In this document: positions 1 through 64,000 of the stretch, in pieces | Position numbering within the stretch: position 1 is the stretch's first letter | How the letters are laid out: each line of letters begins with the position of its first letter | Assembly: GCA_036172245.1 (NCBI GenBank) | Contig: JAYWIR010000018.1 | Location: 2,976,001 to 3,040,000, forward strand | DNA length: 64,000 bases | From: Raillietiella orientalis | Lineage: Eukaryota | Direction of reading: 5' to 3' | Position numbers and translations under genes: made by a program | Notes under the pieces: generated by a model | Told to the model about the DNA's origin: nothing | The model's database searches: none | What the model saw: only the letters and a program-made list of their open reading frames with translations

Positions 1-3000
1 GTAACAGTAAGTGATACTAGAAAACGAGTGAAGAACCAACTGTCGGTGCGTTTGGCTCACAATGACAAAGAAAAAGTAAGTCATCTGCATCCCATTCGTT
101 CAAAGGAGATTCACAAGACAAGGAGGATCATAGGGAACTAAGAAAGAAGGGAGGAGGTTACATCTCTTCGTATGCTTCATGTGTGTGTACGTAAGATGAT
201 TGATGTTCCGATTACTGTGTTGCCTTTTTCCATCACCACTAGAAACGAATTCGAAAACCATGTTACCTACACTGACATTAGGGATGAATTTTGAGCAATC
301 TATAGCACTATAAACATGGTGACTCCTGCAATTTTCTTCCCCATCGTCTACAATAACGGATGCAGTACTTCACAAGCACATCGCGCTACGGCCCATTCTC
401 CAAAGCACGCATCCATCTGTTTTCCGAAAGGTGCAACCACCACCACTCTTCCAAAGAGAAAAACATCGAATTACTACAACCTTGGGAGTTGCGGCAACCG
501 CTACCGCTTGCTGTACGCTCGCTCAAACTCTCGCATAGATTATAAGCCACCGTCAAATGCCGTTAACAGTGGGAGATCTTTTGGCTCGGGAAAATCACGT
601 TTTTCAATCATTCAGCGAGCTGCGAAATGCTCGCAAAGACACGCTAAGGGTTTCCAAGGCAATGAGGACAAGCAGGGCGATCCCAGAGAGATCATTAAAA
701 GTTTGAACATGCAAGTAATGGATTCAGAAGATTTTGCGATGTCTGATCTTCGATCGTGCTGGTCAGCATGAAATCAAAGAAATCAAAAGAAGATTGAAGT
801 GAGGGAGACCTTAGGATAAAGCTCCGGGAATCTGGAACACTTTCTGAGTATTAGATATTTCGAAACTGCAGCTTGCATCTTATCGATGCAAGGAACATTG
901 ATTTCCCGCAGCATGATGAAGAATTCGTTTCCTGATACATGGAGATTACATGGTCCAGCCGCTCTAATTATCCATTCATTTTAAGGAAATAGGTTGCGTG
1001 CTCCGAAGAAACAATAATCCTGGAGCTTGGAATTTCCCAAGCTCTGTGATCTCGTAAAGGGGGAAAGGGGGGGGGATTGGGATGAAGGAAAAGAAACGTT
1101 CGTGCTGTGTCAAGGTGGAGTGCCGACGGGAAACGCAGCAACAAGCTCCACCTCAGTTGCAAATTACGGAGTCGTCGTGATACCAGCGAAGACAGTCAGC
1201 ATTCCAGCTGCAGAAGCCCCTCGCAGCTCTGAAGATCCAGGAGCACGGATGACAGTCGAAGCAGAACACACCCGCATTACCTACATCCCAGATTTTCGCG
1301 AACCACTTCACCACCCTGGGGAAAGTTTGCATGGGGCGAAAGGGTCGTCGAGGGTCAGTCTTTCACGAGCCTTCTCTTCTTTCCTTGCGAAGCTTCTTCT
1401 GCTTCCCGCTCACAAGAGATTTCGCGAAAACCTTCCCAATGCTCGAATTCCTTGGGTTTTCCACCTTCCAAACACGGGCCGCTGCATGTCCGTTCGTAGG
1501 GGGCCTTTCCGCTGGAATTCGGTCCAGTTTTTTTCTTCAGGTTGAACGAGATGAGTTGAGAGTTGGGAGAGTTCAGAGTTAGTACGAGGGCACATAAAGT
1601 CAGAAGCTTCCTTTGGGAAAAAACACACACACAAAAAAAAGAAGCATTCCCGGCTCGTGTCCTTCCGATACCTTAGTTGTTCGGTTTTTTTGCCTTTCCT
1701 TTTTTAATCCGAGAGGACCGAGGTCGAGGGGAGCTGAACACTTTGACAGGGTCAACCCTTGTTTCCTTGTCCAGCCTGCTCCAAAAAAAAATAATCAAGC
1801 TCCAAACGGAGGCCAGCATCCTTACAAGGATGCAGAGGATGCCCTTCAGCACCCGGGTATCCCTTCTCGAACCTCCCAATTTTTTGTTTATGCATTTTTT
1901 GTGTTTTTTTTAGTTGTCTCCCGACAGCAGAGGAGTCGCAGCAGTGGTCGACAGTAGAGGAGGAGCCCTCTGCTGTCGATTCGAACCTCGCCGGCTGCGC
2001 GCCGGTTATTGGTAGGCTCCTTTTTGTATATATATGTAACGTGGCAGGACCAAGTGTCCTGCCACTGACTTGTATCTTTATTTTATAACTAAATGCTTCT
2101 GCGCAACCGGGTGTCAACCGAATGGAGGTTTTCCGTGCACATCAAACACCGAGGGATCCCAATGGAAGCACAGTTGGAATTCCTCAGTTGCGATGGAAGT
2201 TTCCCCGATCGGCGCCTCGACACGTCCAGTTTCAAAAGAAAGCAGATCGTCACGGGAGATGCAGCTCCGGAGACGAGTCTCCGCAGCCTCCTGTTCCCTT
2301 TGACGGGAAGAGCCTGATAAGCTCCAGGTAAGATTCCAAGGTGGCAAGCGTCTTCCCGCCGACGCAAGGCATAAGTCCTTTATTTCGTCCCCATATCCGT
2401 CGCCTGGATCTGGGGTCCGCGTAACGGACACGCCAGACAAGGGCAAAAGTCGCAAATTTCAGGGGAAATGAAAAAGAGGACACGAAAGGAGGGTCTTCGG
2501 TGGAGGTTCTTTTCGTGTGTGCTTGCAGTGCACACCGCCCTGGGAAAAGCAGGAACGTGCTGTTCCTTCCTATTCCTTCCACGCTCTGCTTCTTCGGGAG
2601 CGAGCGGGACACCAGAGCGCATATACGGACACACAGCAGGCACAGGTCGCTCATCGTTGCTACGATTTGACACACGCGGACGCCGTGCTACTCTTAAAGT
2701 GGCTGCCGATTGCGGATCCGCCGGAAGACCAGGGAGACCGACTCGCACGTCCGCTCCCCAGCTGAATCGAACGAGAGGAAAAAGCATGCCTGAAAAAGAA
2801 AAAAAGGACAAATCGAAGCCCAAGAAGCGAAATTCCTTACAGAGTGGGGAAAGGCACATCATTGCTTAGGTGGAAAGTATAGGTGCCAAATCCGAGGAGA
2901 TACTTGCGAAACAACCGGTAGTAGTAGTAGTAGTTTTTTTTTTTTGAAGGGGGGGGGGGCAGAATCGGGAACGAAATTTTTATTCTCTCCTCTGAATTTC

Positions 3001-4878
3001 TGAACGACTTGGACAGCTGGATCACGAACTCGCCAATTCGCAATCCATAAACGTGTCCGACTTGCAAACGGCTTACGGCAGCAACCAGGGACATGTGGGA
3101 CTCGAAGCACAGGACAAACGGTTTAAAATGTCACTAATGGCAACCATGAAGAATGAAATTTTCACAAACCTTTTTTTTCTCAAGGAGCAGTTCTCCCCCA
3201 TTGGAGCACCGGATTGGAATAAGAAAGGAAACAGGGAGGGGAAAAAGAGTTTCTAATCGCGAGCCAAAGTCTTCCTATAAAAGTTGTACGTTGTCTCCCA
3301 TTTCAATGAGCTTGTATATTGGAAAAGTTGGTGCCATACCTCTTTTATATGCATGCAAGGAGATTCTGACAGTTTGGTACATCAAACAGACAGTCGCTCT
3401 TTCCTTTGAAAAAGATTCTCATGAGTTTTCTGCTTTCCCCCTCCTAAATAGTAGGGATCCGACCTTTTTATTTTATTTTATTTCTTCACATATTACTAAA
3501 GTTAACAAAAGCGCCCGTTCCCTACAGTTTCTTATCCCTCTAATCGTTTACCTAGGCAACGACAAAGTTTGGATTCCATTGTTGCCACACGTTTTCTTCC
3601 TGGCTTTTTTTTTCTTTTAATTTCCTGCCGAATCATCAGCAAAATGAACAAATAGATGGATCCAAAGTTTTGAAGAGTTTCATTGATGACTTGCTAACTC
3701 CATGTGCAGATACTTAGCAAAATGGTGATGGTGGGTAGTTTCCAAGAGCGAATCTGGTCTTCTGCGATACTCTCGCTTTCACACTGCCTTCTTTTTGCAT
3801 GTTGTTCTTTCCTATCTCCCCCCCCCCCCCTTTTCCGTTTGTTTGTTTGCTTGAATGGTTGTTTCAATTAACCACTGTGCATCAGCGCGAATGCGAGTAC
3901 AAATAAAGCAGCGACAAAGCGTGACGCAATGGATGAAAAAATCCTGTCAGAAAGGATATATATATGTACATACATACATACACATACGGGGACGGACGTT
4001 AGGTAAGGAAGAGTTCCACGGAAAGTCCCCGGATGCCATGAATAAACCACGCATCTCTACTGGATGCGACTCGCAGGATCAGCGAACTCGGCTCGTTTAA
4101 GAACTCCCCTTTCTGCCCTTTTCGTAGAATCGTCATCTCTGCTTGTCTCCATTTTTCTTGCTGCTTATTCATCGGGTGCTCGTGATTGCTGTAATTTCTC
4201 TCTCCTCCCCCATTTTCGTTTCTCTCGAGGTGGGGGGTAGGGCAGGACAGGCAGGTCCAGGAGGAGCACACAGACTGGAGATGCATGTGAGAACCCTGCG
4301 CTGCTGTGGCGTCGGAATGACCGACCCCTGGGAAAGGTACCAGCGAGTGCGGCGGGCTCGTAAGACGTGGAGGCGGACCGGACCACCTTGGGAACCGGTG
4401 TCTACTGCCTCTTCCTGGAGCACGCAGAATAAAAGGGAAGCAAGGGCATCACGCATCTGAGGCGCGCGAACGGCGTCGTCGTCCCTCGGGGCTACCGCCA
4501 GAGAGAGCCGGCAGCAGCAGTATCGCAGGGAGAGGCAGCGGGCGGAAGAACTCGGGGTAGTGACGGAGAGGCGACGGTCTCTTCCCTTGTTTCCCTGTGA
4601 CCCTGGAAGTCTTTCTTCCCACCTCCCACCGGATATATGCTGGAAGGACCTTGTGTGCTATCCCGAACACCGAAGAACCTCCAGACGAAAGCAAAGGGAG
4701 AGGGGTGCCACGGCAAACGCGTCAGCGGAGGCAGAAGAGGGGTGCAAAGAGTGCGCCGCCCTAAGGTGGACGTGCAGGCTAACCACCTGCTTCCTCTTCC
4801 CCGGCCCTCCCTCCCCTTGCGCGCCCACCACCCACACCCACCGTTCTCCTCCCTTTCGGTCTCGTAAGCCGGACATAC

Positions 4879-4993
4879 CTTGGAACAAGGCTTCGAACGA
4901 GGAAGCTGCTGCTGCTGCTGCCGCTGCTCCAAACGCTGCGACGACGAAGGAGTAGACGTGTACCACCGCCAGCAGGTAGACCGGCGGCGCCAT
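4879..4993 (-). CDS. Possible first coding exon (signal peptide) of an unidentified secreted or membrane protein; remaining exons not resolved
   Basis: ATG at 4993 gives MAPPVYLLAVVHVYSFVVAAFGAAAAAAASSFEALFQ, followed by a good donor AAG|GTATGT. It lies downstream of a GC-rich region. No recognisable domain in candidate downstream exons. Confidence 0.35.
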
Positions 4994-5400
4994 CGTGGGG
5001 TGGGCGGGCGGGCGGCACGCACGAGTCGGCGACGAGGGGCGGACCGCACTGCACGCCGCACGCCGTTCTGCAAGGATGGGAGGGAGGAGGAGGAGGAGGA
5101 GGGAGACAGGGAAGAGAACGCTTTGCACGCGCCGCCGCCGCCGACTCCTCTGCTCTCCCGCTCGCTTGCTTGCTCGCTCGCTCTCCGCGCGCGCGAGTTC
5201 TCCGGACAGGGAATTGATCCCGATTAGTGCCCGCCGCCGCGCTCTTCGGGAAGGAAGTCTGGAAGGAGTGCTGCTCCTCCAGGGGGCATGCGCGCGTGCG
5301 CGCGCGATCGATCGATCGCCTCGCCTGCGCACGCATTCCCCCGCCGCTCTCCAGCAAAGAGAGCCCGCTCTCCTTCTTCGCTCTTCCGCTGCTAGGATTG
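4900..5400. repeat. GC-rich low-complexity region with (GCT)n, (GGA)n, (GCC)n and (CG)n runs
   Basis: Direct reading, e.g. gctgctgctgctgctg at ~4905-4920 and ggaggaggaggaggagga at ~5082-5100. Confidence 0.7.
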
Positions 5401-6671
5401 ACGGCGCTCGCTTCAGGGAAGCCGAGGCGGAAGGATCCGCCCATCCCCCTACGGTCCCCGTGCGCCTTCTCTCCCCTACACTCATCCGCTAGGGGACGGC
5501 GCTAAATCTCGCAGGTCGCAGTGCGAGACCTTGGATGGAACACTCAGGAGGGGTCTTCCCCTCCTGACAGATCTCCGGATTGACGTGGGAGTCCAGCAGC
5601 GAAATCTGGGCGCTTCCACACAGCGGCACGACGTCCCGTAACCGAGGTCAAGTGAAGACGACCCAAATCTTGCACACGAGGCTCTCTACAGGAAAGATTC
5701 GCAGCTTCCGAAGCAAACTTCCGCTACACCTCAACAGGTCTCTTTCTGGAAGGCAGAGTCTCCTTCTCCTGCTTTCAGCACATAAAAAGAAGGGAGCCGA
5801 GTGCAGGCTTCCATCCGTCGACACGCTCCCAGGGAACACGCGTTCCCTTTACCAGAGCCGTAGGCAGCGCAGGCTGGAATCCTATCTGGACGACCCTTCT
5901 GATAGACCTCGGCAGCACGAACGGGGGAGCAAGATTCAACGCCTAAATGCTCAAAAAGAATATACTGGTTGTTCCAGAATTTTCCCATCGCTCTCGGAAG
6001 ATTTTTCGGATTTTTTCGGTTCTTGCTCCTTTCTTCCCGGAAGGCCAAGAACCCAATCCGACTGTTTCAGCTTTCTCTTTTGCATGGTTAGGATGCGTCA
6101 ACTGCGGGCTGGAAGTAACCCTACGCGGAGCATTCTCAACCACTTTAGGCATAGCGGTGAATGTGAGCAATCTTTGCCATCATTGAGACGACAGAATTTC
6201 GTCCTTCATCAACCAATCCTACTGTACTCCTACTACTTCATGGGATCTTTCCTCGAGTTGAACGGGTGAAATACCAACACAATAAACAGAGCGCATTCGC
6301 ATTTATTTCGGAAAATATGAAAAAGCATTTTTTGTCTTTACTGAGAATATTTTCGTTCCCAAATGCTCCAATCCTCGGCTTTTCTACCAGACTTCTTCCA
6401 TAATGGTTAAATTCCTGCAGATCATTCCCTTCAAGTCACATTGGGCCGAACATCCTTTCTACTAGGTGATTACACTCACAATTCCTCTCTCGACAACTAT
6501 CGTGCAGCACAAGTATGTTCTCAAGGAAGGCTGGAGGTCGAAAAAGACGTTAGGTTTACAATTCAGCAGCACTTCTGCAAGAAAGAATAACACAACAGGG
6601 TGGTGACAGTGTACTGACGCTGCCCAAAGAGGTCTTCCAGTATTGCAACACATAGTGGTTGGTCTCCGGAC

Positions 6672-9141
6672 TTAATAAGATCGAGCGATATAGAGTAGTT
6701 CATCCCAATACTCGGGATTAATATCATTGAGGAGGCAGCCCATTACTCGTATAGCGTTCTCATTTTGAGCTACCATTTCCGATCGTGATTCATCACCAAG
6801 ATGAGAATAGCCAACCATCGTTGGTCCAAATACCGTGGCTAAGTTGTCAGCAGGCATCTTACATGCTGCACTTCTTGCTACACGACAGAGGTGTGATAGT
6901 AGGAAGGCTAGAGTGTCACGGTTTGGTACAGGTAACTGCTGTATCGCATTGTGAAGACTCCTTCGTCTGACCTCAATGTCAGGAGATGTTGTGGCCTCAA
7001 GAAACGTCTCCAGGAACCTTGTGGGTATCACATGTTCTGTAAGTGACTTCAAAAAGTCTTTGAGTACACTGCACACAGCATGAATCTTATAGAGAGATAA
7101 CTTGGGTTTTCCGGGACTCTTCAGTAAGAGATTCTGGAAAGTATATGCATACATGCACGAGGAATAAAAAAAAAAATTGTTTACCTTCAACTCCTTCACA
7201 GATTTAATAGCACCTGGAACTCGATAAATACCCTTCACGTCAAGACCATGGTCTTCCACATGTTGTACACAACGTATAATGATAGCAGGTATTTGAGGGC
7301 GTGTAACGTACTTGAAATTTCTAAGGCTACCACCTTCCTTTATCTGCGGAGTAGAAGCGCATGGTAATGGCACAAAGTTGTCACAATTACGGTGACAACG
7401 CGCACAGCAACCCCTACAAAGATATGCTATATTGAAAATTCGAAGGCGCTCTCCACATCCTTGACACAGTCTCAGATGGGTCACAAATGTAGCCCTAAAA
7501 CTATGAGGTGTTCGGGGTAATTTCGAGCATGTTGTATCCTCAAAAGGATAAGTTCTTCCGGTTAATATGGAAGATGCCGCACCCTCGGCAGGAAGAACAG
7601 GTTGTGTTATTTCGCTGATTACGTGTACAGTTTCTTCTCTTGGAATTAGAACACTTTCATCCTCAGATCTGAGGACTGGTCTTGTTGGTGGAGCTTCTTT
7701 GAATGCTTCGGGCACCTTTGAAGGAGACCCAATTTTTTCTATTTCACGGTCTGGGAAACTGTGAATATGAACCAAGCAAACAAATGAGTAAATACCTTCC
7801 TGGAGTACCCTGGAATCTACTGCAACATCAAGATCACCAGTAACTTTTGCCGCTGCAGAAAATCGTGTTGGACTTTCCAAGACTGTATCTGCTTCCAATT
7901 TCTAGAGAGTTATGGAAGGGTTGCAAAAATCAGCTGGTTGTTTGCCAATGAACACTTGCTTCGTCAGTAGCAGAAAGTTCATCCGAAGGGCGATACCTCT
8001 TTCGAGGAGGGGTTTCATCTAATGTTCTCTTCTCCCGAGACGTCATGCTGTATTCCGCGTCACGTGAAAGTTCCAAGTCATCTGCTACGGAAGTGCTCTC
8101 ACGGGCTGCTGCACCTGCATATGTATTTATTCAACATATGTACTCCGCTTGAACCCTCTCAGCATGAAATCCAAATGCAAAGTCTCCAAAATGACCATGT
8201 TGAAACATTTCACATCTCAAACGACCACAAAATCATCGTCAGACTATTGGAAACGCCCATAATTAAGTTGACTATTCGCAATCGAGAATCGAATCGACCG
8301 GTGTTGGCTCAGTGGACAGTGGCCGCATGTGGACAGTGAACGTACAGCATGGATGTTCATTGAAAGATTCAAACATTCACGAGTGTTCGAATCTACAGGT
8401 TAGAATGAAAAGTAACGGTACCACGATCCTCGTCTGAAACTCTCACATCTGGGAACTCCTTCTGGGCAGATTCGGTACTCATTCTCCGCTTCAAATATGG
8501 ATGAACAATTTTTTTAGATTCCAGCATGTCCTCCAACAACTTTATGTCAGTTTCCTACAAAATGTTGCCAGTGCAAGAACATAAAAACGCCTTCGTTACT
8601 ACACCATTTAGTAGAACGTACCGCATTAAGCAACTGCTGTAAATAAGTCCCCACAGCAGATCTTTGATCGCCCAGAAATTCGCTCACATCTCTGAATCTG
8701 TCAAAGAGCTGCTCTATTTTAGTGGTTTCATAATCTGGTAAAATTTCCACATTCCAATTTCTGGCTTCCCATGTCTCAATGAGGCTCTTCAGCTGCAAAG
8801 CCCACTGCCATACATTCGAAACGCTCTCTGTAATAAAGAAACGAAATCACTGGAGGAAACTCTCGCACAGAGCATTCCAATACAACTTAATATAAATTTT
8901 TAGGATATCCTTTAATTATCTCATACGCTGAACTCAATTCCATCATACAAATAGATTATACGATGCAACACCATACAAGGAAACGGTAATGATTGCGATG
9001 AACCGATGTCACTTACACAAAATGCCAACGATTACAACGTAGGAAGTTACCAGTTTGCTCCATCAGGGTATCCACACTGCTCCTTAACTCCTCCACGATC
9101 CCATCGAGAAGTTTTCTCAACGTTTCGTCAGTTGTTTCCAT
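6672..9141 (-). CDS. RacGAP1/CYK-4-like paralog, copy 1 (coiled coil, C1, RhoGAP; ~572 aa; C-terminally truncated; Arg finger retained)
   Basis: Exons 9141-9051, 8827-8622, 8554-8422, 8114-7960, 7901-7796, 7750-7185 and 7133-6672 splice in frame (1719 nt). C1 motif HSF..CQGC..C..C..CH..C..LPC; GAP motifs GIYRVPG, LKDFLKSL, NLATVFGP. Confidence 0.88.
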
Positions 9142-10988
9142 AGTTCGTTAATTACAGTATTCTTCAAAGAATTTGGAATCGAAGTGTTGCTTTCAATAAT
9201 TTTTCAAAGCTGGATCTTGAAAACGAGATATATGCTCAGAAATCGCGGAATAGTTTCCGATGAAACCGTACCAAAGTCCTGGGGATGCACACGGGATAGA
9301 CGGCTGAACCGTAATCAAAGAGGTAGGACAGTTGGCGAGGTGATGGGCGAATTGAGCGCTTTCCGATAGAAGACTGACAGCCGACAGATATCGGGAATCT
9401 TCCTCGCAGATTGCAAAAGGAAGTCGATTCTGGGTTACTAAGGAAAGTAGAAGGGAGCACTGGAAAAATTAGTGACTTCCAGTTCTTCAAGGGAAAGGGG
9501 AGTTGTTTCTCACTAGGGAGGAAGAGTGTCTTGGAAGAAAGAAAGTAGCAATTTCCGAGGAAAGATTCGAAGAAAGGTTCTTTAAGAGGTTTCCATGGCG
9601 AGCTGGTGTTGTCAATGGAGGACGGGCTGTGTGTGCCATCCGGACGAACTTGCGGACTGTCCTTTCCCTCGTGTTCAAAATCTTACTAGCTACCAATTCT
9701 TATGACTTTCCAACGCCGTTTCCGAAAATGCGAACAAGCATTTCCATTCCACACCCTCTTCCAGAGCAGACGGAAACAACAAACCCGCAGGCTAGCTACC
9801 GCTAGCGGACCTAAGTGGCCGGACCGCGTCCACGACTACATGGCAAAGCAGACGTGGTTAGCACAGAGAAAGGAGATGCACACAGGATCCTCACGTCTGC
9901 TACCGATGGCATTTTGTCTCTCCAATATCCCACAGTAGCAATCGTAGCTTTCTGCTGCGCTGCCGCGAAACCTCAAACACGGTCACAAAGGATACAACGC
10001 GGTCACATTGGTTTCCGCAGAAAGTCCCATGCACACGCGTGTCTTCGCTTTCCCCCGTCCGTCTTCCCTTTCCTGCCCAGCGCGAACCCGTACCAGGGAT
10101 ATGTAGGTAGGAAAATCTTGAAACAATCGTATGTAACGCACATCGCCCTTTTCGACACCGTCACTCTGTCGAATGTTGGCGTGTGAGGAATTCCTGGAAC
10201 AACCTGACTCGTGGAAATGAGGTGCTCAAAATCAACTCTGCACAAAGTTGGCCCGAAATTTTCTGAATTGCAAATGAAATTCCCTATGCCTTGAAGCACT
10301 CGCCACACCTCCGACAGCAGAAAGGACAAAGAACACAACGCAGCAGCGCGTGCGTTCCGCCTTTCCTTCATTATGGCATGTCGTCACCTCTTTTCGTCTT
10401 CAGTGTCCTAAGATGAGCAACGCACGCAGGCAGACAACTCATCCGCGAGATCTGAAATCGGTCCTTCAAGATGCTGCGTACGTTATGTTCACAGCATCTC
10501 CGTTTTCCCACTGTTAGGTAAACGACCTGTTTCGGCATCCATCGTTGGACCTGGGTCTCTGCACCTCGTTTGCCCTGCACCGTTGCTCTTCTTCGAGATT
10601 GAACTAATTAACTTCATTTTGTATCTTCGTAACGACAAGTTCGGCACACTGTCAACTTTCGGCAGCCTATCCTCATATTCCCACGTGCGGTCACTTTTCT
10701 CACACTGTTTCCGAGCATGCAGTACTTCACAAGTATACGTCATCTTCCCCGTTAGGTAGCACCGAACTGAATGATCAAAGGAAACAAAAAGAAAGGCACC
10801 TTGATGCAATCGCCGTACTTTGCTTTCATTTGTTTGACTTTGTTCGATGCATCCCCCATTTTGATGATGGTCTTTCAACTTGGTTGAACAACCGACGGGT
10901 TGCCTCCTTGCATACCTACGCAACGCCCGTATGCCAGCAGAGCAACCCGAACTGGTGAAGGATGACGACCATGCCTACAGCCCCTGCC

Positions 10989-13900
10989 AGTTCTGGCCCT
11001 GCTGCAGGAGATTCACGCACTCTCCGAGCAGCTAGCGGCCGATCTGGCAGTTCGCGCAGGCGGGACGCTCCATTGGAGGTCAGACTCCCAGAATACTTGC
11101 GGTGTGGCATTCCTTGTCCGGGGCAGGGTGGCGGGGGCGGTGCGGAGCGTTTGTTTCGACAAGGAAGGTCGTGTGGGCCAACTTGTTCTCAAGTGGTCCG
11201 AATCGATCGACCTTGTCGTCACGAACGTGTAAGCGCCAAGCGGCTCGGCGCGTCACACCAAGAAACTCGAGTTTTTCGAGAGACTGCGCGACCGCTGGCT
11301 CAGCAACTCCGACCGTGACGTGGCTCACCTCGTAGCCGGGGACTTCAACGTCCACGCGCTATCGGAGGAGTCTCACCGTCGCCGGGAGAAGCAGTTGGTG
11401 AACGAGGTGTGAGCGTCCGTGCACTCCTCGAATTTGCTGGCCGACGATCCCGGGGTGCGTGCTTTGCCGGACCATGTGTTACTCGACGATCACCTGCATT
11501 GTCGGGTGGGTCGAAGAGGTCCCGTTCCGTCCGAGCTTTCCGACCACCACAGGCTGGATTTGGAGATACTCCCTCCTGGCAAGGGTCCTCCGACGCACGT
11601 CTGGAGGTTGCCGGCCGACTGGCTAAGGAATCCGGTGGCTGCGGAGCACCTCCGCCAGCATCTCCGAAGCTTGACCATTTGGGAGCTCATGGACTGGGAC
11701 GATCTGAAAAGATCGGTTTGCGAGTTCTGCAGCCGGTTCCCCTTGCGCCTGCTTCCCCGTGGCTTCGGAGAAGGTGTGGCCAACAGCAGAGAGTTTCTGC
11801 AGGCCCGCCAATTCTCCCGATGCCCGGACGTCCGGTACCTTGCGAAGTACAAGGCCAAGGCCGAGCGCCAGGTCTGGCAGTCAGGAGCGGCTTGTCTGCT
11901 CGACGACCAGGGCCTGGAGTGCTCGGGCGCAGCCTACGTTCGCCGCCTCCTGAAGCGCTACTACTGCTCCTTGTATGCTAGGGAGCCGACGGAACGCAGT
12001 CTCTCGGAGCTGCTTCTGCCGGCGGATTCCCCTGCGGTCGACGAGGAGGAACGCGCCACTCTTGACTTGCCCTTCACGGCGGAAGAAGTGTCTTCCGCCA
12101 TAGAGGACCTCAAGAAGCGCAAGGCTCCAGGTGAGGATGGTCTGCCTGCGGAGTTCTTCCAGTGCTTCGCGGCAGAACTCATCCCCCTGGTGCTGAGGCT
12201 TTCTGCGCTGATGCGAGAGACGGGCAATGTCCCGGCCTCGTTTCGCTCAGCAAGGGTGCGTCTCTTGCCGAAAGGCGGAGACATGCGCCATTTAAGCAAC
12301 TGGCGTCCGATCACTTTGGTGAATGCGGACGTCAAGTTGTTCTCCAGGCTCTGGGTCGCGCGCCTAGGCAGGATGGCTGGATCCGTGGTAAGCCCGGAGC
12401 AGTTCTACGCTGTTCCCGGGCGGTCCATGGAGCCGAACCTGTTCTTCGCGCGGACGTGGCTCGAGCTGCAACGTTGCGTGGCGCACGACAGCCAGGCAAC
12501 CGCATCTGCGGCTGCCGAGGCTAGGCGTCGCTGCATTCGGCCTGAGGAAGCGCTGGGTGCCTTGGCGGTCGCGGTCGATCTCCGCAAGGCGTTCGACTGC
12601 GTAAATCAGGATCTCCTCCTGGAGCTCCTGGAACGCCTCGGTCTCCCGGTGCACCTTGTGGCCTATTTGCGCGCTTGCTGGCGCCACGCGCTCATTTCGA
12701 TCTTTTTCAGCGGCTGCCATGTGTACGGCGTGCCGGTGCGGCGGGGCATCAGGCAGGGCGACAGCTTAAGCCCGTTGCTCTTCAGCATCTTCTTTGAGTT
12801 GGTGCTGAGGGCGCACAGTCTGACGCTGGCCAAACTGCCGAGCTCTTGTCCAGGAACGCCGTCCGTGGCGGCCTATGCCGACGACCTGCTTCTCCTTTTA
12901 CCCATGACCACCCCGGAGTTTAGTCTTGAGGATTTCTTCGAGCTGATTCGCCGGGGAGCGGGCATGAGCGTAAACCGGAGCAAGAGCGTGGTCGTTCCTA
13001 TTGGTGCGGCGTGGGAGGGGCAGTCCGACTGGATCCGCCTGGGGATCCTGACCGCTTCGTCCATCTGGGCGTTCCGCTGGGGAACATCAGCCCAGTGGAA
13101 GTGTGGTCGGACTGCCTAGGGAAGGCTACGAGTGCTCTGAGCCCGTTCCACCATGGCAGGTTCGTCCTGCCGGAACGGGCCGCGATATGGAACACCTTCA
13201 TTGCCCCCCTCTTACGCCCCCTGCTTTTTGTTTGCCCGTGCCCCTACTCGGCCAAGCTCCAGGCGCACAGCCTGTTGAGGAACGCTCTGTGGGGACCTGC
13301 GAGGTCCAGGATCCGCCTCAAAGACTTGGCGGCTCCGCGTCGGGATTCCGGCTTAGGCATCCTGACGCTTGAGAGAATCGAGCTGCAGGTGCAGCTTCGG
13401 ATGTTGGCCCTGTGCACCAACCTTTGGTCCACTCCGTGGTGCGCTCCCGCGCGCCTGCTTCTGCGGCGCTGCACAGGCAGCGATGGACTTCTGTCGCTGC
13501 GGCCGCACACGGTGCGCGCCACGAGAAGCTTCGGTTTCCCCTTGAAACCCCTCTACCGGCTCCTGGCAGCCCAGGAATGGATCTCCTGCCGCCCAACGAA
13601 CTTTGAAGCCAGGCGGCAGGAACCGTTGCATGGCTGGGCAAAGCACCAGGATGTTTCCCTCATGGAACTCCGTTGCTCTCACCTCTCCCCGTACTGCACG
13701 GTGGATGAGGTGTGCAACAACCAGGAGGTGTGGACCCGCATGGCCGTTACCCTCCTCGCCGACGCACTGTCAGCCCTCAGCGCAAGAGATGACAGCTGCG
13801 AACCGGCGAGATGGGAGGTCGCCTGCACCATCGCAGGAACAACACGACCTATTGGCGGCTGGAGGACTTGCGAGCTGGAGGACGCCGCCACTCCTCGCCA

Positions 13901-14664
13901 CGTTCCGAAGGGACTCCTTCGGTGGAGTGAACACTTAAGTGTGCCCCCCGAAGAACTTGTGGTCCCACCTTCCTGTTTGAACACATCTGTGTTCCCCCTT
14001 TCGTGGAAGCAGGACGTGATCATGATGGTGCATTGGGGTTTTCACTCCAACCAGCGCACGAACCTTGTTTCCGGGGGAGTTGTCTCCCCAAACTGTAAGC
14101 GGTGCGGGGAAGTGGAAACGCTCCCGCACCTGCTCTTGGACTGCGGTGTCCTCCAAGGACTGTGGCAGAGACTGGCCTCAGCTATCCTGCACCAGGGGGA
14201 TACCGCAACAGACTTGATGCGCCGCTTCATCACTCCAGGCGGCCTTTCTTTAGGTGCTGTCGTTGCAACCGTGTGTTGCACCCGCGCCATCGACAAGACC
14301 CAACGAGAGTTGGAGAAGCTGGCCATCCTTCGTCAGCCCACCGGATTAGCCAGCGCAAGCATGTCGTCGGCTGCCTAGTGGGACCACCTACCAGAGAGCG
14401 TGAGCAGAGAGATCGCCGGCATCCATCGCCGGTTATGAAAGGAAGGAACGGCCGAACCAAAGACCCCTGTCCCCTGCCCTCCATATTTTTATTTTTATTT
14501 TTTATAGTAGTGTATTTGTGGTCCCCTCCCCCCCGTTCCGGACTTTCGGTATACCGACCTGCGTGTCGGCGATCCCACCCCCTTCGTCTCTTGTCTTTCC
14601 CTTTGTCCAAGAACACTGTTCCCGGATAGTTTTTAATAAACGCCCCGGCGCACCCGGGTGATAA
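10989..14664 (+). mobile_element. L1/Tx1-like non-LTR retrotransposon, element A (5'-truncated within the APE endonuclease; ORF2 disrupted)
   Basis: APE motifs LALLQE, GVAFL, NV*AP, AGDFN, DHV, SDH. RT motifs KAPGEDG, WRPITL, VDLRKAFD, GIRQGDSLSPLLF, YADD. C-terminal CKRCGEVETLPHLLLDC. 12-bp TSD acagcccctgcc at 10977-10988 and 14665-14676; absent from the other units. In-frame stops in the endonuclease and a frameshift near 13050. Confidence 0.95.
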
Positions 14665-16549
14665 ACAGCCCCTGCCCCGCCTTCGCATTTTGCTACTTCT
14701 CTAAATCACACCATCTTCCTTCTCTCCATATTATGGAGTCAGCGAAAACCAAACACCCTTGAGATGGAAAACGCGGGAAACACATTGAAACGCTTTCGAA
14801 AGATTTCCTCTAAGCTCTCCACTGGACGCGAGGCGTTCCGTTTTCGGATGGGCATCAAAAGAGATGGCAATCCAAAGCAGCGGTTACATGTGAACATGTA
14901 CCATCCGGAGGCTTGGGCTTTTCCAGCTACACTCTCAACCAATCTTTGAACACTACAGCCATGAGAATGCAAACGCGATTTCCAGTCTTGCTTGCAGTGG
15001 GCTGTTGTCGCTGTTCCTTTCGAACAAATGGAAATACGAATGCTGTCCATCTGTATTCTTCGAAGGCTAATATTCACACATGCGCCTTCTCACCCGGACG
15101 GTGTCGTTTCCACCTGTGTCGTCGCATGCAACCATCACATATGGTCCGCCAATTGTTTCCTGCATGTCGTGTGTGTAGGACAATCGCTCAGGAAGTGGAA
15201 GCAGCTTGTCCGTTTCTTTACTTCCGACATGAGTGGTTGTCCAGTCGTGCGGCACAGGGGCACCAACGAAGATCCGTGTCTCTCCACTATACCACTCATG
15301 GCCTGGCGGCTCAAAATTTCCAATGACGATTTGTGACTGCAGCCTTACAGCGCTCACAACTTGCGTTTCACAACCCCACGTCACGTTGCGTGTCGCTAAT
15401 GGTGTGCTCCTCCTTTTGCTTGCTACGCACGTGTGATCACGTGGGATGGTGCTTTGTACACCAGAACGGTGCGCCCTTCTGGTGTACAAAGTGCATGTCT
15501 GGATTGAAAACTCTTCGTTCGAACTGTTCGCAGACCACAGGCTTTCGTCAAAACGTGTGAAGCGTTAGAGATTTGCTGCCTTCCGAGTTTCATTTGACTA
15601 TGGACATTCAAGGAGTGACAGTTGCTTAGAAGTAGGGGCCAGTTTCCTCGCACCACTCAGGGGATCTGCTCTCTGCTTGTCTCTTTTTTTCCGCTGTTTG
15701 GCGAATGTGCCTTTCCAAGCAATTGTGCACTGATATGCGTATGCACGCGATCGACGCACTTGGCACCATTTAGGTTCCCTTGGAAAGCATCAATGGGCTT
15801 TTCCGTCTGTGAAACCGGGAACCGCACTGATTTCGATACTCACCATTGGGGAAGGACTTTGCACCGAAGGTTAAACCAACGAAATCAGCGATTCCTCCGA
15901 CGCTCATCTGCACTGGAGGTTGAGACTCCCTCAGGCGGATGGTTTGAGTTTCGTCATTTCGATGGATAGCATGCGTCTGCTGCGGGCTGGAAGTAACCCT
16001 ACGCGGAGCATTCTCAAATACTTTAGGCATAGCGGTGAATGTGAGCAATCTTTGCCATCATTGAGACGACAGAATTTCGTCCTTCATCAACCAATCCTAC
16101 TGTACTCCTACTACTTCATGGGATCTTTCCTCGAGTTGAACGGGTGAAATACCAACACAATAAACAGAGCGCATTCGCATTTATTTCGGAAAATATGAAA
16201 AAGCATTTTTTGTCTTTACTGAGAATATTTTCGTTCCCAAATGCTCCAATCCTCGGCTTTTCTACCAGACTTCTTCCATAATGGTTAAATTCCTGCAGAT
16301 CATTCCCTTCAAGTCACATTGGGCCGAACATCCTTTCTACTAGGTGATTACACTCACAATTCCTCTCTCGACAACTATCGTGCAGCACAAGTATGTTCTC
16401 AAGGAAGTCTGGAGGTCGAAAAAGACGTTAGGTTTACAATTCAGCAGCACTTCTGCAAGAAAGAATAACACAACAGGGTGGTGACAGTGTACTGACGCTG
16501 CCCAAAGAGGTCTTCCAGTATTGCAACACATAGTGGTTGGTCTCCGGAC

Positions 16550-19018
16550 TTAATAAGATCGAGCGATATAGAGTAGTTCATCCCAATACTCGGGATTAAT
16601 ATCATTGAGGAGGCAGCCCATTACTCGTATAGCGTTCTCATTTTGAGCTACCATTTCCGATCGTGATTCATCACCAAGATGAGAATAGCCAACCATCGTT
16701 GGTCCAAATACCGTGGCTAAGTTGTCAGCAGGCATCTTACATGCTGCACTTCTTGCTACACGACAGAGGTGTGATAGTAGGAAGGCTAGAGTGTCACGGT
16801 TTGGTACAGGTAACTGCTGTATCGCATTGTGAAGACTCCTTCGTCTGACCTCAATGTCAGGAGATGTTGTGGCCTCAAGAAACGTCTCCAGGAACCTTGT
16901 GGGTATCACATGTTCTGTAAGTGACTTCAAAAAGTCTTTGAGTACACTGCACACAGCATGAATCTTATAGAGAGATAACTTGGGTTTTCCGGGACTCTTC
17001 AGTAAGAGATTCTGGAAAGTATATGCATACATGCACGAGGAATAAAAAAAAAATTGTTTACCTTCAACTCCTTCACAGATTTAATAGCACCTGGAACTCG
17101 ATAAATACCCTTCACGTCAAGACCATGGTCTTCCACATGTTGTACACAACGTATAATGATAGCAGGTATTTGAGGGCGTGTAACGTACTTGAAATTTCTA
17201 AGGCTACCACCTTCCTTTATCTGCGGAGTAGAAGCGCATGGTAATGGCACAAAGTTGTCACAATTACGGTGACAACGCGCACAGCAACCCCTACAAAGAT
17301 ATGCTATATTGAAAATTCGAAGGCGCTCTCCACATCCTTGACACAGTCTCAGATGGGTCACAAATGTAGCCCTAAAACTATGAGGTGTTCGGGGTAATTT
17401 CGAGCATGTTGTATCCTCAAAAGGATAAGTTCTTCCGGTTAATATGGAAGATGCCGCACCCTCGGCAGGAAGAACAGGTTGTGTTATTTCGCTGATTACG
17501 TGTACAGTTTCTTCTCTTGGAATTAGAACACTTTCATCCTCAGATCTGAGGACTGGTCTTGTTGGTGGAGCTTCTTTGAATGCTTCGGGCACCTTTGAAG
17601 GAGACCCAATTTTTTCTATTTCACGGTCTGGGAAACTGTGAATATGAACCAAGCAAACAAATGAGTAAATACCTTCCTGGAGTACCCTGGAATCTACTGC
17701 AACATCAAGATCACCAGTAACTTTTGCCGCTGCAGAAAATCGTGTTGGACTTTCCAAGACTGTATCTGCTTCCAATTTCTAGAGAGTTATGGAAGGGTTG
17801 CAAAAATCAGCTGGTTGTTTGCCAATGAACACTTGCTTCGTCAGTAGCAGAAAGTTCATCCGAAGGGCGATACCTCTTTCGAGGAGGGGTTTCATCTAAT
17901 GTTCTCTTCTCCCGAGACGTCATGCTGTATTCCGCGTCACGTGAAAGTTCCAAGTCATCTGCTACGGAAGTGCTCTCACGGGCTGCTGCACCTGCATATG
18001 TATTTATTCAACATATGTACTCCGCTTGAACCCTCTCAGCATGAAATCCAAATGCAAAGTCTCCAAAATGACCATGTTGAAACATTTCACATCTCAAACG
18101 ACCACAAAATCATCGTCAGACTATTGGAAACGCCCATAATTAAGTTGACTATTCGCAATCGAGAATCGAATCGACCGGTGTTGGCTCAGTGGACAGTGGC
18201 CGCATGTGGACAGTGAACGTACAGCATGGATGTTCATTGAAAGATTCAAACATTCACGAGTGTTCGAATCTACAGGTTAGAATGAAAAGTAACGGTACCA
18301 CGATCCTCGTCTGAAACTCTCACATCTGGGAACTCCTTCTGGGCAGATTCGGTACTCATTCTCCGCTTCAAATATGGATGAACAATTTTTTTAGATTCCA
18401 GCATGTCCTCCAACAACTTTATGTCAGTTTCCTACAAAATGTTGCCAGTGCAAGAACATAAAAACGCCTTCGTTACTACACCATTTAGTAGAACGTACCG
18501 CATTAAGCAACTGCTGTAAATAAGTCCCCACAGCAGATCTTTGATCGCCCAGAAATTCGCTCACATCTCTGAATCTGTCAAAGAGCTGCTCTATTTTAGT
18601 GGTTTCATAATCTGGTAAAATTTCCACATTCCAATTTCTGGCTTCCCATGTCTCAATGAGGCTCTTCAGCTGCAAAGCCCACTGCCATACATTCGAAACG
18701 CTCTCTGTAATAAAGAAACGAAATCACTGGAGGAAACTCTCGCACAGAGCATTCCAATACAACTTAATATAAATTTTTAGGATATCCTTTAATTATCTCA
18801 TACGCTGAACTCAATTCCATCATACAAATAGATTATACGATGCAACACCATACAAGGAAACGGTAATGATTGCGATGAACCGATGTCACTTACACAAAAT
18901 GCCAACGATTACAACGTAGGAAGTTACCAGTTTGCTCCATCAGGGTATCCACACTGCTCCTTAACTCCTCCACGATCCCATCGAGAAGTTTTCTCAACGT
19001 TTCGTCAGTTGTTTCCAT
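16550..19018 (-). CDS. RacGAP1/CYK-4-like paralog, copy 2 (near-identical to copy 1)
   Basis: Same exon structure and translation as copy 1. The only indel seen is one base in the poly(T) tract of the last intron. Confidence 0.88.
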
Positions 19019-22000
19019 AGTTCGTTAATTACAGTATTCTTCAAAGAATTTGGAATCGAAGTGTTGCTTTCAATAATTTTTCAAAGCTGGATCTTGAAAA
19101 CGAGATATATGCTCAGAAATCGCGGAATAGTTTCCGATGAAACCGTACCAAAGTCCTGGGGATGCACACGGGATAGACGGCTGAACCGTAATCAAAGAGG
19201 TAGGACAGTTGGCGAGGTGATGGACGAATTGAGCGCTTTCCGATAGAAGACTGGCAGCCGACAGATATCGGGAATCTTCCTCGCAGATTGCAAAAAGTAG
19301 TCGATTCTTGGTTACTAAGGAAATTAGCAGGGAGCAGTAAACCAATTAGTGACTTCTAGTTCTTCAAGGGAAAGGGGAGTTGTTTCTCACTAGGGAGGAA
19401 GAGTGTCTTGGAAGAAAGAAAGTAGCAATTTCCGAGGAAAGACTCGAAGAAAGGTTCTTTAAGAGGTTTCCATGGCGAGCTGGTGTTGTCAATGGAGGAC
19501 GGGTTGTGTGTGCCATCCGGACGAACTTGCGGACTGTCCTTTCTCTCGTGTTCAAAATCTTACTAGCTACCAATTCTTATGACTTTCCAACGCCGTTTCC
19601 GAAAATACCAACAAGCATTTCCATTCCAAACACTCTTCCAGAACAGACGGAAACAACAAACCCGCAGGCTAGCTACAGCTAGCGGCCCTAAGTGGCCGGA
19701 CCGCGTCCACGACTACATGGCAAAGCAGACGTGGTTAGCACAGAGAAAGGAGATGCACACAGGATCCTCACGTCTGCTACCGATGGCATTTTGTCTCTGC
19801 AATATCCCACAGTAGCAATCGTAGCTTTCTGCTGCGCTGCCGCGAAACCTCAAACACGGTCACAAAGGATACAACGCGGTCATATTGGTCCCCGCAGAAA
19901 GTCCCATGCACACGCGTGTCTTCGCTTTCCCCCGTCCGTCTTCCCTTTCCTGCCCAGCGCGAACCCGTACCAGGGATATGTAGGTAGGAAAATCTTGAAA
20001 CGATCGTATGTAACGCACATCGCCCTTTTCGACACCGTCACTCTGTCGAATGTTGGCGTGTGAGGAATTCCTGGAACAACCTGACTCGTGGAAATGAGGT
20101 GCTCAAAATCAACTCTGCACAAAGTTGGCCCGAAATTTTCTGAATTGCAAATGAAATTCCCTATGCCTTGAAGTACTCGCCACACCTCCGACAGCAGAAA
20201 GGACAAAGAACACAACGCAGCAGCGCGTGCGTTCCGCCTTTCCTTCATTATGGCATGTCGTCACCTCTTTTCGTCTTCAGTGTCCTAAGATGAGCAACGC
20301 ACGCAGGCAGACAACTCATCCGCGAGATCTGAAATCGGTCCTTCAAGATGCTGCGTACGTTATGTTCACAGCATCTCCGTTTTCCCACTGTTAGGTAAAC
20401 GGCCTGTTTCGGCATCCATCGTTGGACCTGGGTCTCTGCACCTCGTTTGCCCTGCACCGTTGCTCTTCTTCGAGATTGAACTAATTAACTTCATTTTGTA
20501 TCTTCGTAACGACAAGTTCGGCACACTGTCAACTTTCGGCAGCCTATCCTCATATTCCCACGTGCGGTCACTTTTCTCACACTGTTTCCGAGCATGCAGT
20601 ACTTCACAAGTATACGTCATCTTCCCCGTTAGGTAGCCCCGAACTGAATGATCAAAGGAAACAAAAAGAAAGGCACCTTGATGCAATCGCCGTACTTTGC
20701 TTTCATTTGTTTGACTTTGTTCGATGCATCCCCCATTTTGATGATGGTCTTTCAACTTGGTTGAACAACCGACGGGTTGCCTCCTTGCATACCTACGCAA
20801 CGCCCGTATGCCAGCAGAGCAACCCGAACTGGTGGGGGATGACTGCCGTGACCACAGCTCCAGCCCCGCCTTCGCATTTTGCTACTTCTCTGAATCACAC
20901 CGTTTTCCTTCTCTCCATATTATGGAGTCAGCGAAAACCAAACACCCTTGAGATGGAAAACGCGGGAAACACATTGAAACGCTTTCGAAAGATTTCCTCT
21001 AAGCTCTCTACTGGACGCGAGGCGTTCCGTTTTCGGATGGGCATCAAAAGAGATGGCAATCCAAAGCAGCGGTTACATGTGAACATGTACCATCCGGAGG
21101 CTTGGGCTTTTCCAGCTACACTCTCAACCCATCTTTGAACACTACAGCCATGAGAATGCAAACGCGATTTCCAGTCTTGCTTGCAGTGGGCTGTTGTCGC
21201 TGTTCCTTTCGAACAAATGGAAATACGAATGCTGTCCATCTGTATTCTTCGAAGGCTAATATTCACACATGCGCCTTCTCACCCGGACGGTGTCGTTTCC
21301 ACCTGTGTCGTCGCATGCAACCATCACATATGGTCCGCCAATTGTTTCCTGCATGTCGTGTGTGTAGGACAATCGCTCAGGAAGTGGAAGCAGCTTGTCC
21401 GTTTCTTTACTTCCGACATGAGTGGTTGTCCAGTCGTGCGGCACAGGGGCACCAACGAAGATCCGTGTCTCTCCACTATACCACTCATGGCCTGGCGGCT
21501 CAAAATTTCCAATGACGATTTGTGACTGCAGCCTTACAGCGCTCACAACTTGCGTTTCACAACCCCACGTCACGTTGCGTGTCGCTAATGGTGTGCTCCT
21601 CCTTTTGCTTGCTACGCACGTGTGATCACGTGGGATGGTGCTTTGTACACCAGAACGGTGCGCCCTTCTGGTGTACAAAGTGCATGTCTGGATTGAAATC
21701 TCTTCGTTCGAACTGTTCGCAGACCACAGGCTTTCGTCAAAACGTGTGAAGCGTTAGAGATTTGCTGCCTTCCGAGTTTCATTTGACTATGGACATTCAA
21801 GGAGTGACAGTTGCTCAGAAGTAGGGGCCAGTTTCCTCGCACCACTCAGGGGATCTGCTCTCTGCTTGTCTCTTTTTTTCCGCTGTTTGGCGAATGTGCC
21901 TTTCCAAGCAATTGTGCACTGATATGCGTATGCACGCGATCGACACACTTGGCACCATTTAGGTTCCCTTGGAAAGCATCAATGGGCTTTTCCGTCTGTG

Positions 22001-22748
22001 AAACCGGGAACCGCACTGATTTCGATACTCACCATTGGGGAAGGACTTTGCACCGAAGGTTAAACCAACGAAATCAGCGATTCCTCCGACGCTCATCTGC
22101 ACTGGAGGTTGAGACTCCCTCAGGCAGATGGTTTGAGTTTCGTCATTTCGATGGATAGCATGCGTCTGCTGCGGGCTGGAAGTAACCCTACGCACAGCAT
22201 TCTCAAATACTTTAGGCATAGCGGTGAATGTGAGCAATCTTTGCCATCATTGAGACGACAGAATTTCGTCCTTCATCAACCAATCCTACTGTACTCCCAC
22301 TACTTCATGGGATCTTTTCTCGAGTTGAACGGGTGAAATACCAACACAATAAACAGAGCGCATTCGCATTTATTTCGGAAAATATGAAAAAGCATTTTTT
22401 GTCTTTACTGAGAATATTTTCGTTCCCAAATGCTACAATCCTCGGCTTTTCTACCAGACTTCTTCCATAATGGTTAAATCCCTGCAGATCATTCCCTTCA
22501 AGCCACAGTGGGCAGAACATCCTTTCCACTAGGTGATTACGTTCACAATTCCTCTCTCGACAACTATCGTGCAGCACAAGTATGTTCTGAAGGATGGCGT
22601 GGTGGTCGAAAAAGACGTCTGGGTTGCAATTGCGCCGCCCTTCTGCAAGAAGCAATAACACAACAGGGTGGTGACAGTGCACTGAAGCTGCCCAAAGAGG
22701 TCTTCCAGAATTGCAACACGCAGTGGTTGGTCAATGGACTTAATAAGA

Positions 22749-25206
22749 TCAAGCGACAGCGAGTAGTTCATTCCAATACTTAGGATTAATGTCCTTGAGG
22801 AGGCAGCCCATTACTCGTTTGGCCTTCTCAATATCAGCTAGTATTTGCGTTCGTGATTCATCACCAATATAAGAATGGCCAACCATCGCTGGTCCAAATA
22901 CCGTGGCTAATTTGTCAGCAGGCATCTTACATGCTGCACTTCTTGCTACACGACAGAGGTGTGATAGTAGGAAGGCTAGAGTGTCACGGTTTGGTACAGG
23001 TAACTGCTGTATTGCATTGTGAATACTCCTTCGTCTGACCTCAATGTCAGGAGATGTTGTGGCCTCAAGAAACGTCTCCAGGAACCTTGTGGGTATCACA
23101 TGTTCTGTGAGTGACTTCAAAAAGTCTTTGAGTACATTGCTCACAGTATGAATCTCGTGTAGATATAAGTTGGGTTTTCCAGGACTCTTCAGTAAGAGAT
23201 CCTGGGATGTAGATGGATAAATACAGGTCGAATAAAGGAAAGTTGCTCACCTTCAAGTCCTTCACATCTTTGACAATCCCTGGGTGTGCATAAATATTCT
23301 CCACTTCAAGACCTTGGTCTTCCACATGGTCGACACAACGTATAATGATAGCAGGTATATAAGGGCGTATAAAGTACTTGAAATTTTCAAGGTCACCTTC
23401 TTTCTTTATCTGAGGAGTGGTAGCGCATGGTAATGGGACTAAAATTTGGCACTTATGGTGACATAATGCACGGCAACCAATACAAAGGTATCCTTTCTTG
23501 CCATTTGGAATGCTTTCCGCACACACGTTGCACGTTCTTGACTTAAGCGAACGTGAATCTTGAAAAGTGTGAGGTGTTTGGGGTAATTTCGAGCATGTTG
23601 TAGCCTCAAAAGGATAAAGTGCACGGGGTGATATCCAAACTGCTGCACCCTCGGCAGCAACAACAGGTTGTGATATTTGGCTGATTTCGTGTGCAGCCTC
23701 TCCTCTTAAAAGCAGATCACTTTCATCCTCAGACATGCGGATTGGTTTTGATGGTGGAGCTTCTTTGAATGCTTCGGGCACCTTCGAAGGAGACCCATTT
23801 TTTTCTATTTCACGGTCTGGGAAACTGTGAATATGAACCAAGCAAACAAATGAGTAAATACCTTCCTGGAGTACCCTGGAATCTACTGCAACATCAAGAT
23901 CACCAGTAACTTTTGCCGCTGCAGAAAATCGTGTTGGACTTTCCAAGACTGTATCTGCTTCCAATTTCTAGAGAGTTGTGAAAGGTTTGCAAAAATCAGC
24001 TGGTTGTTTGCCAATGAACACTTGCTTCGTCAGTAGCAGAAAGTTCCTCTGAAGGGCGAGTCTTCTTTGGAGGAGGGGTTTCATCTAATGTTCTCTTCTC
24101 CCGAGACGTCATGCTGTATTCCGTGTCACGTGAAAGTTCCAAGTCATCTGCTACGGAAGTGCTCTCGCGGGCTGCTGCACCTGCATATGTATTTATTCAA
24201 CATATGTACTCCGCTTGAACCCTCTCAGCATGAAATCCAAATGCAAAGTTTCCAAAATGACCATGTTGAAACATTTCACATCTCAAACGACCACAAAATC
24301 ATCGTCAGACTATTGGAAACGCCCATAATTAAGTTGACTATTCGCAATCGAGAATCGAATCGACCGGTGTTGGCTCAGTGGACAGTGGCCGCATGTGGAC
24401 AGTGAACGTACAGCATGGATGTTCATTGAAAGATTCAAACATTCACGAGTGTTCGAATCTACAGGTTAGAATGAAAAGTAACGGTACCACGATCCTCGTC
24501 TGAAACTCTCACATCTGGGAACTCCTTCTGGGCAGATTCGGTACTCATTCTCCGCTTCAAATACGGATGAACAATTTTTTTAGATTCCAGCAAGTCTTGC
24601 AACAAATATATGTGAGTATCCTATAAAATTTTTCAGTGCACAAAGTTAGAATAAGCTTCATCATTATAGCATTCAGTCGAACCTACCAAATCACGCAAAT
24701 GCCGTTCATAATTCCGCTTTGAAGCTCTTCCTTCATCAAGAAATTTTGCCACATCTCTCAAGCTATCTAAGAGTTCAACTTTTTCATTGGTGTCATAATC
24801 TGGTAAAATTTCCCAATTTTGATTTCTGGTTTCCCATGCCTCAATGATCCTTTTCAGCAGGAAAGCCCACTGCCACAATTTGGAAACGCTCTCTGTAATA
24901 AAGAAACGTAGTGAATAGAGGAGACTTTTGGAGAATGTTTTGCAATACAACCAAATATAAATTTTCAGAGTATTCTTTAATTTTCTGATACGCTGAAATT
25001 AATTTCATCATTCAAATAGATTATACGATGCAATATAACACAAGGAAACGGTAATGATTGCGATAAACTGATGACATTTCCACAAAATGCCAACGATTAT
25101 AACGTAGGAAGTTACCAGTTTGCTCCATCAGGGTATCCACACTGCTCCTTAACTCCTCCACGATCCCATCGAGAATCCTTCTGTTCTTTTCGTCTGTTGT
25201 TGCCAT
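22749..25206 (-). CDS. RacGAP1/CYK-4-like paralog, copy 3 (Arg finger replaced by Ala; predicted GAP-dead)
   Basis: Exon 1 MATTDEKNRRILDG..., coiled-coil exon 24892-24687, C1 at 23425-23571. GAP segment reads ENIYAHPG instead of GIYRVPG. TGA after ELLAVA. Confidence 0.85.
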
Positions 25207-27545
25207 AGTTCGTTAATAAAAGTATTCTTCAAACAATTTGACAGGGAAATGTTCCTCTCAATAATTTCTCAATGCTGAATCCTGAAAACGAGATATAAGG
25301 TTAGAATTCGCGGAATGGTTTCCGATGAAACCGTACCAAAGTCCTGGGGGATGCACACAGGATAGACGCTGAACCGTAATCAAAGAGGTAGGACAGTTGG
25401 CGAGGTGATGGACGAATTGAGCGCTTTCCGATAGAAGACTGGCAGCCGACAGATATCGGGAATCTTCCTCGCAGATTGCAAAAAGTAGTCGATTCTTGGT
25501 TACTAAGGAAATTAGCAGGGAGCAGTAAACCAATTAGTGACTTCTAGTTCTTCAAGGGAAAGGGGAGTTGTTTCTCACTAGGGAGGAAGAGTGTCTTGGA
25601 AGAAAGAAAGTAGCAATTTCCGAGGAAAGACTCGAAGAAAGGTTCTCTAAGAGGTTTCCATGGCGAGCTGGTGTTGTCAATGGAGGACGGGTTGTGTGTG
25701 CCATCCGGACGAACTTGCGGACTGTCCTTTCTCTCGTGTTCAAAATCTTACTAGCTACCAATTCTTATGACTTTCCAACGCCGTTTCCGAAAATACCAAC
25801 AAGCATTTCCATTCCACACCCTCTTCCAGAACAGACGGAAACAACAAACCCGCAGGCTAGCCACGGCTAGCGGCCCTAAGTGGCCGGACCGCGTCCACGA
25901 CTACATGGCAAAGCAGACGTGGTTAGCACAGAGAAAGGAGATGCACACAGGATCCTCACGCCTGCTACCGATGGCATTTTGTCTCTGCAGTATCCCACAG
26001 TAGCAATCGTAGCTTTCTGCTGCGCTGCCGCGAAACCTCAAACACGGTCACAAAGGATACAACGCGGTCATATTGGTCCCCGCAGAAAGTCCCATGCACA
26101 CGCGTGTCTTCGCTTTCCCCCGTCCGTCTTCCCTTTCCTGCCCAGCGCGAACCCGTACCAGGGATATGTAGGTAGGAAAATCTTGAAACGATCGTATGTA
26201 ACGCACATCGCCCTTTTCGACACCGTCACTCTGTCGAATGTTGGCGTGTGAGGAATTCCTGGAACAACCTGACTCGTGGAAATGAGGTGCTCAAAATCAA
26301 CTCTGCACAAAGTTGGCCCGAAATTTTCTGAATTGCAAATGAAATTCCCTATGCCTTGAAGCACTCGCCACACCTCCGACAGCAGAAAGGACAAAGAACA
26401 CAACGCAGCAGCGCGTGCGTTCCGCCTTTCCTTCATTATGGCATGTCGTCACCTCTTTTCGTCTTCAGTGTCCTAAGATGAGCAACGCACGCAGGCAGAC
26501 AACTCATCCGCGAGATCTGAAATCGGTCCTTCAAGATGCTGCGTACGTTATGTTCACAGCATCTCCGTTTTCCCACTGTTAGGTAAACGACCTGTTTCGG
26601 CATCCATCGTTGGACCTGGGTCTCTGCACCTCGTTTGCCCTGCACCGTTGCTCTTCTTCGAGATTGAACTAATTAACTTCATTTTGTATCTTCGTAACGA
26701 CAAGTTCGGCACACTGTCAACTTTCGGCAGCCTATCCTCATATTCCCACGTGCGGTCACTTTTCTCACACTGTTTCCGAGCATGCAGTACTTCACAAGTA
26801 TACGTCATCTTCCCCGTTAGGTAGCACCGAACTGAATGTTCAAAGGAAACAAAAAGAAAGGCACCTTGATGCAATCGCCGTACTTTGCTTTCATTTGTTT
26901 GGTTTAGTTCGATGCATCTTCCATTTTGATGATGGTCTTTCAACTTGGTTGACCAGCGACGGGTTGCCTCCTTGCATACCTACGCAACGCCCGTATGCCA
27001 GCAGAGCAACCCGAACTGGTGGGGGATGACGACCATGCCAGCAGTTCTTGCCCCGCCTTCGCATTTTGCTACTTCTCTAAATCACACCGTTTTCCTTCTC
27101 TCCATATTATGGAGTCAGCGAAAACCAAACACCCTTGAGATGGATAACGCGGGAAACACATTGAAACGCTTTCGAAAGATTTCCTCTAAGCTCTCCACTG
27201 GACGCGAGGCGTTCCGTTTTCGGATGGGCATCAAAAGAGATGGCAATCCAAAGCAGCGGTTACATGTGAACATGTACCATCCGGAGGCTTGGGCTTTTCC
27301 AGCTACATTCCCAACCAATCTTTGAACACTACAGCCATGAGAATGCAAACGCGATTTCCAGTCTTGCTTGCAGTGGGCTGTTGTCGCTGTTCCTTTCGAA
27401 CAAATGGAAATACGAATGCTGTCCATCTGTATTCTTCGAAGGCTAATATTCACACATGCGCCTTCTCACCCGGACGGTGTCGTTTCCACCTGTGTCGTCG
27501 CATGCAACCATCACATATGGTGTGCCATTCGTTTCCTGCATGTCG

Positions 27546-28085
27546 GAGCCACACAACACCAGACCTGCCGGGACGCTGGGACGCAGCCCGGCGTGGCAGT
27601 TCTCGGCAGTGAAAGTGGATGGGGGAAAAACAAAAAGAAAAGTAAACCAGTAAAAAAAAAGAAGCTGTTTTTGGAGGGAAGGGATGGGATCACAGTTCAC
27701 TGGGAGGAGGGTGCATCCTTAGTAGGATACCCTCGAGGTCCTCCTTCAATATTCCCAGCTGGGGCCATCCAATAGCTCTCCGCAGGAAGCGAACAGCATA
27801 TGGGATGACGTCCATTACGGTGGGATCTTTATCTTCGGCATTACTCCAGTCCGCCACGATATCACGGATGCATCAAAGTGCTGCGAGGGCTGCGGCTGCA
27901 CTGAGGGGGTCCCGCACGAAGAGAAGACTGTAAACATTCCTGGGGTTGCCCCCTTCCGGTATTCCGAGGGCCGTTCCAAGACGATCCCAAAGCATCCGGA
28001 CGGCAGGGCAGTCAACTAGGAGGTGGGGGAGCGACTCCCGCTCCCCACACCTGGCACACGCAGGATTTACTCTTCCCCGCGACTA
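27546..28085 (-). mobile_element. 3' fragment of an L1/Tx1-like element (element E: C-terminal CCHC region and 3' UTR)
   Basis: Minus strand reads RGRVNPACARCGERESLPHLLVDCPAVRMLWDRLGTALGI, then a pyrimidine-rich UTR and the family stem-loop. The terminal AATAAA and hairpin are missing. Confidence 0.85.
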
Positions 28086-28168
28086 ATTAACGCGTCGCGC
28101 CATGGTTCGGATGGTCGGGTGATGGAGGGAGCCCTTGCGGTCGCTGTCGACTCGCGCAAAGCTTTCGA

Positions 28169-31100
28169 TTTTCACCCGGATTTCTCCGGGTCGTTTATTA
28201 AAAAATAAACTTTATAAAGAAATTATTTATGGCTGTGGCAATGCTCCAGCCAGAAGCGAAGAACCACGTAGCCTGCCAATTCACCGGTTTCTAGACCGGT
28301 ACGGTCCACCAAGGCAGCAGGGGAAAGGGGAAAAACAAAAAACTAAACAAAAAGAAACAAAGGGTGGGAGGGAACGGGAAGGGATCACTGATGCTGCTGG
28401 TGCCGCATCATCCCTCTCAGGATGCTGGCAAGCTCTTGTTTGTTGTGAACATCCAGGTGGGGCCATCGCGACGCCCTCCTCAGGAATTCGGAGGCGCACT
28501 GGATGGCTTCCTGATCGCTAGGTCCTCCCGTCGCCGTGCTCCATGCGGCGACGATCCCACGAAGGCAGCACAAGGCTGCTATCGAGGACGCTGGCCGGAG
28601 GGCGTCGGCAACGAAGAAGGCTTTTAGTGCGTCCCTGGGGTTGCTGCAAGGGATACCGATGGCCGCGGCAAAGCGGAACCAAAGGGGCCGAAGGGCAACA
28701 CAATCCACTAGGAGGTGGGGGAGGGACTCCCGTTCCCCGCACCTTACACAATTGGGATCCACCGCTCCCCAGGTCCAGTGGTGTCGACGGGCGTTGCAGG
28801 GGAGTCCCCAGTGCTGCAACAGGAATGCCGACTCTTGCCATTTTAGGGGGAGGATGGAAGTGTTCATAAGAATCGGGGGCCACTTCAGATGTTCAATCGG
28901 AACATCCAGCAGCGCTCCCCAGCGCAGAAGTCCATTAGGAGGCGTACTCGGGGTCGCAGCATCAGTTAGCTGGCCCGTCTTCCACTCTCTCTGCTTCTTC
29001 TCCTTCCCGGAGATTTTTATTGTAACCTCCCACTTTGCCGCAACATCGCTGTCCTGATGTTCCACTAGGGAGTCCAGCGCAGCAGCGAGGGGGGTTCTTC
29101 CTGACCACACTCTCTTCTTAGGATCCTCCAGGATCTCACGGAGCGTGCAACTTCTGTAACACCCAAACAGGAACCTTCGTTCCTGATGGGAGGGTTGCAT
29201 GCCGAACTGTCCCCACGTGCGAACGGTTTCCTGCAACCAGGCACTACCGTTCGCGGGGAGACAGGTGATCCATCCTTGATTTTTCCTTGCCAGCGCAGCC
29301 ACCCTCCGTAGCTGAAGCCCACATCGGTTGATGCGGCGGCGATGGAGTGCAAGAAACGACGTAAGTCCCGTCTTGCCGGTGGCTTGCTGAAGGAGGAGAC
29401 GTGCAGGGACGCACCAACAGGTGCACCACAACTCCGGCACAAGTGCCAAAATCCGGAACTGGAGCTGCAGCTCCAGCCGCTCCAATGTCAGGAGGCCGAG
29501 ACCACCGTCCCGACGCGGAGCGCACAAGTCCTTTAAGCGGACTCGGGCCCTCCCGTTGCCCCAAAGGGCGATACGGAGGAGGTCCTTCGTCCGCTTTTTG
29601 ATCCTCTCTGTGGGGGGGCAAACAAAAAGCAGGGAACGGAGGAGAGGAGCCGCGAACGTGTTCCAAACCGCGGCCCGTTCAGGCAGGAAAAACCTGCCGC
29701 CTCGGAACGGGCCGATAGCCGTCTCTACTTTTTGAAGGCAGCCGGACCACGCTTCCGCAGGGGAGTAGTCCCCCAACGGCACACCAAGGTACTTGAAGTA
29801 CCTCACCGTGGGGATTCCCAAACGGACCCAGTCCTGCTGCCCTGCCCACGCCGCACCAACTGGCATCACGCACGACTTCGCCCTGTTCACCGTGAGCCCG
29901 GTTCCTCGATTCAGCAGGTCGAAGAACTTCTCGACCGCCGAAGCCGGGGTGGACATAGGGAGCAGTAGCAGCAGGTCGTCCGCATATGCTGAAACCGCAG
30001 GCGTTCCGGCGCATTCATGCGGCAGGTGCGCCAGAGTTTCCTTGCACGCTTTCAGTACCAACTCAAAGTAGGTACTGAAGAGCAAGGGGCTCAGGCTGTC
30101 TCCTTGCCGGATCCCACGTCGCACCGGCACGCCGTGAACAGTATGCCCGCTGAAAGTAACATTGATTTGCGCATCGCGCCAGCTAGAGCGCAGATAGGCC
30201 AATAATGAGGCCGGGAAGCCCAAGCGTTCCAAAAGCTCCAGCAGGAGATTCTGGTCGACGCTGTCGAATGCTTTACGCAAGTCGACAGCGACCGCAAGTG
30301 CTCCCTCCCCCATCCGACCATCCGTCGCATGACTGACGGACTCACCGGAATTCCCGGTGCGCATCAAGCCCCTGTCGTGTTGGAGCTCTAGCCAGGTGGA
30401 AGCGTGGAACAGGTTCGCCTCCATGCTTCGCCCCGGAACAGCATACTTCTGTTCCGGGCTGATGAAGGCGTTTGCAACCCGTCCCAAGCGCTCAGCCCAA
30501 ACCTTAGCTATCAACTTGGCATCCGCATTCACTATTGTGATGGGACGCCAGTTGTTCATGCTCCTCAGATCTCCTCCCTTAGGGAGAAGCCGCACCTTTG
30601 CCGAACGAAACGAGGCGGGAACGTCACCTGTCTCGCGTATCAGCAAGGTGAGTTGATGTACCATGGGGGTAAGCTCAGCCGCGAAAGTTTGGTAAAACTC
30701 CGCGGACAGGCCGTCCTCCCCTGGAGCCTTGCGCCTCTTGAGCTTTCCGATGGCCGAGATGATCTCGCCCATCGTGAAAGGCTCGTCGAGGGACTTTTTC
30801 TCCTCTTCCCCGATCGCAGGAGCGCCTTCCGGAAGCAGGAGTCGTGAGAAATCCCGCTCGGGAGGCGTTCTTGCGTACAGGGAGGAGTAAAAACGCCGCA
30901 GCGGACCGCGGATCTGAGCGGGTGCCGAATGCTCCTGGCCCTGATCGTCCAGCAAGCTGGCCGATCCTGACTTCCAGGCTTGCCTCTCGGCTCCCGCTTT
31001 GTATTCCGCCAGCCTGCGGATGTCGGGGGTCCTGGCGTAACGGCGAGCCTGCAGATAGGCTCGTTCGTTACGTACCCCGTCCCCAAATCCCGAAGGTAGG

Positions 31101-31399
31101 CGGTGCCGAGGGAACTGGTCGCAGGACTCCTGGACCGACCGTTTGAAGCGGTCCCAATCCTGAAGTGTCTGCATCCTGAAGCTCCGTATAAACGTGCGGA
31201 GATGTTCCGTCGCGTCCGGGAGCTTCAGCCAGTCCCCTGGCAAACGCCACGCTGACGAGGGGGGGCCCTTGTCGCGCGGAAGGATTTCAATCACGATTGG
31301 TCGATGGTCGGACAACTCGCACGGTAACTTGCAGCGCCTACCCACACGAGTGCATAGGTGCTCGTCAAAGAACACGTGATCGATGTTGTCCTCCATTCC
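28169..31399 (-). mobile_element. L1/Tx1-like element B (5'-truncated, uninterrupted ORF2 remnant) inserted antisense into element C
   Basis: 9-bp TSD agctttcga at 28160-28168 and 31400-31408. 3' end on the minus strand is aataaacgacccggagaaatccgggtgaaaa. Confidence 0.95.
28385..31396 (-). CDS. ORF2 remnant of element B: end of APE endonuclease, reverse transcriptase, C-terminal CCHC finger (1003 aa)
   Basis: IDHVF...SDH, KAPGEDG, WRPITIVNADAK, VDLRKAFD, GIRQGDSLSPLLF, YADD, FKYLG and CVRCGERESLPHLLVDC, with no internal stop. Confidence 0.93.
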   Translation of the reverse strand: MEDNIDHVFFDEHLCTRVGRRCKLPCELSDHRPIVIEILPRDKGPPSSAWRLPGDWLKLPDATEHLRTFIRSFRMQTLQDWDRFKRSVQESCDQFPRHRLPSGFGDGVRNERAYLQARRYARTPDIRRLAEYKAGAERQAWKSGSASLLDDQGQEHSAPAQIRGPLRRFYSSLYARTPPERDFSRLLLPEGAPAIGEEEKKSLDEPFTMGEIISAIGKLKRRKAPGEDGLSAEFYQTFAAELTPMVHQLTLLIRETGDVPASFRSAKVRLLPKGGDLRSMNNWRPITIVNADAKLIAKVWAERLGRVANAFISPEQKYAVPGRSMEANLFHASTWLELQHDRGLMRTGNSGESVSHATDGRMGEGALAVAVDLRKAFDSVDQNLLLELLERLGFPASLLAYLRSSWRDAQINVTFSGHTVHGVPVRRGIRQGDSLSPLLFSTYFELVLKACKETLAHLPHECAGTPAVSAYADDLLLLLPMSTPASAVEKFFDLLNRGTGLTVNRAKSCVMPVGAAWAGQQDWVRLGIPTVRYFKYLGVPLGDYSPAEAWSGCLQKVETAIGPFRGGRFFLPERAAVWNTFAAPLLRSLLFVCPPTERIKKRTKDLLRIALWGNGRARVRLKDLCAPRRDGGLGLLTLERLELQLQFRILALVPELWCTCWCVPARLLLQQATGKTGLTSFLALHRRRINRCGLQLRRVAALARKNQGWITCLPANGSAWLQETVRTWGQFGMQPSHQERRFLFGCYRSCTLREILEDPKKRVWSGRTPLAAALDSLVEHQDSDVAAKWEVTIKISGKEKKQREWKTGQLTDAATPSTPPNGLLRWGALLDVPIEHLKWPPILMNTSILPLKWQESAFLLQHWGLPCNARRHHWTWGAVDPNCVRCGERESLPHLLVDCVALRPLWFRFAAAIGIPCSNPRDALKAFFVADALRPASSIAALCCLRGIVAAWSTATGGPSDQEAIQCASEFLRRASRWPHLDVHNKQELASILRGMMRHQQHQ

Positions 31400-33291
31400 A
31401 GCTTTCGACTGCGTCGACCAGGAACTCCTTCTGGAGCTTCTGGAGCGCTTGGAATTTCCGGCCGTCTTCCTGGCCTACCTGCGCTCCAGCTGGAGCGACG
31501 CGATAATCAACCTTTCTCTCAGCGGGCAGTCCGTGTACGGCGTGCCGGTGCGGCGTGGGATACGGCAGGGAGACAGCCTGAGCCGTTTACTCTTCAGTAC
31601 CTACTTTGAGTTGGTACTGAAAGCGTATAGGGAAGCTCTGGCGCACCTGCCGCACGACTGTGCCGGTACGCCGGCCGTTTCAGCGTACGCGGACGACCTT
31701 CTGCTGCTGCTCCCTATGTCCACCCCGGCTTCGGCGGTCGAGGAGTTCTACGACCTGCTGAATCGGGGAACCGGACTTACGGTGAACAGGGCGAAGTCGT
31801 AAGTAATGCCAGTTGGTGCGGCGTGGGCAGGGCAGCAGGACTGGGTCCGTTTGCGGATCCCCACGGTGAGGTACTTCAAGTACCTTGGTGTGCCGTTGGG
31901 GGACTATTCCCCTGCGGAAGCGTGGTCCGGCTGCCTCCAGAAAGCAGAGACGGCGGTCTCGGTCTCCTGACATTGGAGTGGCTGGAGCTTCAGCTCCAGT
32001 TCCGGATGTTGGCCGTTGTGCCGGAGTTGTGGTGCGCCTGCTGGTGCGTCCCTGCACGTATCCTCGTCAAGAAATCCACCGGGAAGACGGGACTCACGTC
32101 CTTTCTTTCACTCCATCGCTCCCGCATCAATCGATGTGGGCTCCAGCTGCGGAGGGTGGCTGCCTTGGTTCGGAAAAACCACGGATGGATCACCTGTCGC
32201 CCCGCGAACGGTAGTGCCTGGTTGCAGAAACCGTTTGCACGTGGACACAGTGCGGCATGCAACGCGCCCAACAGGAACGACGGTTCCTGTTTAGGTGCTA
32301 CAGAAGTTGCACGCTCCGAGAGATCCTGGAGGATCTAAAGAAGAGAGCGTGGTCAGGAAGAACCCCCCTCGCTGCTGCGCTGGCCTCCCTAGTGGAAGAT
32401 CAGGACAGCGATGTTGCGGCGAAGTGGGAGGTTAATGTAACCATCTCCGGTAAGGAGAAGAAGCAGGGAGAGTGGAAGACGGGCCAGTTAACAGACGCTG
32501 CGACCCCAAGTACGCCTCCCAATGGACTTCTGCGCTGGGGCGCGCTGCTCGATGTTCCGATTGAACATTTGAAGTGGCCCCCAGTGCTCATGAACACTTC
32601 CGCCCTCCCCTTAAAATGGCAGGAGTCGGCTCTACTGTTGCAGCATCGGGGACTTTCCTGCAACACCCGCCGACACTACTGGACCTGGGGAGCGGTGGAC
32701 CCCAATTGTGTAAGGTGTGGGAGACGGGAGTCCCTCCCCCACCTGCTTGTGGATTGTGTTGCCCTTCGGCCCCTTTGGTTCCGCTTTGCCGCGGCCATCG
32801 GAATCTCCTGCGGCAACCCCAGGGACGCATTGAAAGCCCTCTTCGTTGCCGACGCCCTTCGGCCAGCGGCCCCGATAGCAGCCTTGTGCTGCCTACGCGG
32901 GATCGTCGCCGCATGGAGCACGGCTACGGGAGGATGACGCGATAAGGATGCCATCCAGGGCGCTGCCCAATTCCTGAGGAGGGCGTCGCGATGGCCCCAC
33001 CTGGATCCGCGAATACAAGAAGAGCTTGCCGGCATCCTGAGAAGGATGCAACGGCCCCAGCAGCAACAGTGATCCCTTCCCGTACCCTCCCACTCTTTTT
33101 TTTTTTTTGTTTAGTTTTTTTTGTTTTTCCCCCTTCCCCCTGCTGCCACGGTGGACCGTACCGGTCTGCGAACCGGTGACCCGGCAAGCTCTGTGTTTCT
33201 TCGTGAGTGGCTGGGGCATTGGTCCAGACACTGCACGTCTTTGTAAAAGTTTATTGTTTCAATAAACGCCCCGGCGGAATCCGGGTGAAAA

Positions 33292-33559
33292 TCGAAAGCT
33301 TTACGCAAGTCGACTGCGACCGCAAGGACTCCGAGCGTCACTGCTCCCCATCGGCCTCCCTCCCCCCGTTCAGTAAACAGTCCACGACTCTCTCGACCTA
33401 GCTGAGCCTCGCGTTTTTGCAACTGCCGCAAGCTGCTGGCGAGAAACAGGTTGGTCTCCATGGGTCGTCCGGGGACAGCGTAAGTCAGTTCCGGACTGCC
33501 CACGGATTCCGCCACCCATCCCAGTCGCTCAGCCCAAAGCTTGGCGAGCACCTTCGCGT
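33292..33559 (-). mobile_element. Internal RT fragment of host element E
   Basis: AKVLAKLWAERLG...YAVPGRPMETNLF...LAVAVDLRKAF, cut at the 3' end of element C. Confidence 0.85.
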
Positions 33560-36500
33560 GCAGACGTGTTTTGTTAGCGCTCCGTCTGCGCCTGCTGGGA
33601 AGCCTACATTTGAGTGTGTTTGTTTGTGGTACATAGTCGGTGTCCTATGGCAGGAATGCCTGAGGACACTGCGATGGATATCGGAGGGGGAGAGGCTTGT
33701 TCCTCTCCCCAGCCCACGGAAGTGGGGGCGACCGCCCCCACGGAGGCGAGGCCAACCGCCCCCTTGAAAAAGGGGGCAACTGTGTCCTCGGATACGTCTT
33801 CGACAACGACGAAGACCTGGAGCGCCGTGGCTGCAGCGCCATCACCTGCAGCCATAGCAGAGCAACATGCCTACCTGGAACAAGGATACAAGCCGTCCTT
33901 GATTTATAAGGTAGGCAATTTGTTTGTGGGCAATACCGCTTGCAACTTTGAAAGAGACATGCAGTGGCTTAACATTAAGGAGGAGGACCTGGAAGGTCTT
34001 TCCTTGATGAGTGGGTGTCAGCGGGTGGAGCTGACTTGCAAAGATGCAAGCCTGGCTCAGCGCCTGCTCAATACCCCCATCACGCTGGGAGGCCGAAAGG
34101 TCTTTCCGGTAACTGAGGATCGCTCTATAGTGGCGCACCTTACCGGAGTAACTCTCCGCATGACCAAAACTGGCGTGCAGGAGGAGTTGAAGAAGTACGT
34201 CATGGTGGACGCACTCTGGACCAAGCCCAACGTCTTCCAAACCTATGGAAGACTGTTCAGTGGCATGACCGCAGCGCGTGTGACCGTCCACGAAAACGGT
34301 GGGCTACCCCACAAACTGGACGTCGGCAACGAGACGGTCGACGTCTAGTACGTGAGTAAACCCAAGTACTGTGGAAACTGTGATGCCACAGGGCACCTGA
34401 AAAAAACGGTGCCCTCACATCCAGTGCTTCCACTGGGGGGAGAAGGGCCACCTCCGGAAAGTGTGCCCAAAGCGCGAAACTCCGGCTCCCCCTGCTTTGA
34501 AAAAAGCTAAGGGGAAACGCGCGGAAAAAATGCAGAAGCCCAAAGAGGCAGAAGGAAGGCAAAGTCAAAAGCCAGAGCCCGAAACCTCCCAGCAAACGCC
34601 GGTCGAGAAAACTCCCGACGACGCTGGTGGAAACAGGGGCTGGCGGACGGCGAAGCCAAAAAATAAAAAACTTAAGAAAACCGAAGGCCCGAAAGAGGAG
34701 CCCGCGACGACTCCCTTAAATAGGAGACAGCGCCGCGCATTGCTCCGCGAATGTTCGATCGCCTTGGAGCGCGTAGAGGTCCCAGAGACCGCCAACGGGG
34801 GAGATATCCCCCGCCTCGTTGTCGTCGAAGCCGCGATCACCGAAAGCGAACCCTCTGTGCAAACAGAAGAGGAACTGTGCGACGTGCTCTCCGCAATCGA
34901 GGACGCCGCCTTCCAACAGGCAGCGGAAGAACTCGCGGCCGAACTCGCCGGCCGTGAGAACGGCGCGCGAAAGGCCTTGCGAAGGCCGGCCGCGACCAGG
35001 GCACCTCCGACAGGTGACCACGACCCGGATGCCGGAAGTGCGTCCTCTTCCACGGAGGCGCCTCCCAAGAAGACAGGGCGGAAGTCCAAGAATCCAAAGA
35101 GGCGCATCCCTACGAAGAAGGAGGGGGACGCACCGGCAGCCGAGGGGGAAGCCGGCAGCGTGGGAACGGAGAGAGGGAAATTCCCACTCCCCGCGACCGA
35201 GTAGCTGGCCACCCCCATGGAGGAGGGAGAACCGGTGCACGATGCACCCCCTTCTCCATCCGTCCCGCCCGACCAGGCGGCGGGAGCCTCCTTGCCACAA
35301 TCCCAGGAATAACACCTGGGCTCGCCTGTCGCCGTCGGATACGCGTAGCCTGCTGGAATGTCAACGGGCTAAGCGACGACGGCAACAGACGGGACACAGC
35401 CGCCACCCTGCGTGACTTCGACCTGGCACTCCTGCAGGAGATCGAGAGGATCGCAGGGGGACGGTTGCTGTGGAATGCGGCACCCGATACACCTGCGGCG
35501 TCGAGTTTCTCATGAAGCCGGCGGTCGGCGCTGCCGTGAAGGGCGTGCGCTTCGACGAAGCCGGTTGTGTCGGCCAGCTGATTCTTAAGTGGTCCGACAC
35601 GATCGACCTCGTCGTAACAAACGTGTATGCCCCGAGCGGTCCAGCCAGGTACCAGGAACGTGCGGCGTTCCTGGAAACCCTGGCTGGTGGAAGCGAGCGT
35701 GCGCAGGGCTCACCTGATAGCGGGAGACTTCAATCTCCACCTGCTATCAGGTGATCCCCGCGCACAGGAACGGACGGCTAACGAGTTGTGCGCTGCCATG
35801 CGCACGCGCAACTTGTTAGGGGATCTCCCGGAAATGGTTAGCAGCATCGACCACGTCTTCCTGGATGTCGACCTGTGTTCACGGGTCGGCAAACGGGGGA
35901 AAGTTGCGTCGGAGCTGTCTGACCATTTCCGGTTAATATTCGAGGTGTGCCCGCGCGATAAGGGCCCCCCATCCAGGGCGTGGCGGCTGCCAGGGGACTG
36001 GACGCGACTCTCAGGTGCGAAAGAACACCTTCGCGAATTCCTGAGAGGCGTCACCTTCCGGAATCTCAACGATTGGGACCTTTTTAAGGCCCCGGTCCGC
36101 GAGTTCTGCGAGGAGTTCCCCTTGCACCGCCTGCCCCCCGGATTTGAGGAGGGAGTCCGTAACGAAAGGGCGTATTTGTTTGCCCGTCGTTACGCGAGGA
36201 CCCCCAACGTCCGTCGCCTGGCAGAGTACCGAGCCGGGGCCGAACGCCAAGCCTGGCAACCCGGTCGGCCAGCTTGCTGGACGACCAGGGCCGGGAGCAC
36301 TCGGTCCCGGCTGCAATACGGCACCTCGTGCGGAGATTTTGTTCCTCCCCTTACGCCAGGGACCCCCCGGAGCGAGACGCCTCCCGGAGCTTGCTTCCGG
36401 ATGGTGCCCCGGCAATGGAGGAGGAGGAGAAGGAAAGCCTCGACGAGCCTTTTACCACCGGCGAAATTCTCGCCGATATCAAAAGGCTCAAGAGTCGTAA

Positions 36501-39042
36501 GGCGCCAGGGGAGGACGGCCTGCCCGCGGAGTTCTTCCAGTGCTTCGCGGAAGAGCTGACTCCCCTGGTGCTCGAGTTGACACGGCTGATCCGAAACGAA
36601 GGCGATGTTCCCGCCTCGTTTCGATCAGCCAGGGTGAGGCTCCTTCCCAAGGGAGGAGACCTCAGAAAACTCAGCAACTGGCGTCCGATCACAATTGTGA
36701 ATACGGACGCCAAGCTGATCGCCGGACTGTGGACGTCGCGATTGGGGCAGGTGGCAGACACCATAATTAGCCTGGAGCAGACTTACACTGTTCCCGGGCG
36801 AAGTATGGAGGCCAACCTCTTCGCGAGCACATGGTTTCATGTGCAGAGATGCGAAAATAAGAAAGAGGGAATGATTGGCAGCCCCACTTTGGGGCGTCAG
36901 CCGGGCAGGGATGGCACACCTAGGCGGGGAAGGGGGCCCTAGCGATCGCGGTAGATCTGCACAAAGTGTTCGACTGCGTGGACCAGGATCTCCTGCTGGA
37001 GCTCCTGGATCGCATGGGCTTTCCACCCTCCCTACTGACCTTCTTGCGCTCTTGCTGGCGCAGCGCGCTAATTAATATCTCTTTCAGAGGTCAAATAGCG
37101 TACGGCGTGCCGGTACGGCGGGGCATACGGCGGGGCATACGGCGGGGCGATAGCCTGAGTCCCCTGCTCTTTAGCACCTACTTCGAGTTGGTGCTGAGAG
37201 CGTATAGGGTGACTTTGGCCCCCTTGCCGAGCTCGTGCCCCGGCACGCCCGCCGTAGCAGCTTATGCTGACGATCTTCTGCTCTTGTTGCCAATGTCCAC
37301 CCCGGCAAAGGCAGTTGGGGAATTCTTCGACCTGCTTAGCCGCGGGACCGGACTGCAGGTAAACACGGCCAAGTCGTCGGTGGTGCCAGTTCGTGCGGCG
37401 TGGTCAGGGCAGCAGGACTGGGTCCGTTTGGGGACTATTCCCCTTCGGAAGCGTGGTCCGGCTGCCTCCAAAAAGTTGAGACGGCGATCGGCCCGTTCTT
37501 GGAAGACAAGTTTCTCCTTCCGGAACGGGCCGCGGTGTGGAACGCGTTCGCGGCTCCCATCCTCCGCCCCTTGCTTTTTGTTTGCCCCGTCCCGCCCCAG
37601 TTGAAGAAACGGACAAAGGACCTCCTGAGAATTGCCCTTTGGGGAAGAGGGAGGCCCCGAGTCCCGTTGAAGGACTTGTGTACTCCGTGTCGGGATGGCG
37701 GTCTCGGCCTCTCGACACTGGAGCGAGTGGAGATTCAGCTGCGATGCCGCACCCTGGCCATCGCAGCGAAGTTATGGAGCACCCCATGGTGCGTTCCGGC
37801 CCGCCTCCTTGCCAACCATGTATCCGGGATGGAAGGTTTCGCGTCGCATCTTCTGTGCCGTGGCCCGAAGATCAAGAGATGAGGTCTTCTCCTGGGACGC
37901 ATGGCAAGTCTGGCTAACAAAAACGGCTGGATGGTATGCAGGCCCGCCAACTCCGTATGGCTGGAGGAGACAACTGGCACGTGGGCGAAGATCAACGAGA
38001 AGAGCCACGAGAAGTGGAACTGCCTGCGACACGGCTCTTCGCCCGCTGCACTCTGCGGAAGATATTAGAATGTAGCTCAAGGAGCACGTGGGCAGAGACA
38101 ACCCCACTAGCTACGGCGATGCCCTTTCTGAGGAGGGCGCTCACCAGCAGCCGCATGCCTAGGTGGCAAGTCTCCTGCCGTATCGCAGGCAGAGAGAAAC
38201 TGATGAGCGGCTGGACTACGGGGCAGCTGGCTGACGCCACGACCCGAAGTGTCCTCCCGCGCGGACTAATGAGAAGGGGCGAGCTGCTAGGCATCCCTAC
38301 GGATGACCTGAAGTGGCCCCCGGTATTCATTGGCTCGAGGATCCTCCCCCTGAAGTGGCAGGAGTCGGCGCTTCTGTTGTTGCATTGGGGCCTACCCTGC
38401 AACGCACGCCGCCACCACTGGACACGGGGTCGAGTGAATCCCGCCTGCATCAGGTGCGGGGAGCTGGAATCCCTCCTCCACCTCCTTGTTGATTGTGCTG
38501 CCCTCCGACCCTTGTCGGAGGGCAGCACAGGGAATTCCCTGTGGGAACGTCTTGGTACCTCCCTACGGATCCAGGTGGGCAGCCAGCCCAAAGACGTTTT
38601 TCGGCTTCTGTTCGTGCAGGACGCCCTGCGACCAGCCGCAGCCCTGGAGGCACTCTGCTGCATCTTAGGGATTGTGACGTGCTGGAGCGACGTGAAAAGA
38701 CCGAGCCACGATAAGGATGCCGTCGAACTTGCAATCTGCTACCTGGCGATTGCGACCAGATGGCCCCACTCGGGAATTATACCGACGGACCACGAGGGAA
38801 TCCTGGAAAGGATGGATTCTCCTCGCAACACAAAGTGATCCCTTCCACACCCTCCCAAATCTTTTTGTTTTTCTGTTTAATTTTTCTTTTTGTTTCCCCC
38901 ACCCCTTCCGCAGCCGAGGGGAGTCGCGCCGGTCTGCGTACCGGCGACCCGGCAGGTCCTGTTGTGTTGGCCGTAGTGGGACCTAGTACCTCGAATTATA
39001 GTGACTTTATAATAAACGCCTCGGCGTGACCGGGTGGCAACT
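33560..39042 (+). mobile_element. Near full-length but decayed L1/Tx1-like element D (ORF1 with zinc knuckles; ORF2 APE-RT-CCHC)
   Basis: ORF1 ~33647-35204 carries two CCHC-like knuckles (CGNCDATGHLKK.C and CFHWGEKGHLRKVC) with a stop and a frameshift. ORF2 runs from IRVACWNVNGL (~35340) through LLQE, NVYAP, GDFN, SDH and YADD to 38838, with several frameshifts. 3' end aataaacgcctcggcgtgaccgggtg. Degenerate 13-bp TSD agcaccttcgcgt / agcaacttcccgt. Confidence 0.92.
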
Positions 39043-39190
39043 AGCAACTTCCCGTAAGCATTCATTACAGTGATGGGACGCAAGTTGCCAACGTTGCGCG
39101 TCTCCTCCCTTGGGTAGCAGACGTACTTTACCTGACCTAAACGAGTTGGGGGCATCCCCACGTTTATGGATCCACATACAAGCAATCCTA
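39043..39190 (-). mobile_element. 5'-most RT fragment of host element E
   Basis: RGDAPNSFRSGKVRLLPKGGD...NLRPITVMNAYGKLL, collinear with the fragment that resumes at 33559. Confidence 0.8.
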
Positions 39191-39640
39191 CTTTGTTCCC
39201 ACTGCTGAATTGAATCTATTCGGAAAGTGAAAGGGTGAAATACCAACACAATAAACAGAGCGCATTCGCATTTATTTCGGAAAATATGAAAAAGCATTTT
39301 TTGTCTTTACTAAGAATATTTTCGTTCCCAAATGCTGCAATCCTCTGCTTTTCTACCAGCCTTCTTCCATAATGGTTAAATTCCTGCAGATCATTCCCTT
39401 CAAGCCACAGTGGGCCGAACATCCTTTCCACTAGGTGATTACGTTCACAATTCCTCTCTCGACAACTATCGTGCAGCACAAGTATGTTCTCAAGGAAGGC
39501 TGGAGGTCGAAAAAGACGTTAGGTTTACAATTCAGCAGCACTTCTGCAAGAAAGAATAACACAACAGGGTGGTGACAGTGCACTGAAGCTGCCCAAAGAG
39601 GTCTTGCAGAATTGCAACACACAGTGGTTGGTCTCCGGAC

Positions 39641-42105
39641 TTAATAAGATCGAGCGATATAGAGTAGTTCATCCCAATACTCGGGATTAATGTCCTTGAG
39701 GAGGCAGCCCATTACTCGTGTAGCCTTCTCATTATCAGTTAGTATTTGCGATGGTGATTCTTCACCAAGATAAGAATGGCCAACCATCGTTGGCCCAAAT
39801 ATCGTGGCTAAGTTGTCAGCAGGCAACTTACATGCTGGACTTCTTGCTACACGGCATAGGTGTGATAGTAGGAAGGCTAGAGTGTCACGGTTTGGTACAG
39901 GTAACTGCTGTATTGCATTGTGAATACTCCTTCGTCTGACCTCAATGTCAGGAGATGTTGTGGCCTCAAGAAACGTCTCCAGGAACCTTGTGGGTATCAC
40001 ATGTTCTGTAAGTGCCTTCAAAAATTCCTGCAGTACACTGCACACTATATAAATCTTATAGTGAGATAGGTAGGTTTCTCCAGGAGTCTTCAGTAAGCGA
40101 TCCTGGGAAGCATATGCATGCATGCACGAGGAATAAAATGAAAATTTTTTACCTTCAACTCCTTCACTGCTTTGTCAGCACCCGGGATTCGATAAATACC
40201 CAGCTCTTGAAGACCATGGTCTTCCACATGTTGGACGCAACGTATAATGATGGCAGGTATTTGAGGGCGTGTAAAGTACACGAAATTTCCGAGGTCGCCA
40301 CTTTCTTTTATCAGCATAGTAGTAAGGCAAGGCAATGGCATTAAATGTGCACATTTCATATGGCAAAATGCAGAGCAGCTAGTACAGACGTAGTCCAATT
40401 TGCGATCTCCAAGGCGTTTTCCGCATCCTTGGCACACTCTTCGATTGGTCAAACGTGTAGCCGTAAATCTATGATCATTTTGAGGTAATTTCGAGCATGT
40501 TGTCGCCTCAAAACGATAAGGTCTTCTGGGTACTATCGAAGATGCCGCATCCTTTGCAGGAAGAACAGGTTGTGTTTTTTTGCTGATTTTGGGTAGAGCC
40601 ACTTTTCTTGTAAGTCGATCGCCATCATCTTCAGATCGGAGGTCACCTTTTGGTTTTAGAAGTTTTTTTAATCCTTCCGGAATTTTGAAGTAAGACATAA
40701 GTTTTTTTCTTTTGCGGTCTGTAAAACTGTGATTATTGACCAAGCGGATGTTCAAATACCTTTCTGGAACACCCTGGAATGGACTCCAAGTTCAAGATCA
40801 CCAGTAACTTTTGACGATGCAGCAATTCGTTTTGGACTTTCCAAGACTGCATCCGCTTCCAATTTCTAGAGAGTTGTGAAAGGTTTTCAAAATTCAGCTG
40901 GTTGTTTGCCAATGAACACTTGCTTCGTCAGTAGCAGAAAGATCATCCAAAGGGCGAGTCTTCTTTGGAGGAGGGGTTTCATCTAATGTTCTCTTCTCCC
41001 GAGACGTCATGCTGCATTCCGCGTCACGTGAAAGTTCCAAGGCATCTTCTACGGAAGTTCTCTCCCGGTCTGCTGCGCCTGTATACGTATTTATTCAATA
41101 GTGTGTACTCTCCTGAACCCTTCTCAGCATTGAATCCAAATGCAAAGTTTCCAAAATGACCATGTTGAAACATTTCACATCTCAAACGACCACAAAATCA
41201 TCGTCAGACTATTGGAAACGCCCATAATTAAGTTGACTATTCGCAATCGAGAATCGAATCGACCGGTGTTGGCTCAGTGGACAGTGGCCGCATGTGGACA
41301 GTGAACGTACAGCATGGATGTTCATTGAAAGATTCAAACATTCACGAGTGTTCGAATCTACAGGTTAGAATGAAAAGTAACGGTACCACGATCCTCGTCT
41401 GAAACTCCCACATCTGGGAACTCTTTCTGGACAGATACGGTACTCATTCTCCGCTTCAAGTACGGATAATCAATTTTGTGGGATTCCAGCAACTCTTGCA
41501 ACAAATTCACTTGATTTAGCTACAAAATGTTGCAGTACAGAATCTTTGAAATACCTTCATCATTATAACATTCGCTCGAACGTACCGTATCTCGCAACAT
41601 CCGTTTTAATTTCCGTTTTGCAGAGCTTTCCTCGTCCACAAGATTTCTCTTAGTTACCAATTTCTGTAAGATTGTCTCTTTTTCTTTGCTGAGATTCTCC
41701 CTCAAAATTTCCATCCTTTCATTTCTGGCTTTCAATTTGTCAATGATTTTTTTTTGCTCTCGAACAACTGTCACTAATTCCTGAGCATTCTCTGAAATAA
41801 ATAAACCCAATTCGTAAAGGATACTTTTGCATAGAGTTTTATAATACAACTAAATGTAAATTTTGAGATTATCCTTTATTTATCTGAAATGCTGAAATTA
41901 ATTTCATCATTCAAATAAATTATACGATGAAATATAATGCAAGAAAACGGTTATGATTGCGATGAACCGATGTCACTTCCACAAAATGCCAACGATTACA
42001 ACGGAGGAAGTTACCAGTTTCCGCCATCATGTTATCCAGACTGCAACTTAACTCCTCCACGATCCTATCGAGAAGTTTTCTCAACGTTTCGTCAGTTGTT
42101 TCCAT
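39641..42105 (-). CDS. RacGAP1/CYK-4-like paralog, copy 4 (Arg finger retained; LKDF changed to LQEF)
   Basis: Exon 1 METTDETLRKLLDR..., coiled-coil exon 41791-41586, C1 at 40327-40473, GIYRIPGADKAVKELK; stop after YIARSY. Confidence 0.86.
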
Positions 42106-45100
42106 AGTTCGTTAATTACAGTATTCTTCAAAGAATTTGGGATCGAAGTGTTGCTTTCAATAATTTCTCAAAGCTAAAAACTGAAAACGAGATATAAGGT
42201 CAAAATTCGCGGAATGGTTTCCGATGAAACCGTACCAAAGTCCTGGGGGATGCACACGGGATCCACGGATGAACCGCAATCAAAGAGGTAGGACAGTTGG
42301 CGAGGTGATGGACGAATTGAGCGCTTTCCGATAGAAGACTGGCAGCCTACAGATATCGGGAATCTTCCTCGCAGATTGCAAAAGGAAATCGATTCTGGGT
42401 TACTAAGGAAATTAGCAGGGAGCACTGGACCAATTAGTGACTTCTAGTTCTTCAAGGGAAAGGGGAGTTGTTTCTCACTAGGGAGGAAGAGTGTCTTGGA
42501 AGAAAGTAGCAATTTCCGAGGAAAGACTCGAAGAAAGGTTCTTTAAGAGGTTTCCATGGCGAGCTGGTGTTGTCAATGAAGAACGGGTTGTGTATGCCAT
42601 CCGGACGAACTTGCGGACTGTCCTTTCCCTCGTGTTCAAAATCTTACTAGCTACCAATTCTTATGACTTTCCAACGCCGTTTCCGAAAATACCAACAAGC
42701 ATTTCCATTCCAAACACTCTTCCAGAACAGACGGAAACAACAAACCCGCAGGCTAGCCACGACTAGCGGCCCTAAGTGGCCGGACCGCGTCCACGACTAC
42801 ATGGCAAAGCAGACGTGGTTAGCACAGAGAAAGGAGATGCACACAGGATCCTCACGTCTGCTACCGATGGCATTTTGTCTCTGCAATATCCCACAGTAGC
42901 AATCGTAGCTTTCTGCTGCGCTGCCGCGAAACCTCAAACACGGTCACAAAGGATACAACGCGGTCATATTGGTCCCCGCAGAAAGTCCCATGCACACGCG
43001 TGTCTTCGCTTTCCCCCGTCCGTCTTCCCTTTCCTGCCCAGCGCGAACCCGTACCAGGGATATGTAGGTAGGAAAATCTTGAAACGATCGTATGTAACGC
43101 ACATCGCCCTTTTCGACACCGTCACTCTGTCGAATGTTGGCGTGTGAGGAATTCCTGGAACAACCTGACTCGTGGAAATGAGGTGCTCAAAATCAACTCT
43201 GCACAAAGTTGGCCCGAAATTTTCTGAATTGCAAATGAAATTCCCTATGCCTTGAAGCACTCGCCACACCTCCGACAGCAGAAAGGACAAAGAACACAAC
43301 GCAGCAGCGCGTGCGTTCCGCCTTTCCTTCATTATGGCATGTCGTCACCTCTTTTCGTCTTCAGTGTCCTAAGATGAGCAACGCACGCAGGCAGACAACT
43401 CATCCGCGAGATCTGAAATCGGTCCTTCAAGATGCTGCGTACGTTATGTTCACAGCATCTCCGTTTTCCCACTGTTAGGTAAACGACCTGTTTCGGCATC
43501 CATCGTTGGACCTGGGTCTCTGCACCTCGTTTGCCCTGCACCGTTGCTCTTCTTCGAGATTGAACTAATTAACTTCATTTTGTATCTTCGTAACGACAAG
43601 TTCGGCACACTGTCAACTTTCGGCAGCCTATCCTCATATTCCCACGTGCGGTCACTTTTCTCACACTGTTTCCGAGCATGCAGTACTTCACAAGTATACG
43701 TCATCTTCCCCGTTAGGTAGCACCGAACTGAATGTTCAAAGGAAACAAAAAGAAAGGCACCTTGATGCAATCGCCGTACTTTGCTTTCATTTGTTTGACT
43801 TTGTTTGATGCATCCCCCATTTTGATGATGGTCTTTCAACTTGGTTGACCAGCTGACGGGTTGCCTCCTTGCATACCTACGCAACGCCGGTATGCCAGCA
43901 GAGCAACCCGAACTGGTGGGGGATGACGACCATGCCAGCAGTTCTTGCCCCGCCTTCGCATTTTGCTACTTCTCTGAATCACACCGTTTTCCTTCTCTCC
44001 ATATTATGGAGTCAGCGAAAACCAAACACCCTTGAGATGGAAAACGCGGGAAACACATTGAAACGCTTTCGAAAGATTTCCTCTAAGCTCTCTACTGGAC
44101 GCGAGGCGTTCCGTTTTCGGATGGGCATCAAAAGAGATGGCAATCCAAAGCAGCGGTTACATGTGAACATGTACCATCCGGAGGATTGGGCTTTTGCAGC
44201 TACACTCTCAACCAATCTTTGAACACTACAGCCATGAGAATGCAAACGCGATTTCCAGTCTTGCTTGCAGTGGGCTGTTGTCGCTGTTCCTTTCGAACAA
44301 ATGGAAATACGAATGCTGTCCATCTGTATTCTTCGAAGGCTAATATTCACACATGCGCCTTCTCACCCGGACGGTGTCGTTTCCACCTGTGTCGTCGCAT
44401 GCAACCATCACATATGGTCCGCCAATTGTTTCCTGCATGTCGTGTGTGTAGGACAATCGCTCAGGAAGTGGAAGCAGCTTGTCCGTTTCTTTACTTCCGA
44501 CATGAGTGGTTGTCCAGTCGTGCGGCACAGGGGCACCAACGAAGATCCGTGTCTCTCCACTATACCACTCATGGCCTGGCGGCTCAAAATTTCCAATGAC
44601 GATTTGTGACTGCAGCCTTACAGCGCTCACAACTTGCGTTTCACAACCCCACGTCACGTTGCGTGTCGCTAATGGTGTGCTCCTCCTTTTGCTTGCTACG
44701 CACGTGTGATCACGTGGGATGGTGCTTTGTACACCAGAACGGTGCGCCCTTCTGGTGTACAAAGTGCATGTCTGGATTGAAATCTCTTCGTTCGAACTGT
44801 TCGCAGACCACAGGCTTTCGTCAAAACGTGTGAAGCGTTAGAGATTTGCTGCCTTCCGAGTTTCATTTGACTATGGACATTCAAGGAGTGACAGTTGCTT
44901 AGAAGTAGGGGCCAGTTTCCTCGCACCACTCAGGGGATCTGCTCTCTGCTTGTCTCTTTTTTTCCGCTGTTTGGCGAATGTGCCTTTCCAAGCAATTGTG
45001 CACTGATATGCGTATGCACGCGATCGACACACTTGGCACCATTTAGGTTCCCTTGGAAAGCATCAATGGGCTTTTCCGTCTGTGAAACCGGGAACCGCAC

Positions 45101-45820
45101 TGATTTCGATACTCACCATTGGGGAAGGACTTTGCACCGAAGGTTAAACCAACGAAATCAGCGATTCCTCCGACGCTCATCTGCACTGGAGGTTGAGACT
45201 CCCTCAGGCGGATGGTTTGAGTTTCGTCATTTGCATGGTTAGCATGCGTCTGCTGCGGGCTGGAAGTAACCCTACGCAGAGCATTCTCAAATACTTTAGG
45301 CATAGCGGTGAATGTGAGCAATCTTTGCCATCATTGAGACGACAGAATTTCGTCCTTCATCAACCAATCCTACTGTACTCCTACTACTTCATGGGATCTT
45401 TCCTCGAGTTGAACGGGTGAAATACCAACACAATAAACAGAGCGCATTCCCATTTATTTCGGAAAATATGAAAAAGCATTTCTTGTCTTTACTGAGAATA
45501 TTTTCGTTCCCAAATGCTACAATCCTCGGCTTTTCTACCAGACTTCTTCCATAATGGTTAAATTCCTGCAGATCATTCCCTTCAAGCCACAGTGGGCCGA
45601 ACATCCTTTCCACCAGGTGATTACGTTCACAATTCCTCTCTCGACAACTATCGTGCAGCACAAGTATGTTCTCAAGGAAGGCTGGAGGTCGAAAAAGACG
45701 TTAGGTTTACAATTCAGCAGCACTTCTGCAAGAAAGAATAACACAACAGGGTGGCGACAGTGCACTGAAGCTGCCCAAAGAGGTCTTGCAGAATTGCAAC
45801 ACAGTGGTTGGTCTCCGGAC

Positions 45821-48283
45821 TTAATAAGATCGAGCGATATAGAGTAGTTCATCCCAATACTCGGGATTAATGTCCTTGAGGAGGCAGCCCATTACTCGTG
45901 TAGCCTTCTCATTATCAGTTAGTATTTGCGATGGTGATTCTTCACCAAGATAAGAATGGCCAACCATCGTTGGCCCAAATATCGTGGCTAAGTTGTCAGC
46001 AGGCAACTTACATGCTGGACTTCTTGCTACACGGCATAGGTGTGATAGTAGGAAGGCTAGAGTGTCACGGTTTGGTACAGGTAACTGCTGTATTGCATTG
46101 TGAATACTCCTTCGTCTGACCTCAATGTCAGGAGATGTTGTGGCCTCAAGAAACGTCTCCAGGAATCTTGTGGGTATCACATGTTGTGTAAGTGACTTCA
46201 AAAATTCCTGCAGTACACTGCACACTTCATGAATCTTATAGTGAGAAAGGTAGGTTTCTTCAGGACTCTTCAGTAAGCGATCCTGGGAAGCATATGCATG
46301 CATGCACGAAGAATCAGTAAAAATTGCTCACCTTCAATATCCTCACATCTTCAACTAGCTCTGGAACTGCATAGATATGCCTTACGTGAAGACCATGTTC
46401 CTCCACATGCTGGACACAACGTACAATGAGCGCAGGTATATGAGGGCGTGTAATGTACGAGAAATTTTCAAGGTCTCCACTTTCATTTATCAGCGGAGTA
46501 ATAATGCAAGGTAATGTCACTAAACGTACACATTCCAGATGGCAAGGAGCAGAGCACATAGTACAGGCATAGGCTAATTTGCCACCTCCAATGCGTTCTC
46601 CACATCCTTGGCACACTCTTTGATTGATCAAAAGTGAAACCTTAAAACTATGATCTAATTGCGGTAATTTCGAGCATGTTGTCGCCCGAAAATGATAAGG
46701 TCTTTGGGGTAATATCAAAGATGCCGCATCCTCGGCAGGAAGAACAGGTTGTGTCGTTTTGCTGATTTCGGATGCAGCCTCTTTTCTTGGAATTAGATCA
46801 CTTTCAACCTCAAATCTGAGGATTGGTTTTGTTTGCGTGGCTTCTTTGAATCCTTCCAGCACCTTTGAAAGAGACCCAATTTTTTCTTTTTTGTGGTCTT
46901 GAAAACTGTGAGTATGAACCAAGACGATGTCCAAATACCTTTCTGGAGCACCCTGGAATGGTCTCTAAGTTCAAGATCACCAGTAACTTTTGACGATGCA
47001 GCAATTCGTGTTGGACTTTCCAAGACTGCATCCGCTTCCAATTTCTAGAGAGTTGTGAAAGGTTTTCAAAAATCAGCTGGTTGTTTGCCAATGAACACTT
47101 GCTTCGTCAGTAGCAGAAAGATCATCCAAAGGGCGAGTCTTCTTTGGAGGAGGGGTTTCATCTAATGTTCTCTTCTCCCGAGACGTCATGCTGTATTCCG
47201 CGTTACTTGAAAGTTCCAAGTCATCTGCTACGATAGTGCTCTCACGGGCTGCTGCACCTGCATATGTATTTATTCAACATATGTACTCCGCTTGAACCCT
47301 CTCAGCATGAAATCCAAATGCAAAGTCTCCAAAATGACCATGTTGAAACATTTCCCATCTCAAACGACCACAAAATCATCGTCAGACTATTGGAAACGCC
47401 CATAATTAAGTTGACTATTCGCAATCGAGAATCGAATCCACCGGTGTTGGCTCAGTGGACAGTGGCCGCATGTGGACAGTGAACGTACAGCATGGATGTT
47501 CATTGAAAGATTCAAACATTCACGAGTGTTCGAATCTACAGGTTAGAATGAAAAGTAACGGTACCACGATCCTCGTCTGAAACTCTCACATCTGGGAACT
47601 CTTTCTGGACAGATACGGTACTCATTCTCCGCTTCAAATACGGATGAACAATTTTGTGAGATTCCAGGATGTCTTGCAACAAATTCACTTGATTTAGCTA
47701 CAAAATTTTGCAGTGCACAAAGTTAGAATAAGCTTCGTCATTATAACATTCACTCGAACGTACCATATCTTTCAACTCACGTTCATAATTCTGTTTTGAA
47801 GATCTTTCATCGTCTATAAATTTTCTCGCTTTCATTAACATTTCTAACACTTCTCCAGTTTCTTTGGTTTCATAATCTAGCAAAATGTCCATGTTATCAT
47901 TTATGAATACCCATTTGTCAATGATCCTCTTCTGCTTGAGATTCCGATTCCATAATTTAGAAACGCTCGCTGAAATAAATAAACCGAATCCTCAGAAAAG
48001 ACTTTTGCATAGAGTTCTACAATACAACTAAATATAAATTTTTAGAGTATCCTTTAATTGTCTGATATGCTCAAATTAATTTCATCATTGAAATTGATTA
48101 TACGATGCAATATCATACAAGGAACCGGTAATGACTGCGATGAACCGATGTCACTTCCACAAAATGCCAACGATTACAACGTAGGAAGTTACCAGTTTCC
48201 GCCATCATGTTATCCACACTGCTCTTTAACTGCTCCACGATCCCATCGAGAAGTTTTCTCAACGTTTCGTCAGTTGTTTCCAT
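45821..48283 (-). CDS. RacGAP1/CYK-4-like paralog, copy 5 (Arg finger to Ala and LKDF to LQEF; predicted GAP-dead)
   Basis: ATG at 48283, coiled-coil exon 47969-47764, C1 at 46506-46652. GAP segment reads RHIYAVPE. Stop after YIARSY. Confidence 0.85.
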
Positions 48284-51200
48284 AGTTCGTTAATTACAGT
48301 ATTTTTCAAAGAATTTGGGATCGAAGTGTTGCTTTCAATAATTTTTCAAAGCTGAATCCTCAAAACGAGATATAAGGTCAAAATTCGCGGAATGGTTTCC
48401 GATGAAACCGTACCAAAGTCCTGGGGGATGCACACGGGTTCGACGGATGAACCGCAATCAAAGAGGTAGGACAGTTGGCGAGGTGATGGACGAATTGAGC
48501 GCTTTCCGATAGAAGACTGGCAGCCGACAGATATCGGGAATCTTCCTCGCAGATTGCAAAAAGTAGTCGATTCTTGGTTACTAAGGAAATTAGCAGGGAG
48601 CAGTAAACCAATTAGTGACTTCTAGTTCTTCAAGGGAAAGGGGAGTTGTTTCTCACTAGGGAGGAAGAGTGTCCTAGAAGAAAGTAGCAATTTCCGAGGA
48701 AAGACTCGAAGAAAGGTTCTTTAAGAGGTTTCCATGGCGAGCTGGTGTTGTCAATGGAGGACGGGTTGTGTGTGCCATCCGGACGAACTTGCGGACTGTC
48801 CTTTCTCTCGTGTTCAAAATCTTACTAGCTACCAATTCTTATGACTTTCCAACGCCGTTTCCCAAAATACCAACAAGCATTTCCATTCCAAACACTCTTC
48901 CAGAACAGACGGAAACAACAAACCCGCAGGCTAGCCACGGCTAGCGGCCCTAAGTGGCCGGACCGCGTCCACGACTACATGGCAAAGCAGACGTGGTTAG
49001 CACAGAGAAAGGAGATGCACACAGGATCCTCACGCCTGCTACCGATGGCATATTGTCTCTCCAATATCCCACGGTAGCAATCGTAGCTTTCTGCTGCGCT
49101 GCCGCGAAACCTCAAACACGGTCACAAAGGATACAACGCGGTCACGTTGGTTTCCGCAGAAAGTCCCATGCACACGCGTGTCTTCGCTTTCCCCCGTCCG
49201 TCTTCCCTTTCCTGCCCAGCGCGAACCCGTACCAGGGATATGTAGGTAGGAAAATCTTGAAACGATCGTATGTAACGCACATCGCCCTTTTCGACACCGT
49301 CACTCTGTCGAATGTTGGCGTGTGAGGAATTCCTGGAACAACCTGACTCGTGGAAATGAGGTGCTCAAAATCAACTCTGCACAAAGTTGGCCCGAAATTT
49401 TCTGAATTGCAAATGAAATTCCCTATGCCTTGAAGCACTCGCCACACCTCCGACAGCAGAAAGGACAAAGAACACAACGCAGCAGCGCGTGCGTTCCGCC
49501 TTTCCTTCATTATGGCATGTCGTCACCTCTTTTCGTCTTCAGTGTCCTAAGATGAGCAACGCACGCAGGCAGACAACTCATCCGCGAGATCTGAAATCGG
49601 TCCTTCAAGATGCTGCGTACGTTATGTTCACAGCATCTCCGTTTTCCCACTGTTAGGTAAACGACCTGTTTCGGCATCCATCGTTGGACCTGGGTCTCTG
49701 CACCTCGTTTGCCCTGCACCGTTGCTCTTCTTCGAGATTGAACTAATTAACTTCATTTTGTATCTTCGTAACGACAAGTTCGGCACACTGTCAACTTTCG
49801 GCAGCCTATCCTCATATTCCCACGTGCGGTCACTTTTCCCACACTGTTTCCGAGCATGCAGTACTTCACAAGTATACGTCATCTTCCCCGTTAGGTAGCA
49901 CCGAACTGAATGATCAAAGGAAACAAAAAAAAAGGCACCTTGATGCAATCGCAGTATTTAGCTTTCATTTGTTTGACTTTGTTCGATGCATCCCCCATTT
50001 TGATGATGGTCTTTCAACTTGGTTGACCAGCTGACGGGTTGCCTCCTTGCATACCTACGCAACGCCGGTATGCCAGCAGAGCAACCCGAACTGGTGGAGG
50101 ATGACTGCCGTGACCACAGCTCCAGCCCCGCCTTCGCATTTTGCTACTTCTCTGAATCACACCGTTTTCCTTCTCTCCATATTATGGAGTCAGCGAAAAC
50201 CAAACACCCTTGAGATGGAAAACGCGGGAAACACATTGAAACGCTTTCGAAAGATTTCCTCTAAGCTCTCCACTGGACGCGAGGCGTTCCGTTTTCGGAT
50301 GGGCATCAAAAGAGATGGCAATCCAAAGCAGCGGTTACATGTGAACATGTACCATCCGGAGGATTGGGCTTTTCCAGCTACACTCTCAACCAATCTTTGA
50401 ACACTACAGCCATGAGAATGCAAACGCGATTTCCAGTCTTGCTTGCAGTGGGCTGTTGTCGCTGTTCCTTTCGAACAAATGGAAATACGAATGCTGTCCA
50501 TCTGTATTCTTCGAAGGCTAATATTCACACATGCGCCTTCTCACCCGGACGGTGTCGTTTCCACCTGTGTCGTCGCATGCAACCATCACATATGGTCCGC
50601 CAATTGTTTCCTGCATGTCGTGTGTGTAGGACAATCGCTCAGGAAGTGGAAGCAGCTTGTCCGTTTCTTTACTTCCGACATGAGTGGTTGTCCAGTCGTG
50701 CGGCACAGGGGCACCAACGAAGATCCGTGTCTCTCCACTATACCACTCATGGCCTGGCGGCTCAAAATTTCCAATGACGATTTGTGACTGCAGCCTTACA
50801 GCGCTCACAACTTGCGTTTCACAACCCCACGTCACGTTGCGTGTCGCTAATGGTGTGCTCCTCCTTTTGCTTGCTACGCACGTGTGAGCACGTGGGATGT
50901 ACACCAGAAGGGCACACCCTTCTGGTGTACAATGCACCAATCTCTTCTTGCTGCAGAGAAATCGACATTCGTCATTCTCATGAAGATGAAAAGAACACCC
51001 TTTCGTGAGAAGGTGTTGGTCACTACGCGCCCTCCACATATATAAAGTGCATGTCTGGATTGAAATCTCTTCGTTCGAACTGTTGGCAGACCACAGGCCT
51101 TCGTCAAAACGTGTGAAGCGTTAGAGATTTGCTGCATTCCGAGTTTCATTTGACTATGGACATTCAAGGAGTGACAGTTGCTCAGAAGTAGGGGCCAGTT

Positions 51201-51735
51201 TCCTCGCACCACTCAGGGGATCTGCTCTCTGCTTGTCTCTTTTTTTGCGCTGTTTGGCGAATGTGCCTTTCCAAGCAATTGTGCACTGATATGCGTATGC
51301 ACGCGATCGACACACTTGGCACCATTTAGGTTCCCTTGGAAAGCATCAATGGACTTTTCCTTCTGTGAAACCGGGAACCGCACTGATTTCGATACTCACC
51401 ATTGGGGAAGGACTTTGCACCGAAGGTTAAACCAACGAAATCAGCGATTCCTTTGACGCTCATCTGCACTGGAGTTTGAGACTCCCTCAGGCGGATGGTT
51501 TGAGTTTTGCCATTTCGATGGATAGCATGCGTCTGCTGCGGGCTGGAAGTAACCCTACGCGGAGCATTCTCAACCACTTTAGGCATAGCGGTGAATGTGA
51601 GCAATCTTTGCCATCATTGAGACGACAGAATTTCGTCCTTCATCAACCAATCCTACTGTACTCCTACTACTTCATGGGATCTTTCCTCGAGTTGAACGGG
51701 TGAAATACCAACACAATAAACAGAGCGCATTCGCA

Positions 51736-51741
51736 TTTATT
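51736..51741 (-). promoter_or_regulatory. Candidate polyadenylation signal of RacGAP1 (equivalent site in every unit, e.g. 6302-6307)
   Basis: AATAAA on the minus strand ~210 nt after the stop codon. Confidence 0.5.
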
Positions 51742-51954
51742 TCGGAAAATATGAAAAAGCATTTTTTGTCTTTACTAAGAATATTTTCGTTCCCAAATGC
51801 TGCAATCCTCTGCTTTTCTACCAGACTTCTTCCATAATGGTTAAATCCCTGCAGATCATTCCCTTCAAGTCACATTGGGCCGAACATCCTTTCTACTAGG
51901 TGATTACATTCACAATTCCTCTCTCGACAATTTTCGTGAAGCACAAGTTTGTTC

Positions 51955-64000: not shown

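Follow-up and report, generated by a model that had tools for sequence, protein, structure and literature searches.

Five extra copies of a RacGAP1-like gene stand beside their parent in the 64,000-nt stretch of DNA that we analysed (the window), and in two of them, copies 3 and 5, alanine occupies the place of the catalytic arginine finger of the RhoGAP domain. Weighing the sequence as a whole, we lean toward the view that selection maintains these two genes, and that they are catalytically disabled members of a RacGAP1 family that is diversifying and not decaying pseudogenes. RacGAP1 (CYK-4) is normally a single, essential, conserved cytokinesis gene. We propose that the array is a lineage-specific tandem family in which five full-length paralogues of RacGAP1 (also CYK-4 or MgcRacGAP), a regulator of cytokinesis, stand beside the parental gene.

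The six RacGAP1-like loci of the window, parent and five copies, were located by tblastn and self-BLAST; no kinesin-6 gene lies within the window. Splice models of the six genes were derived from homology, with homology and GT..AG boundaries as their only basis, and gave the following genes:

51870..54514, minus strand: parent RacGAP1-like gene, seven exons, 641 aa as modelled
6672..9141, minus strand: copy 1 gene, 567 aa, arginine finger present
16550..19018, minus strand: copy 2 gene, 567 aa, arginine finger present
22749..25206, minus strand: copy 3 gene, seven exons, 564 aa; coiled-coil region, C1, RhoGAP
25116-25206, 24687-24892, 24488-24620, 24022-24180, 23862-23948, 23251-23816 and 22749-23201, minus strand: exons of copy 3
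39641..42105, minus strand: copy 4 gene, 567 aa, arginine present, near-invariant lysine changed to glutamine
45821..48283, minus strand: copy 5 gene, seven exons, 567 aa
48193-48283, 47764-47969, 47565-47697, 47099-47257, 46939-47025, 46332-46897 and 45821-46282, minus strand: exons of copy 5

Each of the five copies is a full-length, seven-exon, minus-strand gene and not a fragment, and the proteins of copies 1 and 2 are identical. Every one of the 36 introns in the six genes is GT..AG, with each of the 30 splice-site pairs of the copies intact, and the spliced models hold open frames of 564-641 aa with no frameshift and no premature stop. An AATAAA follows the stop codon in 5/5 copies at a near-equal distance (365-377 nt). 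The tandem unit is ~6.2 kb long and the array directly adjoins the parent, to which the copies are 82-88% identical in DNA over the 3′ part of the GAP domain and its flank (~1.3-1.9 kb). The parent ends in a C-terminal tail of ~70 aa that copies 1 to 5 lack; the DNA beyond their new stop carries frame-breaking indels.

The first-pass annotation had read the finger codon as CGA in the parent and copies 1, 2 and 4 and as GCA in copies 3 and 5, and all six codons proved to lie exactly where it had put them:

52656-58, minus strand: parent finger codon CGA (Arg), motif GIYRVPGA
7221-23, minus strand: copy 1 finger codon CGA (Arg), motif GIYRVPGA
17098-100, minus strand: copy 2 finger codon CGA (Arg), motif GIYRVPGA
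23287..23289, minus strand: copy 3 finger codon GCA (Ala), motif NIYAHPGI
40189-91, minus strand: copy 4 finger codon CGA (Arg), motif GIYRIPGA
46368..46370, minus strand: copy 5 finger codon GCA (Ala), motif HIYAVPEL

HMMER aligned the R of the parental GIYRVPG with the R of GLYRISG in the human RACGAP1 GAP structures 3w6r and 2ovj (E ~3e-37), which bears out that the alanine replaces the catalytic finger residue in a RhoGAP domain of RacGAP1 type. With the parent as query, a PDB search gave the human RACGAP1 GAP domain an E-value of 3e-37 against 9e-18 or weaker for other RhoGAPs, the RACGAP1 C1 structure 4b6d matched at 5.5e-15, and the named top protein matches were rac GTPase-activating protein 1(-like). 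At the finger column, 147 of the 156 homologue rows having a residue there carry R, and A occurs in 0/156. The alanine does not stand alone: relative to the parent, the 16-residue finger loop has 7 changes in copy 3, G to N just ahead of the finger among them, and 9 in copy 5, which include G to H and G to E. Copy 1 has 2 changes; copy 4 has several synonymous changes and a single conservative replacement. We suggest that the loops of copies 3 and 5 were altered after the arginine was lost, with those of copies 1, 2 and 4 staying near the parental state.

The rest of the GAP fold had been described as intact, and in large part this holds. On a custom GAP profile of length 190, built from 145 homologue GAP rows, the spliced proteins of copies 3 and 5 scored 195.3 and 195.2 bits over positions 5/6-189/190, with the fold-defining core residues present; the arginine-bearing proteins scored 233 (parent), 218 (copy 1) and 209 (copy 4). 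Alignment to the Pfam RhoGAP model (PF00620), which the first-pass annotation had suggested, succeeded for exon 7 (profile 47-146; 87.3 bits in copy 3 and 83.9 in copy 5, cutoff 24.5), whereas the exon 6 ends (profile 1-35; 19.6-22.6 and 18.1 bits) each fell below the cutoff alone. Upstream of RhoGAP lies a Pfam C1_1 domain (34.8 bits in copy 3, 32.7 in copy 5 and 32.1 in the parent; cutoff 26.5). Both copies have the RacGAP1 architecture, an N-terminal coiled-coil region followed by C1 and RhoGAP, where the coiled-coil region was assigned by colinear exon alignment with the parent, which in turn matches homologues at its N-terminus.

The description of an intact fold needs qualifying at the glycine replacements of the loop and at two further residues. 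A near-invariant lysine in the helix after the finger, which we take to be the position of Lys122 in p50RhoGAP, is K in 154/156 homologue rows, in the parent and in copies 1 to 3, and Q in copies 4 and 5. The conserved asparagine before LAxVFGP, presumably the Asn194 position of p50RhoGAP, is N in copies 1, 2, 4 and 5, S in the parent and K in copy 3. That column has N in 131 and S in 15 of 178 aligned rows, with K in copy 3 only, and S thus appears to be a tolerated family state. Among 46 family-conserved columns, the consensus is missing from 5 in the parent, 6 in copy 1, 8 in copy 3, 8 in copy 4 and 11 in copy 5; the extra losses in copies 3 and 5 include the finger-loop residues G394, R397 and G400, joined in copy 5 (as in copy 4) by K434. 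We infer that proteins are produced from copies 3 and 5, and that these have a RhoGAP-like fold but cannot stimulate GTP hydrolysis.

The alanine lies within a short tract that copies 3 and 5 have in common:

23242..23297, minus strand: tract that groups copy 3 with copy 5 against copies 1 and 4, by site patterns and alignment
~46323-46378, minus strand: counterpart in copy 5, placed by offset

This tract (~56 nt) takes in the finger codon and the last part of exon 6, the donor of intron 6 and a 2-nt deletion common to the two copies. The donor is GTGAGC in copies 3 and 5 only, as the first-pass annotation had noticed; the parent and copies 1 and 2 have GTAAAC, and copy 4 has GTAAAA. In a 57-column stretch around the codon, picked post hoc, 8 of 10 informative sites join copy 3 with copy 5, compared with 13 of 128 elsewhere. 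That the alanine sits in a tract exclusive to these copies points to a single origin and spread by gene conversion, in keeping with the common origin or conversion proposed earlier. The change from arginine would then have arisen in one ancestral copy, and the tract with the alanine and the adjacent splice donor would since have become common to both.

Divergence among the copies is strongly mosaic, with two hypervariable blocks:

24687..24892, minus strand: copy 3 exon 2, hypervariable block (coiled-coil region); copy 5 counterpart 47764-47969
23251..23816, minus strand: copy 3 exon 6, hypervariable block (linker, C1, GAP helix A, finger loop); copy 5 counterpart 46332-46897

The coiled coil mediates assembly in the RacGAP1 family, and exon 2 is the most diverged part of these genes (p-distance 0.26-0.45 between copies and ~0.45 to the parent). 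Exon 6 differs by 0.22-0.32 between copies, with local peaks in C1 and the finger loop (0.38). Intron 3 differs by 0.003-0.049, and the ~1.7 kb upstream mostly by 0.00-0.05. We propose that two modes of evolution operate together in the array, homogenisation of DNA and diversification of interaction surfaces. Homogenisation, probably through gene conversion, would act on the DNA upstream of the gene, on intron 3 and exons 3-5, on the C-terminal two thirds of the GAP domain and on the 3′ flank. Differences would be preserved in the coiled coil of exon 2 and, in exon 6 and the first part of exon 7, in the linker, the C1 loops, the finger loop and the first GAP helices. The near-perfect non-coding identity could in part be a product of repeat assembly. 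The variable blocks extend ~100 nt into the flanking introns, and synonymous divergence in the variable exons is high too (0.3-1.0), 5-40 times that of neighbouring introns for exons 2 and 6. Recent adaptive change alone would therefore not suffice, and old divergence shielded from conversion, or import from unseen paralogues, is needed. The first-pass annotation mentioned neither the full length of the copies, nor the replacement of 7-9 of the 16 loop residues in copies 3 and 5, nor the lysine loss in copies 4 and 5, nor the hypervariability of the partner-binding parts.

An unlikely alternative is that copies 3 and 5, or the entire array, are unexpressed or recently dead duplicates in which the alanine is one neutral change among many. 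Between copies, dN/dS (Nei-Gojobori) ranges over 0.96-1.24 for the whole gene and over 0.74-1.7 for exon 2 plus linker, and in no block is it demonstrably >1 by this method; conversion would confound site and branch-site models. A ratio near 1 is what this alternative would have, and it can also call on the 8 and 11 family-conserved residues missing from copies 3 and 5 (5 in the parent, 6 in copy 1), the loss of the parental tail from all copies with frame-breaking indels past the new stop, and protein searches that returned no close relative and no other species with such an array (best identity 47%). The pattern of change argues otherwise. Random substitution at the observed difference counts would create a mean of 8.7-13.3 stops per pair of copies; none is observed, and 0/5000 simulations were stop-free for each pair. 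The exons of the five copies show 0 indel events, against 5 in introns and 6 in the 3′ flank (407 nt), and the non-coding ones are never a multiple of three. The intact splice sites and the poly(A) signal speak against dead duplicates as well, as do the C1 zinc ligands, invariant at 8/8 compared with 15/49 C1 columns overall (P = 1.4e-5), and the sparing of family-conserved columns, 8/31 of which vary compared with 76/120 others (P = 2e-4). Copies 3 and 5 may nevertheless have lost function very recently. An average dN/dS near 1 together with clear constraint at structural sites may point, indirectly, to positive selection on the maintained family that we favour.

Arginine to alanine had been called the standard GAP-inactivating mutation, and two papers agree: Xenopus MgcRacGAP R384A and C. 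elegans CYK-4 R459A are GAP-dead although they fold and can bind RhoA-GTP, R384K in Xenopus MgcRacGAP is likewise an engineered GAP-dead form, and R459A is reported to be recessive in the presence of wild type (PMC4571299, PMC4552957). The engineered mutants and copies 3 and 5 have in common the identical residue, its replacement by alanine and the RacGAP1 family. However, the former are single laboratory substitutions in an essential gene, whereas copies 3 and 5 are natural, are extra paralogues, and carry 6-8 further finger-loop replacements and other contact-residue changes. We consider it very improbable that the two copies are still active as GAPs by means of a different residue or a finger contributed by a partner. 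Copy 5 does have an arginine four residues upstream of its alanine (VRHIYAV), and the remainder of the GAP domain fits the family profile end to end. On the other side, in the orthologues that have been assayed R-to-A, and even R-to-K, abolishes function; copy 3 has no nearby arginine, and the loop is altered at 7-9 of 16 positions.

The first-pass annotation went further and cast copies 3 and 5 as dominant-negative decoys or scaffolds alongside active paralogues. Spelled out, decoys would enter centralspindlin, or bind the GTPase of the active paralogues, and block them, which we regard as quite unlikely. The model draws on the coiled coil, C1 and GAP architecture of the copies, and on R-to-A CYK-4, which remains able to bind RhoA-GTP and builds up to excess at the membrane. 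Yet the reported recessive behaviour of R459A argues against an automatic dominant-negative effect, and the coiled-coil exon is the most diverged, which favours changed partners over common ones. Copy 5 also lacks the near-invariant lysine and a loop glycine, and copy 3 the conserved asparagine. In parasitoid wasps, moreover, key-site substitutions in related proteins are taken, in the source cited below, as loss of both GAP activity and GTPase binding in almost all members. In our reading, copies 3 and 5 would bind without catalysing and would differ in partner specificity, acting as a scaffold, a trap or in a new function.

The closest parallel comes from two such wasps. Leptopilina boulardi (venom) and Venturia canescens (calyx) have RacGAP1-derived, vesicle-associated RhoGAP families in which most members are substituted at the arginine or other key sites and peptides were found for all (bioRxiv 10.1101/2023.06.05.543686). 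Those families and this array both passed through a RacGAP1 duplication and then more, partly tandem, duplication; both have divergence that is accelerated mainly at the protein surface and constrained at buried residues, substitutions of the catalytic arginine and of other GTPase contacts, one or a few unaltered members, and genes that look functional. The arginine-less tandem duplicates of the window are a natural repeat of a pattern already known from parasitoid wasps. There are differences: the present array has the full coiled coil, C1 and GAP in 5/5 copies, lacks the arginine in only 2/5 and directly adjoins its parent, and it does not come from one of these wasps. Leptopilina proteins have an N-terminal truncation and a signal peptide, and Venturia packages its proteins into virus-like particles, whereas the copies of this array have a full-length N-terminus. 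An exported, virulence-type role of the kind that the wasp proteins have is highly unlikely for this family, even with a RacGAP1 origin, tandem layout, fast divergence and arginine loss in some members in common. The N-termini of the copies are acidic and hydrophilic, by inspection only, with no signal-peptide-like stretch, the intracellular architecture is full, and identity between the parent and the RacGAP1s of arthropods and other groups is just 34-47%, which sets the organism apart from the wasps among the sequences searched.

Other arthropod proteins named rac GTPase-activating protein 1-like also lack the finger arginine, with Q in Hetaerina americana, S in Ischnura elegans, K in Diaphorina citri and I in Ornithodoros turicata; further non-arginine homologues are unnamed, assembly-derived proteins. 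These proteins of 448-658 aa align over C1 and GAP, as copies 3 and 5 do, but none has alanine and they are only ~35-43% identical to the proteins of the window. The p85 BH domain and the RhoGAP-like domain of OCRL1/INPP5B are catalytically inactive, and their fold without the catalytic arginine is used for binding; they belong to ancient, conserved single genes, in contrast to the recent hypervariable tandem paralogues here. Drosophila RacGAP84C is a paralogue of RacGAP50C/tumbleweed. It is described as a Rac and Cdc42 regulator required for spermatid cyst elongation (PMC3469442). It is, like the array, an extra RacGAP-type gene beside the cytokinesis gene, and it has a specialised germ-line role; unlike the array, it is described as an active negative regulator of Rac/Cdc42 and is a single gene that is not hypervariable.

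A more speculative and rather improbable reading makes the array a diversity locus driven by conflict, with the centralspindlin GAP as its basis, for example of a germ-line, meiotic-drive type or an immune type, in which the arginine-less members are specific traps or antagonists of the arginine-bearing ones. It would combine near-perfect non-coding homogenisation with three hypervariable interaction surfaces (coiled coil, C1 and GTPase face) whose variability is actively maintained or speeded up locally. A stronger version would have mutation itself locally elevated in exons 2 and 6, on account of the synonymous excess.

The role of the GAP activity of RacGAP1/CYK-4 has long been debated, with contrasting accounts in the literature. 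The window offers a natural side-by-side series: copies 1 and 2 with canonical catalytic residues, copy 4 with the arginine but without the lysine, copy 3 without the arginine and the conserved asparagine, and copy 5 without the arginine and the lysine. This is a ready-made allelic set for asking what a non-catalysing GAP fold does. Near-identical non-coding DNA set against exons that have diverged by 22-45% makes the array a clean case in which selection for diversity works against concerted evolution. With this array, RacGAP1 duplication followed by rapid diversification and a lost catalytic arginine is seen outside parasitoid wasps too, which suggests that RacGAP1 is a recurrent substrate for new functions.

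Self-BLAST of the window, together with tblastn using RacGAP1 homologues as queries, identified six RacGAP1-like loci, each on the minus strand. These are a parent gene and its five tandem paralogues (copies 1 to 5), which are arranged in minus-strand order as copies 5, 4, 3, 2 and 1 with a unit of ~6.2 kb. The features of the region are as follows.

4000-6000, both strands: GC-rich sequence (61%) containing long ORFs of low complexity, past the 3′ end of copy 1
6672-9141, minus: copy 1
~10989-14664, both orientations: non-LTR retrotransposon copies
16550-19018, minus: copy 2
22749-25206, minus: copy 3
~25350-27050: near-identical upstream block of ~1.7 kb in the copy 3 unit, with equivalents in all five units
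27546-39178, both orientations: non-LTR retrotransposon copies
39641-42105, minus: copy 4
45821-48283, minus: copy 5
51870-54514, minus: parent, adjoining the plus-strand LEM-domain gene and the Rab3-like gene
56321-60211, plus: LEM-domain gene (N-terminal LEM domain, 43.5 bits), upstream of the parent in divergent orientation
62796-63647, minus: exons of a Rab3-like GTPase

The first Rab3-like exon gave 1376 matches from many animal phyla, with 82-99% identity to Rab3 proteins, and a later exon of the LEM-domain gene resembles, by eye, a MAN1-type C-terminal domain. Introns in the window are short (~41-308 nt). The array is broken up by both retrotransposon stretches, whose copies are GC-rich (56-62%) and partly inverted repeats of one another, with insertions at the same relative position between array units. 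A single long ORF of 1029 aa carries RVT_1 (81.5 bits), and a CCHC-like motif lies on a separate retrotransposon ORF. The units of copy 1 (6064-10988) and copy 2 (15942-20865) are 98.9% identical over 4.9 kb. This identity may stem from duplication or conversion in the very recent past, or perhaps from an artifactual doubling in the assembly.

To build gene models we aligned the six loci and carried splice junctions across by homology, so that homology and consensus splice sites are the models' only basis. A search of RNA sequencing runs with exon 6 of copy 3 (566 nt, 52 sampled words) gave no matching run, a result that counts neither for nor against expression. Every predicted gene has seven exons, and all 36 introns are GT..AG. 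The predicted open frames are 641 aa for the parent, 567 aa for copies 1, 2, 4 and 5 (the proteins of copies 1 and 2 being identical) and 564 aa for copy 3. With every exon present in copies 1 to 5, we rejected the idea that these are partial or fragmentary. All five stop just past the GAP domain, without the ~70-aa tail of the parent; beyond their stops the DNA still resembles the parent's tail, with frame-breaking indels. An AATAAA is retained in the five copies at about equal spacing, 365-377 nt past the stop, and the parent's lies 131 nt past its later stop. C1_1 scores over the Pfam cutoff in copies 3 and 5 (34.8 and 32.7 bits). Alignment to the Pfam RhoGAP HMM, proposed in the first-pass annotation, found the domain there in two pieces because intron 6 splits it, interrupting the GAP domains of copies 3 and 5 out of frame. 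When a GAP profile of our own, built from 145 homologue rows, was run on the spliced proteins, it matched them end to end (parent, 233 bits; copy 1, 218; copy 4, 209; copies 3 and 5, 195 each), with a slight bias in favor of the parent, which seeded the alignment.

The catalytic Arg of the RhoGAP domain, the finger, differs among these genes. It is encoded by CGA, within GIYRVPG or GIYRIPG, in the parent (52656-52658), copy 1 (7221-7223), copy 2 (17098-17100) and copy 4 (40189-40191), and is replaced by Ala (GCA) in copy 3 (23287-23289, NIYAHPG) and copy 5 (46368-46370, HIYAVPE). These positions agree on re-checking with those first reported, as does the presence of GTGAGC at the start of the following intron in copies 3 and 5 only. 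In HMMER alignments to RACGAP1 GAP structures (3w6r, 2ovj; E ~3e-37), the parent's Arg falls on that of human GLYRISG; the catalytic finger of human RACGAP1 is R385 in the published literature. A search of 1.84 billion representative proteins with the parent's C1-GAP region returned 3954 matches at E ≤ 0.001. In an alignment of the best 150 of these plus three further matches, the finger column holds Arg in 147 of the 156 homologue rows that have a residue there and Ala in none, with the nine rows lacking Arg coming from seven proteins. Among the matches listed, examples of RacGAP1-like proteins without the Arg come from two damselflies, a psyllid and a tick, and also from Venturia, whose protein contains three GAP-like repeats that all lack it. 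An Arg-less finger is seen repeatedly in several arthropods (library matches P0124, P0131, P0097, P0100 and P0140).

The first-pass annotation suggested common origin or gene conversion for the two Ala codons, and the pattern of informative sites supports this. Outside a short tract, 103 of 128 such sites pair copy 1 with copy 3 and copy 4 with copy 5. Within a 57-column stretch (23297-23242 in copy 3), which includes the finger codon and straddles the junction of exon 6 with intron 6, the pattern is reversed, and 8 of 10 sites pair copy 3 with copy 5 (Fisher P = 3e-6, an optimistic value as the stretch was picked after inspection). The states these copies have in common are mostly derived relative to the parent, and a 2-nt deletion common to both lies inside the stretch. 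Separate origins of the Ala codons were rejected, as the surrounding tract is itself common to copies 3 and 5.

The substitution also has company. Over the 16-residue finger loop, copies 1 and 4 differ from the parent by two and one residues, with mostly synonymous differences between the parent and copy 4 along this stretch, whereas copies 3 and 5 carry seven and nine changes. This contrast points to purifying selection where the Arg is kept and remodeling where it is lost. At 46 family-conserved columns (consensus of at least 85%), departures number 5 in the parent, 6 in copy 1, 8 in copies 3 and 4, and 11 in copy 5, with those specific to copies 3 and 5 including G394, R397 and G400. K434Q is common to copies 4 and 5, at a position that is Lys in 154 of 156 rows of the alignment of best matches. 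The conserved Asn before LATVFGP is Lys in copy 3 alone among the copies and Ser in the parent, as in 15 of 178 aligned rows. Only copies 1 and 2 combine the canonical Arg, Lys and Asn. In copy 4, the finger-loop region and intron 6 (40153-40260, against 52620-52727 in the parent) are much closer to the parent than the other parts of exon 6 are. For intron 6 of copies 4 and 1, p to the parent is 0.06-0.10, against ~0.36 for the remaining exon 6, a similarity that suggests conversion between the parent and the Arg-bearing copies.

Divergence between the copies is a mosaic. It is high in exon 2, the coiled-coil region (p = 0.26-0.45), and, at p = 0.22-0.32, in exon 6, which encodes the linker, C1, the first helix of the GAP domain and the finger loop. 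Intron 3 (~307 nt) is at p = 0.003-0.049 and the upstream 1.7 kb mostly at 0.00-0.05; exons 3-5 and the 3′ flank are similarly alike, as is exon 7 over its last two thirds. In 30-nt windows, divergence peaks at exon 2, the C1 loops and the finger loop (0.38), drops to a trough at the first GAP helix (0.14) and has shoulders running ~100 nt into neighboring introns. Many 100-nt windows of the upstream block show 0.00 divergence, compared with 22-45% in nearby coding exons. For the cause of this ultra-conserved non-coding DNA we searched Rfam families, tRNAs and the Pfam domains of its ORFs, and found none: the whole window has no Rfam match at the gathering threshold and no tRNA gene, and four ORFs within 25880-26979 have no Pfam match. 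The variable exons have diverged strongly at synonymous sites as well (0.3-1.0), and recent adaptive change alone would not account for the pattern. The simplest reading is that the variable blocks are old and have escaped the gene conversion by which the remaining unit is homogenized, and we propose that they would be shielded from it because selection retains their differences. Alternatively, the blocks may have been imported from unseen paralogues, or mutation may be locally raised.

Pairwise Nei-Gojobori dN/dS between copies is ~1 (0.96-1.24 overall), which, taken alone, would fit neutrally decaying duplicates. Four observations argue against decay. First, when the 242-370 differences observed for each pair were placed at random (5000 runs per pair), the simulated genes acquired a mean of 8.7-13.3 stops and were stop-free in 0 of 5000 runs for each pair, but the real genes have none. 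Second, no indels occur in ~1.7 kb of exon among the five copies, but ~770 nt of intron have five events and the 407-nt 3′ flank six, none with a length divisible by three. Third, inside the part that varies most, all eight C1 zinc ligands are invariant, compared with 15 of 49 C1 columns (hypergeometric P = 1.4e-5). Fourth, family-conserved columns vary in 8 of 31 cases and other columns in 76 of 120 (Fisher P = 2e-4). Since a mean near 1 coexists with clear constraint at structural sites, these data imply that dN/dS would be above 1 at other sites.

Published work indicates that Rho-family GAPs are usually inactivated by Arg-to-Ala substitution. As described in PMC4571299 and PMC4552957, cytokinesis fails with Xenopus MgcRacGAP R384A or R384K, and the CYK-4 R459A GAP domain has no detectable GAP activity and keeps RhoA-GTP binding. 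The earlier statement that this is the standard GAP-inactivating mutation thus holds. CYK-4 R459A also builds up excessively at the membrane. It behaves as recessive when wild type is present, and for that reason the dominant-negative effect suggested at first pass should not be presumed. The accompanying view of copies 3 and 5 as pseudo-GAPs is supported as far as sequence reaches, with Ala confirmed at the finger, and we regard both as putative pseudo-GAPs.

A preprint on parasitoid wasps (bioRxiv 10.1101/2023.06.05.543686) describes multigene families, some of them arranged in tandem, that derive from duplicates of RacGAP1 and occur in the venom of Leptopilina and the calyx of Venturia, with positive selection on surface residues and peptide evidence that all members are made. 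In L. boulardi the eight venom RhoGAPs besides LbmGAP all have the catalytic Arg substituted, and at least one key site is changed in every V. canescens calyx RhoGAP except VcVLP2. A full-text literature search on RacGAP1 duplication and positive selection found no such case besides the wasps. Among the matches listed, the parent is at most 47% identical to any library protein, its best named matches being arthropods, a crinoid and a nemertean (42-47%), and a word-indexed search with exon 6 of copy 3 against longer proteins gave 261 candidates, none at E ≤ 0.001. A wasp origin of the array was rejected, as identities are too low. As far as these sources extend, the parasitoid-wasp families are the closest natural precedent of this array, which differs from them in its predicted full intracellular architecture, its position beside the parent gene and the very sharp contrast between homogenized non-coding DNA and hypervariable interaction surfaces.

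Follow-up and report, generated by a model that had tools for sequence, protein, structure and literature searches.

Two copies of one LINE sub-lineage inserted antisense at the same nucleotide of a reverse transcriptase motif of their own family

The locus described here raises the question of whether a LINE can take the reverse transcriptase (RT) coding sequence of its own family as an insertion target. The window (the whole stretch of Raillietiella orientalis DNA that was analyzed, 64 kb) contains between positions 27546 and 39178 a group of GC-rich LINEs, probably of the endonuclease type, nested three deep within a 6.19-kb tandem gene-fragment array. The tandem unit includes a C1/RhoGAP exon, for which the chimaerin-like leads were weak (Atlas scores ≤0.83) and a longer protein search gave no match; Rfam returned 0 matches on the 64-kb window. 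The elements were delimited as follows.

10989 to 14664, plus strand: element A (comparator), a divergent member of the family that lies in a tandem unit, flanked by a perfect duplication of 12 bp, ACAGCCCCTGCC, and with nothing inserted in its own KAFD codons, AAGGCGTTCGA
27546 to 28101, minus strand: element E, C-terminal residues ~870-997 and 3' UTR without the last ~73 nt
28102 to 28168, plus strand: element C, 5' piece of 67 nt, HGSDGRVMEGALAVAVDSRKAFD, 57/67 positions like B; start approximate to a few bases
28169 to 31399, minus strand: element B, a 5'-truncated LINE copy with the end of the endonuclease, the RT, the C-terminal zinc region and the 3' UTR in an uninterrupted 1004-codon frame
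31400 to 33291, plus strand: element C, the rest to its 3' end ...CCGGGTGAAAA, frame broken at several places, 87-88% identical to B
33292 to 33559, minus strand: element E, RT residues ~291-379, ending exactly at ...LAVAVDLRKAFD against the 3' end of C
33560 to 39040, plus strand: element D, a divergent, frameshifted family member of nearly full length, which stands antisense in E at a different position of the RT
39041 to 39178, minus strand: element E, RT residues ~252-297, split from the 33292 to 33559 piece by D, with a ~15-bp overlap with it (12/15 identical)

B lies within C, and both C and D lie within E, the copies being inserted into one another as in Zepp-like nests; the three nested copies are all antisense to their host. 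B and C are the most similar pair (87-88% identity, versus 66% for B and A and 71% for B and D), as the preliminary description of this DNA had stated, and truncation points differ among A, B, C and E. The ~15-bp overlap between the two RT pieces of E is read as a decayed target duplication of D, and the order and orientation of the segment 27546 to 28101 suggest that it is a further part of E. Residues ~380-869 of E (~1.4 kb) are absent at the 5' side of C, and because of this loss no target duplication of C is detectable there.

On domain and motif matches, the A-E family is probably an endonuclease-type LINE. The RT domain was recognized as RVT_1 (E=8.3e-23, 81.6 bits for a cut-off of 29.6), and the nearest solved structure by sequence was human L1 ORF2p (8uw3_A, E=2.9e-41 over the RT). 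In D, Exo_endo_phos was matched in two frameshifted pieces (E=0.0047 and 0.0065), both under the 24.5-bit cut-off; A carries LLQEIH... and ...SDH motifs, which we take to be those of the endonuclease, and PF03372 is present in most homologues. The endonuclease domain is absent from B and C through truncation. The named protein matches were unclassified vertebrate and plant RT proteins with at most 32% identity. The 3' termini of B and C are built alike:

28173 to 28199, minus strand: B 3' terminus, where AATAAA leads into a conserved stem-loop that stops 4 nt short of the end
33261 to 33287, plus strand: C 3' terminus, with the same AATAAA and stem-loop as B

The stem has 7 pairs and displays no covariation. 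In place of a poly(A) or simple-repeat tail, GAAAA, GAAAA, ATAA or GCAA follows straight after the stem-loop in the four termini (4/4). A scan of metagenomes with the B/C-type terminus pattern, AATAAACG.CCCGG(4-7 nt)CCGGGTGAAAA, gave 16 loci, none of them related (0/16), their upstream sequence being unlike the family and bacterial-looking. Viral contigs gave one unrelated match to the 19-mer junction and none in the protein scan; prokaryote genome contigs gave 28 protein-pattern matches with 0 relatives and 0 matches to the terminus pattern; none of the 48 candidates of a junction-spanning peptide search was scored. No collection searched yielded a further copy.

Direct reading of the two junctions gave ...aataaacgacccggagaaatccgggtgaaaa then tcgaaagctttgcgcgagtcgac for B (28169/28168, minus strand) and ...aataaacgccccggcggaatccgggtgaaaa then tcgaaagctttacgcaagtcgac for C (33291/33292, plus strand). 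Both therefore read GGGTGAAAA|TCGAAAGCT, antisense to the ...AVDxRKAFD codons, which bears out the earlier claim of two insertions at the same nucleotide of the RT motif in the same antisense orientation. Beside the 3' end of C, the minus strand of E reads ...GVLAVAVDLRKAFD and the match to E stops there. B is flanked by a perfect duplication of its target (9/9 bp):

28160 to 28168, plus strand: copy at the 3' end of B, AGCTTTCGA, the last KAFD codons in C
31400 to 31408, plus strand: copy at the truncated 5' end of B, AGCTTTCGA

The host frame reads HGSDGRVMEGALAVAVDSRKAFD ahead of B and CVDQELLLELLERL... once B ends, collinear and in frame, so that the clean duplication and the collinear host reported beforehand were both recovered. 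The 9-mer AGCTTTCGA occurs three times in the 64 kb, as the two copies of the B duplication and at the C/E junction. Elsewhere in the family, A was found in the tandem unit with a duplication of 12/12 bp and D at a different place in E with one of ~12/15 bp; that A and D use other sites, also claimed before, thus holds.

The hit sites were compared with the other RT motif regions of the family, of which the window holds five (four pattern matches and the variant of D). The 11-mer AAAGCTTTCGA is present at two of the five, exactly the two that were hit, and both B/C-type 3' ends within the window (2/2) stand at this sequence. The three unhit regions read AAGGCGTTCGA (A), AAAGTGTTCGA and AAAGCATTCGA (B), the own sites of A, D and B deviating from AAAGCTTTCGA by 1-2 bases; that of B is one base off the two hit sites:

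30264 to 30274, minus strand: uninterrupted KAFD codons of B itself, AAAGCATTCGA

What is observed is the two junctions, the B duplication, hosts that run on collinearly and differ in sub-lineage, and one and the same 11-mer at either site; on this basis B and C may be regarded as independent target-primed insertions guided by a sequence-dependent nick, a reading that we hold tentatively and at a little under an even chance. The endonuclease of the sub-lineage would nick the sense strand of the RT gene in a resident member of the family, after ...AAAGCTTTCGA and within the Asp codon of KAFD; the sequence spanning the predicted nick bond would be ...CGCAAAGCTTTCGACTGCG... and the 3' flank motif predicted for B/C-type copies is TCGAAAGC. 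The freed 3' OH would prime cDNA synthesis at the 3' end of the RNA (AATAAA, stem-loop, GUGAAAA), and a second nick on the other strand, 9 bp away, would produce the 9-bp duplication. C (or its source copy) would first have entered the divergent E at the KAFD site, ~1.4 kb of E being lost at the 5' junction, and the younger B would later have entered C at the homologous nucleotide. The nick positions, the choice of the site by the endonuclease, a recognition length of at least 9 bp and the unity of E are what we infer in this scheme. The frames, open in B (1004 codons) and broken in C, fit a later arrival of B.

Other routes to such joins were considered. Primer/RNA microhomology (...TTTCGA-3' against ...GUGAAAA) gave, by our own reading, nothing fitting the observed junction. 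Twin priming and template jumping were rejected, as they predict sense/sense or upstream-inverted joins and not a complete 3' end against an antisense host together with a duplication.

By our own arithmetic, with one combination of position and orientation in ~2 x 1950 of C, the coincidence is expected at ~3e-4 per nested pair. The host of B is C itself and both junctions belong to one three-level nest (n=2); moreover, the window was chosen from a very large scan for this coincidence, and explanations by chance or by a weak motif gain weight from that choice. The best surviving of them is a weak nick preference for a short motif (e.g. ...TTCGA) combined with accumulation or survival in transposon islands, the coincidence having been surfaced by the scan; we consider it possible, on balance doubtful. 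B, C and D all lie antisense inside family members, D at a different RT position, which points to nesting in general and not to one site, and neither a long shared target nor an obvious nick motif common to A and D was seen. Self-nesting with no fixed nucleotide known is described for Zepp (PMC8226300, PMC3446292). Sequencing run X1 (Logan contigs, share of words 0.11; 346 contigs mapped at 85% likeness) contains, among the matches listed, one contig with an uninterrupted family RT and the same 11-mer (joint 31410/33291), indicating that perfect sites can stay empty. Among the matches listed for this run (15/20 joints, 6/256 loose ends, 8/380 pieces), none was found at 28168/28169, and the joint at 33291 revealed no further insertion. 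A short motif, however, agrees poorly with the distribution of the sites: despite 65 TTTCGA and 22 CTTTCGA in the window, both B/C-type copies stand at the only two independent sites that carry the 9- to 11-mer, and TTCGA is retained at the corresponding place of A, D and B, none of which was hit there. The 8-mer GCTTTCGA occurs once in each of five tandem units, all empty.

The two junctions could also be one ancestral junction, copied by 3' transduction, by local inverted duplication or by short-tract gene conversion between the conserved 41 nt. The regions around the two junctions make up an inverted repeat of 98 nt with 82% identity, the antisense RT that follows B, C and D is short before the next break (67, 268 and 138 nt, respectively), and the 5' end of C is just 67 nt away from B. 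The host flanks of B and C agree at 37/41 positions beside the junction and then diverge, in agreement with the divergence after ~40 bp noted in the preliminary description. The uninterrupted site of B itself also matches E at 37/41 positions, as many as the two hit hosts share, so that conservation of the motif explains the shared flank; close to the junction the two hosts are no more alike than unrelated sites without an insertion. Past the 41 nt, the C piece has 20/26 positions in common with B and 14/28 with E; the flank of B is thus of B/C type, whereas C is flanked by sequence of E type, collinear over 268 nt and 138 nt more. Since the hosts belong to different sub-lineages, a copied junction is unlikely; B and C differ moreover from each other by 12%, and a transduced tail would not give the 9-bp duplication and the collinear, in-frame host on the far side of B. 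Taken together, copying appears quite improbable, and the flank comparison supports B and C as insertions that one sub-lineage made in two separate events.

Insertion without the endonuclease, at a site that is structured or breaks repeatedly, is less probable still. The KAFD codons hit in C lie between two GTCGAC palindromes, one on each side; nevertheless, the folds predicted for single strands of 80 nt had similar energies at the hit site and at the unhit A and B sites (-28 to -35 kcal/mol), the nick being without distinctive structure, and in target-primed reverse transcription a clean duplication such as these 9 bp is what enzymatic nicks in a staggered arrangement typically leave. An assembly artefact in this repeat-rich inverted region is scarcely credible: the junctions are known from the assembly alone and run X1 consists of short contigs, but the inverted arms are 88-89% identical rather than identical, and a chimeric join would not give the duplication and the in-frame hosts at the junctions.

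A sequence-dependent nick thus remains our preferred reading of B and C, and the two cases hint that the B/C lineage aims at its own relatives. The proposal that this subfamily targets the RT motif of its relatives stands for two events at the same nucleotide in hosts of different sub-lineages; with n=2, it does not extend to genome-wide targeting. It should also be observed that these two events come from one nest, and that A and D of the same family do not display such a preference. The companion proposal, that insertion inactivates competitors, is weak, as C, one of the two victims, is of the same sub-lineage and would already have been a 5'-truncated dead copy if hit in place. A wider reading, possible but rather unlikely in our opinion, makes the B/C lineage a homing LINE with a dedicated target, namely the nucleotides that encode the catalytic AVDxxKAFD of the RT of its own family, entered antisense. 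By analogy with the rDNA elements, which exploit conserved rRNA sites, purifying selection on every active relative would then keep a multicopy target constant, and single-base variants such as AAAGCATTCGA of B itself could be escape alleles. If the preference is real, a LINE endonuclease would be aimed at the polymerase coding sequence of its own family, and selection on the victims would guarantee the constancy of this transposon-on-transposon safe haven. It would also offer a tractable system for the evolution of long endonuclease recognition sequences and for competition among sub-lineages. If it is not, the locus is an ordinary, well-resolved three-level LINE nest.

No LINE that enters the coding sequence of its own RT was found described in the open-access literature searched. 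Human LINE-1 ORF2p shares with the family 5' truncation, target duplications and a layout of RT and C-terminal Cys-rich region, probably preceded in the family too by an endonuclease. L1, however, nicks TTTT/AA and ends in poly(A) (PMC1950540), whereas this family ends 20-25 nt past AATAAA with the stem-loop and GAAAA, ATAA or GCAA, and inserts at sites that are not rich in T. R1 and R2, the rDNA LINEs, resemble it in their precise insertion in a conserved multicopy sequence, and the R1Bm endonuclease, likewise of this type, cleaves its target on both strands (PMC1919474); this target is a host rRNA gene and not a transposon gene. Transposons are listed among the known LINE targets (PMC4640811). 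Tx1L of Xenopus laevis is an endonuclease-type LINE that inserts at one sequence in the DNA transposon Tx1D, and its endonuclease nicks the site in vitro (PMC1950540). The likeness to Tx1L lies in an exact-nucleotide target within another transposon; the candidate target here differs in being the RT coding motif of the family itself, entered antisense, and is known from two junctions at the sequence level. Zepp and ZeppL, L1-type LINEs of green algae, insert into their own existing copies and form GC-rich nested clusters (PMC3446292, PMC8226300), which is the likeness with the present nest. Zepp forms tandem arrays mostly of 3' ends (PMC8226300), whereas the copies here are antisense and two of them stand at one nucleotide of the RT motif. 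With Tx1L in Tx1D and the self-nesting Zepp as precedents, an RT target within its own family would be a new variation on them.

The nest was mapped by blastn and tblastn with B, one of the related LINE copies A to E of a single family, as query, and the following pieces were found:

27546-28101, minus strand: E, C-terminal residues ~870-997 and 3' UTR without its last ~73 nt
28102-28168 and 31400-33291, plus strand: C, 5'-truncated, frame broken
28169-31399, minus strand: B, splitting C
33292-33559, minus strand: E, RT residues ~291-379
33560-39040, plus strand: D, standing between the last two E pieces
39041-39178, minus strand: E, RT residues ~252-297

The 3' junctions of B and C are identical, with ...CCGGGTGAAAA abutting TCGAAAGCT..., and the two insertions are at the same bond in the Asp codon of KAFD, the conserved motif of the family reverse transcriptase, each antisense to its host. 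The two same-nucleotide insertions claimed in the preliminary description are thus real. B is flanked on either side by AGCTTTCGA, a 9-bp duplication found elsewhere in the window at the C/E junction only, and excision of B with one copy of this duplication (3240 nt) restores ...AVAVDSRKAFDCVDQELLLELLERL..., while E runs ...GVLAVAVDLRKAFD and ends at the last base of C. Taken together, the junctions, the duplication, the restored host and the stop of E indicate that B inserted into C and that C (or the copy from which it stems) inserted into an element of E type.

From piece order and orientation, we infer that the three E pieces are one element. Over most of their length, all three show 66-73% identity to A, B, C or D; the exception is the conserved 41-nt stretch adjoining the junction (90%). 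The pieces on either side of D overlap by ~15 bp (12/15 identical), which is read as a probable decayed duplication of D. C has no duplication to show because E residues ~380-869 are absent exactly at its 5' end, a gap whose side and direction are as expected for a target deletion accompanying the C insertion. The 3' UTR of E has lost its AATAAA and stem-loop, and the nest (27546-39178) stands in place of positions 5272-6189 (918 bp) of the surrounding tandem unit, so that the true 3' junction of E was probably removed by a later deletion. B in C, C in E and D in E are all antisense to their host, the priming strand being each time the host sense strand; with n = 3 (chance probability 1 in 4) this shared orientation could be chance.

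The reading that we tentatively rank as most likely is a sequence-dependent nicking by the endonuclease of the B/C lineage, which would be followed by ordinary target-primed reverse transcription. AAAGCTTTCGA is present at both hit sites in a 33-nt context that is 30/33 identical, the unhit family sites (n = 3) carry 1-2 base differences within the duplicated 9 bp, and the five GCTTTCGA sites of the tandem units are all empty. Against too strong a reading of this, a contig of the sequencing run X1 (joint 31410/33291, among the joints listed) most plausibly represents an uninterrupted RT of the family that carries the same 11-mer and encodes Asp as GAT. In predicted folds, the hit site has no special structure compared with the non-hit sites. 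As described previously, A and D use other sites. These lie in a tandem unit (A) and elsewhere in E (D), and neither shares a nick motif with B and C, which likewise speaks against specificity of the family. The main rival, in which a weaker preference for a motif acts together with a bias towards nests, is somewhat less probable. The evidence for specificity comes from two events within one nest, and D, also antisense inside E at another position, shows that a general nesting tendency exists. By our own arithmetic, random coincidence amounts to ~3e-4 per nested pair, for a locus drawn from a large scan favouring coincidences; a short-motif preference would make the coincidence far more likely than this. 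The proposed inactivation of competitors by the B/C lineage is unsupported, since one victim belongs to the same sub-lineage and was already truncated.

The independence of the two events, also put forward earlier, is retained from comparison of the elements and their flanks. B and C differ by 12%; beyond the conserved part, the C piece agrees with B at 20/26 positions but with E at just 14/28, and E is collinear for 268 nt past the junction and for another 138 nt past D. A junction copied or converted from one original is improbable. After each of B, C and D comes just a short stretch of antisense RT, and the 5' end of C is a mere 67 nt from B, but the duplication of B with its in-frame host and the B-C difference stand against copying, and the agreement of the host flanks adjoining the junction (37/41) is explained by motif conservation because the uninterrupted site of B likewise matches E at 37/41. 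A transduced tail, an inverted duplication or twin priming would not account for the duplication of B and the in-frame host on its far side, and the events are therefore taken as independent.

B (3231 nt) has a stop-free translation of 1004 codons, in which Pfam detects RVT_1 (E=8.3e-23) and, below threshold, zf-RVT (21.1 bits vs a 27.5 cut-off). In D, Exo_endo_phos is found in two sub-threshold pieces, and A starts with a putative endonuclease N-terminus of LLQEIH type and has an SDH motif. Among solved proteins, human L1 ORF2p is the closest (E=2.9e-41); of the 348 database proteins matched at E<=1e-10, one is close (70% identity, metagenome fragment) and the others are at most 32% identical. 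All four complete 3' ends carry AATAAACG, a stem-loop of 5 to 7 bp and a tail of 4 nt (4 matches in the window vs 0 expected):

14635-14664, 28169-28199, 33261-33291 and 39011-39040: family 3' ends, AATAAA directly before the stem-loop

The stem has 7 pairs, of which 0 covary, and poly(A) is absent from these four termini, which suggests that the 3' end is recognised by structure though the RT is L1-like. The 5' third of D (33614-35204) has two open frames (244 and 267 aa) ahead of the putative endonuclease; it had no Pfam match and could be an ORF1 of unrecognised type. No further family copy was found in a metagenome scan (0/16 related), in viral or prokaryote contigs, or by junction peptide search.

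The surrounding region is AT-rich and contains six copies of the 6.19-kb unit (6064-52962). The units carry minus-strand exons of a chimaerin-like C1/RhoGAP gene, and their array is interrupted by two GC-rich blocks, the nest and that of A:

6210, 16088, 22277, 39179, 45361, 51644: tandem unit starts
10989-14664: element A, inserted at unit position 4767-4778 between perfect 12-bp copies of ACAGCCCCTGCC

Identity is 99% between units 1 and 2 and about 92% between unit 2 and the remaining units. The array is thus a tandem amplification of a gene fragment, in which one duplication is very recent and either later than, or inclusive of, the neighbourhood of A. Unit 5 has an additional ~94 bp segment (50933-51026) between unit positions about 5591 and 5573-5592. 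The stretch 4000-5500, upstream of the first unit, is GC-rich (61%) and of low complexity. Both of its strands have long open frames, it shows no similarity to the LINE family, and it may be a CpG-island-like 5' region. The Rfam search of the window matched no family.

In the open-access literature searched, no account came up of a LINE that inserts antisense at one fixed nucleotide in the RT motif of its own family, which does not prove that none has been published. Tx1 and R1 are given as target-specific clades with this endonuclease type, and transposons are among the listed LINE targets (PMC4640811). Tx1L in Tx1D is described as an endonuclease-type LINE precisely targeting another transposon, with an endonuclease specific in vitro (PMC1950540); here, the target of B and C would be the RT motif of their own family, at two junctions. 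The self-nesting Zepp and ZeppL LINEs are reported to target existing copies and yield arrays of 3' ends (PMC8226300, PMC3446292); they likewise insert into existing copies, whereas the nesting here is antisense. If confirmed genome-wide, the B/C insertions would represent a novel form of target-specific self-nesting among LINEs.
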